DNA of 64,000 bases from Gammaproteobacteria bacterium. GTDB lineage: Bacteria; Pseudomonadota; Gammaproteobacteria; UBA4575. The position numbers and the translations under genes were made by a program. Below are positions 1 through 64,000 of the stretch, piece after piece; within the stretch, counting starts at the first letter, position 1, and the number at the start of each line of letters is the position of its first letter. Location of the stretch: positions 156,929 to 220,928 of the forward strand of contig CBDCTA010000002.1 in assembly GCA_965221955.1 (NCBI GenBank), read 5' to 3'. The notes beneath the pieces are model-generated. The model was not told where the DNA came from, did not search any database, and saw only the letters and a list, made by a program, of their open reading frames with translations.

Positions 1-679
1 AGTCATCACAACCGTAACCCGTTAAATCTTTTGTGCCAAACTGTTTACACAATGCGGAGTATGAAGACTCATACTCAAAATGCCAAGTAGGTACCGTTCT
101 CGAGGCATATTTGTTGTCGAAATGAATCAAGGCATCTTCAGCAACAATGATTTCTGCAGGCTGTATACGTTCAATTTCATCATGTAATTCTAGTACTGAA
201 TTGCATGTTTGTAATATGAAGTTACCAGAGCTTAAGTCTAAATAGGCTAATCCATGAGAAGATTGCGTTATGTTTATCGCTAATAAATAGTTTTCTTTGT
301 TCTTGTTTAATAATTCGTCTTCTATGACGGTGCCAGGTGTGATGACACGAGTCACTTTGCGTTCTACTAAACCTTTGCTTGTGGCGGGGTCACTCACTTG
401 ATCACAAATTGCGACCGATTCTCCCAATTTTAATAATTTTGCTAAATAAGTCTCTGTGGCATGCACCGGAACACCAGCCATGGGGATTTCATCTGCAGAA
501 TTTTTGTTACGTGAGGTGAGTGTAAGATCTAATAGTTTTGCAGCTTTTCTTGCATCTTCAAAAAACAGTTCAAAAAAATCGCCCATACGGTAAAAAAGCA
601 ACATATCGGGATATTCTGCTTTGATGCGTAGATATTGCTGCATCATTGGCGTATGTTTAATTGGAGGTCGTGCGATCAT
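1..679 (-). CDS. mutS: DNA mismatch repair protein MutS, N-terminal part (runs off window)
   Basis: Manual translation from ATG at 679: [43 protein letters not shown], the MutS domain I signature. Confidence 0.96.
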
Positions 680-763
680 GTTTGCAGTCTAACGAAGTTC
701 GCTTTGAGAGACAGCCCAAATAGTATCCAAGTAATAAGAATAATTTTTGCTGACAAAATTTAG

Positions 764-1267
764 ATGACGGTATCAAGTAAAGACTTATCTAGAGGAGTTT
801 TAATTGAGCGGCTAGCTGAGCAATTGACGGAAAAAAATATAACAGTGGCAGTGGCGGAATCTTGTACAGGCGGAATGCTGGCACAAGAATTTACCGCATT
901 AAATGGCAGCTCAAAATGGTTTGAGTGTGGATTTGTAACCTACAGTAATGTCTCTAAAATTAAAATGTTAGGTGTAGAACCTCATGTGCTTGATGAGTAT
1001 GGAGCAGTCAGCTCACAAGTAGCTGAGCAAATGGCACTGGGGGTGCTTGCCCATAGTGATGCAACAATAAGTGCTTCAATAACAGGTATTGCTGGGCCTA
1101 GTGGAGGAACGGCAGAGAAGCCTGTTGGCACGGTTTATATTGGGACGGCGATGACAAACCAGGCTGCTAAAACTGAATTACACCAATTTCAAGGCGATCG
1201 AAAGTCGATTCGTGAGCAAACTGTCCAAGCGGCAATCTCACAGCTTATGGGGGAGCTCAATGGCTAA
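764..1267 (+). CDS. pncC: CinA C-terminal domain / nicotinamide-nucleotide amidase
   Basis: VAESCTGG, GFVTYSN and ITGIAGPSGG motifs; usual position upstream of recA. Confidence 0.92.
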   Translation: MTVSSKDLSRGVLIERLAEQLTEKNITVAVAESCTGGMLAQEFTALNGSSKWFECGFVTYSNVSKIKMLGVEPHVLDEYGAVSSQVAEQMALGVLAHSDATISASITGIAGPSGGTAEKPVGTVYIGTAMTNQAAKTELHQFQGDRKSIREQTVQAAISQLMGELNG

Positions 1268-1790
1268 AAAACGTTTGTTTTTTGGATTATTGCCCGATAA
1301 AGCTACTCATCAACAGTTGATTGAGCACTCAAGGTCTTTTCCTATTGTAAAAGGTGTCCGACCTGTGCCTAAAGATAATCTGCACATTACTTTATTATTT
1401 TTAGGTCACTTGGAAGCAAATGAGCGTAAGTGTTTGGAAAAAAAGATGGTACAAACATTTGTACAATCTTTTTCCTTGCGTTTTGACCTTTATGGCTACT
1501 TTAAATCTTCTCAAACATTGTGGCTTGGCTGTTCTTCCTATCCTATAGAATTAACTAGGCTTGTTAACCATCTAAAATCTATAGCGGAAAGTTGTGGTGC
1601 GAAAACTGATGAACGTATATATAAGCCACACATCACGTTATTCAAGAAAGTTCAGCAAGCAGAATTCCCTGAACGACCTTTCACAATTACTTGGCGGACA
1701 AATGAATTTCATTTGCTGGAATCAGTACCGCATGAAAATACAACTCGATATAATGTACTTAAGACACATTCGTTTTTACAAGAAGAGTAA
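1260..1790 (+). CDS. thpR: RNA 2',3'-cyclic phosphodiesterase (2H family)
   Basis: Two HxT motifs (LHITL, PHITL) and RLFFGL N-terminus; ATG 1260 follows a GGAG RBS. Confidence 0.9.
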   Translation: MAKKRLFFGLLPDKATHQQLIEHSRSFPIVKGVRPVPKDNLHITLLFLGHLEANERKCLEKKMVQTFVQSFSLRFDLYGYFKSSQTLWLGCSSYPIELTRLVNHLKSIAESCGAKTDERIYKPHITLFKKVQQAEFPERPFTITWRTNEFHLLESVPHENTTRYNVLKTHSFLQEE

Positions 1791-1879
1791 ATATAACTTG
1801 TGAAGTGTTCTTAGTGCTTCGAATGTGACAGTATTAATAAGTCAGCAATAATTATTCATATTTATCATAGAGGTGAGCA

Positions 1880-2941
1880 GTGGACGAGAATCGTAAGAAA
1901 GCACTAGTGGCCGCGCTGGGTCAAATCGAAAGACAATTTGGTAAAGGTGCAGTAATGCGCTTGGGAGATTCTACTGCCGCGCGTGATGTTGAAGTAGTTT
2001 CTACTGGATCCTTGGCGTTGGATATCGCTTTAGGTATTGGCGGTTTGCCAAAAGGCCGTGTAATTGAAATTTATGGTCCGGAATCTTCGGGTAAAACTAC
2101 GCTTACTTTACAAGCGATTGCAGAATGTCAAAAGCAAGGCGGTACTGCTGCTTTTGTTGATGCAGAGCATGCATTAGATCCGATATACGCTGAAAAAATT
2201 GGTGTGAATGTAGATGACCTTTTGGTTTCACAGCCTGATACAGGCGAACAAGCATTAGAAATTACTGATATGTTGGTTCGTTCTGGTGCTGTAGATATTG
2301 TTGTAGTGGATTCGGTTGCAGCATTAACGCCGCGTGCGGAAATTGAAGGTGATATGGGAGATTCGCACATGGGTTTGCAGGCGCGCCTCATGTCACAAGC
2401 ACTGCGCAAGCTTACCGGTAACATTAAACGTTCTAACACCATGGTGATCTTTATTAACCAAATTCGTATGAAGATTGGTGTGATGTTTGGTAGCCCAGAA
2501 ACCACTACAGGTGGCAATGCCTTGAAGTTTTACTCTTCTGTGCGCTTGGATATTCGTCGTATTGGCTCGATTAAGAAAGGCGATGAAATTCTTGGCAATG
2601 AAACCCGCGTTAAAGTAGTTAAAAATAAACTTGCACCTCCATTCAAGAAAGCCGAGTTTGAAATTCTATATGGAGAAGGCATTTCACGTTTGGGTGAGAT
2701 CATAGATATGGGTGTTGAGCATGGCTTAGTCGACAAAGCAGGGTCTTGGTATAGCTACAATGGTGAACGCATTGGTCAAGGAAAAGAAAATGCGCGCAGC
2801 TATTTAAAAGAGAACCCTGAAATGGCTGCTGAGATTGAAGAAAATTTACGTGCGCAATTATTGCCGAGTGAGGACGATATAAATCAAGATGCAGAGGCTG
2901 AACTTGACGCTCAAGCAGAGGAAGAAGCGACTGAAGCCTAA
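1880..2941 (+). CDS. recA: Recombinase RecA
   Basis: GPESSGKTT Walker [23 protein letters not shown]. Confidence 0.99.
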
Positions 2942-3392
2942 TACTGATAAACAAGAGCGGTCCATACGCAATACTGCTCTTGATATTTTAGCCAGGCGTG
3001 AACACACACGCCTGGAACTCTCACGAAAACTTAAAGCTAAAGACTTTTCTGAGCACGAAATAGAGGAATTGCTCGAAGTTCTTGGTCAAGAGGGCCTGCA
3101 AAGTGATGAGCGCTACGCGGAAAGCTATGTGAATATGCGTCGCAATCGCGGCTATGGTCCTTTGAAAATTAAACAAGAGCTTCAGCAGCGTGGAGTTTCA
3201 TCTGATCTAGTCGATCTATTTGTCGAGTTCAATGACGAAATCTGGTTAGACACTGCTTATCAGGCTTATGAAAAGAAATTTGCTGCCAAAGTTCTAAGTT
3301 CTGCCAATGAGCGAGCAAAACGCATGCGTTTCCTGCAATCCCGCGGGTTTACTGGTGATATAATCCAAAAAACATTTGCCCATTTTGGGTAA
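2889..3392 (+). CDS. recX: Regulatory protein RecX (start uncertain)
   Basis: [25 protein letters not shown] and FLQSRGF motifs; directly after recA. Confidence 0.93.
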
Positions 3393-3448
3393 ACAGATCG
3401 GTTTATAAAAATTTCAGGGTGCTAATGGAAGCGCCCGTTGTTATGTAT

Positions 3449-6046
3449 ATGGAACTTAGCTCAGAACTTCGCAGTGCCTTTTTAAACTACTTTAAAGACA
3501 ACGGTCATGAGATTGTACCGTCTAGTAGTTTGGTCCCTGGCAATGATCCTACCTTGTTATTTACTAATGCAGGCATGGTGCAATTTAAAGATGTATTCCT
3601 AGGAAAAGAAGTACTCAAATATTCGCGTGCAACATCGAGCCAACGTTGTGTAAGAGCAGGTGGTAAACATAATGATTTAGAAAATGTCGGCTACACTGCA
3701 AGGCATCACACCTTTTTTGAAATGTTAGGAAATTTCAGTTTTGGGGATTACTTTAAAACCGAAGCGATTCATTATGCTTGGGAATTTCTTACTAAAGTTG
3801 TTGGCTTGCCTGAGGAAAAATTATGGGTCACGGTGTTCGAAGAAGATGATGAGGCGGCTGATATTTGGTTGAATGAAATAAAAGTAAATCCTAATAAACT
3901 TGCGCGTATTGGTGCTAAAGATAATTTCTGGGCCATGGGTGATACTGGTCCATGTGGACCATGTACAGAAATATTTTATGATCATGGCGACAAAGTGCCA
4001 GGTGGACCACCAGGTACACCGGAAGAAGATGGGGATCGCTATGTAGAAATTTGGAACCTCGTGTTTATGCAATTTGACCGCGATAAACAAGGCAACTTAA
4101 ATCCTTTACCCAAACCTTCCGTAGATACAGGCATGGGTTTAGAACGTCTTGCAGCCATCATGCAAGGTGTAACGAATAATTATGATACCGATTTATTCAC
4201 TGGAATTATCAATACGGCTGCGGATATTGCTAACATAAAAGATACGTCAACACCTTCATTACGTGTAATTGCGGATCATATTCGTTCGTGTAGTTTTTTA
4301 ATTACTGATGGAGTCGTGCCCTCGAATGAAGGGCGTGGTTATGTATTACGACGCATAATTCGCCGTGCTGCGCGTCACGGAAACAAGTTGGGAGTGACTG
4401 AACCGTTTTTTTATAAGCTTGTACAACCTTTGGTAGACAATATGGGTGCTGCGTATGCAGAGCTTGTTGAGGCACAACAGCGAATTGAAAAAGTGCTGGA
4501 AAATGAAGAGCAACGCTTTAATGAAACCTTGCATCAAGGTATGCGTATTTTACAAGATGATATTAAAAACTTATCGGGTGACACTATTTCAGGTGAAACA
4601 GTATTTAAGTTGTATGACACTTATGGTTTCCCAGCAGATTTAACCGCAGATGTTGCGCGTGAGCAAAATTTAAAAATAGATGAAGCAGGTTTCCAAAAGC
4701 AAATGGAAGCGCAACGTGAACGTGGACGTCAAGCAAGTCGCTTTGACGTTGATTATGATGCTTCACTTGCAGTGCAAACCACTTCAGCATTTACCGGTTA
4801 TGAACACCTTGAAGACAATGCAGTAGTTAAAGAAATATTTGTCAACAATGAAAGTGTCAATGAGATCAAAGAAGGTGAAGCTGGCTTAGTAATTCTTGAC
4901 CAAACTCCGTTTTATGCTGAATCGGGTGGTCAAGTAGGTGATGTTGGTTTGTTAAAAAATAAGCAAGCTAATTTTGAGGTGAGTGATACACAAAAGCAAG
5001 GTAACGCACATGCGCATATCGGTAAACAAATTTCTGGTGTACTTAAAGTAGGAGGTAAAGTTAATGCACAAGTGGATGTTGCGCATCGTCAAGCAACAGT
5101 ACTAAATCATTCGGCAACGCATTTAATGCATGCCGCATTACGTCAAGTCTTAGGAACACATGTGCAACAAAAAGGTTCATTAGTTGCGCCAGATCGTTTG
5201 CGTTTTGATTTTTCACATGATTCTTCCATAAGTAATGAACAGCTACAACAGATTGAAGGTATAGTAAATCAACAGATACGTTTGAATACACAAGCTTCAG
5301 CGAAGACCATGTCAAAAGACAAAGCTTTGGAAGCGGGTGCGATGGCATTGTTTGGTGAAAAATATGGTGATGAAGTACGCGTGCTTTCAATAGGCGAGTT
5401 TTCGGTTGAGCTATGTGGTGGTACACATGTAGATCGCGTAGGTGATATTGGTGTTTTTAAAATTATTTCAGAATCTGGCATTGCTTCTGGTGTGCGTCGC
5501 ATTGAAGCGGTAACTGGGAACGGTGCATTGCAATGGATCAAAGAAAGTGAACGTCAGTTAGCAGATATTGCAGAGGCGGTGAAAGCTTCTAAATCAGAGG
5601 CAAAAGACAAAGTGGTGCAATTGGTTGAACGTAACCGTGCATTAGAAAAAGAACTCAGTCAGCTTAAAGGTAAGTTGGCTTCGCAGGCAGGTAGCGATTT
5701 AGCCAGTTCTGCAATTGAAATAGACGGAATAAAAGTGCTTGCACATAAAATTGAAGGCGCGGATCTAAAGTCATTACGCGACACGCTAGATCAGCTTAAA
5801 AGCAAGCTTGGTAGTGCTGCAATTGTGTTAGCTACGAGCAATGGCAGCAAAGTGAGTTTGATCGCAGGAGTGACCAAAGATCAAACCAATCGCATCAAAG
5901 CGGGTGATTTAGTTAATGCAGTAGCCGCACAGGTTGGTGGAAAAGGGGGCGGACGCCCTGATATGGCGCAAGCAGGGGGTAGTGATCCAGCAAAACTTGA
6001 TTCAGCATTGGAATCTGTTCCTGATTGGATACGTGCAAATCTATAG
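3449..6046 (+). CDS. alaS: Alanine--tRNA ligase
   Basis: [37 protein letters not shown] and GGKGGG motifs; start among 3419/3443/3449. Confidence 0.99.
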
Positions 6047-6106
6047 CCTGATCATTAGAATCACGGCTCTTTTGTTTAAATAAAAATTTAGGGATAGCTA
6101 GTTAGT

Positions 6107-7342
6107 ATGGCGCTGATCGTACAAAAATTTGGTGGCACTTCGGTGGGTACCGTCGAACGCATTGAAGCAGTGGCTGAAAAAGTGATTGCTTCCAAGCAAC
6201 AAGGTCATCAAGTTGTCGTCGTAGTATCTGCTATGAGTGGCGAAACCAATCGTCTTATTGGTTTGGCTGAAGAAATTCAGGAAACGAAAACACCATCAGG
6301 ACGAGAACTCGATGTATTAGTGTCTACCGGAGAGCAAGTAACGATTGCTTTGCTTTCGATGGCTTTACAAAAAAGAAATTGTGATGCCGTATCTTGTACG
6401 GGTGGACAATTAAATATTCGTACCGACAATAAATTCAACAAAGCACGTATACAAACCATCGATGCCGATCGTCTTAAAAAATTATTAGATGATGGCAATG
6501 TCGTAGTCGTGGCGGGTTTTCAAGGTGTGGATGAGGAAGGCAACATCACAACGCTAGGTCGCGGTGGTTCAGATACCACAGCTGTTGCACTTGCTGCTGC
6601 AGTAAAAGCAGATGAATGCCAAATTTACACAGACGTAGATGGAGTTTACACAACCGATCCACGTGTTGAACCAAATGCACGCAGATTAGATCGAATTACA
6701 TTTGAAGAAATGTTAGAGATGGCAAGCCTAGGTTCAAAAGTATTACAAATTCGTGCAGTTGAGTTTGCCGGAAAGTATGATGTGCCGCTTAGAGTACTTT
6801 CATCTTTTGAAGAAGGCCCAGGCACTTTAATAACCTATGAGGATGACAGTATGGAAGATCCACTGATCTCAGGTATCGCTTTTAATCGCGATGAGGCTCA
6901 ATTGACCATAAAAGGGGTGCTCGATCAGCCGGGTGTGGCGGCCCATATTTTGGGCCCAATTTCGGCTGAAAACATCGAAGTGGACATGATTGTACAAAAT
7001 GTAGGCAATGATGATACCACTGATTTCACTTTTACTGTTCATAGAAATGACTATGATAAGGCACTGAAAATACTTGAAAATACTGCAAAAAAGCTTGGTG
7101 GAGGCAGTGTTGGAGGGGACCCAAATATCGTTAAATTGTCAATTGTTGGTGTAGGAATGAGGTCACACGCCGGAATTGCGAGTAGAATGTTCACAGCGCT
7201 GGCCGATGAGAAGATAAATATCCTCATGATTTCCACCTCGGAAATTAAGATTTCAGTGGTGATTGAGGAAAAATATCTTGAACTTGGAGTTAGAACGCTG
7301 CACGAAGCATTTGATCTAAGCCAAGCGGTGGAGGAAGGATAG
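6107..7342 (+). CDS. lysC: Aspartate kinase (alpha2beta2 type)
   Basis: VQKFGGTSV and LGRGGSDTTA motifs, two ACT domains; alaS-ask-csrA synteny. Confidence 0.97.
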   Translation: MALIVQKFGGTSVGTVERIEAVAEKVIASKQQGHQVVVVVSAMSGETNRLIGLAEEIQETKTPSGRELDVLVSTGEQVTIALLSMALQKRNCDAVSCTGGQLNIRTDNKFNKARIQTIDADRLKKLLDDGNVVVVAGFQGVDEEGNITTLGRGGSDTTAVALAAAVKADECQIYTDVDGVYTTDPRVEPNARRLDRITFEEMLEMASLGSKVLQIRAVEFAGKYDVPLRVLSSFEEGPGTLITYEDDSMEDPLISGIAFNRDEAQLTIKGVLDQPGVAAHILGPISAENIEVDMIVQNVGNDDTTDFTFTVHRNDYDKALKILENTAKKLGGGSVGGDPNIVKLSIVGVGMRSHAGIASRMFTALADEKINILMISTSEIKISVVIEEKYLELGVRTLHEAFDLSQAVEEG

Positions 7343-7473
7343 CGCTAAAAAATAATAACAAAACAGCTTTAGAATGGAGAGAGACCATAGAAGTAATTAT
7401 CAACTGCAAAAGTCGATAATTACGTTGGTTAACTAAATAAAATAATAAAAACGGACTATCTAGGAGATTGTGA

Positions 7474-7665
7474 ATGCTGATTTTGACCAGGAGAGTTGGT
7501 GAAACACTGATGATCGGTGATGATGTAACGGTTACAGTGTTAGGAGTAAAAGGCAATCAGGTACGTATTGGAGTGAATGCTCCACGTGATGTAGCAGTAC
7601 ATCGCGAAGAAATTTATGAGCGTATTAAGCGTGAAAAAACCAGTGTAAGTGAGTCAACGGGTTAG
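7474..7665 (+). CDS. csrA: Carbon storage regulator CsrA/RsmA
   Basis: [44 protein letters not shown]. Confidence 0.99.
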
Positions 7666-7764
7666 TTTTTCATTTACGTTTCGTTTTTGACTCGTCGTAC
7701 TTTCGGTTTTTTTTAATCACCGATATCAGTAACATAACTAAAAGCTCGTTCCGAGCTACTTCTA

Positions 7765-7965
7765 CTATTCTGAATTTTTTTCGGAAGCTTTAGTGATCAT
7801 GATGTCAAACCATAAATAGATCGCTAAAAAAATTGTCATCGAGCCAAAAAGAATAAGTATCCAGGCTATTACATGGAATTTTATAGGTAAAAACAGAATT
7901 GCTATACCAATTCCTATTTGTAAGATGCCGAGGAAGAAGGTTTGGATAGGAGAGAAAGTAGGCAT
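7765..7965 (-). CDS. Small hypothetical membrane protein (2 TM)
   Basis: 66-aa ORF with two hydrophobic stretches; starts 16 nt after the tRNA-Ser CCA; no clear RBS. Confidence 0.5.
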   Translation of the reverse strand: MPTFSPIQTFFLGILQIGIGIAILFLPIKFHVIAWILILFGSMTIFLAIYLWFDIMITKASEKNSE

Positions 7966-7979
7966 ATTGATGGATGATT

Positions 7980-8071
<92 letters not shown>

Positions 8072-8155
8072 GATTCGAACGTGAGTATATCGAATACCTA
8101 ATAATATATGTAATTCCAATCGGGTTATTCGCTATAATCGCCGGCTTCAAATTGT

Positions 8156-8232
8156 GCGCCCGTAGCTCAGCTGGATAGAGTACTCGGCTACGAACCGAGC
8201 GGTCGGGAGTTCGAATCTCTCCGGGCGCGCCA
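8156..8232 (+). tRNA. tRNA-Arg(ACG)
   Basis: GCGCCCGTAGCTCAGCTGGATAGAG...CTCGGCT-ACG-AACCGAG...GTTCGAATC...GGGCGCGCCA. Confidence 0.98.
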
Positions 8233-8456
8233 ATATAAAAAAGTCCTCTTCACCAGCTTAGATCTGTTTGTATCATCCACTAAGCAGTTCAAACTCGCCA
8301 TCTGTGTGCGTACTTCATATATTTGGTCATAATTTGGGCCTTATCTCGGTCATATAGGCTGCATGCGTTGTAATAATGCATCGATGACGTATCGAATCAT
8401 GAACCCTAATACTAGACTTCGTTCTATAATATTTAGACCAAATTAAGGATGTAAAA

Positions 8457-9410
8457 ATGTTGATTAAAACGCGTAAGCAAATGGATTTGTATGAGTCAGA
8501 TGTTACAGACCAAGCTGTATATAAAGAACGTCGTGTCTTTTTGCAAAAATCAGCATCGATTACCGCAGCTTCAATGGCACCTTCTTTATTATGGCCAACT
8601 ATTGGTGCAGCGGATATTCAGTTTAACAATATCATCAAAAGTGAATTCTCGACTAAAGATGAGTTAACTCCTATTGATGCAATAACTAGCTACAACAATT
8701 TTTATGAATTAGGTTTAGGTAAAGGTGATCCAAAGCGAAATGCACATCATCTTAAAGTAAAGCCTTGGAATGTATTGGTATCAGGTGAGTGTGAGGAAAC
8801 AGGTGAATTTAATCTCGAGGATTTTATTTCTCCAGCAAAACTTGAAGAGCGAATTTATCGGCTACGTTGTGTAGAAGCATGGTCAATGGTAATTCCGTGG
8901 GTAGGCGTTGAATTAGGCCCTATACTAAAAAAATTCAAGCCGACTTCTAAAGCAAAGTTTGTGGAATTTAAAACCATCTTAGATCCTGAAAACTTACCTG
9001 GACAAAAACGGAGTGTATTAGAGTGGCCGTATCGCGAGGGGCTGCGTATTGATGAAGCGATGCATCCATTAACAATATTAGCGGTTGGTTTATATGGAAA
9101 AGAACTGCCAAACCAAAATGGTGCACCACTTCGTTTAGTCGTACCTTGGAAATATGGTTTCAAAAGTATTAAATCGATTGTCAGTATTAACTTTTTAGAA
9201 GAACAACCTGCAACAAGCTGGAATGTTGCAGGGCCAAGAGAGTACGGTTTTTATTCCAACGTGAATCCGAATATTGATCATCCGAGATGGAGCCAAAAAC
9301 GTGAGCGAAGGATTGGAGAATTTCTAAAACGAGAAACTTTACCTTTTAATGGTTATGGAGATGAAGTCGCGAGCTTATATACGGGCATGGATCTTAAGAA
9401 AAACTTCTAA
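8457..9410 (+). CDS. msrP: Protein-methionine-sulfoxide reductase catalytic subunit
   Basis: Tat motif [39 protein letters not shown]. Confidence 0.97.
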
Positions 9411-9442
9411 TTTCATAGATAACAAAAAACACCTAAAAAATT

Positions 9443-10036
9443 GTGTTAACAAAACAAACGGGCAGGAAAGTGAAGCCCGTACTCTTTATATTATTGCTAC
9501 TACCTTTAGTATTGCTTGCGTACCGTTTCTATTCAGAAGGGTTGGGGGCTAATCCCATTGAAACGATTAATCGCTACACCGGAGATTGGGCGCTTAGAAT
9601 ATTACTTGCCACATTAGCATTTTCGCCTTTAATCAGGACGTTTCGCTGGAATGGCATTATTCAGTTCCGAAGAATGTTTGGGTTATTCGCCTTTTTTTAT
9701 GTTTGCTTGCATTTAACTTCTTATATTGTTTTAGATCAGTTTTTTGACTTCAGTGAAATTTTAGATGATGTCTTCAAGCGACCATTTATTACAGCGGGTT
9801 TTTCTGCTTTTATATTACTTATTCCACTTGCAATTACCTCAACCAATAAAATGGTTGAAAAGTTACAGTACCGTTGGATTCAACTACACCGCGTAGTGTA
9901 TGTCATTGCAATGTTAGCCGTACTGCATTTTTGGTGGATGGTTAAAATTGATACACGCGAGCCTATGATTTACGCCATAATATTAACCGTGTTGCTAGGT
10001 ATTCGTTTATTGTTCTATTTAAAACGAAAAGTCTAA
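9443..10036 (+). CDS. msrQ: Methionine-sulfoxide reductase heme-binding subunit
   Basis: LGANPIE, RRMFGL..FFY..LH and W..LHR.VY motifs; follows msrP. Confidence 0.95.
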   Translation: MLTKQTGRKVKPVLFILLLLPLVLLAYRFYSEGLGANPIETINRYTGDWALRILLATLAFSPLIRTFRWNGIIQFRRMFGLFAFFYVCLHLTSYIVLDQFFDFSEILDDVFKRPFITAGFSAFILLIPLAITSTNKMVEKLQYRWIQLHRVVYVIAMLAVLHFWWMVKIDTREPMIYAIILTVLLGIRLLFYLKRKV

Positions 10037-10080
10037 TTACACGAAATAAAATGGAAGTTCTGGTTTATAAATGTAATACC

Positions 10081-10127
10081 GGTCAGTTTGCTCCTGCAAA
10101 ACCGGCATACCATACATCCGTGTATAT
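10081..10127 (-). repeat. GGA-loop double-hairpin repeat
   Basis: Reverse complement ATATACACGGATGTATGGTATGCCGGTTTTGCAGGAGCAAACTGACC; same architecture as copies at 14161 and 14264. Confidence 0.75.
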
Positions 10128-10159
10128 AATATTAAGCAAAAGAGATCGAGAAAGTGGAC

Positions 10160-10207
10160 GACTGCATGGATGCAGGAGGTAGAGCATCGCATGGAGTAGT
10201 AGCCGAG
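10160..10207 (+). repeat. GGA-loop double-hairpin repeat
   Basis: GACTGCATGGATGCAGGAGGTAGAGCATCGCATGGAGTAGTAGCCGAG, closely similar to 62279-62325. Confidence 0.85.
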
Positions 10208-10278
10208 TGCATTAATGAATACATGAGCATTTCGAGAATTCTTTTAACGACATATCAGAATAAACCAGAGTTTCCATA

Positions 10279-11703
10279 ATGGCGTGGGAATATATAGTTG
10301 TCATCGATCAAGGTACGCATTCCACGCGTGCGGTGATCTATAATCGCTCAGGCGAATCCATTTTTAAGTCTCAAAAATCGATTGACCTCTTTTATCATGA
10401 CACTGGCCACATCGAACAAAATGGCCAGCAAATTCTAAATTCGTGTCAAACAGTATTAAATGAAGCGCATGAATATATTGAGGAAAACAATTTACAAAAT
10501 ATAGCAGCTGCACTTACTACACAGCGTTCTACAGTACTTGCTTGGGATGCTGATACTGGAGAAGCCATTACTCCAGCCTTGAGTTGGCTCGATACTCGCG
10601 CACAAGACAAGTTAAAAAACTTTCCTGTTGAAGAGAGTGTTATTAAAGAAAAAACAGGTTTGCCTTTGTCTCCTCACTATGGAGCTTCTAAGTTGCAATG
10701 GCTGCTTGAGCATGATGAAAAAGTTATCCAGAAGCAACAGTCTAAACAGCTTGTATTTGGACCGCTTGCAGCGTATTTAATATTTAACTTAATCGAAAAT
10801 CAGCCATGTTATGTGGATTATTCGAATGCGCATCGAACGTTGTTATGGAATTTACAAACTAGAAAATGGGATGAAGAATTGTTGAATGCTTTTTCGATTG
10901 ACTCCTCCTGCTTGCCTGAACCTGTTCCAAATCAATTTGAGTATGGAAAAATTAAGCAGTTTGGTTACCCGCTTGTGCTCGTAAATGGAGATCAAAATAG
11001 CGCAGTTTATGGATATGGAAAGCTTGAAGACCAAACCAGTTTTATTAATATTGGAACAGGTGCTTTTGTGTTGGCAATCCGTCAGCATCGACCAATATTA
11101 AATACACAATTGCTTTCTAGCATCACATTCAGTACCGATAAATACCAAGAATATGCTTTGGAAGGCACAGTGAATGGCGCGGGAGCAGCACTCTCATGGG
11201 CTGAAGAAGAATGGGGTATTAATAATATTGAAAAGGTGCCATGGAAGCATGTAGATAATGTACCCATATTCCTGAATACAGTAGGTGGGTTAGGTTCACC
11301 TTTTTGGCGTAGCGATATATCCCCTAGATTTTTGCATACAGATCATTCGCATCAGGATTATACGAATGAACAATGCATGGCTGCGTTGATGGAAAGCATT
11401 GTATTCTTAGTCACTATAAATATTGAAGAAATGCATGAGCATGGAGTGAAGTCTAAGCAGCTATTAATTGCGGGTGGAATGAGCAAAGATTCGCATCTGT
11501 GCCAATGTATAGCAGATTTGAACTCAGTGCCTGTTGTTGCATCCAGTTTCAAAGAAGCGACTTCTCGTGGTGCAGCTTGGTTAGTCATGCAACAAGCAGG
11601 GTGGGGAGTACCTAATAGTAAGTATTTTTATCCGACAGGGAATCAATCACTAGTATCTCGATATAATCAATTTAGGTCTGCACTAAAAGGAATTGCACAT
11701 TGA
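10279..11703 (+). CDS. glpK: FGGY-family carbohydrate kinase, glycerol kinase-like
   Basis: IDQGTHSTRA, TTQRST, GDQ and YALEG motifs; operon with glpQ/glpD-like genes. Confidence 0.8.
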   Translation: MAWEYIVVIDQGTHSTRAVIYNRSGESIFKSQKSIDLFYHDTGHIEQNGQQILNSCQTVLNEAHEYIEENNLQNIAAALTTQRSTVLAWDADTGEAITPALSWLDTRAQDKLKNFPVEESVIKEKTGLPLSPHYGASKLQWLLEHDEKVIQKQQSKQLVFGPLAAYLIFNLIENQPCYVDYSNAHRTLLWNLQTRKWDEELLNAFSIDSSCLPEPVPNQFEYGKIKQFGYPLVLVNGDQNSAVYGYGKLEDQTSFINIGTGAFVLAIRQHRPILNTQLLSSITFSTDKYQEYALEGTVNGAGAALSWAEEEWGINNIEKVPWKHVDNVPIFLNTVGGLGSPFWRSDISPRFLHTDHSHQDYTNEQCMAALMESIVFLVTINIEEMHEHGVKSKQLLIAGGMSKDSHLCQCIADLNSVPVVASSFKEATSRGAAWLVMQQAGWGVPNSKYFYPTGNQSLVSRYNQFRSALKGIAH

Positions 11704-12431
11704 TGAATAGACTGGTCGCTCATCGTGGCGATATGACAAATTATCCTGAAAACAGTGTATTGGCATTACAAAGTGCAGCACTTCTTGGTTATCAGTATCT
11801 TGAGTTAGATATTCAGCTATCAAAAGATCATCAACCAGTTGTGATGCATGATGAAAGCCTCGATCGAACAACCGGTGTTAATAAGAAGGTATGGGATTTT
11901 ACTAGCAATGAATTGGAATCAATTTCGCTATTGTTTCCAGAACAATTAAAAGAAAAGCGTGAGTTGCTATTTATTCCAAGTCTTAAGCGAGTGATAGAAC
12001 AGCTTAATCACTATTCAAGACTAAATGTATTTTTTGAAATTAAAAAAGAAAGCATAAAAAAATTTGGTTTAGAAGAAGTTGTAGATCGAGTGTTGGAAGT
12101 GCAACGGTTAGCCAAATTTAATGTGATTATTATTTCATTTCTCGCAGATGTCATTGAGTATGTAAAAACTAAACAGAATAATTCTACAGGTTATGTGCTA
12201 AAAAAATATAATAAAAAGTATTATTCAACAGCTAAACAGTTACAACCTGATTATCTGTTTTGCAATATCAAAAAAATAGATCGGCCTAACGAGTTATGGA
12301 AAGGCGCCTGGAAATGGGCGCTTTACGATATTAAAAACCCTGCATTCGCTTATGAGTTATTAGAACAAGGTGTGGATTTCATAGAAACCGGCGATATTAT
12401 TAAGCTGAGTAACTCAGAATATTTCCAATAA
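11700..12431 (+). CDS. Glycerophosphodiester phosphodiesterase family
   Basis: VAHRG, PENS and ELDIQLSKD..PVVMHD..LDRTT motifs. Confidence 0.9.
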   Translation: MMNRLVAHRGDMTNYPENSVLALQSAALLGYQYLELDIQLSKDHQPVVMHDESLDRTTGVNKKVWDFTSNELESISLLFPEQLKEKRELLFIPSLKRVIEQLNHYSRLNVFFEIKKESIKKFGLEEVVDRVLEVQRLAKFNVIIISFLADVIEYVKTKQNNSTGYVLKKYNKKYYSTAKQLQPDYLFCNIKKIDRPNELWKGAWKWALYDIKNPAFAYELLEQGVDFIETGDIIKLSNSEYFQ

Positions 12432-12434
12432 TTC

Positions 12435-13616
12435 ATGAATTATGAAGTTGCAATTATTGGTGGTGGAATCCATGGAGTGGGTGTTGCACAAGCGGCGGCT
12501 GTGCGCGGTTATAAAACTGTTCTTTTGGAACAATATGATCATCTTGCGGAAGGAACTTCGTCGCGCTCAAGCAAATTGATTCATGGTGGTTTGCGTTATT
12601 TAGAACAGTTTGAATTTTCTTTAGTACGTGAATGTTTAATAGAGCGTAGCTATCTGTTAAAAAATGCACCAGATTTAGTCAAACTCACACCGGTTTACAT
12701 CCCTATATATAAGAGTTCAAAGCGATCTCCTTTGACGATACGCGCAGGACTTTCTTTATATGCATTGTTAGGTAATCTGAGCGCAGATGCGCGTTTTAAG
12801 AAAGTATCCAAGAGTAATTGGAACCAACTACATGGTTTAAATCAACAAAATTTGCGTGCTGTGTATCAATATTATGAAGCGCAAACCGATGATAGCTTAT
12901 TAACAAAAGCCGTAATGAACTCAGCACAAGAATATAGTGCTGAACTGATTCTTAATGCAAAGGTAAGTAACCTTAAACTTGAGCATGATCAGTGCAGACT
13001 TACCTATGTAAATTCATCGGGCCAAGAAAAAGAACTCACTAGTACGGTTGTTGTAAATGCAGCAGGACCATGGGCTGCAAACGTTGTGGATTGTGTACAA
13101 CCTATACAAAAAAATGTGAAAGTAGATTTGGTGCAAGGTGCACATATTGTACTGCCTATACAACTAGGCGAAGTTATTTTTTATATTGAAAGCCCTAAAG
13201 ATCAACGTCCTATATTTTTGATGCCGTGGTATGGCGAAACGATGATCGGCACTACAGAAAGTATTTTTGAAGGTGACCCTGCTAAAACCTATCCACTTGA
13301 ACAGGAAATAGGGTATCTATTAGAAGCATTTTATTTTTACTTTCCTGAGTATAAAGATAAAAATTTAGCAATTAGTAAAAAATTTTCAGGTTTACGTGTA
13401 TTACCAAGAAGTCGAAAAAACGCAAACCAACGTTCACGCGAGACCATCTACCTAAGAGATCGCAAACATAAGCCTAGGTTGTTATCTATTTTTGGTGGAA
13501 AATTAACAGCTTATCGCGCCACTTCAGAACATGTAATGAAATATATAGAACCGTCTTTGTCTAAAATCAATACTTATGAAGACACTAGGAAATTAAAGTT
13601 ATCTAAACCTCAATGA
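12435..13616 (+). CDS. glpD: FAD-dependent glycerol-3-phosphate dehydrogenase/oxidase
   Basis: IIGGGIHG, GTSSRSSKLIHGGLRYLE, NAAGPW and GGKLTAYR motifs. Confidence 0.9.
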   Translation: MNYEVAIIGGGIHGVGVAQAAAVRGYKTVLLEQYDHLAEGTSSRSSKLIHGGLRYLEQFEFSLVRECLIERSYLLKNAPDLVKLTPVYIPIYKSSKRSPLTIRAGLSLYALLGNLSADARFKKVSKSNWNQLHGLNQQNLRAVYQYYEAQTDDSLLTKAVMNSAQEYSAELILNAKVSNLKLEHDQCRLTYVNSSGQEKELTSTVVVNAAGPWAANVVDCVQPIQKNVKVDLVQGAHIVLPIQLGEVIFYIESPKDQRPIFLMPWYGETMIGTTESIFEGDPAKTYPLEQEIGYLLEAFYFYFPEYKDKNLAISKKFSGLRVLPRSRKNANQRSRETIYLRDRKHKPRLLSIFGGKLTAYRATSEHVMKYIEPSLSKINTYEDTRKLKLSKPQ

Positions 13617-13625
13617 GTGCTTTGT

Positions 13626-14102
13626 TCAAAGATTTATAGAATTACAATATTCTATGTAACTCTCATGTATTGAAATATTTTTATTATTAGCTAATTGTTC
13701 CAGATCATAGAGTGTTTTTTTAAATTCATCTTCTAAGATATTAAAAAACACATCCGTTAATGGATGTTTTCCAGTAGGTAGGGCGATGACTTTTTGTTTG
13801 AATTTAATTGAAAAAATAACATCTCTTTTAAATAAAATTTTTACTGCAAATACCCAACGCCAATCCCAAGAATAGGGTGCAAGAGAATCTTTACCTGCAT
13901 AGATGTCTAACAATTCGTCATCTTTTGCTACATCTTCGCTAAATATTATGGCTTGATATAAGTGGTTACTGTTTGAACAAATCAAGTCAGCCTCAACAAG
14001 ATCAGATTTGTTTGAATGATTACTGAGTTCTTTATAGAGAGTAGGGTAGAATAGCCGCAGAAAAGCTAAAAACTTAGGGTAATGCTTAGCCGAATCCATC
14101 AT
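13626..14102 (-). CDS. Hypothetical protein
   Basis: 158-aa AT-rich ORF, no recognised motif. Confidence 0.6.
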   Translation of the reverse strand: MMDSAKHYPKFLAFLRLFYPTLYKELSNHSNKSDLVEADLICSNSNHLYQAIIFSEDVAKDDELLDIYAGKDSLAPYSWDWRWVFAVKILFKRDVIFSIKFKQKVIALPTGKHPLTDVFFNILEDEFKKTLYDLEQLANNKNISIHESYIEYCNSINL

Positions 14103-14160
14103 GCACGGATACTGTGCTAATCCAAATCATCTATCAACCCGTTATAGTCTTTTCATGCGC

Positions 14161-14210
14161 GACCACCATGGATGGTGGAAGTGCAGATTTTGCAGGAGCA
14201 AAAATCTGCC
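14161..14210 (+). repeat. GGA-loop double-hairpin repeat
   Basis: GACCACCATGGATGGTGGAAGTGCAGATTTTGCAGGAGCAAAAATCTGCC. Confidence 0.85.
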
Positions 14211-14263
14211 AAGTAGCTCAGCCGTGATGGGCAGGATACCCAAACGTCGTGAAAGACAAGGAC

Positions 14264-14315
14264 GACCGTCATGGATGACGGAAGTACTAAAAATGCAGGA
14301 TGCAATTTTCAGTGC
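14264..14315 (+). repeat. GGA-loop double-hairpin repeat (nested)
   Basis: GACCGTCATGGATGACGGAAGTACTAAAAATGCAGGATGCAATTTTCAGTGC; stem 1 covaries with the 14161 copy. Confidence 0.8.
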
Positions 14316-14395
14316 GTCGGAAGCGACGAGAGTACTGCAGTGCGAAGCACTGCCAGTTAAGGTTATAGTTATTTTTTAAATTGGTTGGTTAATAT

Positions 14396-14472
14396 GCGCC
14401 CGTAGCTCAGCTGGATAGAGTACCTGGCTTCGAACCAGGTGGTCGGGAGTTCGAATCTCTCCGGGCGCGCCA
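14396..14472 (+). tRNA. tRNA-Arg(TCG)
   Basis: Same body as tRNA-Arg(ACG), but the anticodon arm is CCTGGCT-TCG-AACCAGG; CCA end. Confidence 0.96.
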
Positions 14473-14516
14473 TTAAATTTATAGCCTTTCAGGCTATAAA
14501 TTTAATGGCGTGTTTT
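14468..14516 (+). terminator. Perfect 20-bp hairpin overlapping the tRNA 3' end, possible terminator
   Basis: CGCCATTAAATTTATAGCCT-TTC-AGGCTATAAATTTAATGGCG followed by TGTTTT. Confidence 0.6.
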
Positions 14517-14532
14517 GAGTTATTCGATGGCC

Positions 14533-14631
14533 GAGTTCGACAAATCGGTAAGACAGCAAATTTGGACGTCACGTTAGGTGGCGTATGAGCATAGCGAATG
14601 TAGAGTTATGGATGACTCGAATCAGTCTCTC
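14533..14631 (+). repeat. Degenerate tRNA 3'-end copy with a structured insertion in the T-loop
   Basis: GAGTTCGA + ~83-nt insert + AGTCTCTC versus tRNA GAGTTCGAATCTCTC. Confidence 0.55.
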
Positions 14632-14654
14632 AAGATACCCTTAATTAAAATTTA

Positions 14655-14879
14655 TTAATCGTCTTGATGTTTATCAAAGTATTCTTGAAATTCAGCTTGT
14701 GAAATATTGGTTTCAGTGATTTCCAGGCCACCAACTTGTGTTGCAGTATTTTTTCTGCGTTCTTTGAGTACCATATTTCCATTTAAATCTTCGAGTGGAA
14801 ATTTGTTTAGTTGAGTAACGGATCGGCGTTCACTACGCAGGGATACTTCACCAGGGGTTTCAATCGTTCTGAATTTCAT
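14655..14879 (-). CDS. Small hypothetical protein, ERR-FPL-D-G-ERR motif family
   Basis: Shares its motif with ORF 37761-38018; start may be 14879 or 14945. Confidence 0.75.
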   Translation of the reverse strand: MKFRTIETPGEVSLRSERRSVTQLNKFPLEDLNGNMVLKERRKNTATQVGGLEITETNISQAEFQEYFDKHQDD

Positions 14880-14961
14880 TTTTCTTATTAATAAATTCTC
14901 ATAAATACAAGTAGGTATGATAATTCTTAGAGTAATTCTGTTCATGTAGGAAAATGAAAAG

Positions 14962-14977
14962 TGTGAGCGAATTCACA
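14962..14977. promoter_or_regulatory. CRP-type binding site
   Basis: TGTGA-GCGAAT-TCACA, perfect TGTGA-N6-TCACA in a divergent intergenic region. Confidence 0.65.
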
Positions 14978-15055
14978 ATGTTATAGAGCATTTCCTTTCA
15001 ATGTATGTGGCTATATGTGCTCAATAGACTTTGATAATAGAATTGTTTTACACAA

Positions 15056-15520
15056 TTGAAATATTCAAATAAATTTTTTCTCGTCGTATGCTTGCTTATA
15101 TCAATTACTGCGTGCAGTGACGATGCTGAGCTTAGTCCATTCACTAGCGATGGTTGTTCACTTTTTCCTGATAGTTCTTTAATTACTCAACAAGACTGGT
15201 GTGAGTGCTGTTTTCAGCATGATTTAGCGTATTGGAAAGGTGGTACAGAAGAGGAACGTGCGCATGCGGATCTTCAGCTTAAAGAGTGTGTATTTGAAAA
15301 AACACAGGATGAGGCCTTAGCAAAAGTAATGTATGAAGGGGTGCGTTTTGGTGGCAGTCCATATTTTTATAATTGGTATCGCTGGGGATACGGTTGGTCT
15401 TATCTGAATAATCACCGAGGAAAGTATCAGGTGTTGACAGAAGCTGAGCAGCAACAAGCAAAAAAGCTTATAGAACAATATCTTGTAAACAATCAAAAAA
15501 ATTATTGCGAAGCCCATTGA
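15056..15520 (+). CDS. Lipoprotein with phospholipase A2-like CxxHDxxY motif
   Basis: Lipobox LISITAC; SDGCS...WCECCFQHDLAYWKGG...AD..LKECV. Confidence 0.7.
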   Translation: MKYSNKFFLVVCLLISITACSDDAELSPFTSDGCSLFPDSSLITQQDWCECCFQHDLAYWKGGTEEERAHADLQLKECVFEKTQDEALAKVMYEGVRFGGSPYFYNWYRWGYGWSYLNNHRGKYQVLTEAEQQQAKKLIEQYLVNNQKNYCEAH

Positions 15521-15565
15521 ATGTTCTCCATAAGTTCTCTATGATGAGAACTTATGGAGAACATT
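15520..15565. promoter_or_regulatory. Palindromic lexA operator with two GTTC-N7-GTTC boxes in opposite orientation
   Basis: AATGTTCTCCATAAGTTCTC-TATGAT-GAGAACTTATGGAGAACATT; perfect 20-bp arms, covering the lexA RBS. Confidence 0.8.
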
Positions 15566-16156
15566 ATGTTGACTGAACGCGAACAGACCACTCTACAATT
15601 CATTCAAGATTATATTGCTAAGCACCGTAAAGCACCGTTGTTAACGGAAATTGCTGCGGGCTTAGGTATTCAGTCAAAAGGCGTTGTACACCGGTATTTA
15701 TCTACTTTAGAAGAACAGGGTTATATACGCCGGCATCAAAAGCATCGTGGCATCGAATTAGAAGGCCATCCTGATTGCGATGAACTACCACTATTAGGAC
15801 GCATTGCTGCCGGTAAACCCATTGAGGCGATTGAAAATCGTGAGCTGATTAACTTTGCAAACTTATTAGGTGGCCCCAACCGTTATGTATTGCAAGTAAA
15901 AGGCCATTCAATGATTGACGAAGGCATTCGCAATGGTGACCTTGTAGTAATTGAACAAGCGAGTACTGCGCGTAGTAACCAAATTGTTGTAGCACTCATT
16001 GATGGTGAAAATGCGACCTTAAAAAGAATTAAATTTCCAAGTCGAGATGTTATTCGTTTAATTCCTGCGAATAAAACTATGCAACCTAAAGAATATTCAG
16101 CTGACCGTGTGACCATACAAGGTGTGTTAGTTGGGCAAGTCAGAATGTATGAATAG
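15566..16156 (+). CDS. lexA: Transcriptional repressor LexA
   Basis: N-terminal winged HTH, GRIAAG cleavage site, GHSM serine and ATLKR lysine; ATG 15566 has a GGAG RBS (15554 is the alternative). Confidence 0.95.
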   Translation: MLTEREQTTLQFIQDYIAKHRKAPLLTEIAAGLGIQSKGVVHRYLSTLEEQGYIRRHQKHRGIELEGHPDCDELPLLGRIAAGKPIEAIENRELINFANLLGGPNRYVLQVKGHSMIDEGIRNGDLVVIEQASTARSNQIVVALIDGENATLKRIKFPSRDVIRLIPANKTMQPKEYSADRVTIQGVLVGQVRMYE

Positions 16157-17442
16157 TGTATGAAGCTGAATTCTCAACACTGAAGCCTTCAGGGCTGAAA
16201 TCTTCTGGATCTAAATCCCCTAGATCTAAATTATGGTCTCGAGCAATTGTATTCGTCGATATGGATGCTTTTTTTGCCAGTATCGAACAGCATGTGCGTC
16301 CTGAATTAAAAGGTAAGCCCATTGGTATCACGAATGGTCTTACTGGCACATGTTTTATTACTTGTTCCTATGAAGCCAGACAGTACGGAATAAAAACGGG
16401 TATGCGTCTTAAGCAGGCGCGCCAGTTATGTCCGCATGTGCAGCAAATACCTGCAAGAGCGGAGCTGTACGCAAAAGTATCTACAAAAATAATGTCTGCT
16501 TTGCAAGGTGTTACTCCTGATATAGAAGTATTTTCAGTAGATGAAGCCTTTCTTGATATTACTCATTGCCAAGGTATCTATAAAAATCCTCTGCACGCTG
16601 GAGAACTGGCCAGAAAAATTGTTAAAGAAGTAGGTGGAGTAAGCTGTAGTGTAGGTATTAGTGGTGATAAAACGACTGCAAAACATGCGGCTAAAGTAGT
16701 AAAACCTAATGGTTTATTAATGGTGCCACCTTGGCAAGCACGCGAGCACTTGCGAAATGTACCCGTAACCGAGCTATCTGGAATTGCTGGCGGTATTGGA
16801 GAGTTTCTTAATGATAGAGAAGTTTATGTCTGTGGCGACATGATCAAGTTGCCTATAGGTGAACTTGCCAAACGTTATGGAAATATAGGTCGTCGTATTT
16901 GGTATATGGCGCAAGGCTTGGATCCAGAACTACTAAATAAAACGGTAGCAGCACCAAAATCGATTGGGCATGGAAAAATTATGCCGCCTAATACTAGAAG
17001 TCTTAAAGTGTTAAAAACTTATTTACATCATATGAGTGAAAAAGTTGCAGCGCGTTTACGTAAACATGCACTTGAAGCGCGAGTTTTTTTTATCGGGTTT
17101 CGTACTGATTATGGCTGGCTTGCGAATAAGTTCCAAACGGAAGAACCTACAGATGATGGAAAGAAAATTAGAGTGTTAGCTAAAAGGTTGTTAGATGCTT
17201 GGAGCGGTGAAGGGGTATTTCAAGTGCAAATTACTGCGATTGAATTACGTCCACGTGGCAACCAATTGTCATTTTTTGATGTGGTGGATGAACAACGTCA
17301 GTGTTTGAATCGTGCTATGGATGAAATTAATGAACGCTTTGGTGAGTTTGCGTTGGCACCAGCTACTTTATTAAAACGTTCTGATATGCCAAATGTGATT
17401 GCACCATCATGGAAGCCAGTCGGACATCGTAGGACAGTATAA
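16156..17442 (+). CDS. dinB: Y-family DNA polymerase IV
   Basis: VDMDAFFASIE, SYEAR.YG.KTGM and SVDEAFLD motifs, QLSFF clamp-binding motif; coupled to lexA. Confidence 0.93.
   Translation: MYEAEFSTLKPSGLKSSGSKSPRSKLWSRAIVFVDMDAFFASIEQHVRPELKGKPIGITNGLTGTCFITCSYEARQYGIKTGMRLKQARQLCPHVQQIPARAELYAKVSTKIMSALQGVTPDIEVFSVDEAFLDITHCQGIYKNPLHAGELARKIVKEVGGVSCSVGISGDKTTAKHAAKVVKPNGLLMVPPWQAREHLRNVPVTELSGIAGGIGEFLNDREVYVCGDMIKLPIGELAKRYGNIGRRIWYMAQGLDPELLNKTVAAPKSIGHGKIMPPNTRSLKVLKTYLHHMSEKVAARLRKHALEARVFFIGFRTDYGWLANKFQTEEPTDDGKKIRVLAKRLLDAWSGEGVFQVQITAIELRPRGNQLSFFDVVDEQRQCLNRAMDEINERFGEFALAPATLLKRSDMPNVIAPSWKPVGHRRTV
16180..16239 (+). repeat. Degenerate in-frame 15-bp tandem repeat (4 units) at the dinB 5' end
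   Basis: CTGAAGCCTTCAGGG/CTGAAATCTTCTGGA/TCTAAATCCCCTAGA/TCTAAATTATGGTCT. Confidence 0.6.
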
Positions 17443-17640
17443 GCAAACTTGTTTGGCTTTAGATGAATCCGGGACACAGAAAGACAGTATGAGCAGGGTT
17501 TATTCGAAGTTAACCCGACAGAGCATCGTAGGACAGTATGAGCAAGTTTTTAAATTCAAAGTTGGCCCATGTACGTAAAACGGTATAAGTGCTTTGTTTG
17601 GTTTTAGATGAACCCAGGAGATTGAAGAACAATGTGAAGT
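17422..17640 (+). repeat. Degenerate ~49-bp tandem repeat (4-5 units) copying the dinB 3' end
   Basis: Core GACAGTAT-like motif at 17433, 17483, 17532, 17579 and 17628 (periods 50, 49, 47, 49). Confidence 0.85.
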
Positions 17641-17648
17641 AGATCACA
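17633..17648. promoter_or_regulatory. CRP-type binding site
   Basis: TGTGA-AGTAGA-TCACA. Confidence 0.6.
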
Positions 17649-17857
17649 AACGCGTTCACTAAAATCATAAAATTTGTAAATAAAAGCTATAAAATGCACC
17701 TAAAATCCGTAAGTTATGACCAATCATCATGGATTAACAGCCATTGAGGATTAAATCTAAGGTTTTCAAATAACACGCCGATACAATGAGTTACAGCTAT
17801 ACAGGATTAGTATAGCTAAGTTATAGGATATAACTAACGTATTGAAAAGGAGCATTC

Positions 17858-18058
17858 ATGCTGTCATACAGAAGTATTCAAAGGCTATACAAGCCTTCTC
17901 GATTGCAGAAGTTCCCTGCAGTTAAAAAACTGCGTTCATTAAATAATCATCAAAGTTTTTCTGAAAACGCTGTGAATGATGCTCATTTAACCCGTGATCA
18001 AGTTTTAGAAATTTATGACTGGATCTCGCAGTTGAGTTCGAAATCTAACAGTGCATGA
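17858..18058 (+). CDS. Small hypothetical protein
   Basis: 66-aa ORF with a strong AAGGAG RBS. Confidence 0.65.
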   Translation: MLSYRSIQRLYKPSRLQKFPAVKKLRSLNNHQSFSENAVNDAHLTRDQVLEIYDWISQLSSKSNSA

Positions 18059-18111
18059 GTAACTTGATGGAATTTGGTTTAGTTAATTAAGCAACTAGAA
18101 AGGGAAATATA

Positions 18112-18210
18112 ATGGAAGTTACACACACTATTCTTATTTTTGATGCTATTGCTTTAGTGGGAATTATGGTTGCTAGTACTGTGTACTTATACAAACATAA
18201 ACTTCACTAA
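18112..18210 (+). CDS. 32-aa single-TM small protein
   Basis: MEVTHTILIFDAIALVGIMVASTVYLYKHKLH; AAGGGA RBS; terminator downstream; below the ORF-track cut-off. Confidence 0.65.
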   Translation: MEVTHTILIFDAIALVGIMVASTVYLYKHKLH

Positions 18211-18259
18211 AAAGTATTACCGAGTCCAACTCCATGCGTATCTAACTACGCATTTAGAT

Positions 18260-18293
18260 AAAAGCCTCCGGCTCGTTTCCGGAGGCTTTTTTT
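18260..18293 (+). terminator. Rho-independent terminator (probably bidirectional)
   Basis: AAAAGCCTCCGG-CTCGTTT-CCGGAGGCTTTTTTT between convergent genes. Confidence 0.9.
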
Positions 18294-18337
18294 ATTCTTA
18301 ATAAGATTAGATCGTATTTGTCTGAAAATAATCTGAA

Positions 18338-18829
18338 TTATTTCTCAGAGCTGAATGCAGAGCATTTAAGTGTGTTAATTAATGCCTGACGAAACTCACT
18401 TGTTTTATCGCTACCAATTTTTTCGTGTACGCAGTCAATTAGCTTTTCGCTAAATTTAATTCCGTCTTTAGCAACATTTTCGCCCTTAGGAGTTAGTTTT
18501 AAATTCACTACTCTACGGTCTTGCTTGCTGTGTTCTCTTTGCACTAAACCCTTTGTTTCTAGTAATTCTAACTGTCTACTGATAGTACCAGAATCTGTGA
18601 AGGTTGCTGCTGAAACTTTTGCAGGAGTGACTGCAAGTTCGAGATAGATAGACTTTAAGATGCGCCACTGTTGATAGTTGACTTGATGCTTCTTTAAGTA
18701 ACTAGTCGTCTTTTTTCTTGCAATACAATATATGGTTTCTATGTAGGTAATGATGTCTGCGTTATTTTTAGAATTATTATTTTCAAGAACGCGCTTAGTG
18801 AAATCATTTTCTTCTTCTGTAATGTTCAT
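18338..18829 (-). CDS. MarR-family transcriptional regulator
   Basis: QQWRIL, DSGTISRQLELLETKGLVQR and DRRVVNLKLTPKG motifs. Confidence 0.92.
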   Translation of the reverse strand: MNITEEENDFTKRVLENNNSKNNADIITYIETIYCIARKKTTSYLKKHQVNYQQWRILKSIYLELAVTPAKVSAATFTDSGTISRQLELLETKGLVQREHSKQDRRVVNLKLTPKGENVAKDGIKFSEKLIDCVHEKIGSDKTSEFRQALINTLKCSAFSSEK

Positions 18830-18979
18830 AAATCTCTCAAATGTAGTAGTAAAAACTTCCTATTTTTACCAACCTATCAAGCTAACAACCCCACGCTAGT
18901 CTATGCTAGCTTTATGGTGCGAATGGTTGTCACTCAACAATTATATAACGATACAGTAGACTTTATGATTGCTAAAAAT

Positions 18980-18995
18980 TGTGAGCTACTTAACA
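18980..18995. promoter_or_regulatory. Possible CRP-type site
   Basis: TGTGA-GCTACT-TAACA, one mismatch from consensus. Confidence 0.4.
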
Positions 18996-19436
18996 AAATT
19001 TAAGTGTAAGAATTTTAATTATGAGTTCTAGTCATCAGATTAATTAGGCGATCTAATATAAAGCGCAAATAAAGTGTGCAATTGAAGTCATCTGTATTAC
19101 CAGAATACTGTATCCGATATAGCTGCTATAAATGTAATTGATAAATACAGTATTTATTAATTTCATAAGTACTTGTTATGAAGCTTTGAAAGTTTGAGTA
19201 GTAGTAACAAAAGTTGAGTGTTCAACAGCAGTAATTAGCTATAACAGTCATATTTTATAGAGCAAATTAAGAATACATATGAAGAGTGGTTGGGAGCTTT
19301 ATGAAGCGAATATATGTTTTTACTGCATTACCCTCTGTCACGTCATATGCCTCGTTCAGTCAGATTGGGATTCACACACCTTAATATTACTCAATACCAT
19401 ATAGCCAATAATGCTAGAAAATTTAGAGGTTTATTC

Positions 19437-19670
19437 ATGAGTTATTTTGGCGAAAGCACCTTGGAACATAAGGTTCTTAAATATATGGAAGGTATTAGAA
19501 CTTCAAATGATCTTAAGGATTTCGAGATTATTCGAATCATGAATAAAGTGGTTGATTACTACCGTGACAGCCTCGTATATGAATTTAATGAAGAAGAAGC
19601 GAATACTATTTTGCAAGAGGCAAGCGACACCAGTATTCGTGAGCAACAAAAGCATTCCTCAGATAGCTAA
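19437..19670 (+). CDS. Hypothetical protein
   Basis: ATG 19437 preceded by GAGG; 77 aa. Confidence 0.6.
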   Translation: MSYFGESTLEHKVLKYMEGIRTSNDLKDFEIIRIMNKVVDYYRDSLVYEFNEEEANTILQEASDTSIREQQKHSSDS

Positions 19671-19949
19671 TCGAGCACTTATATCTTCATACATACATAA
19701 ATGCTCCTGTACAGAGTTTGTATTTAAGCACAGACTCATCAAAATTCGTTTTAGACAAGATAACCTTATATATATCAGTAGCTTAATCTTCTAGGGCAAT
19801 ACCTAGAAGTATTGCTTAGTGCTTTTAATTTCCTTAAACCATCAGTCTGATACGTACTGTACAGATATTTTTATGATTTTTATTTATTTTGTACATTATG
19901 TGTATAGGTGTATGTCTATACATATTGAATTTCAAAATTATCAAGATGA

Positions 19950-20945
19950 GTGAAAATTATGGATGGTCAGATAAGTAGTTATAAAATTGGAGCCGTTTCA
20001 AGAATCACTGGAATAGGAGCAGAAACGTTGCGCGCTTGGGAGCGTCGTTACAACGCTGTAATTCCATCACGTACAGATTCGGGTGATCGTAATTATTCAC
20101 GCGAAGATGTCGCAAAATTGCTATTGCTTAAATCACTTGTAGATGCAGGTATTTCTATCGGCACGATTGCGAATTTGAATACGGAACAACTTAAGGCGCG
20201 GTTTGAAGCAGACGCGAATATTATAGATGAATTCAATCGCACAAATGCTAAAGAAAGTTCTCCTAATACAAAACCCAGTCACGTTGCATTATTAGGCGAT
20301 AGCATTCCAATTAGAGTACTAGATGGACTTCCAGAAGTATCGGGAATAAAAATTGTTGGTATTTATGACACGCTTGATGATCTAGAAAAAAATATTGAGA
20401 ATTCGACTCAACCAGAAGTGGTCGTGGTTGAAAGACCAACCATCAATCAACATACTCTTGCAGAAATTCAAAAAATTCGTGAAGTAAGTGGTGCTTGGCA
20501 CATTATTCTTATTTATGGATTTAGTTCTCAAGATCATATTGAACGCATTCAATCATCACAAACGACTGTAGTACGTTCTTCAGTTGATGTACAAGAGCTA
20601 GCGCGCTTATGTATCTATCATTCAGGTGGAAGTGAGAAACTTCCAGGTTTAGAAACTGGCTCAACTCTACATTTTGAGCAAACAATACCGGCAAGAATTT
20701 TTAGTAATAAATATTTATCTGAGCTTGCAAAACAATCGAGCACTATCAAGTGCGAATGCCCAAAGCATGTAACAGAATTAGTGCGTAGTTTGGTCGCGTT
20801 TGAAGTATATAGTGCTGAATGTGAAAATGAAAACCGCCAAGATGCAGCCTTACATTCTTACTTGCATGCTACTACGGCACAAGCGCGTTCGATGTTAGAA
20901 GAAGCTTTGATTCACTTAATGCGTGTGGAAGGTATTTCAGTTTAA
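19950..20945 (+). CDS. MerR-family regulator, LitR/CarH-like DNA-binding domain
   Basis: YKIGAVSRITGI..ETLRAWERRY....P.R...G.R.YS; C-terminal CECPxH motif; adjacent to photolyase. Confidence 0.88.
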   Translation: MKIMDGQISSYKIGAVSRITGIGAETLRAWERRYNAVIPSRTDSGDRNYSREDVAKLLLLKSLVDAGISIGTIANLNTEQLKARFEADANIIDEFNRTNAKESSPNTKPSHVALLGDSIPIRVLDGLPEVSGIKIVGIYDTLDDLEKNIENSTQPEVVVVERPTINQHTLAEIQKIREVSGAWHIILIYGFSSQDHIERIQSSQTTVVRSSVDVQELARLCIYHSGGSEKLPGLETGSTLHFEQTIPARIFSNKYLSELAKQSSTIKCECPKHVTELVRSLVAFEVYSAECENENRQDAALHSYLHATTAQARSMLEEALIHLMRVEGISV

Positions 20946-20955
20946 TAAAGTTACA

Positions 20956-22407
20956 TTACTTTATCTTATTATATGCTGCTAAAGCAGCCTCCCGGCTTGT
21001 TTTAAGATCCACGATTGGTTTTGGATAATCTTTGCCTAAGACGATGCCATATTGTTTCAAAATCTTTGTAGAGGTTTCCCACGGAGCATGGATTATATTC
21101 GAGGGTAGCTTATTTAATTCAGGAACCCATTTGCGAATATAAATACCTTCTCTATCAAACTTTTTACTTTGTAATACAGGATTAAAAATTCGGTAATAGG
21201 GTGCGGCATCAGCTCCGCAGCCAGCAATCCACTGCCAACCAAGTGTGTTATTAGCTAAATCTGCATCTACTAATGTGTCCCAAAACCACTGGCTTCCCAT
21301 TTGCCAAGGTATGAGTAAGTTTTTGGTTAAGAATGAGCCTACAACCATGCGTACTCGATTATGCATCCAGCCGGTATGCCAAAGTTCTCTCATGCCCGCA
21401 TCAACTAATGGAATACCGGTTTCACCATTTTGCCAAGCATGTAATTGTTTTGCATAACGCTTGCTCCATGGGAAACGTGAAAATTTATGATTTAACGCTA
21501 CATCCACCGTGTGAGGGAAATGAAATAATAAATGATAAGCAAATTCTCGCCATGCAAGTTCTCTTATATATGAATTTGCCTGAGAAATGAGTTGTTTGTC
21601 ATTATTATGTTTTTGTAGATATTTATGTATAGCATTAACAATTTGTCGGCTACTGATTTCACCAAAATGTAAGAAAGGTGAAACTTTAGAAGTAATTTTT
21701 TCTGCTGGTATATCGCGACCTTCTTCGTAGTGATTTAAACCTGATTTCAAGAATTTCTTAAAATTTTTCTGGGCACCTTGTTCTCCAGGTTGCCAAGTTT
21801 GATAAAAATTTTCATCCCATTTAACAGAGGGTAAAAGTTCTAAAGAGTCAATCTTGAAAATTGGGAAAACGGATTTTATATTTAATTTTTTTGGAAATGT
21901 TTTGATATTTTTTTCTAATTTAAAGTCTAGCCCATTTTTTTGAATCATTTTCCAGTACGGAGTAAATACGCGATAGGGGGTTCCGTCATTTTTTAGAATA
22001 TCCCAGGGCTCGTATAATAGACTAGCATTAAAACTTTTTGCTTTAATACTAGTATTCTTAAGAGAATTTTTTATCTTTTTATCTCTTTCAATGCCATCGG
22101 GCTCATAAATTCGATTCCAAAAAACTTGAGATATACGAAGTTTCTTACATATTTCTAATAAAACCTTTTTGGGTTCGCCCATAATAATCTGTAATTCGGA
22201 GTCTTGTTTGCGCAAATCATTTTGCAAAGCAATTAAACTATGGTGTAACCACCATTTGCTTGCACTGCCCATTGACCATGAAGCTTTTTCTTTGGGGTTA
22301 TGTATGTATAACAATGCTAATTGATCACAACTTGAGACAGCAGCATTTAATGCAGGATTGTCTTTTAAACGTAGATCAGAACGAAACCAAAATAAACCAC
22401 GGTGCAT
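20956..22407 (-). CDS. phrB: Deoxyribodipyrimidine photolyase
   Basis: WFRSDLRLKDNPAL, SPFLHFGEIS, TGIPLVDAGMREL..TGWMHNRVRM and GWQW.AG.G.DAAPY motifs. Confidence 0.96.
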   Translation of the reverse strand: MHRGLFWFRSDLRLKDNPALNAAVSSCDQLALLYIHNPKEKASWSMGSASKWWLHHSLIALQNDLRKQDSELQIIMGEPKKVLLEICKKLRISQVFWNRIYEPDGIERDKKIKNSLKNTSIKAKSFNASLLYEPWDILKNDGTPYRVFTPYWKMIQKNGLDFKLEKNIKTFPKKLNIKSVFPIFKIDSLELLPSVKWDENFYQTWQPGEQGAQKNFKKFLKSGLNHYEEGRDIPAEKITSKVSPFLHFGEISSRQIVNAIHKYLQKHNNDKQLISQANSYIRELAWREFAYHLLFHFPHTVDVALNHKFSRFPWSKRYAKQLHAWQNGETGIPLVDAGMRELWHTGWMHNRVRMVVGSFLTKNLLIPWQMGSQWFWDTLVDADLANNTLGWQWIAGCGADAAPYYRIFNPVLQSKKFDREGIYIRKWVPELNKLPSNIIHAPWETSTKILKQYGIVLGKDYPKPIVDLKTSREAALAAYNKIK

Positions 22408-22484
22408 CGAAGTATTAAATCATGTTTTTTAATATAGGATAAATAGCAGAAATCTAAGTACGACTGGTGTCCAGTACGTGCTAA

Positions 22485-22973
22485 CTAAAGCTTGCTTAAG
22501 GAGCTGCGTAAGGAGGCTGCTGCACTGGTTGCTGTTAGTATGGCAAATCTTGCAATGGTTAGTTTAGGTAGTAACAAACAAGAAACTGCTCCCGCAGCTG
22601 CGCCATAAAAAGCTCGTTTCACTTGTATGCTTTCTATCGGCAGTCCATGTGCATAGCGAACAAAATGCTCACAATTAAAAGTAAATAATTCATAACGAAC
22701 ATCTTTGTCTATGCAAGTTCGCGCACGAGCTAGAACGGCTTGTTTGGGAAGTTTTCCATGGATAAAGCTTTTTTTGATACTTTTATCACCCACTACGACA
22801 TGCCATGGCTCTTCTTCAACTTTTCCAGTTCGATAGGATAGGGAAATCAGCTTGGGTAGATGGTTAGTCTTATCGAGACGATCGCTTACAATAGCAAAAT
22901 GTTTGTACATAGGATAACAAACAGCGATCACTGTGCCTGGAACTAGTTCATAAGGGTTGGAGTCGAAATCCAT
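22485..22973 (-). CDS. LRAT/NC-domain (permuted NlpC/P60) protein
   Basis: YKHFAIV and YELFTFNCEHFV motifs; hydrophobic C-terminal tail. Confidence 0.85.
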   Translation of the reverse strand: MDFDSNPYELVPGTVIAVCYPMYKHFAIVSDRLDKTNHLPKLISLSYRTGKVEEEPWHVVVGDKSIKKSFIHGKLPKQAVLARARTCIDKDVRYELFTFNCEHFVRYAHGLPIESIQVKRAFYGAAAGAVSCLLLPKLTIARFAILTATSAAASLRSSLSKL

Positions 22974-23095
22974 GTTGATAAAGTTTTCTTACTTTTCTCT
23001 AAGACTATGAATGATACATAAAGTTTCGTCAGTTTAGTTAGTATATTTTTTGTAAATGTTATACTCTCGTCAACAATTAATTGGGCCTTAACAAT

Positions 23096-23734
23096 ATGAT
23101 TAAGATTCTAAGCTACTTTTGTTTATTATTTTATATAAGTGCTTGCTCGCAAGCCTATTATGGTGCATTAGAGAAAGTTGGTATTCATAAACGTGACATC
23201 ATGGTGGATCGTGTTGAGGATGCTAAGCAGTCTCAAGAAGAAGCTCGTGATCAATTTCAGTCTGCATTAGAAGAATTTAGCTCAGTTGCTAATTTTCAAG
23301 GTGGTGATTTAGAGGATACGTATAAAAAACTTAACAATGAACTACAGAAAAGCGAAGCAAAAGCAGAGGATGTAAAGAATAGAATCGATAGCGTAGAAGA
23401 TGTATCTATCGCTTTGTTTAAAGAATGGGAACAAGAGTTAGAGCAGTATGAGAACCAAAAATTGCGCAAGCAAAGTGAACAACAGCTTAATGATACAAAA
23501 ATACGATATCAGCAATTAATGGCAGCAATGCGCCTGGCTGAGTCGCGTATTGAACCCGTGTTGAAACCTTTCAGAGACCAAGTGTTGTTTTTAAAACATA
23601 ATTTGAACGCTAAAGCGATTGCATCACTTAGAGGTGAGTTGGTACAAGTGGAGTCCGATACCGATAAATTGATTAAGGAACTAGAAGCGTCAATAGCTGA
23701 AGCAGATCGTTTTATACAAGAAACGGGTATTTAG
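23096..23734 (+). CDS. DUF2959-like coiled-coil lipoprotein
   Basis: Lipobox ISAC; YYGALEKVGIHKRDIMVDRVE and DQVLFLKHNLNAKAI. Confidence 0.85.
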   Translation: MIKILSYFCLLFYISACSQAYYGALEKVGIHKRDIMVDRVEDAKQSQEEARDQFQSALEEFSSVANFQGGDLEDTYKKLNNELQKSEAKAEDVKNRIDSVEDVSIALFKEWEQELEQYENQKLRKQSEQQLNDTKIRYQQLMAAMRLAESRIEPVLKPFRDQVLFLKHNLNAKAIASLRGELVQVESDTDKLIKELEASIAEADRFIQETGI

Positions 23735-23919
23735 CAGTAATTAGAAAAAACATAAATTATTTTTATAACCTAGCTAAGTATTTGGGTTGATACTTATTTA
23801 TCTACTTTCCTTTTATTCCATTATATAGCCCATCCATCTTCAGGGTTTAAATTTATGGTTTAGTCGCTTGATATAGTCCAGACCCATTTCATGTCTATTT
23901 CACACCTGGGGGAACAATT

Positions 23920-24783
23920 GTGAAAGCGACTTGTGCTTTGTTTAAAGCAATTTCAATCAAACTATACTTCTTTTTTGTACTGCAGATATTTCTTAGTACT
24001 GTATCGAGTGCTATTGCGGCTGAAGAGTTGTTTTCAAAAATGATTGAAAATAATAATATTGTGATTGAACAATGTGTAACAGAGGTTAATAGGGTTGCTG
24101 AAGATGAGTTTGATACTGCTACACGCTTGTATCAAACAGGTGTTTGCTATTTTTGTGCTGATTGTGATTTTGAAACGGACAAAGGTGAACTATTCACATC
24201 TTTTGAAGCAAATCAATTAATTTTGCAAGAAAACTATGAAACTGCATATAAGTTAATTTCTCAAGCTGCTGGTTTGGGGTATCCGCAAGCCTATTATGGC
24301 TTAGCAGTATTATTGTATGTGGAAGGACTAAGCAACAAACGTCAAACACATGTAGCCATTATTGAAAATAAAACTAGGCAGCTAAGTAGCACTGCAAAGC
24401 AAGAGAGATTGAAGAAGAAAGAAACTCAGAATTCAATCGAGGAAATTGTCAATCAGATAGCCGAAAAACAAAGTAGTAGAGGTTTTTCATCTGAAATTCA
24501 TAAACATATGTTAGTGGCTGCTAAGCAAGGTTATGTCCCTGCACAGTTTGCACTGAGCGAGATCTACTTTAATGGCATAGGAGTGGTTCCTGATGAGGTG
24601 CAAGCTTATGCATGGGCTGCAACTGCAGTAGCGCAGAATCCGCCTTTTGGTAGTTTGCGGCGAGATGAAAAAGCAGCAAACTTAGATGAAGTTGAGTTAA
24701 GTGAAGCAGATGCAATTGCTGAAGAGTATATGAAAAAACATACTGCTATTTTTGATAGCTCTTCAGTAACTGTTATGCGCTAG
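23920..24783 (+). CDS. Secreted Sel1-repeat protein
   Basis: Signal peptide; AAKQGYVPAQFALSEIYFNGIGVVPDEVQAYAW. Confidence 0.8.
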   Translation: MKATCALFKAISIKLYFFFVLQIFLSTVSSAIAAEELFSKMIENNNIVIEQCVTEVNRVAEDEFDTATRLYQTGVCYFCADCDFETDKGELFTSFEANQLILQENYETAYKLISQAAGLGYPQAYYGLAVLLYVEGLSNKRQTHVAIIENKTRQLSSTAKQERLKKKETQNSIEEIVNQIAEKQSSRGFSSEIHKHMLVAAKQGYVPAQFALSEIYFNGIGVVPDEVQAYAWAATAVAQNPPFGSLRRDEKAANLDEVELSEADAIAEEYMKKHTAIFDSSSVTVMR

Positions 24784-24816
24784 TCGATAAGCGAGAAATT
24801 TCTAAAAAATCGCGTA

Positions 24817-25422
24817 TTAGTATTTTTGAGACAAGTCTGCCTCTTGAAGAGAATTGATTTCGTTTTCAATAATAGTTTTAGAAAATGTTTCGTCGATTTC
24901 TAAAAAAACAATCTGCATAATCTGCATAAAATCTGACTTTTCGCTCACGTTTAATGGTCTATTCAACTTGGACTTATAAAGTTTTGCGATATTTGCAATT
25001 AGCGTTTTTAGACGGTGTAGGGCGTCTTGATTTGTTTCGCCACGAATATTGTCTGTTGTCCAGTTAATGATATCTCTTACGTGCATTAAGTCTGTACGCG
25101 TTCGATCTAAAATTTCAGGTAAATATCCAAGTCCAGAAAATGAGGCTTTAGCTTTTAATAAAGGCACTCCAAACGTTGGTAATGTATGCAAATCATTTAA
25201 AACTTTATTTATGTTTTCAGCAGTACTATCGAGTTGGTCTGCAGTTATTTTGGCTTGAGGAATGTCGAGACTGCTTTTTACAATCGCATGATAGTCTTCA
25301 ATGTAGGTTTCAATTTGCTGTATGAATTCATCAACGATATATCTTTTTTCAGCCAGAATACTGCGTATTGCTTTAGAAGAATATGCGTCTAGAGTATGGT
25401 GTTTTACTTTGTATAGAGGCAT
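24817..25422 (-). CDS. Hypothetical protein
   Basis: 201-aa ORF, no recognised motif. Confidence 0.7.
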   Translation of the reverse strand: MPLYKVKHHTLDAYSSKAIRSILAEKRYIVDEFIQQIETYIEDYHAIVKSSLDIPQAKITADQLDSTAENINKVLNDLHTLPTFGVPLLKAKASFSGLGYLPEILDRTRTDLMHVRDIINWTTDNIRGETNQDALHRLKTLIANIAKLYKSKLNRPLNVSEKSDFMQIMQIVFLEIDETFSKTIIENEINSLQEADLSQKY

Positions 25423-25504
25423 GTGATTAGTATGATATAGCTTATAATTAATATTATAGGTTTTATTTTATATGATTCTATACAAGATAGAACATGTTGC
25501 ATTT

Positions 25505-27394
25505 TTAATTCAGCATTTTGGTGACAATAGCCTGTAGTTTAGCTGCATCTACTAGGTTGGGTGATAACAGCTCACCCGCGGTAATTTTAACCCGTGCCCA
25601 GATTCGACGTGGTAGGGCGCTTAAAGGCTTACCATGACGATTACTGAAAAAGCTCCCCCACATGCCGTCTAAGGCAATCGGTATAACGGGAACAGGTGTT
25701 TCCTTGAGTATACGTTCGATTCCTGGTTTAAAGTCACTTACTTTACCGTCTAAAGTGAGTTTACCTTCAGGAAATATGCCTACTATGTTTCCTTTGCGTA
25801 ATTCTTCAGCAATCTTTTCATAGGCGCGTTCTAATAATTCTGGATTTTCTCTTTTAGGGGCAATGGGGATTGCATTGGCAGTTTTGAAAATGAAACGTAA
25901 AAAAGGAATGTTAAAAATTTTGTGATACATCACGAAGCGAATAGGCCTACGCACACTTCCACCAATAATAAGCGCATCCATCAGACTGACATGATTAGAA
26001 ACAATGATCGCTGCGCCTTCTTCAGGAATATTGTCTAAATTAACTTTTTTAATTCTATATACGAGGTTAACTAAAATCCACGTTATAAAACGCATGAAAA
26101 ACTCAGGTACTAAAGTGTAAATATAGAGTGCGACAACTGCGTTTAAAATTGCTGCAACTAAAAATAATTGAGGTATGTTTAATCCAGCATTGATTAATGT
26201 GATGGCGTAAATGCCAGCAGCAATCATTAATATGGCATTTAAAATATTATTACCCGCAATAACGCGCGAACGTCGTTTGGGATTCGAGCGTGCCTGAATC
26301 AGTGCATATAGAGGGACAATATAGATGCCACCGAATGTGCCCAGTAAAAATATATCTAACACTAGGCGCCAATTTGCACTATTTGATATGAAATCTTTGA
26401 ATCCAATTAATTCAGTAGTTGCTTGTGTCGAAGTTGAAAAAAATAGATCCGCGCCAAATAAAGTAAGACCAATCGATCCAATTGGAACCAGTCCTAATTC
26501 AATAGTGCGGTTAGATAAACGTTCACAAGTAAGTGAACCAACTCCGATTCCTATACAAAACAACGCTAGAAAAAAAGTTACTACTTGTTCATTTGCCCCT
26601 AAGGAGAGACGAGTGAAATTTGGTAGTTGGGTTATGTAAGTTGCCCCAAGGAACCAAAACCAAGATACGCCTAATACAGAGTTAAATACAGTACGGTTTT
26701 CTCTTAATACATTTAAGTTATTAAAAGTTTCTAAAAATATATTCCATTTTATTTTATGATTTGGATCAACTGCAGGGGCAAGAGGAATTTTTAGGCTGCT
26801 AATAAACCCAAATAGTGACAACGTAAGTAGTGTGATAGGTATTAGCATTTTGCTACCAGAGGAAGCGCCTACTAATATCCCGCCCAACATTGTGCCAAGC
26901 AAAATGGCTGCAAATGTGCCCGTTTCAACTAATGCATTACCGCCTACTAATTCATATTTGTTTAGGTGTTGAGGAATAATAGAATATTTAATTGGCCCAA
27001 ATAGAGAGGATTGCATACCCATTAAAAACAGTGCAAATAAAAGTAAAGGGATAATTTGAAAATAAAAACCAACGGTGGCTAACAACATGATGCCAATTTC
27101 AGCTAATTTAATGCGTCTAATTAGAGATGATTTCTCATAACGATCGGCAATTTGTCCTGCCGTGGAAGAGAACAGCAAAAAAGGCGTAATGAAAAGAATT
27201 GCACCGAGATTAATTATAAAACTTGAATTATCTGTGCCTGAGAAACTGCTTTGAAAAGCAATGGTAATGAATAATGCATTTTTGAATACATTGTCATTAA
27301 ATGCGCCAAAGAACTGGGTGAGAAAGAAAGGGCGGAAGCGCCTTTCTTGGAGTAACTGAAATTGATTATGTGTGCTTTCGGGTTTATTAGGCAC
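25505..27394 (-). CDS. MFS lysophospholipid transporter fused to a PlsC-type acyltransferase (LplT/Aas-like)
   Basis: FLTQFFGAFNDNVFKNAL, FGPIKYSIIPQ, NHVSLMD (HxxxxD) and IFPEG motifs. Confidence 0.92.
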   Translation of the reverse strand: MPNKPESTHNQFQLLQERRFRPFFLTQFFGAFNDNVFKNALFITIAFQSSFSGTDNSSFIINLGAILFITPFLLFSSTAGQIADRYEKSSLIRRIKLAEIGIMLLATVGFYFQIIPLLLFALFLMGMQSSLFGPIKYSIIPQHLNKYELVGGNALVETGTFAAILLGTMLGGILVGASSGSKMLIPITLLTLSLFGFISSLKIPLAPAVDPNHKIKWNIFLETFNNLNVLRENRTVFNSVLGVSWFWFLGATYITQLPNFTRLSLGANEQVVTFFLALFCIGIGVGSLTCERLSNRTIELGLVPIGSIGLTLFGADLFFSTSTQATTELIGFKDFISNSANWRLVLDIFLLGTFGGIYIVPLYALIQARSNPKRRSRVIAGNNILNAILMIAAGIYAITLINAGLNIPQLFLVAAILNAVVALYIYTLVPEFFMRFITWILVNLVYRIKKVNLDNIPEEGAAIIVSNHVSLMDALIIGGSVRRPIRFVMYHKIFNIPFLRFIFKTANAIPIAPKRENPELLERAYEKIAEELRKGNIVGIFPEGKLTLDGKVSDFKPGIERILKETPVPVIPIALDGMWGSFFSNRHGKPLSALPRRIWARVKITAGELLSPNLVDAAKLQAIVTKMLN

Positions 27395-27397
27395 TAT

Positions 27398-27826
27398 TTA
27401 ATGACAACATGCTTGGCCAAACTTTTTTAGACGCCAATAATTATAAGGCCAAGGGGTTAAAAACCCCACTAAAAGCATAATTGGAATGACCCACCAGACT
27501 AATTTCGCACCTCCGGTTAAAAAGTAGTCAGCAATATTCATTGCAACCTCCATGGAGATCATAGAAATAAAACTCATGCCCAAAGCCGTTGTAAGTGCTC
27601 TGTTAAATTGCATCCCTTTATGACTAAGTATAAAAGTCTCAAGTAATATGCTTGTGATGAGGCCATTAATGATCGCTAATGTAAAGATATAGAGAGTCGG
27701 TAAACTAAATTTTGTGAATTGAAAAAATGCTATAGTAGAAAAGTCGCCAATTGAACATCCGATTAAACACCACATGGTGTTATATGCACTTTCTTTCCAA
27801 ATTTTTAAATTATTCCAAAAAGCCAT
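27398..27826 (-). CDS. DUF4396-like membrane protein
   Basis: NTMWCLIGCSIGD, SMISMEVAMN and PWPYNYWRLKK.G..CH motifs. Confidence 0.8.
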   Translation of the reverse strand: MAFWNNLKIWKESAYNTMWCLIGCSIGDFSTIAFFQFTKFSLPTLYIFTLAIINGLITSILLETFILSHKGMQFNRALTTALGMSFISMISMEVAMNIADYFLTGGAKLVWWVIPIMLLVGFLTPWPYNYWRLKKFGQACCH

Positions 27827-27863
27827 TACTTGAATGAAACTAACTTAATAGTATTCAGACAAT

Positions 27864-27896
27864 AAAAAAAGCGTGACAAAAAATTTGCCACGCTTT
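27864..27896 (-). terminator. Rho-independent terminator after the ferredoxin gene
   Basis: AAAAAAAGCGTGACAAA-AAA-TTTGCCACGCTTT on + strand (T-run on - strand). Confidence 0.7.
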
Positions 27897-27914
27897 GTAA
27901 ATATGAAATCTAAC

Positions 27915-28247
27915 TTAAGATTTATAATCAGGATTAACAGGGCCTTGCTCAAAATCCACTTCAACTTCTAGGTCGGTCTTTAAGCGTGATTGACAGGCTA
28001 GAATAAAATTTTCTTTCAGCATATCGCCATCTAATGTGTATGCAAAATCAGTTAATTCTTTAACTTTGCCGCTGATTAACTTAGCGCGACATGACCCACA
28101 AGAACCCACTTTGCAATCACACGGCCATTCAATGCCAGCATTTTTTGCAGCTTGTAAAAGGTTAATACCGCCTTTAACTTCAAAAGTCTGACCTGTATTT
28201 TTAATGGTTACTTTGAAGTCTTTATTTTTCCCACCTAATCCAAACAT
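27915..28247 (-). CDS. Stand-alone plant-type 2Fe-2S ferredoxin
   Basis: CKVGSCGSC...LACQ; AGGAG RBS. Confidence 0.92.
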   Translation of the reverse strand: MFGLGGKNKDFKVTIKNTGQTFEVKGGINLLQAAKNAGIEWPCDCKVGSCGSCRAKLISGKVKELTDFAYTLDGDMLKENFILACQSRLKTDLEVEVDFEQGPVNPDYKS

Positions 28248-28970
28248 GTTGCGTTCTCCTGTAGTAGGTTATGGGCAGCTTTTGTTAAGTAGGCTGCGTT
28301 CAATATCAAGTTCGAATCATAACGCTTTCAAGCATTAAGTCGAATATTTTTAGCATAAAATGTTTTATTATATACAACAAAACACCCAATAATGAATGCT
28401 TGGGTATATATCTAGTGATAGGTTTTTGTGTTTTTAGACTGAAATCTGGTCGATCTATATATTCATACAAAAGCTAGTTGAGAAACTGATGTTGATCATT
28501 AGAAATGAATCCCATTCAAATGTATCAGAAATTCATATTTTGTAAGACCTGTTTTGAGCTAAGTACATATGCATATTTTTGAAATTCATTATAAGACTCT
28601 ACTTAAGAACAATTTTGACAGCATAGTGACTAGCTGAAATTTAGTGCAGACTGGTCATTCAAATATGTGAAATTTGCCAAATTTTTGGACAGAACTGGAC
28701 AATCGCTATTTTTAATATAACGTATTGTTTATAAGTGAATTGTTCTTGGTTAGGACAAATCATCGAATTCATCAAGTGCACAGTTAGCACTCTAAATGCT
28801 TCACTGGTTCTACTCGGTCACTGTTTTTATTTTCTAAATCGCTAAAATTTTACTTTGAATCAATACATTGGAGTTGGAGTAAAAGGACTTAATCCTGATA
28901 GATTGGTTTGTCTAAGAGTAAATTAGTGTGCTCGTAGGCTCCGTCTCTACGCATAGTTCTGTGAATCATC

Positions 28971-31865
28971 ATGTCGATCAAAACAAGTTCAAAATTGAGT
29001 GAAATAAATAAGCTTACTAATGAAACTCTTTCCGATGGTGGAAATTCTACAGCTGTAGAATTGATGTGTCGTTTTGACGGAAGAATTATCGAAGCAAATC
29101 AAGTGGCACGTGATTTAGCTAAAACGTTAAAAGCATCTAAAATAAATCACCTTCTTCCCGACGATCATTTCGAGTTAGTGAATAGAGCATTACATAGTGG
29201 TGATGTAATAGTTTCTGCAAATCAAATTAGTGGAATAAACTTTGAATGGAAATATTTTCTTGATCAAAGAAGCAAAGTAATTCGTATTGAGAGTGTTAGA
29301 TACGAAAAAATGTCGGAAACTGACAGCAGTGCTAGTACTGCATTAGGCGAAAGCTGGTCAAACATTATCGATTCAATTCCAGTTGCAGTTTGTGTTACCG
29401 AAAATAATAGCGATGAGGTTAAATATATTAATCAACTCGCACGTCGTATATTTAATATCATTCCAGGTAATGAAAGACGAGTGTGTATTCGTTTGCGTAA
29501 TTTTTTTTCTGATGCGAATGCCATTAAAAAAATTAATAAATTGCTCGTAGAACAAGGTTTTGTTAGAGATCTTAAAGTTTCTACTCTGGGAAAAAATAGT
29601 AGTCGCTGGGAAAAAGATGAAAAATGGTTGCAAGTAAATATTAAATTAATTCGTAAAGCAGAAGGGTCATTCTTAATATGGACTTTTACAGATCATACTT
29701 GGGGTACGAAAACTGAAGCAGCCTTACTTGAGAGTGAGAATAAATTCCAAAATGTCATTCAAGGTGCCCAGGAAGGGATTTGGGAATGGCAAGCTGGCTT
29801 AGAAGGGTCTGAGTGGTGGTCTCAGCCAATGTATGAATTGCTCGGATTAAAGGTAGATGAATGTGAAATAGGATTATCTCAGTTGCAAAAACTCATTCAT
29901 CCTGATGAACGTGAACTTTTTTCCAATGTTTGGGCAGAATTAATCAACGATAAAGGAAAGCAATTTCTTGTTGAGGCACGCATTGCTGTAAAAGAAAAAG
30001 GTTACAGGTGGTTTGTAATTCGTGGCACTGCTGATTATGACTATACAGGTAATGCCAAAAAAGTAGTTGGTTCGATTAGTGATATTCATTTGCAAAAGCA
30101 AACTCAAGTGCAGCTAGCAGAAGAAAAAGACAAAGTAGTCGCTACATTGCGTTCTATTGTAGATGCGGTGATTACAACCAATGAGCGTGGCGAAGTCCAA
30201 TATATTAATCAGGCGGCGGTCCGATTTTTAAATTGTTCTGAAGGTCAGGCGCGTGGAAAGCATATTGAAAAGGTAATCGATCTTTATGAAGAAGAATCTG
30301 ATCAGAAAATTGAAAACCCTATACTCTCTTGTTTGTCTGGCAGCCAAAAGAAAAATCAAAAATTAAATGCAGATATTGTTACTAAGACAGGTGCCAAGTA
30401 TACAGTACAGTTAATGGTAACACCGTTAATTTCGCAAAATGGCAAACTTTATGGTGCGGTGACAGTGATGAATGATGTTACTAACTTACGTTTATTGGCT
30501 CGACGTCTGCGCTATCAGGCTAGCCATGACTCATTAACTAGTTTGATTAATCGCTCTGAGTTTGAGCGTAATGTTCGAAAAGCAATTCTTAATGCCAAAA
30601 CTAAACATAAGAAAAGCTCACTCATTTACCTAGACCTTGATCGTTTCAAGATGGTAAATGATCTATATGGGCATGCTGCGGGTGACGAGCTGCTTATTCA
30701 ATTTAGTAACTTAGTTAAAAGTAAATTACGAGGAAGTGATATTCTAGCGCGTTTAGGTGGCGATGAATTTGCGTTATTACTTTCTGACTGTTCATTAGAC
30801 CAGGCAGAAGAAAAAGCGCACGAGATATTAAAATCAATCCAAGAGTATAAGTTCATTTGGGAACAAAAAAGCTTTAATGTGGAAGCCAGTATTGGTGTAG
30901 CTGAAGTCAATAAAAAATGTTTTGATCTCTCTTATGCTTTATCGGCGGTGGATGGTGCTTGTTATTTAGCAAAAGAATCCGGTAGGAATTGCGTTCGTGT
31001 ATTCAGGGAAGGTGATGAAAACATTAATCGCCGCCGCGGTCAGGAGCGTTGGCTACAGCGTTTCGATAAAGCATTAAACGAAGGGCGTTTAGTAGTGACA
31101 GCCCAGTCAATTATTAACATTAAGGCGAATAAAGATATACAAATTGATAAGAACGGCTTCGAAATTTTGATTCGAATGCAGGATGATAACGGACGACTTG
31201 TGCCACCCAATGCATTCTTGCCGGCAGTAGAGCGCTATAATCGTGCTCCAAAGCTTGATAGATGGATTCTAGATAAAGTTTTATTGTTACTAGCTGATAA
31301 TCGACAAGTATTATCGCAAATTGATAAATGCTCAATTAACCTTTCTGGACAGTCTTTAGTATCGGAAGGTTTTTTGCATTTTATTATGGCGAAGCTCAAA
31401 GAATACAAGATAGATCCAAGTAAAATTTGTTTTGAAATTACTGAGACAGCAGCAATTGCTAACTTAGATCAGGCCACTTCTTTTGTGCAAAGTCTTAAAG
31501 ATTTGGGTTGCTATTTTGCGCTAGATGATTTTGGTGCTGGATTATCTTCATTTGCATACTTGAAAACGTTACCTGTCGATTTTTTAAAGATAGACGGTAT
31601 GTTCGTCAAAGATATCCATAATGACGATGTGAGTCGAGCTATGGTGAAAGCGATTAATGATATGGGTCATGTGTTGGGTAAACAAACCATAGCTGAGTAT
31701 GTTGAGAATGAGGAAATACTCGATATATTGAAAGAAATCGGTGTGGATTTTGCACAAGGTTTTCATGCTGGTAGACCTGAACCTATTCTAGATTTTTTTG
31801 AGTCATCACAATTTAAAGTTGTAAGACCTAAAGTTCGCAAGTTATTTGCGGTCGGAGGGCATTAA
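28971..31865 (+). CDS. PAS-GGDEF-EAL diguanylate cyclase/phosphodiesterase
   Basis: Several PAS/PAC domains, RGSD I-site, LGGDEF, EILIR, FEITE and DDFGAG. Confidence 0.95.
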   Translation: MSIKTSSKLSEINKLTNETLSDGGNSTAVELMCRFDGRIIEANQVARDLAKTLKASKINHLLPDDHFELVNRALHSGDVIVSANQISGINFEWKYFLDQRSKVIRIESVRYEKMSETDSSASTALGESWSNIIDSIPVAVCVTENNSDEVKYINQLARRIFNIIPGNERRVCIRLRNFFSDANAIKKINKLLVEQGFVRDLKVSTLGKNSSRWEKDEKWLQVNIKLIRKAEGSFLIWTFTDHTWGTKTEAALLESENKFQNVIQGAQEGIWEWQAGLEGSEWWSQPMYELLGLKVDECEIGLSQLQKLIHPDERELFSNVWAELINDKGKQFLVEARIAVKEKGYRWFVIRGTADYDYTGNAKKVVGSISDIHLQKQTQVQLAEEKDKVVATLRSIVDAVITTNERGEVQYINQAAVRFLNCSEGQARGKHIEKVIDLYEEESDQKIENPILSCLSGSQKKNQKLNADIVTKTGAKYTVQLMVTPLISQNGKLYGAVTVMNDVTNLRLLARRLRYQASHDSLTSLINRSEFERNVRKAILNAKTKHKKSSLIYLDLDRFKMVNDLYGHAAGDELLIQFSNLVKSKLRGSDILARLGGDEFALLLSDCSLDQAEEKAHEILKSIQEYKFIWEQKSFNVEASIGVAEVNKKCFDLSYALSAVDGACYLAKESGRNCVRVFREGDENINRRRGQERWLQRFDKALNEGRLVVTAQSIINIKANKDIQIDKNGFEILIRMQDDNGRLVPPNAFLPAVERYNRAPKLDRWILDKVLLLLADNRQVLSQIDKCSINLSGQSLVSEGFLHFIMAKLKEYKIDPSKICFEITETAAIANLDQATSFVQSLKDLGCYFALDDFGAGLSSFAYLKTLPVDFLKIDGMFVKDIHNDDVSRAMVKAINDMGHVLGKQTIAEYVENEEILDILKEIGVDFAQGFHAGRPEPILDFFESSQFKVVRPKVRKLFAVGGH

Positions 31866-31889
31866 TTTAAAAGATTTATTCCTGAGACT

Positions 31890-32453
31890 CTAACCCAAGG
31901 TTTCAAGTGACATAATCGTTGAATAAGATTCTGCAGTGTGAAATCTAGCTACTGATGAATAATGTTCAGTCGCACCTAGTAATTGCACTTCAAGAACGTA
32001 TTTTTTTTCTTCATCACTACAGACATACTCTCTAAGTGTTTGCGCAGTGATATCGGCTTGGTCTTTGCAGACTAATGGATAAAATTTTGTTGCAAATAAA
32101 TATTGTTGTTCAGAATTGCGTATAGTGTCTTGTCTTAATCGGTATTCACCAGTAGTTTTTGTATCCGCTTTATTGCTTACACGTTGTACTAAGATGTCAA
32201 CTGAGCCAACGTCGAGTTGCATCATCATTGCGCTATTTCGATCGAGTTGCGCATCCATATAAGCCATTTTTTTAATAAATGTTTCAGCAGACTCTTTTAC
32301 ATGCGATTTGCGAAGTTGACGATCAATCTGTTCATCACCAAGTTGTTCACGATATTGAATGCGGATGCCAGAACGGTCAATAAAAATTCCCATGATATCG
32401 ATCGGATATTCTCCTTCAAGATAATCGCGAAATTTTTCAGTATCTAAAGCCAT
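31890..32453 (-). CDS. Hypothetical protein
   Basis: 187-aa ORF, no recognised motif. Confidence 0.7.
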   Translation of the reverse strand: MALDTEKFRDYLEGEYPIDIMGIFIDRSGIRIQYREQLGDEQIDRQLRKSHVKESAETFIKKMAYMDAQLDRNSAMMMQLDVGSVDILVQRVSNKADTKTTGEYRLRQDTIRNSEQQYLFATKFYPLVCKDQADITAQTLREYVCSDEEKKYVLEVQLLGATEHYSSVARFHTAESYSTIMSLETLG

Positions 32454-32558
32454 TGTTGTCCATGAATAGTTAAACTTTTAAGCCAGAAACCGTTGGGCCT
32501 GAAAAGCTATTTTCAGGGATTTTTAAGGTGCTTTTGCGCTCTAGGTGACTAAGCGTTA

Positions 32559-32744
32559 TTAATTACAGGTTGAAATTCCAAATGGAAGATAGGCAGGACA
32601 CCAGCCAGTAATGCCTGTAAATACTGGAATGATTCCAATTAAGCCAAACCACCATACGCCTCCAAAGGCAAGCGCGAGACCAATTAGCAGCAAGCCAACA
32701 ATGATTCTTAGCATGCGATCAGTTTCACCAACGTTTTCATTCAT
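32559..32744 (-). CDS. DUF2892 (YgaP-like) membrane protein
   Basis: NVGETDRMLRIIVG...TG..GWCPAY.PFGISTC; AAGGAG RBS. Confidence 0.9.
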   Translation of the reverse strand: MNENVGETDRMLRIIVGLLLIGLALAFGGVWWFGLIGIIPVFTGITGWCPAYLPFGISTCN

Positions 32745-33071
32745 TTTATAACTCCTTCTTTGTATATGTCGGGCTTTTAAAAGCCTCTAGTTTTTTTCAC
32801 TTTATATCTAATCAACACACATTTTTGAAGTATAGCAGCCTATGAAACACGGCCTATATTTGTCTTAGGCCTACATTTTGCAAAGAATAAAACTATCAAA
32901 CTACCATTTATCTTTTTTTTGTGACCACTGATTATGTATACCATTAGTTTGGCTAATAATTGTTGGATATCAGCAGCAAGCATAATGTGGAAATTGTGAT
33001 TAAGCTCTGTGAATATTTTTGTTACTTTGAGCAGAATATGTTCTACACATTTAGGAGTGAGTGAGAGCGTA

Positions 33072-33278
33072 ATGTCTTTTTTAGATAAATTTAAAAAATC
33101 GGAAAATGTCGTTGAGTCAACTAAAGATCATCAAGTAGCTGATGGTGAAGTGGATCATTTGTGGATGAAAGAGGACCTCGATGCAAAAAAACCAAAACTA
33201 GAGCATAACCCAAAAATTGACACTGGAATTTTACGTAATCAAATTGCCGAAAAAATCGCAAAAATGAATAATAACTAA
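33072..33278 (+). CDS. Small hypothetical protein
   Basis: MSFLDKFKK start; 68 aa, charged. Confidence 0.6.
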   Translation: MSFLDKFKKSENVVESTKDHQVADGEVDHLWMKEDLDAKKPKLEHNPKIDTGILRNQIAEKIAKMNNN

Positions 33279-33458
33279 GATATCTCTCGGTTTCTTAAAA
33301 CGCTATAAAAAATTTCTTAGCAATCATTTCCAATCATTATTAATCTCTATGATACGACCTGTACATAGGCCGTACATAGTTTAGTTACCTAATAACATTT
33401 GTTTCGTGCTTTTTGCCTTTGTGGCAAGATTGGAATAAATTCCAATCTAAGCTTTTCT

Positions 33459-34289
33459 ATGCATTATCTGTATTCACTGTTGTTCATTATATTGATCTAT
33501 GCTGCTAGTTGTGTGGCACTTGCAGAAGTGTCATATAAACTGACTGGTGATTTTGTCCAAGGTGGTTTGGTATATGGGCAGACAGAACCAGGTTCAATAG
33601 TAAAAATTAATAATCACGAAGTGCGTGTTTCAAAAAATGGTGAATTTATTATTGGATTCGGTCGAGACTACCCAAAGAACTCAATGTTATCGATTCACTC
33701 AAAAGATGGTTCAATCACTCAGCATGAGTTACAAGTTGCTCAACGAGAATATGAAATTCAGCATATTAATGGCTTGCCTAATGCTCAAGTGAATCCTGAT
33801 AAAGAAACACTGGTACGAATTAAACAAGAACAAGAAAGTATCCGAAAAGCACGCAACTTAGATGAAGATCGACTAGATTTTAATAGCGGCTTTATTTGGC
33901 CCGCTCAGGGACCCATTACAGGTGTTTTTGGTAGTCAGCGGATACTCAATGGTGAGCCTAGGCAGCCTCATTATGGAATTGATGTTGCCGCACCAGTAGG
34001 AACGCCGGTAGTGGCACCCGCAGCAGGTGTGGTGACTTATGTTGCCGATATGTATTTTTCAGGGGGTACTTTAGTGTTGGACCATGGTCACCGATTATCT
34101 TCATCCTTTTTGCACCTAGAAAAAATTTTGGTTGAGGTGGGTGATCGTGTTAAGCAAGGAGATAAAATTGCATTGGTAGGTGCAACCGGTAGAGTAACAG
34201 GTGCGCATTTGGATTGGCGCATGAATTGGCATCAACAACGTATTGACCCTGGTCTACTGATGGGGAATGATGAGAAAAGCAATAAGTAA
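33459..34289 (+). CDS. M23-family metallopeptidase
   Basis: HYGID, LDHG..LSSSFLHL and ATGRVTGAHLDW motifs. Confidence 0.93.
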   Translation: MHYLYSLLFIILIYAASCVALAEVSYKLTGDFVQGGLVYGQTEPGSIVKINNHEVRVSKNGEFIIGFGRDYPKNSMLSIHSKDGSITQHELQVAQREYEIQHINGLPNAQVNPDKETLVRIKQEQESIRKARNLDEDRLDFNSGFIWPAQGPITGVFGSQRILNGEPRQPHYGIDVAAPVGTPVVAPAAGVVTYVADMYFSGGTLVLDHGHRLSSSFLHLEKILVEVGDRVKQGDKIALVGATGRVTGAHLDWRMNWHQQRIDPGLLMGNDEKSNK

Positions 34290-34372
34290 GATATATCAGT
34301 AAGATAAGAGCAGATTCTAATCTAATATTTCAACTGAAAATAATAACGTATACCTAATAAATGTAAGGATAG

Positions 34373-34924
34373 ATGAGTAACTCCGGTCTAAATAGTGATG
34401 CTAGAACCTCGCAATTTGAAGCGATGGTAAATGCCTATTCGACAGATTTGTATCGATATGGCCTATGGCTGACAAAGGATGCCCAAGTGGCCGAGGACTT
34501 GGTTCAAGAGACCTTTTTGAGGGCCTGGAAAGCGATGGATTCGCTTAAAGATCCAAATGCAATGAAAAGCTGGCTGTTTACCATTTATCGTCGCGAGAAT
34601 GCGAGGCGTTTTGAAAAGGTAAGACCTGAAACTACGCCAATTGACGATGTAAATGTCGATCAATTTGCTCAAGTGGATGACACCTTCGCTAAAACGGAAG
34701 TGATTGCCTTGCGTAAGAGTTTGAAGGATTTGCCGGAGGAATATTTAGAACCACTTTTGCTGCAAGTTTTGGGTGGTTATAGCTGTGATGAAATAGGAGA
34801 AATTGTTGGCATTAAATCGGGCGCGGTGATGACAAGATTATTTCGTGCACGTAAAAAATTACGTGCAATCCTGGAAGATGATGGATTGGAAATAGACGAG
34901 CCGAGTAATGTTACCGAGATTTAA
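34373..34924 (+). CDS. ECF sigma-70 factor
   Basis: AEDLVQETFLRAW, WLFTI.RRENARRF and region 4 HTH. Confidence 0.95.
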   Translation: MSNSGLNSDARTSQFEAMVNAYSTDLYRYGLWLTKDAQVAEDLVQETFLRAWKAMDSLKDPNAMKSWLFTIYRRENARRFEKVRPETTPIDDVNVDQFAQVDDTFAKTEVIALRKSLKDLPEEYLEPLLLQVLGGYSCDEIGEIVGIKSGAVMTRLFRARKKLRAILEDDGLEIDEPSNVTEI

Positions 34925-34939
34925 CACTTAAGAGTAATT

Positions 34940-35677
34940 ATGGAAACACTTTGTTTAGATACACGTCGTGCACTTACAATCGATCCAGATTGTAGAGAAG
35001 AGCAGGTATTACAGCACCTCTCTTCTTGTGAGTCTTGTGCAGATTTTTTGCAAGGTATTAAACAGTTCGATCATAAACTTAAGTCAGCAGTTAATATCGA
35101 GGTGCCCGAAGGCTTAGCATCACGAATCATTCTTGCTCAACGCATGAGTGATCAGCCAGAGAATAACGTAACGCCAATAAGAAAAGTACATAAGAGGAGT
35201 GATTTTAAATGGATGTCACTAGCAGCAGCCATTGTGCTTGCGGTTGGGCTGTCATTGGGAATGTTTAAGTGGGGACAATCGTATGGTGTACAAAATGAAG
35301 TATTGGCACATATCGATAGTCATCTATATGAATTAGAAGAAGACCATAATGTAAAACTTGCTTCCTTAAACGAGTTATTACAGGAACATGGATTACTGGC
35401 AAATGAAGAAATTGGTTATGTCCGGCATGTATCGAATTGTCCAATCAAAGATAAAATGGTTCCTCATTTGGTATTAGGGGATGATCAAGGTAAACCGGTT
35501 ACGATTATGTATATACCATGGAAAAATTCTTCTAAGCGTGTTGCATTTAAGAACGAAAGATTCAATGGTGTTTTAGTAGGCGCGAAGAAAGGTAGTTTTG
35601 TGATTGTTTCAGAAGACCCTGCTTCATTGAAGCCAATTGAGAATCGCGTTATGAAATCTGTAGAAGTTGAAATCTAA
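34940..35677 (+). CDS. Putative anti-sigma factor (DUF3379-like)
   Basis: HLSSCESC zinc motif, single TM, directly after the ECF sigma. Confidence 0.85.
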   Translation: METLCLDTRRALTIDPDCREEQVLQHLSSCESCADFLQGIKQFDHKLKSAVNIEVPEGLASRIILAQRMSDQPENNVTPIRKVHKRSDFKWMSLAAAIVLAVGLSLGMFKWGQSYGVQNEVLAHIDSHLYELEEDHNVKLASLNELLQEHGLLANEEIGYVRHVSNCPIKDKMVPHLVLGDDQGKPVTIMYIPWKNSSKRVAFKNERFNGVLVGAKKGSFVIVSEDPASLKPIENRVMKSVEVEI

Positions 35678-35734
35678 GCATATGGATATGCGAATAAGAG
35701 TTGCAACATGGATGTTGCTTCATATTAGAGTTAG
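35677..35734 (+). repeat. GGA-loop double-hairpin repeat, left arm of an inverted pair
   Basis: 52/58 identical to the reverse complement of 36212-36269. Confidence 0.9.
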
Positions 35735-35755
35735 CAGATCTTAATTAAGTCCGCA

Positions 35756-36097
35756 TTATTTCAATTTTTTGTTAATCCTGACCAGCAAGAACCCAAATAC
35801 AGCAATCATAAAAAATGAAAACACTAAGAGTGTTTCCCTATCATCAAGCTTAAATGAACCACCTATTGTTGCCGCCAACAACGTCAATATAACTGCACAT
35901 ACAGAGATGACAGCAAGTAGCAAGGCAGCAACGCTACCTAACCCACGTAATGCTGGAAGAAACTGACTGACAGCCACGAAAATACCAGTAGCTATAATTA
36001 TCCAGAACCACATACCTACGCCCAGGATATTGCCAGACGTAACAGATGTGGCAAAGCAAGAAATTGCAAAAAAGATTGCTACAACCTTATTCATCAT
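35756..36097 (-). CDS. Hypothetical membrane protein (cassette-like cargo)
   Basis: 113-aa highly hydrophobic ORF with AAGGA RBS, lying between the inverted repeats. Confidence 0.75.
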   Translation of the reverse strand: MMNKVVAIFFAISCFATSVTSGNILGVGMWFWIIIATGIFVAVSQFLPALRGLGSVAALLLAVISVCAVILTLLAATIGGSFKLDDRETLLVFSFFMIAVFGFLLVRINKKLK

Positions 36098-36133
36098 ATT
36101 TATCCTTCGGGTAGATAAATTACAAGAATTGAT

Positions 36134-36163
36134 AATGTCCGCTTTGGGTCGTAAGCGGACATT
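36134..36163. repeat. 30-bp palindromic site
   Basis: AATGTCCGCTT-TGGGTCGT-AAGCGGACATT; second copy at 63297-63326. Confidence 0.85.
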
Positions 36164-36211
36164 TTAAAGATTTGATCTGAATTTCCCAACCAGCACTTCA
36201 TTTAAATTCAC

Positions 36212-36269
36212 CTAACTTTAATCTGATGCAACATCCTTGTTGCAACTCTTATTCACATATCCCTATGCT
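36212..36269 (-). repeat. GGA-loop double-hairpin repeat, right arm, overlapping the sat stop codon
   Basis: Reverse complement AGCATAGGGATATGTGAATAAGAGTTGCAACAAGGATGTTGCATCAGATTAAAGTTAG. Confidence 0.9.
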
Positions 36270-37449
36270 CACTCTGATAGTATTCCATTAAAATCTTCGC
36301 CACTTCAGGTCTTGCAAATTCTTTTGGTAAGTCTTCACCAGCGGCAAGCATCGCGCGAACTTTAGTTCCTGAAAGCAATACAAAATCTTCTTTTTCATGA
36401 TCAGGTGCATCACGCATCATGACTACTTTGTTTAGTTTCTTTGAATAAGCGGTATGGTCAGCGCGGAAGATTTCAATTTCTAATGCGCCAGCAGGAACTT
36501 CATCATCAAAAATTGTTTGTGCATCAAATGCACCGTAGTAATCACCCACACCTGCATGATCACGTCCAATAATGAAGTGTGTGCAGCCGCAGTTCTGTCT
36601 GAACACTGCATGTAAAACGCCTTCACGTGGGCCTGCATAAAGCATGTCAAAACCGTAACCGGTAACCATGACACTATTTGGTGGGAAGTAAACTTCTACC
36701 ATTTTGCGAATCGCAGCATCACGTATCGGAGCAGGGATGTCACCTTTCTTTAATTTTCCTAGCAACATATGAATGAGTACTCCATCCGCATTAACTGCTT
36801 CTTTAGCCATTTTGCATAATTCTTCATGTGCACGATGCATAGGGTTACGAGTTTGAAAACCTACAACAGTATTCCAACCGCGTTCCACAATTTCATCACG
36901 AATTTCAACTGCGGTTTTGAATGTGCCTTTAAATTCTTCGCTGAAGTAACTGTAGTTTAAAACTTGAATTGGACCAGAAAGTACATATTTGCCTAAAGAC
37001 ATAAAAGTAGCAGCACCGATATGCTCTGGGTCGGTAGTGCGATACACTTTTTCAGTAATATTTGTGATTTGTTCGCCGCTTAATTCTTCAATGGATTCGA
37101 TATCTTGAATCGCTAGTACAGGGTTTCCTTCAACGTTAGGGTCGCGTAAAGCAATTCTTTTTGCATCACCTATTGCGCTGACATCTTGAACTAAGTTAAG
37201 AACAGGTGTAGGCCAGAATAGTCCAGCACTGGTTTGCATTTTATCTGCAACAGAAATTGCATCGGCTGCTGTCATAAAGCCTTTTAGTGGAGTGAAATAG
37301 CCTGCACCTAACATCACAGCATTTGATGCGGCTGCAGAATTTACGACTATGGATGGTAAGCCTTCCGCTTCTTTTTCTAATTGTTTGCGTGTAGCTTCAT
37401 CGGCTACATATAAAGGCGTTAGTGTGTCCGATCCATGCGGCTTGATCAT
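36253..37449 (-). CDS. sat: Sulfate adenylyltransferase (Sat type)
   Basis: MIKPHG, FQTRNPMHRAHEEL, GRDHAGVGDYY and SGTKVR motifs. Confidence 0.97.
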   Translation of the reverse strand: MIKPHGSDTLTPLYVADEATRKQLEKEAEGLPSIVVNSAAASNAVMLGAGYFTPLKGFMTAADAISVADKMQTSAGLFWPTPVLNLVQDVSAIGDAKRIALRDPNVEGNPVLAIQDIESIEELSGEQITNITEKVYRTTDPEHIGAATFMSLGKYVLSGPIQVLNYSYFSEEFKGTFKTAVEIRDEIVERGWNTVVGFQTRNPMHRAHEELCKMAKEAVNADGVLIHMLLGKLKKGDIPAPIRDAAIRKMVEVYFPPNSVMVTGYGFDMLYAGPREGVLHAVFRQNCGCTHFIIGRDHAGVGDYYGAFDAQTIFDDEVPAGALEIEIFRADHTAYSKKLNKVVMMRDAPDHEKEDFVLLSGTKVRAMLAAGEDLPKEFARPEVAKILMEYYQSEHRDM

Positions 37450-37760
37450 TGTTTTCTCCCAAATGATTATCTAAAAAGTTATTGAATAGATTGGTTATGC
37501 TTGAAAAGCACAACGTAACTACTTATTAGCAAATTACAGTATGAAATCTTGATGCTAGCCAGTCGAATTTCTTAATAGTCCTATTAGTTGGCTTGTTTGT
37601 GAAATTGTGGGCCTGAATCATCTATGCAAATTAGTTGAAAAATACAACTATACCGCGACTTGATCATTAAATATGCATCATTTTTACAATTCGTAGCGTA
37701 AATAGTCTGAGCTATTGCACAATTTCCTTAAGTTAATTATGCAAATATAAATCTTCAATT

Positions 37761-38018
37761 ATGAATGGACAAAGTGATATGGAAGACTACTTTGATTCTG
37801 CGATTCATGAGGTTGTGGAGGCATTTGAAGAAATTCCAACGACTGAAGATGCTCGTACAGGTATTGAGCGTAGACATGTTCAAGCCGAAGGATTTCCTCT
37901 GACAGATCATGACGGAAATGTTGTAAATGAAGAACGCCGTTTTAAGGAAGATCGTCGCAATACCGTAATCGATATCGATGATATTTCAGAATACGTTCAA
38001 GAAGAAAAAATAAGCTGA
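37761..38018 (+). CDS. Small hypothetical protein, ERR-FPL-D-G-ERR motif family
   Basis: ERRHVQAEGFPLTDHDGNVVNEERRFKEDRR; shares motif with 14655-14879. Confidence 0.75.
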   Translation: MNGQSDMEDYFDSAIHEVVEAFEEIPTTEDARTGIERRHVQAEGFPLTDHDGNVVNEERRFKEDRRNTVIDIDDISEYVQEEKIS

Positions 38019-38471
38019 CATAACGCTTTTATTCGCAGTTAACTTTCTTAAGTCTGCTATTAATTCAGCAGTTTTAATGCCTGTTATTGCGCAGTGCCCA
38101 CCTTCATTAAATAAATCACTTGTAATAGCTACAGCTCTGATGGCACGGTTGTTTTCATCTATAATGAATACTCTGTGGCTTTTGATAATGCCTTTTTAGG
38201 TGCCAACCCGAACCGAGTACGATTTAAGGTAAGTAGCATTAAATTACGTTTTCCCTCTAGCGTGTGTGGCTTGAATAATGGTGTTGCCTTGCTCAAGAGT
38301 GATTTCAGGTGAATTTTTTACCTTACGTTCCTAATAGGTGTAATGCTCAGTTGAATATTAATGTTAGGCATTTGTGCTTCATCTTAGTAAAATGCCTACC
38401 TATAAGAAAACTATAAAAAGAAATAAATAGTTAATCACTACTCATAATATTCATGCGATGATGTTTACCCC

Positions 38472-40625
38472 ATGATATTTTCAGGCAATGCCATCAAAGT
38501 TGATTTTTTGCAAGATTCTGTTGCAAATCTCGTTTTTGATCTTGAAGGCGAAAGTATCAATAAGCTCAGTAAAGCAGTCGTCGAACAACTGGAAGATGCG
38601 GTTGCTGCTATAGAAGATCGTAACGATGTTAAAGCATTAATTATTTCTAGTAATAAAGATGTATTTATCGTCGGTGCAGATGTCACCGAGTTTTTGGGTT
38701 TCTTTAAACTTCCTGAAAAAGAATTTATACATTGGATAGAAGCTACCCAAGCACTTTTCAGTCGTATTGAAGATTTACCAATGCCTACCGTGACGGCTAT
38801 CAATGGTTATGCATTAGGAGGCGGTTGTGAGTTAGCACTTTCTACAGACTATCGCGTCATGGTAAAGACTGCGCGTATAGGTTTGCCTGAAGTTAAACTT
38901 GGGATCTTTCCAGGTTGGGGAGGTACTGTTCGTTTACCCAGACTGATTGGAGCGGATAATGCTTTGGAGTGGATTTGTGGCGGTGACCAGAAAAAAGCTG
39001 AGGAAGCTTTTAAATGTCATGCTGTAGATTCGGTTGTTGGGGTAGAACAACTTATCGATTCCGCTATGCATATCGTGCAACAGTGTCTAGACGGTAAGCT
39101 TGATTATCAACAACGTAAACAAGACAAGCGACAACCGCTGCAACTCAATCAACTAGAAAGCATTATGGCATTTGAGTCTGCCAAGGCGGTCGTTGCGGCT
39201 AAAGCAGGGCGGCATTTCCCAGCACCGATCGCAGCAATTGAAACGGTGCAACACCATGCCACCATGTTGCGTGATGAAGCCATGCAGGTTGAAGCGCATG
39301 GTTTTGTAAAAATGGCGAAAACCCCAGTTGCACGCAACTTAGTGGGTTTATTTTTAAATGATCAACGCATTAAGAAAGTCAGTCGAGCTTATATAAAGCA
39401 AGCACAAGCTGTAAAGCAAGCTGCAGTTTTGGGTGCAGGGATTATGGGTGGAGGAATCGCATATCAATCAGCTTGTAAAGACATTCCCATCATCATGAAA
39501 GATATCAAGCAAGAAGCGCTTGAGTTAGGCAAGAGTGAGGCGGGTAATTTGTTATTAAAGCAAGTTAAGCGGGGCAAGATTAAACCTGAAGAGGTAACCG
39601 ATACCTTAGCAAAGATCGATACGACATTAAGCTATGGAGATTTTGTAGATGCGGATTTAGTGGTTGAAGCGGTGATCGAGAATAAAAATATTAAGTCGTC
39701 TGTACTTGCTGAAGTTGAGCAACAAGTAAAATCAGAATGTATTCTCACATCGAACACTTCCACAATTTCAATTACGGAATTGGCTAAATCTTTGCAACGG
39801 CCTGAACAATTTTGTGGCATGCATTTTTTCAATCCGGTTTATCGCATGCCTTTAGTCGAAGTGATTCGTGGAGAAAAATCCAGTGAAACTGCAATTGCCA
39901 CTACCGTTGCCTATGCTGAAGCAATGGGTAAAACTCCTATTGTAGTAAATGATTGTGCTGGCTTTTTGGTGAATCGAGTGTTGTTCCCATACTTTGCTGG
40001 TTTTGATGCATTAGTTCGCAATGGAATAGAAATACAGCGTATCGATGCAGTGATGGAAAAATTTGGATGGCCAATGGGTCCTGCTTATTTATTAGATGTC
40101 GTAGGCATAGATACTGCACATCATGCGTCAGAAGTGATGGCTGAAGCCTATCCAGATCGCATGAGCAAAGAATTTAAATCTGCGACGGATGCTTTATATG
40201 AAAGTGAACGTTATGGACAAAAAAATAATGTTGGGTTTTATAAATACGAATTGGATAAACGCGGTAAACAGAAAAAACTTGAAGATGAAAATGCGACAAG
40301 GATTATTGAAACCGTGCGTGTGAATATGATGGATATTTCGGATGATGAAATTATTGATCGCATGATGATTCCAATGTGTATGGAAACCGTACGTTGTGTA
40401 GAAGAGGGCATTGTTGATCATCCATTAGATGCAGATATGGGTTTAATTCTTGGTATTGCCTTTCCAAGCTTTAGAGGCGGCGCATTACGTTATATTGAAG
40501 AGATGGGGTTGCAAGAGTTTTGTGAGCGAGCAGAAAAATATTCTCATATCAGCCCTGTATATGTTCCAACAAAAGGTTTGTTGAGTATGGTAAAAAAGAA
40601 GCAAACTTTTTATCCAAAAGTATGA
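38472..40625 (+). CDS. fadB: Fatty acid oxidation complex alpha subunit
   Basis: Enoyl-CoA hydratase (GGGCE, GLPEVKLG) plus 3-hydroxyacyl-CoA dehydrogenase (GAGIMGGG, GMHFFNP). Confidence 0.97.
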   Translation: MIFSGNAIKVDFLQDSVANLVFDLEGESINKLSKAVVEQLEDAVAAIEDRNDVKALIISSNKDVFIVGADVTEFLGFFKLPEKEFIHWIEATQALFSRIEDLPMPTVTAINGYALGGGCELALSTDYRVMVKTARIGLPEVKLGIFPGWGGTVRLPRLIGADNALEWICGGDQKKAEEAFKCHAVDSVVGVEQLIDSAMHIVQQCLDGKLDYQQRKQDKRQPLQLNQLESIMAFESAKAVVAAKAGRHFPAPIAAIETVQHHATMLRDEAMQVEAHGFVKMAKTPVARNLVGLFLNDQRIKKVSRAYIKQAQAVKQAAVLGAGIMGGGIAYQSACKDIPIIMKDIKQEALELGKSEAGNLLLKQVKRGKIKPEEVTDTLAKIDTTLSYGDFVDADLVVEAVIENKNIKSSVLAEVEQQVKSECILTSNTSTISITELAKSLQRPEQFCGMHFFNPVYRMPLVEVIRGEKSSETAIATTVAYAEAMGKTPIVVNDCAGFLVNRVLFPYFAGFDALVRNGIEIQRIDAVMEKFGWPMGPAYLLDVVGIDTAHHASEVMAEAYPDRMSKEFKSATDALYESERYGQKNNVGFYKYELDKRGKQKKLEDENATRIIETVRVNMMDISDDEIIDRMMIPMCMETVRCVEEGIVDHPLDADMGLILGIAFPSFRGGALRYIEEMGLQEFCERAEKYSHISPVYVPTKGLLSMVKKKQTFYPKV

Positions 40626-40642
40626 ACGTATGTTGAGGTTGA

Positions 40643-41836
<1,194 letters not shown>

Positions 41837-42107
41837 AAAATTTATATTAAGCACTTATTTCTTTTTCTGTAGCGATAATCATTCCTTACTGATAATTGTG
41901 ACTGATTTTGAATGATTATCAGCATGCAATGCTCAATAGTGATAGTTGTCTGTAATCAGCCTATCTTTTCAGACTTCGAATATTATCCATATTGAACCTG
42001 CATAAACGTTTGCTCTAAATTAGTTTGAGCAGGATAATACTTGACCTTGTACATTGCAGCGTTCTGCAGCGCTTCCTGGAACTTAGCTTAAGGATTGAGC
42101 ACTCATC

Positions 42108-44081
42108 ATGCGAAAATTTTCTTTGCCTCCTAGTGCACGTAGTGTAATTAAAAAGCGTATGGCGTCTTTAGCCATATTTATCATGGTTGGTGCATTCCTG
42201 GTTTACGAAGAGCCTACGATTGAAATTGCTTGGGTCACTGCAATTTTATTATTGACGATTTATTTATTTGCTTTTGAAGTGGTTGATGTTGATATCGCAG
42301 CGATCACCATAATGGTGGTGTTAGGCCTGACTAGCTTATTTGCACCGATAATGGGTTTAGAGCAAGGTTTAGTGGACACCAAACATTTGTTTGATGGCTT
42401 TTCAAGTAACGCAGTAATGTCAATCATTGCTGTGATGATCATTGGAGCTGGGCTAGATAAAACCGGACTCATGAGTAAGGTCGCAGCCTTTATTCTTAAT
42501 ATTGGTGGTACTTCAGAAAAAAGAATCATTCCCATCATTTCAGGCACAGTAGCTTTTATATCGTCGTTTATGCAGAACGTGGGTGCTGCAGCATTGTTCT
42601 TACCTGTGGTGTCGCGAATTTCTTCACGCTCAGGTATTCCTTTATCACGCTTGCTTATGCCGATGGGCTTTTGTGCCATTCTAGGTGGAACGGTAACAAT
42701 GGTGGGTTCTTCACCTCTTATTCTGTTAAATGACTTAATCCAAACCTCAAATACAGCACTTCCTGCAGATCAGCAGATGCAGACATGGAGTATTTTTTCA
42801 GTCACACCTATTGGTGTGGCTTTGGTTTGTACTGGAGTTTTGTATTTTGTGATTTTTGGTCGTTTCGTGTTGCCTGTATCAAAATCAGAGAGTGTTACCT
42901 CTAGTGGCGATACCATGAGTTATTTTCATGATGTGTATGGTGTGGATTACGAGCTTTATGAAGTGGTTGTTCCAGAAGGCAGTGAAATCATTGGTAAACG
43001 CCTTGATGACTTTGAAGATACTTATAAGCTTCGTGTAATCGCAACTAAACAATCAGGGCACGCCACACGTGTAGGACCTGGTGCACTGGATAGAGATACA
43101 GGACTCAGTGCAGGGATGGTGCTAGGTATTACAGCAGAACCAGAATACTTAGATCATTTTGTTCAAAAATATCATTTACGTCGCCGACCACAATTACGCA
43201 CTTTTGCAGAGGATTTATCGAATTCAAAAGCAGGAATTGCTGAAATTGTAATTCCTCCTAGTTCAAAATTAATTGGCAAAAGTGCGCGCGATATTTGGTT
43301 GCGTAAAACTTATGGAATCTCGATGATTACTTTACATCGTGATGGGCACACGATGCGTGAGGTTGAAGACATCCGAAATATCCCATATCACTCTGGTGAC
43401 ACGTTGGTGGTGCATACCACATGGGAAGCCTTAATGCGCCTTGAAAAAGATAATAACTTCGTTGTGATTACCAGTGAGTATCCGCATGAAGAGTTACGGC
43501 CCAATAAAGTAGTATGGGCCGGAATATTTTTTGCCATTGCATTATTTCTAGTACTTTTTACTGAAATTCGTCTCTCAATTGCATTGCTTACCGGTGCAAT
43601 TGGAATGGTATTATCGGGTGTTTTACGCATCGATGAAGCCTATGAAGCCGTTTCATGGAAAACGGTATTTCTGTTAGCAAGTTTAATTCCACTCGGTATG
43701 GCGGTAGAACAAACGGGTACAGCAAAGTGGATTGCGGACCAAACTTTATTAGTAGTAGGCGACATGCCTATTTGGGTGATTCAAGCTGCAATGGCTGCGC
43801 TGGCTACGTTTTTCACCTTGGTGATGTCTAATGTTGGTGCAACGGTTTTACTAGTGCCATTGGCTGTTAACATTGCCATAGGGGTGGGAGCTAACCCTGC
43901 TTTATTTGCTTTAACCGTAGCAATTGCAACTTCAAATTCATTTCTTATTCCTACACATCAAGTGAATGCACTCATTATGGGACCAGGAGGCTATCGCGTA
44001 CCTGACTTTATGCGTGCGGGTGGAATTATGACAATTCTATTTTTAATTGTTTCGGTAACTGTTCTGAATCTACTTTACTAG
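42108..44081 (+). CDS. SLC13-family permease with TrkA-C domains (possible sulfate/anion transporter)
   Basis: SSFMQNVGAAALFLP, two TrkA-C-like soluble segments, PTHQVNALIMGPGGY. Confidence 0.88.
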   Translation: MRKFSLPPSARSVIKKRMASLAIFIMVGAFLVYEEPTIEIAWVTAILLLTIYLFAFEVVDVDIAAITIMVVLGLTSLFAPIMGLEQGLVDTKHLFDGFSSNAVMSIIAVMIIGAGLDKTGLMSKVAAFILNIGGTSEKRIIPIISGTVAFISSFMQNVGAAALFLPVVSRISSRSGIPLSRLLMPMGFCAILGGTVTMVGSSPLILLNDLIQTSNTALPADQQMQTWSIFSVTPIGVALVCTGVLYFVIFGRFVLPVSKSESVTSSGDTMSYFHDVYGVDYELYEVVVPEGSEIIGKRLDDFEDTYKLRVIATKQSGHATRVGPGALDRDTGLSAGMVLGITAEPEYLDHFVQKYHLRRRPQLRTFAEDLSNSKAGIAEIVIPPSSKLIGKSARDIWLRKTYGISMITLHRDGHTMREVEDIRNIPYHSGDTLVVHTTWEALMRLEKDNNFVVITSEYPHEELRPNKVVWAGIFFAIALFLVLFTEIRLSIALLTGAIGMVLSGVLRIDEAYEAVSWKTVFLLASLIPLGMAVEQTGTAKWIADQTLLVVGDMPIWVIQAAMAALATFFTLVMSNVGATVLLVPLAVNIAIGVGANPALFALTVAIATSNSFLIPTHQVNALIMGPGGYRVPDFMRAGGIMTILFLIVSVTVLNLLY

Positions 44082-44449
44082 GGATTTTTAGTTTCTGAGT
44101 TAAGCAATTCTAAAAGTTCATCAATGTAATCCAGTAAAGCACAAGCCATCATATCGTCTTGTTTTTTATCACCAATTTTTGATAACGCTTTCAGTGCAGT
44201 GATGACTTCATTTGAGTCTTTGTTAGAGCGACTGATTTGTTCTTGTAAGTTATCTAGATGAATTTTCGCTGCAGCTTGATCGCGCTCATTTACTAAGATT
44301 TGTGGAAAATAGATCTGTGCTTGGGTAGTAAATTCAGCCAGCGCTTCATGAATACCAGGTTGAAGAAATTCATCTAGTGCGTCGTTTAGAGGGGGTACTG
44401 AGTGAACGCTATCAGGATTGACGTCGATTTTGTCTTTATTGTTTGTCAT
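44078..44449 (-). CDS. Hypothetical protein
   Basis: 123-aa ORF. Confidence 0.65.
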   Translation of the reverse strand: MTNNKDKIDVNPDSVHSVPPLNDALDEFLQPGIHEALAEFTTQAQIYFPQILVNERDQAAAKIHLDNLQEQISRSNKDSNEVITALKALSKIGDKKQDDMMACALLDYIDELLELLNSETKNP

Positions 44450-44722
44450 GTGAGCCAGTTCTCAATTTGTAATAGGTCGTTAACACAAATATAGAAATAT
44501 CTTAATTTCAGATCATTAGTCTATAACCAGTTGTATGCTGAGTCGTCAAGTTATTGGCAAATTAACTTATGTAGAAACAGTCAGATTGCAGCCTGTTTCA
44601 CATAAAAGCAATGCAGATTTAAGTATTCTTTAAACATAGTGTGAATACGGTTTATTCAAGGACTTTCTCAAATAATAAAGTTCAGTGACCGATAAATGGA
44701 TAGCACTTTCCACGGAGGTACA

Positions 44723-44914
44723 ATGCTAACAACTAGCTTTTTCTTAATTGCTTGGCTAATGGGTTTTCTATTTATTTTTAGCGGCTTAGGGAAATCCCAG
44801 CAAATTCAAGATGGCGTGTTAACAGTATATCCTGAAAAACGCTTAGCTTTTGGTGTGGGTTTAATTGCTTATATTGGGTTTTCTTTCGTCCTAGCACTCA
44901 TTTTTGTTATATAA
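44723..44914 (+). CDS. Small membrane protein
   Basis: GGAGG RBS before ATG 44723; two TM segments. Confidence 0.65.
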   Translation: MLTTSFFLIAWLMGFLFIFSGLGKSQQIQDGVLTVYPEKRLAFGVGLIAYIGFSFVLALIFVI

Positions 44915-44923
44915 GCTCGATAT

Positions 44924-45418
44924 TTAAGCCGGCTTAAATTTCAACACCTGTCCGTTATTGCACCAACGCTGCCCCGTCGGCAATGGACCATCCATAATCA
45001 AATGCCCATGGTGTCCACCACAGCGTGCACATCGATATCCGGTTTTTGGCCATATACCTTTGAGGTCGGTATAGGTTTCTAAATGTCCGTGAATGTGGTC
45101 ATTAAAGCTTGGCCAGCCAGTATTACTGTCATACTTCATTTCTGAATCGAATAACTCTAGACCGCATGCTACACAACTGTAGATACCTTTCTTATAAAAC
45201 TTGGTAAATTGACTGGAGTAGCGTGGTTCTGTAGCGCCGGTGCGTAGAATAGCGAATTCAGCTTCGCTGAGCCTTTCTCGCCAATATTGCTCATCATGAT
45301 CTAATTTTTGAATATGAGCAGAAGCTTTGATGGCAACTTTATTATGTTTTGAGCTTGCTTGAATAAAGCTAAACAGTACAAAGCCACCCGCTACAATGAG
45401 AAAGTTTCTTTTGTTCAA
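44924..45418 (-). CDS. msrB: Peptide-methionine (R)-S-oxide reductase, probably exported
   Basis: GWPSF, CARCGGHHGH..DGP.PTGQRWCNNG; Tat-like KRNFL leader. Confidence 0.9.
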   Translation of the reverse strand: MNKRNFLIVAGGFVLFSFIQASSKHNKVAIKASAHIQKLDHDEQYWRERLSEAEFAILRTGATEPRYSSQFTKFYKKGIYSCVACGLELFDSEMKYDSNTGWPSFNDHIHGHLETYTDLKGIWPKTGYRCARCGGHHGHLIMDGPLPTGQRWCNNGQVLKFKPA

Positions 45419-45529
45419 TTTAGGTTCTCTTTATTAAACATCCAATGCAAATGAATAGTGTAACCTGTCTTACTATGACTAAGCGTCTTAAGCATATTAT
45501 AATTTAAATTATAATAATCTTTTAAGTAC

Positions 45530-46114
45530 ATGAATAAAAACAATATATTTATTCTATCTATATTGATAATTTGTGTGATTGCACAGCTCAGCCTGTTTCT
45601 TGGTATGGACTGGCTGCAATTTGCTCGCTCCGATATTGAAGCTGGCCAATGGTGGCGATTCATTAGTGCTAATTTCGTTCATTTAAACTGGCGCCACTTT
45701 GCGATGAATGCAGTAGCACTGGTTGCAATCTACGCTTTATATCCGAATGTGATGAACAACATGGGCTGGTTACTAGCGTTTTTACTAAATTCTCTTGCGG
45801 TAACGGTAGGACTCTGGCTGTTTAGTCCACTAATACAATGGTACGTAGGGCTATCTGGAGTGTTGCATGGTATTTTAACCATGTTAATTCTGCTTGATTA
45901 TGTATTGAGCAAGAGCAAGCTAAATATTTTGCTCCTACTAGTATTGGTTACAAAATTAATTTGGGAAGGTTTGATGGGTCCTTTACCTGGTAGTGAAACA
46001 ACAGCAGGAGGGCCAATAGTGGTACAAGCACATCTTTATGGCTTTCTTGGAGGTTTATTGCTTGCTGTATGTATACTACAATTTACTACTAAAAATAAGA
46101 AGTTACAGACATGA
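45530..46114 (+). CDS. rrtA: Rhombosortase (rhomboid-family protease)
   Basis: GQWWR...NFVH..W.H..MN, YVGLSGVLHG and AHLYG motifs. Confidence 0.85.
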   Translation: MNKNNIFILSILIICVIAQLSLFLGMDWLQFARSDIEAGQWWRFISANFVHLNWRHFAMNAVALVAIYALYPNVMNNMGWLLAFLLNSLAVTVGLWLFSPLIQWYVGLSGVLHGILTMLILLDYVLSKSKLNILLLLVLVTKLIWEGLMGPLPGSETTAGGPIVVQAHLYGFLGGLLLAVCILQFTTKNKKLQT

Positions 46115-46419
46115 CTGAAAGTGATTTATCGCAAGAACTATATAGTGAATTTCATAAAATTTGCCGTAATTTAACCTATTTCACAATTGCACTCGTTTGT
46201 ATCGCAGCACTCATTATTTGGGTATTTGGTATTGATCTTGGCGGTAAAAGAACCACTTTGATGGGCGTAAGCTTCATGGTTTTAGCGGCTTTTACGTTTA
46301 AGATCCCATATTTCAGTTATCGCTATATGTTAAATAAGTACAAGCACAATGATGATAAGCGTTCAATATTGGGGGTAGATTGGAAACTGTTTCGTGACAA
46401 TGCCATGCAGCATAGATAG
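46111..46419 (+). CDS. Hypothetical membrane protein
   Basis: 102 aa, two TM, overlaps the rrtA stop (ATGA). Confidence 0.7.
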   Translation: MTESDLSQELYSEFHKICRNLTYFTIALVCIAALIIWVFGIDLGGKRTTLMGVSFMVLAAFTFKIPYFSYRYMLNKYKHNDDKRSILGVDWKLFRDNAMQHR

Positions 46420-46592
46420 CGGATGTTAGAGTATCCGCCTGACTGAAATTAGTTGCTCACTATCGGCGCATGCTGTCATAAAATCAAAAGCATCGCTAGG
46501 GTTGCTTCATTACCCAAAAGTCACAGCTGTTTATCGATTTGGTTGGTAAAAGGAAAATTCTCACTCATTTTATAAACAGTGATGTTTGCTTA

Positions 46593-46964
46593 ATGTTAGA
46601 TAAATTCCGCAAAAAATCCCTGCGTAGTTCTTTTTTCCCACGTGCTAAACGAGCTCCTCTTGTAGGTGAGGTATACATTAAGCGCATCGGCCAAATAACA
46701 TTACGTGCTAATCAAGGAAATATTAGTGAAGGAGGGTTATATGTGGTCATTCCTGGGCATGATCTGGAACGTGGTAAACGGGTAGAAATTGTAATTGTGA
46801 CTAAAAATGGCAGCATACGGCATATGAGCCGAATGATGGGCATTGTGATTCGTGTAGATTCTCAGGGTGCGGCGTTGGTCACCTATAAGAAACAAGAGCT
46901 GGATTCTCCGTCTGAAGTTCAGCATGAGGAGCGAATCCTAAAACAAGAATTTGATCGGGTTTAA
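46593..46964 (+). CDS. PilZ-domain protein
   Basis: RAKR (degenerate RxxxR) and NISEGG; beta-rich, ends VIRVDSQGAAL. Confidence 0.7.
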   Translation: MLDKFRKKSLRSSFFPRAKRAPLVGEVYIKRIGQITLRANQGNISEGGLYVVIPGHDLERGKRVEIVIVTKNGSIRHMSRMMGIVIRVDSQGAALVTYKKQELDSPSEVQHEERILKQEFDRV

Positions 46965-47091
46965 GTCTTAATTTTAGCTATTCTGGGCGCCAATCTCTGG
47001 CTAAAAGGCGTTTAAACCCAGATGAGCTGTAAAAATTGTATGTGGCTACGGCTTTATAATAAAGACTGTAGTTTCTCTCCTTCTGAAACTG

Positions 47092-47127
47092 ACCCACGTT
47101 AAGCAATCTTAAACGTGGGTTTTTTTT
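47092..47127 (+). terminator. Rho-independent terminator
   Basis: ACCCACGTT...AACGTGGGT followed by T7. Confidence 0.85.
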
Positions 47128-47213
47128 GTCTATTAATCCCACACTATGCTTGTTTTATACAGGTTCAATTTAGTGGGCTCTAAGCTTGATATTGTCTGTG
47201 ATAGCATTTCGCT

Positions 47214-47582
47214 ATGAATGCTTTGCTGCTTATTGCTCACGGAAGTCGTCGCCTTGCCTCAAATGAGGAAGTCAGGGCATTGACACGTGTTATGGAGCAA
47301 AATTCGGATCATGATTATACAATTATTGAATGTGCATTCCTTGAATTAGCAGAACCTTCAATACCTGATGGTGTGAACGCTTGTGTCGCAAAAGGTGCAA
47401 AAACGGTTACTGTATTACCGTACTTTCTTTCAGCGGGTCGGCATGTTGCGACAGATATACCTGAAGAATTGCAAAAATCTCAAACTCAGCATCCGCAAGT
47501 GGAGATTAAAATGGCACCTTATCTGGGGTCAGCTAAAGAGATTAGCAATATTTTGATCTCTCTTAGTAAACAAGTCTTTTGA
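47214..47582 (+). CDS. CbiX/SirB-family chelatase (short form)
   Basis: LLIAHGSR, AFLELAEP and LPYFLSAGRHV..DIP motifs. Confidence 0.9.
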   Translation: MNALLLIAHGSRRLASNEEVRALTRVMEQNSDHDYTIIECAFLELAEPSIPDGVNACVAKGAKTVTVLPYFLSAGRHVATDIPEELQKSQTQHPQVEIKMAPYLGSAKEISNILISLSKQVF

Positions 47583-47586
47583 TGCA

Positions 47587-48672
47587 TTGAGTACTAATCT
47601 TATCTCAGATAAAAAACACCCACAAAAGATTCGTGGTCGTGGGTATAGTGAAAATATTCCTGGTAGATATACGCAGACTATTACGGAATTTGACCCAGGT
47701 GTTTTGCAATACGAGTCTAATATTGTATTGACTGAGCTATCACAATCCAATGCGAAGTCTATATTAACTAAAAATAATTCACCTGATGTTCCTTTTGAAC
47801 GTAGTTTAAATATTTATCGTGGTTGTGAGCATGGATGTATTTATTGTTTTGCTCGACCCACACATTCTTATTTAGATTTATCGCCTGGGCTTGATTTTGA
47901 GCAAAAAATATTTTTTAAAGCCAACGCAGTTGAGCTTCTAAAAAAAGAATTTTCAAAACCAAGCTATAAAGTGAAAACGATATCTCTTGGCAATATTACG
48001 GACACTTATCAACCTGTTGAAAAACGTTTATGCATTACACGGGAAATTTTGCAATTGATGCTTGAGTATAAGCATCCAGTGAGTTTGGTAACCAAATCAT
48101 CTTTAATTGAACGTGATAGAGATATTTTAGAAAAATTAGCTGAACAAAATTTGGTGCATGTCGCCGTTACAGTAACTACTTTAAACAAACAATTGGCGCA
48201 GCAACTTGAACCACGTGCATCAACGCCACGACGCAGAATAAAAACAATTAGAACTTTGAGTGAAGTGGGTATACCTGTGAGTGTATTAGTCGCGCCGATT
48301 ATTCCTATGTTAACCGATGCTGAACTTGAGGATATCATCGTGGCAGTCAAGCAAGCGGGAGCTAATGGTGCAAATTTTGTCATGTTGAGATTACCACATG
48401 AACTAAAAAAATTATTTGTAGATTGGCTTGAGGAATATTTTCCTCTTAAGGCTGAGCATATATTAAATCGTTTAAAAGAGATGCATGGTGGAAAGGTTTA
48501 TCAATCAGACTTCGGTAATCGCATGCGTGGCTCGGGTGAATATGCGAGCTTGATTGAACAACGTTTCAAATTGGCTTGTAGGAAAAATGGATTATCTAAA
48601 AAACTATATCATTTGGATGAAAGTAAATTCATGAGGCCAGCTGAAACCTTTGCGCAAATGGAAATGTTTTAA
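47587..48672 (+). CDS. Radical SAM protein, spore-photoproduct-lyase-like (PA0069 family)
   Basis: NIYRGCEHGCIYCFARPTH, TDTYQPVE and LEPRA motifs. Confidence 0.9.
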   Translation: MSTNLISDKKHPQKIRGRGYSENIPGRYTQTITEFDPGVLQYESNIVLTELSQSNAKSILTKNNSPDVPFERSLNIYRGCEHGCIYCFARPTHSYLDLSPGLDFEQKIFFKANAVELLKKEFSKPSYKVKTISLGNITDTYQPVEKRLCITREILQLMLEYKHPVSLVTKSSLIERDRDILEKLAEQNLVHVAVTVTTLNKQLAQQLEPRASTPRRRIKTIRTLSEVGIPVSVLVAPIIPMLTDAELEDIIVAVKQAGANGANFVMLRLPHELKKLFVDWLEEYFPLKAEHILNRLKEMHGGKVYQSDFGNRMRGSGEYASLIEQRFKLACRKNGLSKKLYHLDESKFMRPAETFAQMEMF

Positions 48673-49406
48673 ATTTCCAGCCCATTTAATTCTTTTTTTA
48701 AGTCAGCATCACTTTGAGAGGTATAGGGTGAATTTCGTATTTTATCGTGTACTTTCATACGGTAGCGTATGAAATCATCTACCTCAGTAAAATGCATGAA
48801 AGGATTGCCTTCAATTTCTTCTTTCAACGTAGAAGATTTTTGCTCAGCGTAATCGTGTCCAGGGTGAATCACTATTTCACTTGGTAAATCTGATTTAAAG
48901 CGTTTTAAGGTGCTATACATCTGTTCTGGATCACCACCTTGTAAATCGCAACGTCCACAGCCGAATACGAATAAAGTATCTCCCGTAATTAAGTCATTGC
49001 CCACACGATAACAAGCAGAACCTGGGGTATGTCCAGGCGTGTGCATGACCTGTATTTCTGTTTGCCCAAGATTTATCAGGTCACCACCATGATGAAGGCT
49101 AGGTTTCACTAACTCTTTGCCCCAAAAGTTTGCTTCACTTTTTAATAGATGAACTTGTGCGTCATAGTGACTTAAAAGTTCGTCTACTCCATTAATATGG
49201 TCATGGTGGCTATGAGTGAGTAAAACATCAGAAATTTCAACATTTAACTTTTTTGCATGGTTAGTAATTGCATTAACATCCCATGCTGGGTCCACAACAG
49301 CAGCAGTTTTGCTATTCTCATCCACCAATAAATAAATAAAGTTTTCCATTGGACCCAATTCCAATGCGTGAATGGAGTGTTGATTGTTAGTTTCTTTAGA
49401 CGACAT
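48669..49406 (-). CDS. MBL-fold metallohydrolase (glyoxalase II / persulfide dioxygenase-like)
   Basis: THSHHDH, TPGHTPGS, TGDTLF..GCGRCD and HPGHDY motifs. Confidence 0.9.
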   Translation of the reverse strand: MSSKETNNQHSIHALELGPMENFIYLLVDENSKTAAVVDPAWDVNAITNHAKKLNVEISDVLLTHSHHDHINGVDELLSHYDAQVHLLKSEANFWGKELVKPSLHHGGDLINLGQTEIQVMHTPGHTPGSACYRVGNDLITGDTLFVFGCGRCDLQGGDPEQMYSTLKRFKSDLPSEIVIHPGHDYAEQKSSTLKEEIEGNPFMHFTEVDDFIRYRMKVHDKIRNSPYTSQSDADLKKELNGLEI

Positions 49407-49456
49407 TTTTAAAAGTTTCGACAATTATTAATTATAAAATTATATCAAACTTTTCT

Positions 49457-49996
49457 ATGCAAACACTGAAAGATTATCTAGATTATAACTTAGAGATATT
49501 ATCTATTGGCTTAAATCCATCGACTATTTCGGTTGAGCGTGGGTATTATTTTGCTAATCCCAGAAATCGTTTTTGGAAAGCTTTGAATGCTAGTGGTCTA
49601 ATAGATGAAGAGCTCATCCCATCTCAAGAATCGCAACGTAAATTATTAAAGCAATATAAAATTGGATTTACCGATGTTGTTAAACGGCATTCATCTATGG
49701 GTAAGGATTTGCGTGTGGCTGATTTTAAAAAATGGGCTCCTGTGCTTGAGCAAACAATTCATCAGTATCAACCCAGAATCTGCTGGATTCATGGCAAAGT
49801 TGCGGCAAAGAATTTTTTGCAATATGGAGGATTTGTAAAAAATGAAGTCGTTTGGGGCTTACAAGAATTTAGCTTTGAAAATTCTAAAATATTTGTGACA
49901 CCTAATCCTAGTCCTGCAAATGCAGCTTATTCTTTGCAAGATTTAATTGACTGGTATAAAAAGCTGGAGGTGTTGCATTGTGAGATGAGCGGCTAA
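49457..49996 (+). CDS. mug: Mismatch-specific uracil-DNA glycosylase family
   Basis: GLNP, FANPRNRFWKAL and PNPSPAN motifs. Confidence 0.88.
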   Translation: MQTLKDYLDYNLEILSIGLNPSTISVERGYYFANPRNRFWKALNASGLIDEELIPSQESQRKLLKQYKIGFTDVVKRHSSMGKDLRVADFKKWAPVLEQTIHQYQPRICWIHGKVAAKNFLQYGGFVKNEVVWGLQEFSFENSKIFVTPNPSPANAAYSLQDLIDWYKKLEVLHCEMSG

Positions 49997-50045
49997 TGGT
50001 TACACTCCTAATTTACTATTACACAATTATCTAAGGTCGAGTGGA

Positions 50046-50582
50046 ATGAAATCTATATTATATGCAATTTTTTGCTTTACATTATTATTCACGTTGCAAG
50101 CCTGCGACAAAATTCCTGGTCTTCAGAGTGAAATGAAAGATGACGATGCGAAAGCAAAACAAGCACTGATAGGTGTGTGGCGAGGAGAAGGCGGTTATGA
50201 AGGCGAAGAAGATGCGGGTTGGAGCGAAAGCTGGAAAATAGAACGCGATGCGAATGGAAAATATTCTGTAGATTATTTAATTTTAAATGATGATGAAAAA
50301 CTTTATGAATTATCGTCTGACTCTGGATCTTGGTCTTATGAGAACGGTGTTTATTACGAAGTAAATGGCAATGGCGATAAGGTCACATACGATGTGTTCT
50401 CAGTTAAAGATGATTGGTTTGAATATAATATTGCTGAACGACAAGGCGATGCTAATATTCAAGAAACTAAAACCGTAGATACTTATCAATTGCAAGAGCC
50501 ACCAAAAGGTTATTCGCTCGTAACCTATGAACAACCTGTAGAAGAGTCTAATGAAGAGTCAATGAGCCAGAGCGTGGAGTAG
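50046..50582 (+). CDS. Hypothetical lipoprotein
   Basis: Lipobox LQAC; ALIGVW beta-barrel-like motif; acidic. Confidence 0.75.
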   Translation: MKSILYAIFCFTLLFTLQACDKIPGLQSEMKDDDAKAKQALIGVWRGEGGYEGEEDAGWSESWKIERDANGKYSVDYLILNDDEKLYELSSDSGSWSYENGVYYEVNGNGDKVTYDVFSVKDDWFEYNIAERQGDANIQETKTVDTYQLQEPPKGYSLVTYEQPVEESNEESMSQSVE

Positions 50583-50627
50583 TAAGTCAACAAACGTTTA
50601 AGTATAACTCGCTTTTCTTTTATCGAT

Positions 50628-51125
50628 ATGCTCAGTTACCGCTCACTCGCTTTTGTTGGTTTAGTTATCTGCATTGCCTCTATGTTGTTTGCAGTCCTTT
50701 ACTTAGAAAACACTTTATTTCTAGACCCATGTCCTCTTTGTATTTTAGATCGTGTGGTGATTATTGCTTTAGGTGTAGTTTTCTTAATTGCGTTTCTGCA
50801 TGGACCAAATACAATTTTTACCAAAGTGTATGGAATAATTTGTATATTACTCAGTTCTGTTGGAATAGCGCTCGCTTCAAGACATATATGGTTACAAAAT
50901 CTGCCCAAGGATCAAGTACCAGAATGTGGTCCAGATCTTTATTACATGCTTGATACCTTGCCGCTATTCGATGCGCTGAAGAAGACGCTTACGGGTTCTG
51001 GATCCTGTGCAGACATAAGTTGGACATTTGCAAACTTAACCATTCCAGAGCAGACGCTAATTTTATTTGTGTTTTTGCTGATTTTGTCTGTAATTCAGAC
51101 ATTGCGCCCACGAAAGTCGGTTTAA
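50628..51125 (+). CDS. dsbB: Disulfide bond formation protein B
   Basis: PCPLCILDR, RHIWLQ..P....P.CG and GSGSCA motifs. Confidence 0.93.
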   Translation: MLSYRSLAFVGLVICIASMLFAVLYLENTLFLDPCPLCILDRVVIIALGVVFLIAFLHGPNTIFTKVYGIICILLSSVGIALASRHIWLQNLPKDQVPECGPDLYYMLDTLPLFDALKKTLTGSGSCADISWTFANLTIPEQTLILFVFLLILSVIQTLRPRKSV

Positions 51126-51208
51126 ATTAGAGCTTCAAAATATAGTTACTGCTAGAATTCGTTTTTTTTAGCTACATTGTTAATTTATAAAGCACCTAAA
51201 GGCTAAGT

Positions 51209-52363
51209 GTGAGTTCAACGGCGAAAGAAATTCATCCGATCCCAAATCGTGTGCCGCCTGCAACACGTTTGGTTGAATTGCATGGTGACTATGGCACAAC
51301 CGATTTTATTATGCGCAGAGGGGGGCATTTGCCTGAAGTGCAAGTGGCTTATGAGGCTTGGGGTAAGCTCTCTGAAACGCATGATAATGCTGTACTCGTA
51401 TTTACTGGTTTGTCACCGTCCGCACACGCGTGTTCTTCCGAAGAAGATCCAACGACCGGATGGTGGGAGTATATGATTGGCCCAGGTAAGCCCATTGATA
51501 CGAATCGTTTTTTTGTCGTTTGTGTGAATTCTTTGGGTAGCTGCTTTGGTTCTACCAGTCCTAATTCCATTAACCCCAAAACGGGCAAGCAATATTGTTC
51601 AGATTTCCCTGAATTAACCATCGAAGACATCGCTAAAGCGGGTCATCATGCAATGCAAGAATTAGGCGTTGATCATTTGCGTGCTGTAGTTGGCGCATCA
51701 ATGGGCGGTATGTCATCACTTGCATATGCGCTGCAGTTTCCAGATGAATTGGATTATCTAGTTACGATCTCAGGGGCATGTAGGTCGTTACCTTTAGCCA
51801 TTGCGATGCGTTCGTTACAACGTGAAATTGTAACTTGTGATCCAGATTGGAAGAGTGGTTGTTATGAGCCGGATGAAGAACCTAAACGAGGCATGGTGTT
51901 AGCGCGAAAGCTTGGTTTAGTTTCGTATCGTGCCGCGGAAGAGTGGAATGAACGTTTCAATCGTGCACGTGTAGATCCTAGCAGGCGTAGTAAAGAAAAG
52001 TTTGGTATTGAGTTTGAAGTCGAATCTTATCTCGATTACAACGCACACAAATTTGTCGAAACATTTGACGCCAACAGTTATCTATATTTGTCGCGTGCGA
52101 TGGATTTATTTGACGTTGCAGAGCATGGTGGCTCAGTGAATGCGGGTTTAGCAAAAATTCATGCTAAGAAAACGCTGGTGGTAGGTGTAGATACCGATAT
52201 TTTATTTCCCATCCAGCAGCAAGAAGAAATTTACAATGGAATTAAAAATGCAGGACGTAATGTGCAGTTTGAACGCATCGCATCCAATAAAGGACACGAT
52301 GCGTTTTTAGTCGATGATGAGCTGTTTAGCCCAGTATTAGAAAGTTTTTTTGCTGAGATTTAG
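51209..52363 (+). CDS. MetX-family O-acyltransferase, likely serine O-succinyl/acetyltransferase
   Basis: GWWE..IGPG, GASMGG and GHDAFL motifs; TGLSPSAH in place of HALT/SG. Confidence 0.85.
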
Positions 52364-53669
52364 TTATCGATTCTTTGATGTCGACGTAATTTCTCTCGTC
52401 TGATCCAGTATACAATTGACGCGGACGACCGATTTTCGCAGCTGGATCACTCATATGTTCTTTCCAATGTGAAATCCATCCTACGGTTCTTGCTAGAGCG
52501 AATATCACAGTGAACATTTCCATTGGAATACCCATCGCACGTAAAATAATTCCAGAATAGAAATCTACATTTGGATAAAGTTTACGTTCAACGAAGTAAT
52601 CGTCTTCCAAAGCAATTCTTTCAAGTTCCATTGCAGTGTCAAATAAAGGTTTGTTTGGATTGTCATCACCTAATTCTGCAAGTAACTCGTGACACACTTC
52701 GCGAATAATTTTTGCACGTGGATCATAGTTTTTATAAACACGATGACCAAATCCCATTAATCGGAAAGGTGAGTCTTTATCCTTTGCTCGATCAATGTAG
52801 TAAGCTACATCGTTGTCAGATTCAACAATATCTTCAAGCATACGGATAACCGCTTCATTCGCACCACCATGTGCAGGACCCCAAAGCGAACTAATACCTG
52901 CTGATAATGCAGCATAAGGGTTAGCACCTGAACTACCTGCTAGTCGCACGGTAGAAGTTGAAGCGTTTTGTTCGTGATCGGCATGCAAAATTAAAATCAC
53001 ATCCATTGCTTTTACAAATACGGGGCTAGGTTTGTAATCCATTGTTGGTAGACCAAACATCATGTGCAAAAAGTTCGACACATAATCTAAGTCATTATCT
53101 GGATACATAAATGGCTGACCAATAGAATATTTGTGCACCCAAGCCGCCATGGTTGGCATTTTCGCAATTAAGCGATTGGCAGCAATTTCACGTGATTCTG
53201 CATCATGAACATCGATATGGTCGTGATAGAACGCTGATAGTGCACCTACGGTCGCGACCATCATTGCCATAGGATGGGCATCATTGTGAAAGCCGAGATA
53301 AAAACGACGCATTTTTTCATCAAGTAGCGTATGCATGCGTAGTCTAGATTCAAAGGCATTGAATTCAGTTTCAGTAGGTAATTCACCATAAAGAAGTAGA
53401 TAACAGACTTCTAGGAAGGTACTTTTTTCAGCAAGTTGCTCGATAGGGTATCCACGGTAGCGAAGTAGTCCGATATCGCCATCGATAAAGGTGATTGTGC
53501 TGTTACAGCTACCGGTTGAAACAAAGCCAGGATCAAAAGTGAAATAACCGAGTTCTTTATACAAATTACCAATATCAATTACACTTGGCCCATTGGTGCC
53601 ATCATGAATCGGTAAATCGACTTTTTTCCCTGTCGTATTGTCGGTTACTGTGACGGTACGATCTGCCAT
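52326..53669 (-). CDS. gltA: Citrate synthase (type II)
   Basis: [32 protein letters not shown] and YPNVDFYSG motifs. Confidence 0.98.
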
Positions 53670-53937
53670 GTTGCCTTCTCCTAAGTAGGTCTAATTCGTT
53701 TAATTACATCCAAAACTGGACGCTACCCAAAAAATTGGATAATTAATCAATCAGTATTTATAATATTTAAGATTAAAAAATACATGTAACTTATTGAAAT
53801 AAGATAAGTTACATTGCAATGCATTGTTATTATTCGCTGCACCAACGTGCCCAAATATAAGCAAATTATAGCATTTTTTGAACTGGCCAGTGGAGAGAGA
53901 TCCCTTGTTCTGGCCAAGAAGTAAGCAAATTGAGCGC

Positions 53938-54468
53938 TTATTTTTTGACTACAAATTGCTCTATATAATCCGCAATTATTTCAGGTTGATTAAGATCAAG
54001 CAGAGGCAGGTTCGTTTTAACCTTATCGGCTTGATCTGTGGCAATAGCAATCACATGCCCATCTTCGGAAGATATCAATGGTTTGCCTAAAGATGGGCGG
54101 TGAATTTCAATCTTGGGGATTGCAGCAGCTTTGAAGCCTTCGACAATGACAAAATCAATACTATTCACATTTAATCGCTGTAGTGCCTCTTCTAAGCTCA
54201 GTTCGGTCTGTTCATCTGCAAGATCATGAATCATGGCCCAACGCTTGTGCGAAGAGATTAAAATTTGTTGAGCACCTGCTTTTCTAATTTTGTAGCTGTC
54301 TTTCTCAGGATGATCAATATCAAATGTATGATGCGCATGCTTAATGACGGCAATTTTACGCGCATGGTTACAGAAAATAGGGATGAGCTTTTCGAGTAAT
54401 GTGGTTTTTCCAGAACCACTGTACGCACAAAGACCAATTACTGGTTTGCTATAAGTAATTTGCTGCAT
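53938..54468 (-). CDS. mobB: Molybdopterin-guanine dinucleotide biosynthesis protein B
   Basis: YSGSGKTTL, IKHAHHTFDID..KDS and VEGFK motifs. Confidence 0.93.
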   Translation of the reverse strand: MQQITYSKPVIGLCAYSGSGKTTLLEKLIPIFCNHARKIAVIKHAHHTFDIDHPEKDSYKIRKAGAQQILISSHKRWAMIHDLADEQTELSLEEALQRLNVNSIDFVIVEGFKAAAIPKIEIHRPSLGKPLISSEDGHVIAIATDQADKVKTNLPLLDLNQPEIIADYIEQFVVKK

Positions 54469-54471
54469 TTT

Positions 54472-55074
54472 TTAATTAGAAAGTCTTTGTGAAATGGTAG
54501 CTTGGTCTTCAGGTGTATTGATATTGATAAAGCAGTCTTGTTTATCGCTGAAATCTACTTCTTTATAATGATGTTTTGCAAACCAATGGTCAATTTTGCG
54601 TTTACCGCTAGCGAGATAGTCCAATAAGCTGCTATGAAGCTTGCAGTCCATTAAAGCATATACGGGTTGCATGCGTGTGCCGTCATGAGCTACTGCAATT
54701 TCTATATTATTGTTTTTGAATGATGGCATTAATCGTGAGACTAAGTCATCGGCTACTAATGGACCATCGCAAGGGCAGGTGCATATATAGTTTGTTTTCG
54801 CAACGGCCATCGCAGCAGCAATGCCTGCAAGAGGGCCTTGGAAATCTTCTAATTGATCCGCAATAACCTTATAACCAAATTTTTGGTATTGATCGACATT
54901 GCGGTTTGCATTGATCAATATGTCTTTCACTTGTGGTTTAAGCGCATCGATAACATATTTGATCATCTCCTGGTTGTTTACTTTTACTAAACCTTTGTCG
55001 CAACCACCCATGCGCCTGGCTTTTCCGCCAGCAAGTATCACACCTGTTACATTATCATTATAAATAGTAGTCAT
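54472..55074 (-). CDS. mobA: Molybdenum cofactor guanylyltransferase
   Basis: ILAGG.ARRMGG.DKG, GPLAGI, PCD and NINTPED motifs. Confidence 0.95.
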   Translation of the reverse strand: MTTIYNDNVTGVILAGGKARRMGGCDKGLVKVNNQEMIKYVIDALKPQVKDILINANRNVDQYQKFGYKVIADQLEDFQGPLAGIAAAMAVAKTNYICTCPCDGPLVADDLVSRLMPSFKNNNIEIAVAHDGTRMQPVYALMDCKLHSSLLDYLASGKRKIDHWFAKHHYKEVDFSDKQDCFININTPEDQATISQRLSN

Positions 55075-55173
55075 TTGAATAATATGGAGAAAATATCGAC
55101 TGGATTGTTTTAATTATTGCGAGAAAATACAAATATAATATTGTAAATTGACTCGTTTAAGGACCTTATTATT

Positions 55174-55488
55174 ATGAATGAACAAATTAGTGACCAGCAA
55201 CGGATTGAAATAGAAGCAGCAGTATACAGAAGGTTAGTGGAGCATTTGCAGGCAAAAACCGAGGTGCAAAATATTGATTTAATGAATTTAGCGGATTTTT
55301 GTAGAAATTGTCTATCTAAATGGTATCTCGCGGCTGCTGAAGATAAAAATATTACTTTGGATTATGAACAAGCACGAGAGATTGTTTATGGCATGCCGTA
55401 TTCTGAATGGAAAGATAAATACCAAAAAGAAGCAACACCTGAACAGTTAAAAGCTTTTGAAGAAGCTGAAAAAAAGCGTAAAGGCTAG
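55174..55488 (+). CDS. DUF1244-like protein
   Basis: VQNIDLMNLA.FCRNCLSKWY and VYGMPY.EWK motifs. Confidence 0.88.
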   Translation: MNEQISDQQRIEIEAAVYRRLVEHLQAKTEVQNIDLMNLADFCRNCLSKWYLAAAEDKNITLDYEQAREIVYGMPYSEWKDKYQKEATPEQLKAFEEAEKKRKG

Positions 55489-55501
55489 GTTAAACAAAAA
55501 A

Positions 55502-56260
55502 ATGGATTTAAGCGACGACGAACTATTGCGCTATAGTCGTCAAATTATGCTTCCGCAAATTGATATTAGTGGTCAGCAACAATTACTTAAGTCAAAGGTA
55601 TTGTTATTTGGTGCTGGTGGCTTAGGATCACCAATTGCCATGTACTTGGCAGCCAGTGGTATTGGTGAGCTCACTATTGTTGATCCAGATACGGTAGATC
55701 TTTCTAATCTACAACGGCAAATACTTTATCGTACACAAAATATTGGCGAAGATAAGGTGAATTCAGCTGAGCAAACTTTAAATGAACTTAATTCACAAAC
55801 TCATATTCGCACAATTAAAGCTACTTTGAAAAACGAAAAGCTTAACGAAGAAATTCAGCGGACTGATGTAGTGGTAGATGCTACGGATAATTTTGAATCA
55901 CGTTTTGCTATCAATGCAGCATGTGTTAAGAACAAGACTGCCTTAGTCACGGGTGCCGCAATTCGCTTTGAAGGCCAAGTCATGGTCTTTGATATGCAAG
56001 ATGAAAGCGCTTGTTATCAATGTTTGTTTGCGAATCAAGCTTATGACTCAAATGAAATAGAAGAAAGTTGCTCTGAAACAGGAATTCTTGGTTCTGTTAC
56101 GGGTCTAATTGGTTCTATTCAAGCCACTGAAGTGGTTAAGTTGTTAACCAATATTGGGCAGACGCTTTCAAATAGATTGCTATTGATAGATGCATTAAAT
56201 ATGGAATGGCATAGCGTAAAAATAAGCAAAGATCCTAAATGTGCAACGTGTTCTTGTTAA
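55502..56260 (+). CDS. moeB: Molybdopterin-synthase adenylyltransferase (MoeB/ThiF family)
   Basis: RYSRQI, GAGGLG, SNLQRQ, CYQC and terminal CxxC. Confidence 0.9.
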   Translation: MDLSDDELLRYSRQIMLPQIDISGQQQLLKSKVLLFGAGGLGSPIAMYLAASGIGELTIVDPDTVDLSNLQRQILYRTQNIGEDKVNSAEQTLNELNSQTHIRTIKATLKNEKLNEEIQRTDVVVDATDNFESRFAINAACVKNKTALVTGAAIRFEGQVMVFDMQDESACYQCLFANQAYDSNEIEESCSETGILGSVTGLIGSIQATEVVKLLTNIGQTLSNRLLLIDALNMEWHSVKISKDPKCATCSC

Positions 56261-58313
56261 ATTCTATTTTTTAATTTTATTATTCTGTGCATATAGTGGC
56301 TACAGTTTCGCGAATGCACTTAATTTAACCACTTCAATAAACATTGAAACGATTGATGGCTACGGATTTGAATTACATAACATTGAGTTAAGTCTTGATT
56401 CTTTGTCAAGCAAAGAAGTTGCTTATCAAATTAAAATTGGTTCAGCAGTTCTGCCAGAAAATGCTGGAATAATTAAAGATATCCTCCTGCTATGCCATCA
56501 AGGCATTATTTCAAAATACGAGCTCGCGTGTGAAGAAGGTGAGTTGTCATTCAATGATCCTTTAGCAAAGGCTGAGCAAGCTAAATTCCAATTTCATAGA
56601 AAACTAAATGGAGATTTAGATTTGCATTTGAGTAAATTTAGTCTGGCGCAAGGAACAGCTGTATTAAATGCAGATATCAGAGAAGGTATCTGGAATGTAA
56701 GGCTTAAGAGTGCAGGGATTTCGTTAACAAGTTTGCGTGAGCGATTGCCTGCTTTTCCACAACTCTTTACAGCTGGAACGATTAAGAGTGATATTAATTT
56801 TTCAGGTGATCATGCTTCTTTGACTACAATTAATGGAAATGCATTATTTAGTGAGCTTGGTTTTTCAAATGATGAAAGTACAGTAGTGGGTGAGAAAGTT
56901 TCAACAAAAATGACTTTTGTAAGCAAGCGTGTAGCTAACACTTGGCAAACGCAGCTTGATGCAACTACTTTTAAAGGGGAACTATATTTTGACCCTGTTT
57001 TTATAGATGCAAATGAATCAGCCAAAGATCTATATGGAAATGTCAATTGGAAAATTGGATCTGAAAAAATTGAACTAGCAGATTTTCATTATCAAGATCC
57101 AAATTCGGTGCACGTCATAGTTAATACAATGTTTGATTATGAGCAAAAGATGATAATTGACTCTATACATACGAATATTCGCTATGCGGCATTTCCAAAT
57201 GTTTACGATACCTACCTACAACCTTTTTTGCTGGATACCAATGCAGCAGATTTAACTACTAAGGGGCGTTTAGCAGGAGAGGTGCAAATTAACGATTTTA
57301 AAATTACTCAGGCAGACTTGGATTTAGGCTATTTGTCAATTGTAGACAATCAAAATCGGTTTTCGATGCTCAATTTACATGGTGATATAGGTTGGGGAGA
57401 AAATTATGCTAACAAAAACTATACTTTTAAGTTTGATGTTGCGGACATCTATAAGTTAAGGCTGGAAGAAAGTGAATTTAAATTTATAAACCATAATCAA
57501 TCATTGATTCTTAAGCAGCCTGTAAAGGTGCCTTTGTTGGATGGTTCAATTAATATTGAGACCTTTCAGGTCAATCACCCTGGTAAACAGGATCAGTCTA
57601 TAGCAATGGATATCAGTCTTACGCCTGTTTCAATGTCAAAACTTTCGACCACATTAGGTTGGCCAGAAATGAATGGTAATCTTTCCGGTTACGCGCCTAA
57701 AGTGACTTATCAGAAAGGCGACATCGAAATTGATGGCGCATTGCTGGTGCGAGGTTTTGGAGGTACAACTACAATATTAAATTTAAGTGCTGAAGATTTG
57801 TTTAGTATCACACCTCAGTTATCAGCAAATATACAATTTAATAATTTAGATTTACGCTCATTAACAGAAACGTTTTCTTTCGGAGAAATAACTGGAAAGA
57901 TGAGTGGCAATATAAAAAATTTGAAATTTGTAAGTTGGTCTCCAGTACAGTTTGATGCATGGTTTGGAACGCCTGAAGATGATAATTCCAAGCATAGAAT
58001 CAGTCAGACTGCAGTGGATAATCTTACTCAAGTGGGAAATGGTGCATCGAATATTTTTTCAAAAAGTTTTCTAAAATTCTTTGATAGTTTTGGCTATGAT
58101 AAATTAGGCTTAGGTTGTAGACTAAAAAACAATATCTGCAAAATGTATGGTGTGGATAGAGTGGGTGAAGAGGGTGCGCAAGGGTTTTATATTGTCAAAG
58201 GTAGTGGTGTGCCGCGGATAGATATAGTTGGTTTTACGGATGAGGTCTCATGGTCTGTGCTGACAGCACGTTTAAAAAGAGTTGTAAGTACTAAAGATGT
58301 TATTGTTAATTAA
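56241..58313 (+). CDS. YdbH-like intermembrane (AsmA-like) protein
   Basis: N-terminal anchor, long beta-rich body, upstream of a YdbL-like gene. Confidence 0.65.
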   Translation: MQRVLVKFYFLILLFCAYSGYSFANALNLTTSINIETIDGYGFELHNIELSLDSLSSKEVAYQIKIGSAVLPENAGIIKDILLLCHQGIISKYELACEEGELSFNDPLAKAEQAKFQFHRKLNGDLDLHLSKFSLAQGTAVLNADIREGIWNVRLKSAGISLTSLRERLPAFPQLFTAGTIKSDINFSGDHASLTTINGNALFSELGFSNDESTVVGEKVSTKMTFVSKRVANTWQTQLDATTFKGELYFDPVFIDANESAKDLYGNVNWKIGSEKIELADFHYQDPNSVHVIVNTMFDYEQKMIIDSIHTNIRYAAFPNVYDTYLQPFLLDTNAADLTTKGRLAGEVQINDFKITQADLDLGYLSIVDNQNRFSMLNLHGDIGWGENYANKNYTFKFDVADIYKLRLEESEFKFINHNQSLILKQPVKVPLLDGSINIETFQVNHPGKQDQSIAMDISLTPVSMSKLSTTLGWPEMNGNLSGYAPKVTYQKGDIEIDGALLVRGFGGTTTILNLSAEDLFSITPQLSANIQFNNLDLRSLTETFSFGEITGKMSGNIKNLKFVSWSPVQFDAWFGTPEDDNSKHRISQTAVDNLTQVGNGASNIFSKSFLKFFDSFGYDKLGLGCRLKNNICKMYGVDRVGEEGAQGFYIVKGSGVPRIDIVGFTDEVSWSVLTARLKRVVSTKDVIVN

Positions 58314-58420
58314 TGAAAAATATCATGGAAATATACCGGAAAATATGCTCAGGCATACCAGGAACTTAATAATCATTGTCTATGTCAAATTTGTACATGG
58401 ACTCTATAGGGTGGAAAGCA

Positions 58421-59038
58421 ATGAAGCATAAGTCGATTATCAGTAGTTTTCTTTTTGGTTTAGCGTTGTCTGCGTGTGTAACCATAAACATTTATTTTCC
58501 TGCAGCGGCAGCTGAGGATGCTGCAAGAGTTATTGTGCGGGATGTTTTAAATGATGAAGAAGTGGAAGTTTCTGAAGAAAAAGAAACAACCTCCAATGAT
58601 CAAAGTAGCATGGAAACTATTGATAGTTTGCCTCACGCGTTTACAAGTATGGTATTGAACTTGCTTGTATCTCCCGCACACGCTGAAGCCAATATCAATA
58701 TCAACACTCCAGCAATTAGTGCATTGCGTGCGAGCTTGAAAAAGCGTGCAGCGTTACTCAAGTCATATTATGCGAGTGGGGCGGTGGGTTTGACCTCAAA
58801 TGCTAATGTGCAAATTCGCGATCAATCTTTAATTGCTCTTAAGGAACGTAACCAAGTTAAAAAATTAGTTGCAGATGAAAATAAGGAGCGTGCTGCTTTA
58901 TATGCAGAAATTGCACGAGCAAATGATCATCCAGAATGGGAAACTGATATTCGTGCTACCTTTGCACGCGTTTGGGTGGAAGAAGTTGCTACAGGTACTT
59001 GGTACCAGGATGCTTCAGGAAACTGGGTGCAAAAATAA
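58421..59038 (+). CDS. YdbL-family (DUF1318) lipoprotein with YnbE-like N-terminus
   Basis: LSACVTINIYFPAAAAE; EN.ER..LY.EIA..N and G.WYQ...G.W motifs. Confidence 0.82.
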   Translation: MKHKSIISSFLFGLALSACVTINIYFPAAAAEDAARVIVRDVLNDEEVEVSEEKETTSNDQSSMETIDSLPHAFTSMVLNLLVSPAHAEANININTPAISALRASLKKRAALLKSYYASGAVGLTSNANVQIRDQSLIALKERNQVKKLVADENKERAALYAEIARANDHPEWETDIRATFARVWVEEVATGTWYQDASGNWVQK

Positions 59039-59236
59039 GTATTTTAAGATTTAGCTACCTTTCGTCTTCTGGCCTATTGGTTTGCCTCATGAGCCAATAA
59101 GCTTATATCCGTCACTCAAATCTACCATCAATAGCTAGCAATCGTCGGACTATCGCTGAATGATTGCTTTCCTAGCTGAATCTAGGTATCTGCTACAATT
59201 CATTATTATGAATTCTAAGGCAGTGGTTATTCAATA

Positions 59237-60608
59237 ATGTGGTCACTTAAAGAAAAAATCAACGATAAGATTTGGGGTGTCAACATCAATTCGTTGCCAT
59301 GGTGGCAAGCGAGTCTGCTAAGTGTAGTGCGCTTTGTCTATGTCATGATTGTTGATTTCATAGACGGTCAATTCAATTTACGTGCCATGAGTTTGGTGTT
59401 TACAACTATGTTATCCATTGTACCGTTGATAGCAGTAAGTTTTTCTGTGATGAAAGCATTTGGTATGCATAATCAAATGGAGCCTATGCTTTTGCAATAT
59501 CTTGCTCCATTGGGTGCGCAAGGTGAAGAAATTGCTCAGCAAATTATGGGGTTTGTGAATAACATCAAAGTCGGGTGCATTAGGCGCTTTGGGATTATTG
59601 GTGTTGTTTTACGTAATAGCACGTTTGATTAAAAAAATTGAATTTTCGTTTAATTACACATGGAGAATACAGCAGACGGGTTCTTTGATTAGGCGTCTTG
59701 GAAATTATGTCGTCATCATGTTTGGGTTTGTATTTGTATTTGGTGCCTTAGCGGTAACAGGTACTGCAATGAACACAAGTGTCGCGCAAGCCATTCTTGC
59801 TAGTAGAGCCTTTTGGTACCTTATTAAGTTTTTCAACACGTTTAATTCCATATTTAATGATTATTGCAGCTTTTACGGTAGCTTATTTGTTTACTCCAAA
59901 TACCAAAGTTAGATTTGTGCCTGCTTTAGTTGGCGGCATTGTTGCAGGGTATTTTATGGCAAACTGTAGGCTGGGTATTTGCGACCTTTATTTCTGCATC
60001 AATGTCGACGAGCTATACTGCAATATATTCAAGTTTTGCTTTTTTGTTTGTATTTATGATCTGGTTGTGGTGGAGTTGGCTAATTTTACTTATTGGGTCC
60101 AGTGTTGCTTTTTATAAACAGCATCCCTGAGTATTTATACATTAACTCTCACGACCTTAATTTAACCAATAAGTCAAAAAGAAGAACTTGCTTTACAAAT
60201 AATGACTGGCAGTTGGTAAACGCTTTTATAATCATGAAATACCTATTGAAATTGATAATATAGTAAATGATTTAAAACTACCTAAACAATCTATTGAGCA
60301 ACAGTTAAATTTATTTGAAGAGCATGGTTATTATTAAGATACGGAATCAGATGACTCTAGCTTATGCACCTGCTCAGACCACTAGAAGAGCTAACATTGA
60401 AATCTGTGTTCGATACGGTTCGAGAGCCTGGACCAAATAGCCCATCTTAAGTCTATCATTGAATCAAAATAATTCAAGCATTCGAAATTTACTTGAAAGA
60501 AGTCGATGAGGTTTAGAACAGGTTTTAAGCACTAAAACGATTAAAGATATTGTTAAAGTGAAATTGAGTGATAGTGATGCAGTGATAGTCCTCTGTTATA
60601 AAAAATGA
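59237..60608 (+). pseudogene. YihY/BrkB-family membrane protein with C-terminal domain, multiply frameshifted (probably sequence error)
   Basis: RAMSLVFTTMLSIVP, IEFSFNYTW, PNTKV...AL.GG and IYSSFA...W....W.ILL.G spread over successive frames; end approximate. Confidence 0.75.
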
Positions 60609-60637
60609 GAAAAGCAGTGGAGCTAAAAGCCATATGA

Positions 60638-60997
60638 GTGAAGCTGGCTATAGAAGAATTAAAGCTAAAATTAAAAGAATTTGCTCAAGTGCGTGACTGG
60701 GAACAATTTCATAGCCCTAAAAATTTATCTATGGCTCTATCAGTTGAGGCTTCAGAACTATTAGAACATTTTCAATGGATGAGTGAAAAAGAGAGTTGTG
60801 AACTTACCCCGCAGAGGCATGCGGCTGTGGCGTTCGAAATGGCAGATATATTCATATTTTTGCTTCGTCTTTCAGATCAACTCAATATAGATCTTATGGA
60901 AATGACAAAGCGTAAAATGGAATTAAACGAAAAACGTTATCCAGTAGAGAAAGTAAAAGGAAGCTCTAAAAAATATAATGAGTATGATGATGCATAA
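60638..60997 (+). CDS. MazG-like nucleotide pyrophosphohydrolase
   Basis: RDWEQFHSPKNL.MAL..EASELLE.FQW, EMAD and NEKRYP motifs. Confidence 0.9.
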   Translation: MKLAIEELKLKLKEFAQVRDWEQFHSPKNLSMALSVEASELLEHFQWMSEKESCELTPQRHAAVAFEMADIFIFLLRLSDQLNIDLMEMTKRKMELNEKRYPVEKVKGSSKKYNEYDDA

Positions 60998-61049
60998 AGT
61001 CATATGATTATTTGATTGTGCTCCAACATTTCTATAATTAATTTAAACC

Positions 61050-62233
61050 GTGGAAGAACCCATTCAATCGCTCTCAATCGGCGAGAGTAAAATTACCATT
61101 TTAGGTACAGCACACGTGTCTCGTGCGAGTGCTGAAAAAGTACAACAACTTATTCAATCGGGTGAATTTGATGTCGTTTGCATAGAACTTTGTCCAAGCC
61201 GTCATAATGCAATGACAGATCCTAATGCACTAGCAAAAATGGATTTGTTTAATGTTATCCGAAGCGGTAAAGCCAGTATGGTAACTGCTAGTTTGGCACT
61301 TGGGTCTTATCAACAACGTATGGCAGAACAATTGGGGATAGAGCCGGGTTTGGAGATGAAGACCGCAATTAAACAAGCGGAAGAGAAAAACTTACCAATA
61401 GAGCTCATTGATAGAGAAGTAGGTACCACACTTAAGCGTGTTTATCATAATGTTCCATTTTGGAAACGTCTCTACATTATCGCAGGCTTATTCACGAGTG
61501 TAGTTTCTCGTGAGAGTGTTTCAGAAGAAGAGATTGAAAAATTAAAAAGTGGTGATTTGCTAGAAACTACTTTTGCTCAGTTTTCTGAAGATGCGAATGA
61601 CTTATTTATCCCTTTAATTGATGAGCGAGATCGTTACATGTCTGCAAAGCTATTAAAATCGCTTCAAATTTATCCTGGTAAAAGATTTATTGGCAGTTGT
61701 AGGAGCGGGGCATGTTAAAGGCATGGTGAATTATCTTAAAGAAAATTCAATACAGGCTGATGAAGTGATTGCCGAACTGGATGTTATCCCAAAGAAAAGA
61801 TCTTGGTTTAAATTTATTCCATGGGCAATTGTAGCGTTAATTATTTTTGGGTTTTATCTGGGTTTTCGCCAAGGTCCAGATTTAGGATGGAGCCTGATAT
61901 GGCAATGGGTTGTGATTAATGGCAGTTTGTCAGCGCTAGGTGCTGTAATTGCAGGTGCACATTTGCTGACAATTATTACTGCTTTTATAGCAGCACCGAT
62001 TACATCTTTGAATCCAACAATAGGTGCAGGCATGGTCACTGCAGCAATGGAGTTGTTTATACGCAAACCAACAGTAAGCGACTTTAGTGATTTAAGAAAA
62101 GATACGGCTTCCGCATTAGGGTGGCGTAAAAATAGGGTAGCAAAAATATTGCTTGATATTTGTATTGAGTTCACTAGGTTCTGCAATAGGAACCTATGTA
62201 GCGGGTTTTAGAATATTTGGACAATTAACCTAA
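61050..62233 (+). pseudogene. TraB/GumN-family (pheromone shutdown-like) protein, frameshifted near 61680 and 62160
   Basis: LGTAHVS, ELC..R and LIDERD.YM, then AVVGAGH in another frame, then APITSLNP.IGAG. Confidence 0.8.
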
Positions 62234-62260
62234 GTTCATGGACGGCCTATAGGAAAGTAA

Positions 62261-62340
62261 GAAGTGCAGAAATTGTATGACTGCATGGATGCAGGAGGTA
62301 GAGCAACGCAGGAGCATTTGCCGAGGAGCAACTTTCTGCC
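62261..62340 (+). repeat. GGA-loop repeat nested inside the GGA loop of another repeat
   Basis: Host GAAGTGCAGAAATTGT...AGGAGCAACTTTCTGCC; insert ATGACTGCATGGATGCAGGAGGTAGAGCAACGCAGGAGCATTTGCCG (62277-62323). Confidence 0.85.
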
Positions 62341-62379
62341 GATGCGCATATGCATCAAATATTCAAAATCGGATAGAGA

Positions 62380-62748
62380 TTAATAATCTTCATCCAAATT
62401 CTGCGATAAGAAAACTTCCTGAGTCTTGTCAATATAAAAGTCTCGCAAACAAGTTTTATTGGTTTGTGAATAAATCGTGTCATGGGTTACAAATTCGTAA
62501 GCACCATAAATTTTATCGATTAAATTCAAAACAATCACTTGTTCGTTATATGCGTTTCCTTGTTTAAGATATTGGTTAGTCACTTCTGTTTCATTTAGTC
62601 CAATATCTCGATTCATCGCGATCACCTGAGCTGCACTGGATTTCCACATGCAAAATCTTTTCATTTCAGGATATTCATCAGCAGTGGCAGGATTAGGAAT
62701 GACGAGAATAAGGAATAATGTTAAATAAAAACCTAACGTTTTTAACAT
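62380..62748 (-). CDS. Hypothetical secreted protein
   Basis: Signal peptide ending ATA; two Cys; GGGAG RBS. Confidence 0.75.
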   Translation of the reverse strand: MLKTLGFYLTLFLILVIPNPATADEYPEMKRFCMWKSSAAQVIAMNRDIGLNETEVTNQYLKQGNAYNEQVIVLNLIDKIYGAYEFVTHDTIYSQTNKTCLRDFYIDKTQEVFLSQNLDEDY

Positions 62749-62941
62749 TGTTAACTCCCTTTAACTGAGTGGTATCTTTATCTTAAGCGGCCAATAGGCA
62801 TAAAAGCTAAGCGTTGTTAGGTGTTAATATCTAAAGGGTTTGTATTGGCTGATGCCTGGGATATAAATTTTTTATTTATAAATGGCATGAAAAATATTGA
62901 TGTAAAGTTTCACGACAAGTGGTTTATTAATGCAGGGAAGT

Positions 62942-62992
62942 GAGCGCAAGGATGCGCGAATATGATGTCCATCAGGGATGATGCAACAGATT
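62942..62992 (+). repeat. GGA-loop double-hairpin repeat
   Basis: GAGCGCAAGGATGCGCGAATATGATGTCCATCAGGGATGATGCAACAGATT; stems covary with the 35677/36212 copies. Confidence 0.75.
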
Positions 62993-62995
62993 CGG

Positions 62996-63030
62996 GTCAT
63001 TACGAGGAACGAAGTGACGAAGCAATCCAG
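62996..63030 (+). repeat. Single arm of a GTCATTGCGAGG...GAAGCAATCC REP-like repeat
   Basis: GTCATTACGAGGAACGAAGTGACGAAGCAATCCAG; recalled as a widespread bacterial palindromic repeat, no second copy in window. Confidence 0.6.
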
Positions 63031-63107
63031 TCTTTGTAAGTAACATCTTGGCTTTTTCGCTCTCTCTCCAAGTTATAATTCTTTTCTTTAGTATCTGTTC
63101 TAAGAAA

Positions 63108-63262
63108 GCAAGGTACTTTTGTTACGCCAAAAGTACCCAAAAGCATTGCACTAACATCACTTAATCTGAGAATGCTCGCTATTTTCAGCGGTTTGCAAAC
63201 TCGCTTCACTCAGACATTACTCGCCTTCACCTGAAAATATCTTGCGCTTCTCAGCGTGATGT
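63108..63262. repeat. Structured MITE/REP-like segment
   Basis: GGTACTTTTG..CAAAAGTACC hairpin; CTGAGAA...TTCTCAG and ATTTTCAG...CTGAAAAT nested inverted repeats. Confidence 0.5.
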
Positions 63263-63296
63263 AATGCGCGATCAAGAAGTGCTAGGAATTGAGTAT

Positions 63297-63326
63297 AATG
63301 TCCGCTAACGACCCAAAGCCGACTTT
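63297..63326. repeat. 30-bp palindromic site, second copy
   Basis: AATGTCCGCTAACGACCCAAAGCCGACTTT, 27/30 to the reverse complement of 36134-36163. Confidence 0.85.
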
Positions 63327-63366
63327 TTTTCATCTTACTTATAACAAGTGATATGTATTTATAATT

Positions 63367-64000
63367 GTGTCAAGCAGATTAGCAGTCAAGATTAATGATA
63401 ATAGTGCAATAATACTTCTAAGAAGTTTGATTTTTATTGAATTAGGATTGCTGGTTCTCTATTTGTCGAATATTTATATCGAATTACCATATCCTATTGA
63501 AGAATTTATTGACTTAGATGGGGAAGCAAATTTCCCCGTCTGGTTTACTTCAGTTCAACTTTTTACACTAGGGTTGTTATTCATATTTTCTCAAAACTGG
63601 CCATGTATAAAACATATAGAAGACCCTAAATTTTATATTATATTAGGTATTTGTTTCGTGGCTTTATCTATCGATGAAACGGCAGTTGTCCATGAGAAAG
63701 TTACCTCTACACTAAAACAAATTAGCTGGATACCTAGATTTAAAGGTGACCATGGTATATGGATACCTTTGTACATATTAATTGCGATCACACTTATTAT
63801 CGTTGGTCATGCAGCGATTAAATCTACATTTAAAACATACAAGAAACAGGTTAAAGTTTTTATACTTGGATTATTTATTATTTTGTTTGGTGGTATAGGT
63901 CTAGAGATATTAGGGTATCTCTATTTACGTGTGGACGGGATGCAACTTCTATATAAATACGCTACAGGGTTTGAAGAGTTTTTCGAGATGTTAGGAGTAA
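63367..64000 (+). CDS. Hypothetical multi-TM membrane protein (runs off window)
   Basis: Manual translation from GTG 63367: DLDGEANFPVWF, LSIDE...HE and EEFFEMLG; open to the window end; AT-rich. Confidence 0.8.
   Translation, partial: MSSRLAVKINDNSAIILLRSLIFIELGLLVLYLSNIYIELPYPIEEFIDLDGEANFPVWFTSVQLFTLGLLFIFSQNWPCIKHIEDPKFYIILGICFVALSIDETAVVHEKVTSTLKQISWIPRFKGDHGIWIPLYILIAITLIIVGHAAIKSTFKTYKKQVKVFILGLFIILFGGIGLEILGYLYLRVDGMQLLYKYATGFEEFFEMLGV

Follow-up and report, generated by a model that had tools for sequence, protein, structure and literature searches.

The 64,000-nucleotide stretch of gammaproteobacterial DNA analyzed here (hereafter the window) contains short repeats with two GGA-loop hairpins, which raises the question of whether they are RNA elements bound by the regulator CsrA or small mobile pieces of DNA. 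All eight copies listed in the original prediction were found at the positions and on the strands claimed, their NGGA-tetraloop hairpins were located, and every quoted stem pair was seen (CCACCA/TGGTGG versus CCGTCA/TGACGG; CAAC/GTTG versus CATC/GATG; CATA/TATG versus CGCA/TGCG). The observation of a two-hairpin GGA-loop repeat family in the window is confirmed, and a ninth, partial copy at approximately 14590–14625 (+) brings the total to about nine.

The module, approximately 48–55 nt long, consists of a conserved 5' tail, (A)CGAC, and two hairpins separated by a conserved single-stranded linker (GGAGGTAGA or GGAAGT). Hairpin 1 carries an NGGA loop with the closing pair C-A...T-G and hairpin 2 an AGGA-type loop; the stems vary freely provided that pairing is kept, and conservation falls off abruptly at either end of the unit. 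The window copies belong to three subtypes, I, II and III. The type I copy at 10157–10208 (+; predicted at 10160; 67.1 bits with covariance model R1) has an intact hairpin 1 (CTGCA-TGGA-TGCAG, 10162–10175, +) and a decayed hairpin 2, and a glycerol-kinase-like gene lies 70 nt downstream of it. The other type I copy, at 62276–62326 (+; predicted at 62277; R1, 72.1 bits; hairpin 62281–62294, +), appears nested inside a decayed type II unit, in the loop of hairpin 2; its flanks AAGTGCAGAAATTGT and AGGAGCAACTTTCTGC, once joined, resemble the second type II hairpin when judged by eye against the consensus of that type. Positions 10140–10191 match 62259–62310 at 85% identity across 52 nt, of which 18 nt lie upstream of the type I unit.

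Type II is represented by 14159–14213 (+; predicted at 14161; R2, 76.3 bits), with the hairpins CCACCA-TGGA-TGGTGG (14163–14178) and GCAGATTTTGC-AGGA-GCAAAAATCTGC (14188–14203), and by 14262–14317 (+; predicted at 14264; R2, 58.7 bits; hairpin 14266–14281, +), which lies about 80 nt upstream of tRNA-Arg (14396–14469). Between them, an extra single GGA-loop hairpin, TGGG-CAGGATA-CCCA (14228–14242, +), lies in a 120-nt stretch that contains 7 GGA and resembles RsmY below threshold. The type II-like copy at 10078–10130 (−; predicted at 10081) is a weak match (R2, 10.8 bits, E=0.15) with TATACA-CGGA-TGTATG as hairpin 1 (10111–10126, −), TTTGC-AGGA-GCAAA within an outer CCGG stem as hairpin 2 (10087–10100, −), and a 15-nt core, TTTTGCAGGAGCAAA, in common with 14188–14203. 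Among the type III copies, 35674–35724 (+; predicted at 35677; R3, 74.9 bits; hairpins 35678–35691 and 35703–35718) begins at the stop codon of an anti-sigma gene (34940–35677), and hairpin 1 of 36222–36272 (−; predicted at 36212; R3, 76.4 bits; hairpins 36255–36268 and 36227–36244) overlaps the last codons and TGA stop of a sulfate adenylyltransferase gene (36253–37449, −). The third, 62940–62990 (+; predicted at 62942; R3, 72.3 bits; hairpins 62944–62957 and 62970–62983), departs from the other two in its stems through compensatory changes in the alignment. In the partial ninth copy, compared by eye with type III, a type III-resembling linker, GCGAATGTAGAG, precedes the hairpin GAGTTA-TGGA-TGACTC; model R3 did not recover this copy at E≤1.

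Under loose definitions nothing stood out in the window: neither GGA-loop hairpins of any kind (390 observed versus 365 in 20 shuffles of the window) nor pairs of them (13 versus approximately 7.4) were enriched, and we group with these definitions the NGGA tetraloops on stems of 5 bp or more (25 versus 11.5). The pattern CATGGATGNNGGARGTN{8,9}GCAN{0,1}GGA matched the window four times versus 0.00 in 100 shuffles, CATGGATG occurred six times on the + strand and not once on the − strand, and seven window copies scored 58.7–76.4 bits with the covariance models (E=7e-16 to 1e-24, rough values from models whose training sets included window copies). The specific family is far beyond chance expectation. 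Its stems covaried as had been predicted, with 77 cells altered on both sides of a pair in type II (29.8 when shuffled) and 36 in type I (7.5 when shuffled), values reached by 0 of 500 shuffles in either case, while the loops retained GGA. Outside the loops, ACGAC, GTAGA and CCGAG were invariant. In type I, GTAG is completed one base 5' of hairpin 2 by an A and a G that the search pattern did not fix, each kept in at least 90% of 84 rows among the matches listed; GTAG is absent from types II and III.

A scan of public genomes with a pattern built on types I and II returned at least 121 stretches versus about 9 expected by our own arithmetic. Among the matches listed, 113 of 120 loci were titled Gammaproteobacteria or lineages that belong there, and the other seven comprised two Mariprofundaceae, four unspecific titles and one Lachnospiraceae match in coding DNA that looks like chance. 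One consensus was found in many orders of Gammaproteobacteria, in a locus set collected by means of a pattern in which the GGA positions are fixed. None of 5426 E. coli genomes had a match covering at least 80% of the query; the sole matches, in two genomes, lay inside pglX, with no intergenic copy.

These units move. Plasmid alleles of pglX differ in frame by exactly 48 nt, a complete type I unit that E. coli ZF34 and a Moellerella plasmid carry and an E. coli IncR plasmid lacks. Four type I units are nested at one internal site, GCAGG^AGGTAG, in locus L011, head-to-tail arrays occur in L034, L084 and L112, and a 50-nt insert interrupts the first loop of the type I unit in L003. At least 11 loci among the matches listed have units between the arms of unrelated palindromes, and the flanks of type I units among these matches were complementary at ≤ −15 kcal/mol in 30% of 84 true pairs versus 12% of mismatched-flank controls (P=0.007). 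Insertions frequently fall into the loop of another hairpin, including GGA loops of family members, which yields nested, tandem and mixed-orientation clusters. Inserted units had neither terminal inverted repeats nor evident target duplication, and the base 3' of the unit is nearly always A, usually AGG. The prediction of a REP-like mobile unit is supported by the nesting, the exact presence/absence polymorphism, the sharp boundaries and the tandem or composite arrays.

The surroundings of the copies point in the same direction. Among the matches listed, NGGA-tetraloop hairpins within 200 nt of units numbered 39 in 37,358 bp (1.04 per kb) versus 41 in 832,691 bp (0.049 per kb) more than 2 kb away, an approximately 21-fold enrichment, whereas other tetraloop hairpins were not enriched beside units (1.63 versus 1.50 per kb); the 39 were split between 19 oriented like the unit and 20 oriented against it. 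Between co-directional genes in this set, as called by a crude caller made for the analysis, type I showed no direction bias (16 sense, 13 antisense) and type II was sense in 3 cases and antisense in 10, so that the strand-bias check revealed no sense preference; type I also showed no bias relative to GC skew (26/62). We argue that enrichment and orientation reflect an orientation-blind process at the DNA level.

Which enzyme might act on the modules was approached through neighboring genes. No transposase was found among 87 window ORFs compared with NCBIfam or Pfam, the 12 ORFs between or beside closely spaced copies, several of opposite orientation, were housekeeping genes or had no match, and recurrent flank protein families were generic (ABC, kinase, GGDEF-EAL, LysR, thiolase). 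In 1.23 Mb, tblastn detected a single Y1 gene confirmed by Pfam plus two weaker Y1-like matches, none within 3 kb of any unit. The confirmed gene (in L015; PF01797, E=3.4e-14), the one whose flanks were inspected, is bordered by GTGGGAG-type palindromes and not by GGA modules. Known HUH rules did not apply either: the left flank has no conserved 4–5-nt target, no CT occurs at junctions on the GTAG-bearing strand, and the GC-skew bias is missing in type I. The earlier suggestion that GGA is the recognition loop of a HUH/RAYT enzyme encoded elsewhere accords better with the neutral orientation, although no such gene was found beside any copy.

Alternatively, the modules might be kept as CsrA-binding RNA elements, as portable UTR sites or a distributed CsrA sponge, with mobility as their means of spread; we consider this conceivable but rather unlikely. 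In all subtypes, hairpin 1 has the sequence C[ANGGAU]G, near the CsrA SELEX ligand, and ACA-N-GGAUGU occurs in the copies at 10111–10126 (−), 35703–35718 (+) and 36227–36244 (−). PMC7652899 gives RUACARGGAUGU as the SELEX consensus, its GGA lying in a hexaloop with an AC/GU closure, and reports that RsmE binds ANGGAN loops and that a CsrA dimer can bridge two sites 10–63 nt apart; the match of hairpin 1 to the consensus makes binding plausible, and the two or three GGA per unit, approximately 7–25 nt apart, lie partly within bridging range. As hairpin 1 is a nearly optimal ligand, GGA-sense transcripts of the copies probably bind CsrA. A consensus kept over several orders is expected with a very conserved host protein as partner, carriers among the matches listed are nearly all Gammaproteobacteria, seven of the nine window copies are sense to the nearest upstream or downstream gene, and 14159–14340 combines about nine GGA with a weak RsmY-like score. 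However, the window's + strand is G-rich (skew +0.107) and bears most genes, a combination sufficient by itself to raise the number of sense GGA in the window, and the neutral orientation across genomes and of neighboring hairpins disfavors CsrA binding as the selected role. CsrA also leaves the invariance outside the loops unexplained; the 5–11 bp stems exceed most SELEX hairpins, and very stable stems may be disadvantageous for CsrA ligands (PMC7652899, in part); E. coli has CsrA, yet lacks intergenic copies; and neither the folding energies of single sequences nor GU counts favor the GGA strand consistently. The proposal that the family serves to spread CsrA sites into UTRs or to act as a sponge is therefore unsupported; the lack of any match to known Csr/Rsm families and of a GacA-type box also speaks against it. 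Although csrA is indeed in the window (7474–7665, +; 63 aa; PF02599, E=1.2e-26), outside the repeat family, it has no bearing on the family, since it belongs to a housekeeping gene run, recA-recX-alaS-aspartate kinase.

That the loci are separate Csr/Rsm sponge sRNA genes (RsmX/Y/Z- or CsrB-like paralogues) with their own promoter and terminator is highly improbable, even though several intergenic GGA hairpins are clustered, paralogous pairs such as 10140–10191 with 62259–62310 exist, and 14220–14336 resembles RsmY below threshold (19 bits, E=0.17; gathering score 57). No Rfam family reached its gathering score in the window, 20 short loci gave no match at E≤0.01 and eight array loci none at E≤0.5, GacA/UvrY-type boxes with up to three mismatches numbered 26 versus 37.7 expected, with none upstream of units, and no promoter or terminator pattern was prominent at units. 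Moreover, units overlap stop codons and also occur within coding sequence, and their nesting and inversion are unlike gene paralogues. Practically no credence is left for the view that there is no family and the likeness is a by-product of base composition and ordinary terminator-like hairpins: the unenriched loose hairpins and the G-rich strand would suit it, but it is refuted by the shuffles, by model scores of up to 76 bits, by the more than 120 near-identical units in unrelated genomes found in the scan and by the 48-nt polymorphism.

We modestly favor the reading of the copies as very small, REP-like mobile DNA modules that are non-autonomous and mobilized in trans as folded single strands. 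Miniature derivatives of the IS200/IS605 family, which are palindrome-associated transposable elements, resemble the modules in having a hairpin close to each end, in lacking inverted repeats and target duplications, and in their single-strand DNA logic (in part after PMC8266576). The modules are far smaller (48–55 nt) and lack the conserved left-flank tetra- or pentanucleotide, the type I GC-skew orientation bias and a nearby TnpA gene. Like REP/BIME/REPIN sequences with their RAYT (TnpA-REP, HUH Y1), they are short intergenic, sometimes intragenic, palindromic units in mosaic clusters of both orientations, without terminal inverted repeats or target duplication, and type I has GTAG just 5' of its second hairpin. 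Relevant portions of PMC3733652 describe alternative complementary stem residues beside a conserved unpaired GTAG in REP families, which are thought to be mobilized in trans as folded single strands (also PMC8266576, in part); from the latter, RAYT enzymes use one folded DNA strand as substrate, and in some systems certain loop positions admit no alteration. Unlike REPs, the modules combine two different hairpins in direct order with invariable NGGA loops, are nested in one another at a constant position, lack GTAG in types II and III and CT at the junctions, and adjoin no RAYT gene in any copy seen, the L015 Y1 gene being flanked by another repeat. Their consensus spans several orders rather than a species or genus, which is unusual for REPs and counts against the REP reading; a highly conserved host partner, for instance CsrA, would account for it more readily. 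With CsrA/RsmA hairpins and CsrB/RsmZ sponge units they share the GGA loop, the short hairpin and the SELEX flanking bases (PMC7652899, in part), as well as several GGA sites per unit and cluster; they differ in matching no Rfam Csr/Rsm model, in being orientation-neutral, mobile and found in coding sequence, and in having conserved tails and linkers unrelated to CsrA recognition, and their binding to CsrA is a prediction from sequence.

For the favored mobile modules, we infer that movement would proceed via folded single-stranded DNA, catalyzed in trans by an enzyme encoded elsewhere, for which a HUH/Y1-type nuclease would be the best precedent, and that the invariant loops and linkers would be recognition and target features of this enzyme. 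CsrA binding by transcribed copies would then be a by-product or, in occasional cases, an exaptation, rather than the cause of the family's maintenance.

All eight copies of a short two-hairpin repeat with GGA loops listed in the original prediction were recovered in the window, on the strands stated and with two hairpins in each, and the compensatory stem differences quoted for them proved to be real. Together with a ninth, partial copy at ~14590-14625, this short palindromic unit is present nine times in 64 kb. The surrounding sequence has a G+C content of 38.3% and comprises a housekeeping run of a cinA-like gene, recA, recX, alaS, an aspartate kinase gene, csrA (7474-7665) and tRNA genes, followed by msrPQ and glycerol genes. 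Its nearest RecA relatives in the protein collection share 94-97% identity, and the few with a named source are MAGs of Gammaproteobacteria or Pseudomonadota, in keeping with an uncultured gammaproteobacterium. We assigned the units to three sequence classes. Type I, which reads ACGAC-CTGCA TGGA TGCAG-GAGGTAGA-hairpin with AGGA loop-CCGAG, occurs at 10157-10208 (+) and 62276-62326 (+). Type II consists of CGAC-CCNNCA TGGA TGNNGG-AAGT followed by a long hairpin with an AGGA loop and is found at 14159-14213 (+) and 14262-14317 (+); 10078-10130 (-) matches it weakly. Type III, arranged as GTGAG-hairpin-GAATA(A/T)GA-hairpin, carries NGGA in both loops, closed by (C/T)A..T(G/A), and is represented by 35674-35724 (+), 36222-36272 (-) and 62940-62990 (+).

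Loose definitions of such structures do not exceed chance in the window: we counted 390 GGA-loop hairpins of any kind versus 365 in shuffled sequence, 13 paired GGA-loop hairpins versus ~7.4 and, also counted among the loose definitions, 25 NGGA tetraloops with at least 5 bp versus 11.5, with GGA counts on the plus strand inflated because that strand is G-rich (GC skew +0.107). The word CATGGATG occurs six times on the plus strand and never on the minus strand. Four matches, versus 0.00 in 100 shuffles, were obtained with a pattern that runs from hairpin 1 through the linker to the second loop, and the likeness among the copies reaches outside the stems. A specific two-hairpin family is present far beyond chance.

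The window also contains a second small repeat, a terminator-like, GC-rich hairpin (GTCCGC...GCGGAC, 12-nt loop) found in opposite orientation at 36137-36160 (+) and 63300-63323 (-), with 0 and 2 mismatches (0.00 copies expected), each copy lying no more than a few hundred bases from a type III unit. The tRNA-Arg genes at 8155-8235 and 14395-14475 share 91% identity over 81 nt, and the second of them has two type II units before it and, after it, an AT-rich palindrome of 20 bp that is perfect and carries a T tail (14466-14512). Just 3' of a LexA-like/Y-family polymerase gene pair (15554-17442) lies a 44-nt direct repeat (17449-17492 and 17594-17637; 77% identity, 145 nt apart). At 17795-17835 (+), two adjoining perfect hairpins whose loops contain AGGAT (AGCTATAC...GTATAGCT and AGTTAT...ATAACT) are unrelated in sequence to the GGA-loop family. 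Three short overlapping ORFs at 59237-60117, one of which partially matches the BrkB family over the first third of the profile only, may represent a disrupted gene.

The family turned out to be wider than could be seen from this stretch alone. Scanning a collection of genome contigs with the type I/II pattern returned at least 121 stretches, where by our own arithmetic about nine random matches would be expected. Judged by record titles, 113 of the 120 loci among the matches listed belong to Gammaproteobacteria of many orders, the remainder being two Mariprofundaceae, four unspecific Proteobacteria and one Lachnospiraceae, the last of which falls within sequence reading like an ABC-ATPase coding sequence; the window's own species is absent among the matches listed. 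A near-identical unit occurs in Pseudomonas, Methylobacter, Sedimenticola, Pseudoalteromonas, Shewanella, Endozoicomonas and many uncultured Gammaproteobacteria, and the second replicons of Pseudoalteromonas carry one to five intergenic, unannotated copies each. Among 5426 complete E. coli genomes, none had a match covering 80% or more of the unit; blastn gave two partial matches, both of them the unit copies inside pglX, and E. coli otherwise lacks the family. Plasmids searched with type II and phages searched with type I gave no match. Type III has no full-length relative in 78 other loci, and its hairpin GCAACA-NGGA-TGTTGC recurs alone in three of the loci from other genomes (L041, L054 and L017). 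Three copies in L051 sit in a segmentally duplicated gene array.

A total of 133 matches split cleanly into types I and II, and conservation begins and ends abruptly at the unit ends. With pattern-fixed positions excluded from the counts, the ACGAC/CGACC tail, the A and G completing GTAG, and CCGA are each conserved at 90% or more outside the pattern. One of 85 distinct rows, a nested copy from L011, was left out of the type I alignment, as were 2 of 38 rows for type II alignment A4 and 3 of 41 for A2 (L010, L032, L108). The searchable literature yielded no description of the family, although subscription journals and figures may hold one, and no paper with the unit's sequence strings was found. 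At keyword level, work on CsrA with repeats, MITEs or REPINs contained nothing on such a family; the text and four supplements of a REP survey, whose consensus sequences sit in figures, include no GGA-loop family (PMC3733652), and GGA loops are not mentioned in PMC6006769.

Structure was assessed from the share of paired cells and the number of cells changed on both sides of a pair. In type II (38 rows), 84.0% of cells pair versus 72.2% in shuffles, and 77 cells changed on both sides versus 29.8, a value reached by none of 500 shuffles and compared with at most 57 in slid controls. In type I (84 rows), pairing amounts to 89.9% versus 85.9%, with 36 double changes versus 7.5, again reached in none of 500 shuffles. 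Since in around one third of the type I rows the second arm is a variant (GCGAA/GCGAC...AGAGC/AAAGC) unfit for the drawn helix, sequence conservation outweighs the structural evidence in this type. The three type III copies show compensatory pair differences in both helices. From these classes we built the covariance models R1, R2 and R3, whose training alignments include the window copies and whose E-values are rough.

The clearest evidence of mobility is a presence/absence polymorphism in pglX, which encodes the BREX-1 methyltransferase. In E. coli ZF34 (L121, 151-198) and a Moellerella plasmid (L124), the gene contains a full 48-nt type I unit that is in frame and adds 16 codons, while pglX of an E. 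coli IncR plasmid (L123, empty site) is otherwise collinear and lacks exactly those 48 nt. Comparison of filled and empty sites leaves only a 3-nt ambiguity (GAC), which is absent at other copies. Unit-bearing pglX accounts for 2 of the 88 plasmid records with that part of the gene; the next 13 records listed span 18 nt less than the query, and one of these, when aligned, lacked the unit and carried 30 nt absent from ZF34. The ZF34 gene itself is missing 30 nt just upstream of the unit that are present in L123 and L124.

Four type I units are nested one within another in L011, each at GCAGG^AGGTAG, and head-to-tail arrays in L034, L084 and L112 run from ...GCCG directly into ACGAC.... In at least 11 loci an unrelated palindrome has the unit between its arms, seven times as CCCTCTCCC...GGGAG^AGGG and otherwise in Pseudomonas-type GTGGGAG...CTCCCAC repeats. 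Around ten further loci, as well as the window copy at 62276-62326, place it just 5' of the AGGA or AGGGA loop in a type II-like second hairpin, and the first loop of the type I unit in L003 is split by a 50-nt insert reading like an antisense type II-like unit. Flank complementarity at or below -15 kcal/mol was found for 30% of 84 true flank pairs versus 12% of mismatched ones (P=0.007). What marks the family out is its two paired hairpins with GGA loops, and it often inserts into a further hairpin of that kind.

Five loci (L007, L018, L020, L070 and L095) hold a type I unit within a longer shared composite, with ...CTTTCCC/TTTTCCGC upstream and TAGA...CCTAAGTCCGACAGGCTCCTAG downstream. The same composite recurs in unrelated genera beside different genes, an indication that whole composites spread as well; a conserved larger RNA as the source of the shared flanks was rejected, given that the neighbouring genes differ. 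In the Endozoicomonas locus L109 (regions 59-145 and 293-344), a match to a group II intron 5' domain (RF01998, 64.8 bits) is followed ~150 nt further downstream by a type I unit, which may be located inside the intron.

To see how the units lie relative to genes, we predicted their genes using a simple caller based on codon usage that finds the window's annotated genes and misses short ones, and classed 71 type I and 34 type II units, that is, all matches of at least 40 bits plus the window copies, with lower-scoring and cross-type matches left out. Between co-directional genes, 16 type I units are in sense and 13 in antisense orientation, as compared to 3 and 10 for type II; the units have no sense bias with respect to gene direction. 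Convergent genes flank 14 type I and 3 type II units and divergent genes 7 of each, while 11 and 9, respectively, lie at a contig edge. The units are mostly intergenic: by this crude in-house caller, 12 of the 105 from loci and window (10 type I and 2 type II) are more than half inside a predicted gene. With local GC skew as the reference, the G-rich strand carries type I in 26 of 62 loci (P=0.25) and type II in 19 of 26 (P=0.03), the latter copies not being independent, as several share a locus. Folding energies and GU counts used as a strand test gave contradictory answers for the types. Counting hairpins outside the search-pattern selection, we found NGGA-tetraloop hairpins at 1.04 per kb within 200 nt of a unit versus 0.049 per kb more than 2 kb away, 19 of those near units sharing the unit's orientation and 20 being inverted, while other tetraloop hairpins were not enriched (1.63 vs 1.50 per kb). 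Hairpins with GGA loops thus attract each other in a strand-blind manner, which fits insertion into hairpins at the DNA level and does not fit selection on a sense RNA.

By analogy with known systems, the unit would be mobilised as a single strand by an HUH-type enzyme, and it had been suggested, as an alternative to a regulatory role, that GGA is simply the recognition loop of such a transposase encoded elsewhere. A RAYT/HUH gene flanked by units was not found: none of the 87 window ORFs scanned is a transposase, the 12 ORFs adjoining copy pairs are either housekeeping genes or unmatched, and 1008 predicted flank proteins clustered into generic families only. Across 1.23 Mb of loci, tblastn with E. 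coli RayT and the L015 Y1 protein as queries detected one Pfam-confirmed Y1 gene, in L015, plus Y1-like matches of lower strength in L033 and L030; the distance to a unit exceeded 3 kb in every case and was about 3.5 kb at the least. The L015 gene (PF01797; 13493-13978, minus strand), from a Methylobacter MAG, has on both sides (13400-14080) not GGA-loop units but GTGGGAG...CTCCCAC palindromes, which are of the same kind as the hosts of type I units in several Pseudomonas loci. It adjoins a DNA methylase gene.

Among known mobile elements, a REP-like repeat is typically confined to one species or genus, its sequence being tied to the cognate transposase, whereas this family keeps a near-identical sequence across many genera. 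It shares with REPs, as described in the REP survey, covarying stems, mosaic clusters and occasional intragenic copies (PMC3733652). The unpaired GTAG of REPs may have a counterpart in type I, where GTAG stands one base 5' of hairpin 2, its first G and T being fixed by the pattern and the A and G after them each conserved in at least 90% of 84 rows; types II and III differ from REPs in having AAGT or GAATA in its place. The family's hairpin 1 is preceded by CGAC and not by the CGTC tag of REPs, its unit is made of two unlike hairpins in direct order, and its junctions lack CT on the GTAG strand. Unlike in REPINs and BIMEs, inverted pairing does not predominate (20 inverted versus 19 direct neighbours). 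RAYT enzymes are described as acting on one folded strand, with some systems tolerating no change at certain loop positions (PMC8266576). IS200/IS605-type elements differ through their fixed left-flank word, in place of which 80 type I units show G/C richness and no fixed 4-5-nt word, the conserved flank being the right one (A, then mostly G), and also through orientation relative to replication, for which type I has no bias (GC skew, 26 of 62 loci). Classical MITEs differ as well, the unit ends ACGAC... and ...GCCG(AG) not being inverted repeats and no target-site duplication being present, as the 3-nt GAC ambiguity in pglX is lacking at other copies. The family is best filed as REP-like, non-autonomous mobile DNA.

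An RNA-level role through CsrA is the other reading to be weighed. For CsrA, the SELEX consensus is given as RUACARGGAUGU, in which AC/GU closes a hexaloop containing GGA; RsmE ligands have ANGGAN loops, and one CsrA dimer is able to span two sites separated by 10-63 nt (PMC7652899). C-A-N-G-G-A-U-G is read in hairpin 1 of seven of the eight listed copies as a sequence match; at 36222-36272 (-) and 35674-35724 (+) it lies in the second hairpin, the first being TA-NGGA-TA, and ACA-N-GGAUGU is present in three hairpins (10111-10126 (-), 35703-35718 (+) and 36227-36244 (-)). Such SELEX-like hairpins therefore have the sequence of a high-affinity CsrA site, and sense transcripts of the units would likely bind CsrA. 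The proposal that CsrA binding is the reason for the family, by spreading sites into UTRs or acting as a distributed sponge, is nonetheless not supported, because orientation is neutral, CsrA leaves the conserved tails and linkers unexplained, the stems are longer than most SELEX hairpins and the family is absent from E. coli; the position of csrA inside the window carries no weight. A Csr/Rsm sponge small RNA (CsrB, CsrC, RsmX/Y/Z) was rejected for want of a curated-family match and of a GacA-type box. Rfam returned only three tRNAs in the window at the gathering threshold, a sub-threshold RsmY (19 bits vs 57) as the best hit for 9900-14500 at E<=10, and nothing relevant in 28 other loci (20 short and 8 array loci). 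A GacA/UvrY-type box consensus was not enriched and was not found with two or fewer mismatches upstream of any unit, and promoter and terminator scans at the units were unremarkable. We consider it rather unlikely that the modules are transposable CsrA-binding sites, self-propagating 48-55-nt units with two near-optimal CsrA hairpins each, which home into GGA loops of further hairpins and so build multi-site arrays; if this were true, it would offer a route to rewiring of the CsrA regulon and to the origin of CsrB/RsmZ-type decoy RNAs. Alternatively, CsrA could be a host factor required by the element, in which case the conservation of the loops across orders would reflect that of CsrA.

On either reading, the units are at present unannotated and invite false small-RNA or CsrA-target calls, and the three covariance models let annotators mask or label them. 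Their insertion is precise, even in frame within a defence gene on enterobacterial plasmids, and in their loops they match the best-known ligand of a global regulator. Should this coincidence have a function, genomes would possess in the family a natural means of relocating post-transcriptional control sites; otherwise, the family still points to highly conserved machinery for recognising hairpins with GGA loops and inserting DNA at them.

Follow-up and report, generated by a model that had tools for sequence, protein, structure and literature searches.

What kind of element is the GGA-rich stretch in front of a tRNA-Arg gene of a gammaproteobacterium from the UBA4575 lineage, where does it come from, and could it bind CsrA? 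The question arises from a gap of 293 nt in the window (the whole 64,000-nt stretch of contig CBDCTA010000002.1 analysed here). The gap is located between a leftward 158-aa frame (13626–14102) and an intact tRNA-Arg(TCG) and bears what we call the leader. A preliminary description of the window had proposed a tRNA-Arg remnant expanded by nested insertions into a CsrB/RsmZ-like RNA.

Locus and architecture of the leader

The leader and all of its parts lie on the + strand. Upstream of it is the ancestral promoter block of tRNA-Arg(TCG) (14097–14156), which is common to relatives and contains a -10-like hexamer (14143–14148). A strict sigma-70 scan of the + strand found no full promoter consensus before the leader. 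The pseudo-tRNA begins with the initial letters of the acceptor 5' strand (14157–14159, assigned by alignment to relatives and to the intact tRNA) and is interrupted by nested repeat 1 of class A (14160–14210), which forms two GGA-loop hairpins with three GGA and has dispersed copies in the genome (20 nhmmer hits). The remaining acceptor strand, the 5' strand of the D stem and the start of the D loop follow (14211–14222). When positions 14161–14210 are left out, the joined letters match the start of the downstream tRNA-Arg at 14 of 16 positions, as had been claimed.

The D loop is occupied by core module D. Its 5' part (14223–14262) consists of a GGA-loop hairpin followed by the 5' strands of two helices according to the segment table, and its 3' part (14316–14328) was delimited by alignment. 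Between the two lies nested repeat 2 of class C (14263–14315), with three GGA, dispersed copies and 19 nhmmer hits. The tRNA then resumes, in agreement with the preliminary description, with the 3' strand of the D stem at about 14330–14335. Taken with two following letters this segment spans 14329–14336, and it pairs with 14216–14219 in both the minimum-energy and the consensus fold. A leader-specific closing hairpin of 7 bp with a 3-nt loop (14337–14353) occupies the position of the anticodon arm. The tail and an A+T-rich spacer (14354–14395) complete the gap. As had also been noticed, the hexamer of the promoter block recurs here within an 8-letter word (14362–14369), which places a second -10-like hexamer at 14364–14369. 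No terminator was found between the leader and tRNA-Arg(TCG), and the leader has no intrinsic terminator of its own. The intact tRNA-Arg with anticodon TCG (14396–14472) was identified by ARAGORN and scores 68.2 bits with the Rfam tRNA model. A hairpin with a T run at 14466–14512 is the first terminator-like site downstream of the promoter block.

A protein-coding reading of the 92-aa frame at 14101–14379 was rejected: the peptide would be of low complexity, and the relative G009 has no matching start-bearing frame. The stop-free stretches are as expected at this composition. For the neighbouring 158-aa frame there was no match in Pfam or NCBIfam and no usable match in the ESM Atlas.

The sole copy of csrA detected in this genome is located 6.5 kb upstream of the leader (7474–7665, + strand; PF02599 with 92 bits, NCBIfam CsrA equivalog with 117.6 bits at a cut-off of 73). 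On its 3' side it is followed by tRNA-Ser and then by tRNA-Arg(ACG). This order (window 7474–8232) is kept in the relatives G001, G004, G007 and G015, where a GGA-rich leader precedes tRNA-Arg(ACG) at 0.55–0.75 kb from csrA. In the present genome the spacer before the csrA-linked tRNA-Arg(ACG) measures only 84 nt and bears no leader.

GGA content and predicted fold

Positions 14143–14356 contain nine GGA, the number given earlier, and no TCC. The genome mean is 1.9 GGA per 214 nt, and nine or more occur in 0.07% of 214-nt windows on either strand. Seven of the nine GGA are placed in hairpin loops closed by at least four pairs, which ties for second place genome-wide; every non-coding locus with as many GGA loops as the leader is an array of repeats from the same family. 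The letters around the loop GGA fit what we take to be the CsrB repeat and the CsrA site known from SELEX. Plain GGA density did not discriminate as a genome-wide screen, being dominated by coding regions, and loose hairpin counts by gene context were likewise non-discriminating, being dominated by noise.

The fold predicted for 14157–14362 has an energy of -75.1 kcal/mol (z = -4.63), a value equalled by none of 200 shuffled sequences. In the minimum-energy fold a helix made of the D-stem strands encloses the whole insert, and this pseudo-tRNA D stem is both predicted in the fold and covarying among related leaders. The preliminary description had seen a structured D-loop insert of about 105 nt. 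Structured it is, but it actually consists of a ~50-nt module common to relatives together with one nested repeat. The two internal repeats reported at the same time are readily aligned, 14160–14197 and 14263–14300 being 74% identical.

Origin from a tRNA-Arg gene

Relatives supply the simpler states from which the present leader can be derived. An element of ~105 nt is found upstream of tRNA-Arg in several genomes of the same genus and in four other genera of the order. It is composed of ~20 letters of the tRNA 5' end, a ~50-nt two-hairpin module in the D loop, the 3' strand of the D stem and a 17-nt hairpin, and is followed by an A+T-rich spacer of 40–47 nt and the intact tRNA. In relatives the initial ~20 letters of Arg, Leu and Ser leaders match each one's own tRNA. 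According to alignments A1 and A2, the window leader is the same element enlarged by two nested repeats of ~50 nt. Nested repeat 1 is present at the same position in G013 and G009 and was thus inherited. Nested repeat 2 sits directly after the loop GGA of module D and occurs in one of 24 aligned leaders, that of this genome.

The empty site can be observed at the same chromosomal place. In G012, G014, G002 and G010 a promoter block stands directly before the tRNA. This block recurs, with 23 columns invariant, ahead of the leader in this genome (G000) and in G013, G009 and G001. From this arrangement it follows that the ancestral tRNA promoter now reads into the leader. Both the insertion-poor form, which starts like its cognate tRNA, and the empty promoter–tRNA sites bear out the tRNA origin with nested insertion. 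Judged by sequence comparison, we regard it as settled that 14157–14362 is a truncated copy of tRNA-Arg, reduced to the D arm and the 5' strand of the acceptor stem, which lies behind the ancestral promoter and carries nested mobile modules.

The alignment of the leader to the tRNA stops after the D arm; there is neither a T arm nor a 3' acceptor strand. The tRNA model RF00005 (E up to 10) matches the intact tRNA and not the leader, and the same holds for six relatives (E up to 1). A gene tree of the neighbouring 158-aa frame has one supported branch among ten inner branches and joins this genome with the leader-free G014 at 87/90. At the same tRNA-Arg(TCG) locus in another genus (G017; L020, ~1270–1510) a different insert of ~240 nt parts the conserved promoter from the tRNA. 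It contains seven GGA within ~50 nt and is not matched by the leader model R1 described below.

Related leaders and conservation of the structure

A covariance model, R1, was built from nine leaders, and matches with E up to 0.001 were counted in a sample of 56 genomes of the order, which holds a single family. Fifteen of the 56 genomes have a match; on the window leader the model scores 84.4 bits over 14207–14363. The leaders are not confined to one tRNA. They are found before tRNA-Arg(ACG) in G001, G004, G007, G021 and G015, before tRNA-Arg(TCG) in the present genome, G013, G009, G001, G044 and G056 (here twice in tandem), and before tRNA-Arg(TCT) in the present genome (contig 17) and in G001. 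Two other genera have leaders before tRNA-Leu(TAA), namely G056 and G019 (twice), and a metagenome-assembled genome of another lineage (L033) has two in tandem before tRNA-Ser(GGA).

Several of these loci show further variations. In G056 (L072, 1501–1747), where the leader before tRNA-Arg(TCG) is doubled in tandem, each unit has its own copy of the promoter region of ~42 nt. In L033 (391–722) the intact tRNA-Ser is preceded by a tandem pair of truncated tRNA-Ser(GGA) copies, each with the module directly after the anticodon GGA; a third copy of the module lies in reverse orientation inside the first truncated copy. The present genome contains a third tRNA-linked leader on contig 18 (~29280–29650, - strand), ~270 nt before an intact tRNA-Val(GAC). 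It comprises a duplicated promoter, ~14 letters of the tRNA 5' end, a GGA module of another class and a closing hairpin.

In the alignment of 24 leaders, standard pairs fill 94.1% of the 597 cells at paired positions, and double changes were seen at 22 of 26 pairs. The covariation score of 0.475 compares with 0.19 for shuffled alignments (reached in 0 of 500) and 0.04–0.10 for slid partners; the 24-leader alignment had been fitted to the model, a procedure that works in favour of the structure. In two module loops GGA is kept in 21 and 22 of the 24 leaders, respectively, and one core-module loop of G013 has lost it. Sequence identity is higher in the leader (0.73–0.91) than in the spacer (0.52–0.66) in 11 of 12 pairs (G015 left out); for the close pair G004/G007 the values are 0.83 and 0.84.

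The closing hairpin is conserved in its own right. Six of its seven pairs show double changes across the 24 leaders, and it is almost identical before tRNA-Arg and tRNA-Leu in different genera. In this genome hairpins of this type are found only at the two tRNA-Arg leaders, which marks it as a feature of the leader and not as a dispersed repeat.

Mobile hairpin modules

The hairpins that fill the leader belong to a dispersed family. Profiles seeded from this genome (nhmmer) define five GGA-bearing module classes with 7, 20, 19, 12 and 62 copies; these 120 hits merge into 89 regions. Within the 89 regions GGA outnumbers TCC eleven to one, and of 171 predicted hairpin loops 120 contain GGA, as compared to 18% in shuffled copies. 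The modules are mostly positioned after gene ends, with 52 in convergent versus 6 in divergent spacers, and in co-directional spacers 41 are in sense and 11 in antisense orientation; these counts rest on crude ORF calls and on the 120 hits, which overlap between related classes. Modules nest into or beside one another's GGA loops. Inserted modules may have four-letter inverted ends and 4-letter duplications, with borders that are ambiguous by a few letters. Dispersed copies and filled versus empty orthologous sites, the marks of a mobile repeat, are found for the nested repeats and for the core module. Mobilisation of the REP/RAYT or IS200 type was considered and is unsupported, as no Y1 transposase (PF01797; IS200/REP-type) was detected in this 96.6%-complete genome. 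A further, plain hairpin class of ~31 nt has 215 copies in this genome. It often stands last in the mosaic arrays that follow gene ends, and its loop sometimes harbours a GGA module.

The core module extends beyond the order. At E up to 1e-6 it was found in 6 of 150 other gammaproteobacterial families, each represented by one genome, in hosts of 51–63% G+C and with strikingly similar sequence. In four cases a core module of ~51–54 nt is located inside a long stop-free frame (L105, 1501–1566; L104, 1501–1605; L100, 1501–1559; L108, 1501–1627). The frames with a module in other families are metH (B12-dependent methionine synthase), a FAD-dependent protein and two unnamed frames. In the module-bearing metH the activation domain spans ~18 residues more than the profile. 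The two unnamed frames look Rhs-like, as suggested by a motif.

The modules resemble Rickettsia palindromic elements and related MITEs, which a review describes as short dispersed hairpin repeats that lie at gene ends and can sit inside ORFs (PMC10969869). Both are hairpin repeats spread over the genome, at gene ends and inside frames. They differ in size (~50 nt for the modules versus ~150 nt), and the modules, unlike the Rickettsia elements, nest in loops, land in the loops of tRNA genes and carry loops of the CsrA type. The terms CsrA, tRNA and nesting have no occurrence in the review. In the main texts covered by our literature search, no paper made a connection between CsrA and repetitive elements or miniature mobile ones, none described small dispersed hairpins that nest in this manner, and none contained 20 consecutive letters of the module.

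CsrA, GacA and known RNA families

CsrA is present in 52 of the 56 genomes of the order. The UvrY/GacA equivalog does not exceed its cut-off in any of the 56 (best score 178.8 bits versus 280), and the best UvrY-family score in this genome is 125 bits against the same cut-off. No GacA box, which we take to be the palindromic motif used in our scan, was found within 260 nt upstream of the leader with three mismatches allowed. The whole window contains 26 GacA-box-like matches, with 37.7 expected.

The proposed likeness to CsrB/RsmZ stands in one respect and falls in others. The GGA loops fit the CsrA site, while the leader lacks an above-threshold match to any Rfam CsrB/Rsm model, a GacA box, GacA/UvrY in the genome and a terminator of its own. 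At the gathering threshold no model of clan CL00106 matches the window. RsmY reaches 19 bits at 14220–14336 versus a threshold of 57, so that membership is not borne out; the only other CL00106 match overlaps this one and scores lower. The best RsmY match in this genome has 24.9 bits and lies away from the leader. With CsrA in 52 and GacA/UvrY in none of the 56 genomes, and with no known decoy in the window (for RsmY, genome-wide), the question is what antagonises CsrA here. What the leader would share with CsrB, CsrC, RsmX, RsmY and RsmZ is the presence of several hairpins with GGA loops and, as we propose, the titration of CsrA dimers. It differs from them in its tRNA-like 5' end, in its proposed co-transcription with a tRNA and in being built from mobile modules.

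The leader is covered by no Rfam family. Other known RNAs resemble it in single aspects. In E. coli, 3'ETS-leuZ is reportedly a decoy RNA that is cut from a tRNA precursor, on the 3' side of the tRNA, and sponges base-pairing sRNAs. Another study describes sRNAs from rRNA operons, rrA, rrB and rrF, which bind Hfq and CsrA in vitro (PMC8144298). Their likeness to the proposed leader RNA would be that of a regulatory RNA which arises as a by-product of stable RNA and is freed by processing. The target of 3'ETS-leuZ, in contrast, is not CsrA and its position is 3' of the tRNA; furthermore, neither 3'ETS-leuZ nor the rr sRNAs derive from a tRNA or consist of repeats. For CbsR12 of Coxiella burnetii, four ANGGA sites are enough for CsrA binding (10.1101/679134). 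Compared by that description, it shares with the leader a low number of ANGGA loops and a gammaproteobacterial host in which RsmY/RsmZ cannot be recognised; unlike the leader, it has a gene of its own and additionally pairs with mRNAs.

The TwoAYGGAY motif (RF01731) is described as paired hairpins with a GGA core loop, of unknown function and from Gammaproteobacteria (Weinberg et al. 2010, PMC2864571). The loops of the nested repeats fit the loop consensus given there; the model itself has no match at the leader with E up to 10. TwoAYGGAY-like units were observed elsewhere in this genome, on contig 5 (52065–52230, - strand, 36.2 bits) and on contig 29 (69046–69208, - strand, 31.3 bits), both under the threshold of 43. 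These units are larger and different; each combines a long outer stem with a pair of GGA-loop hairpins.

Possible function of the leader

Based on the anatomy of the locus and on the analogy to known decoys, we tentatively favour, at slightly less than even confidence, a leader RNA that is driven by the tRNA promoter, freed by tRNA 5' processing and able to bind CsrA in the manner of a small CsrB. What was once the promoter of tRNA-Arg(TCG) alone now reads into a leader of ~240 nt and not straight into the tRNA. The D loop was colonised by a mobile two-hairpin module of ~50 nt, and two more ~50-nt modules of the same superfamily nested afterwards, one of which entered a GGA loop. Leader and tRNA would be transcribed together. 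The leader would then be released by RNase P, to which RNase E may add a cut in the spacer, and its 3' end would be shielded by the closing hairpin. In the cell the freed RNA would bind several CsrA dimers and act as a small decoy of the CsrB/RsmZ type. Binding of several dimers is suggested by the seven GGA in hairpin loops of the CsrA-site type, together with the two further GGA. Co-transcription and release by RNase P are plausible since the ancestral promoter has been retained and no terminator precedes the tRNA. The output of the decoy would be set by the rate of the tRNA promoter, without control by GacA. A tRNA promoter would give most decoy in fast growth, the opposite of the Gac/Let logic, which speaks against this function.

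We prefer this decoy function because of the close fit between the loops and the CsrA site, the extreme strand bias (nine GGA to no TCC) and the conservation of the leader-specific hairpin. Moreover, the order keeps CsrA without the usual decoy system, and four such sites are enough in CbsR12. Other observations speak against it. The distribution is patchy, with an empty site in the close relatives G012, G014, G002 and G010, and a leader matched in only 15 of 56 genomes is not the order-wide antagonist of CsrA. A loop GGA is lost in G013, and the modules behave as selfish DNA. The seven loop sites of the leader face ~120 GGA loops in the dispersed copies, and the core module occurs in both orientations (L033) and, in other families, inside long frames.

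These observations feed a serious rival, the inert, repeat-riddled pseudo-tRNA, because the repeats belong to a genome-wide mobile family and the core module is distributed class-wide. On this account, which we consider quite possible if somewhat doubtful, a constraint-free partial duplicate of the tRNA 5' end would be a landing pad whose D-loop (T)GGA collects modules that would be lethal in a real tRNA. GGA loops and covarying stems would be kept for the movement of the modules, and any binding of CsrA would be incidental and without effect. The 89 merged regions in this genome, the near-identical core module in 6 of 150 other families at 51–63% G+C, its occurrence in both orientations and inside open frames, the nesting of insertions into or beside GGA loops, the patchy distribution with empty orthologous sites and the loss of GGA in G013 all speak for such an inert pad. 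It leaves unexplained, however, the closing hairpin, which is specific to tRNA leaders, covaries and is near-identical before tRNA-Arg and tRNA-Leu across genera. Neither does it account for the 41:11 bias towards the sense strand or for the disrupted copy always being the upstream one behind the ancestral promoter, and no Y1 transposase that could mobilise the modules was found in the 96.6%-complete genome. Even an inert leader would illustrate clearly how an incomplete duplicate of a tRNA can shelter selfish hairpins.

The closing hairpin also bears on a rather improbable account of the origin, which would be compatible with either functional reading since it concerns origin. A tiny tRNA-targeting integrative unit, consisting of the closing hairpin, a spacer, a promoter and a replacement for the tRNA 5' part, would recombine into tRNA genes and displace the original promoter and 5' part, which would decay and collect modules. 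The tandem units of G056, each with its own ~42-nt promoter region, the duplicated promoter at the tRNA-Val leader of this genome and the same closing hairpin before different tRNA species would fit such a scar, and direct repeats of the tRNA 5' part would permit precise loss, in line with the patchy distribution. Yet no integrase is linked to the leaders, the spacers are unrelated between loci, and the two promoter regions at the window locus have only an 8-letter word in common. A role in cis appears highly unlikely to us. The leader would tune the output of tRNA-Arg, either because the pseudo acceptor strand pairs with the downstream tRNA at its 3' acceptor strand or because bound CsrA alters processing of the precursor. 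The 5' acceptor letters common to leader and tRNA, which change together in G001 and G056, and the absence of a terminator between the two are consistent with it. This idea is nevertheless pure inference; the second -10-like hexamer (14364–14369) may allow synthesis of the tRNA without the leader, and relatives manage without one.

Returning to the decoy function that we favour, a wider extension of it is conceivable, which we judge unlikely. The ~50-nt modules could be selfish, portable CsrA sites across Gammaproteobacteria, planted not only in tRNA leaders and 3' untranslated regions but also within coding frames, and the tRNA-linked platforms could be the lineage's own equivalent of CsrB. 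Such a platform would have been built by accretion of modules on a truncated tRNA, would use a tRNA promoter in place of GacA and would be released by processing. If true, this would be the birth of multi-hairpin CsrA decoys caught in the act. Under the favoured decoy function itself, a decoy that is driven by a tRNA promoter and released by tRNA processing would wire a much-studied circuit in a new way. Apart from that, no paper found in our literature search describes mobile ~50-nt modules with near-consensus candidate CsrA sites, their nesting in one another's loops, or their landing in the loops of tRNA genes and, in other families, in housekeeping frames. The modules offer a concrete route by which repeat-rich decoy RNAs could evolve.

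A stand-alone RsmY/Z gene elsewhere in the genome was considered as well. The best candidate, on contig 29 (283162–283366, + strand), turned out to be another module array and not an independent gene, since it follows the stop codon of a 36-aa frame. The array contains seven GGA loops and a terminator, the 36-aa frame has a good ribosome-binding site, and the array after it may be a 3'-end-derived RNA.
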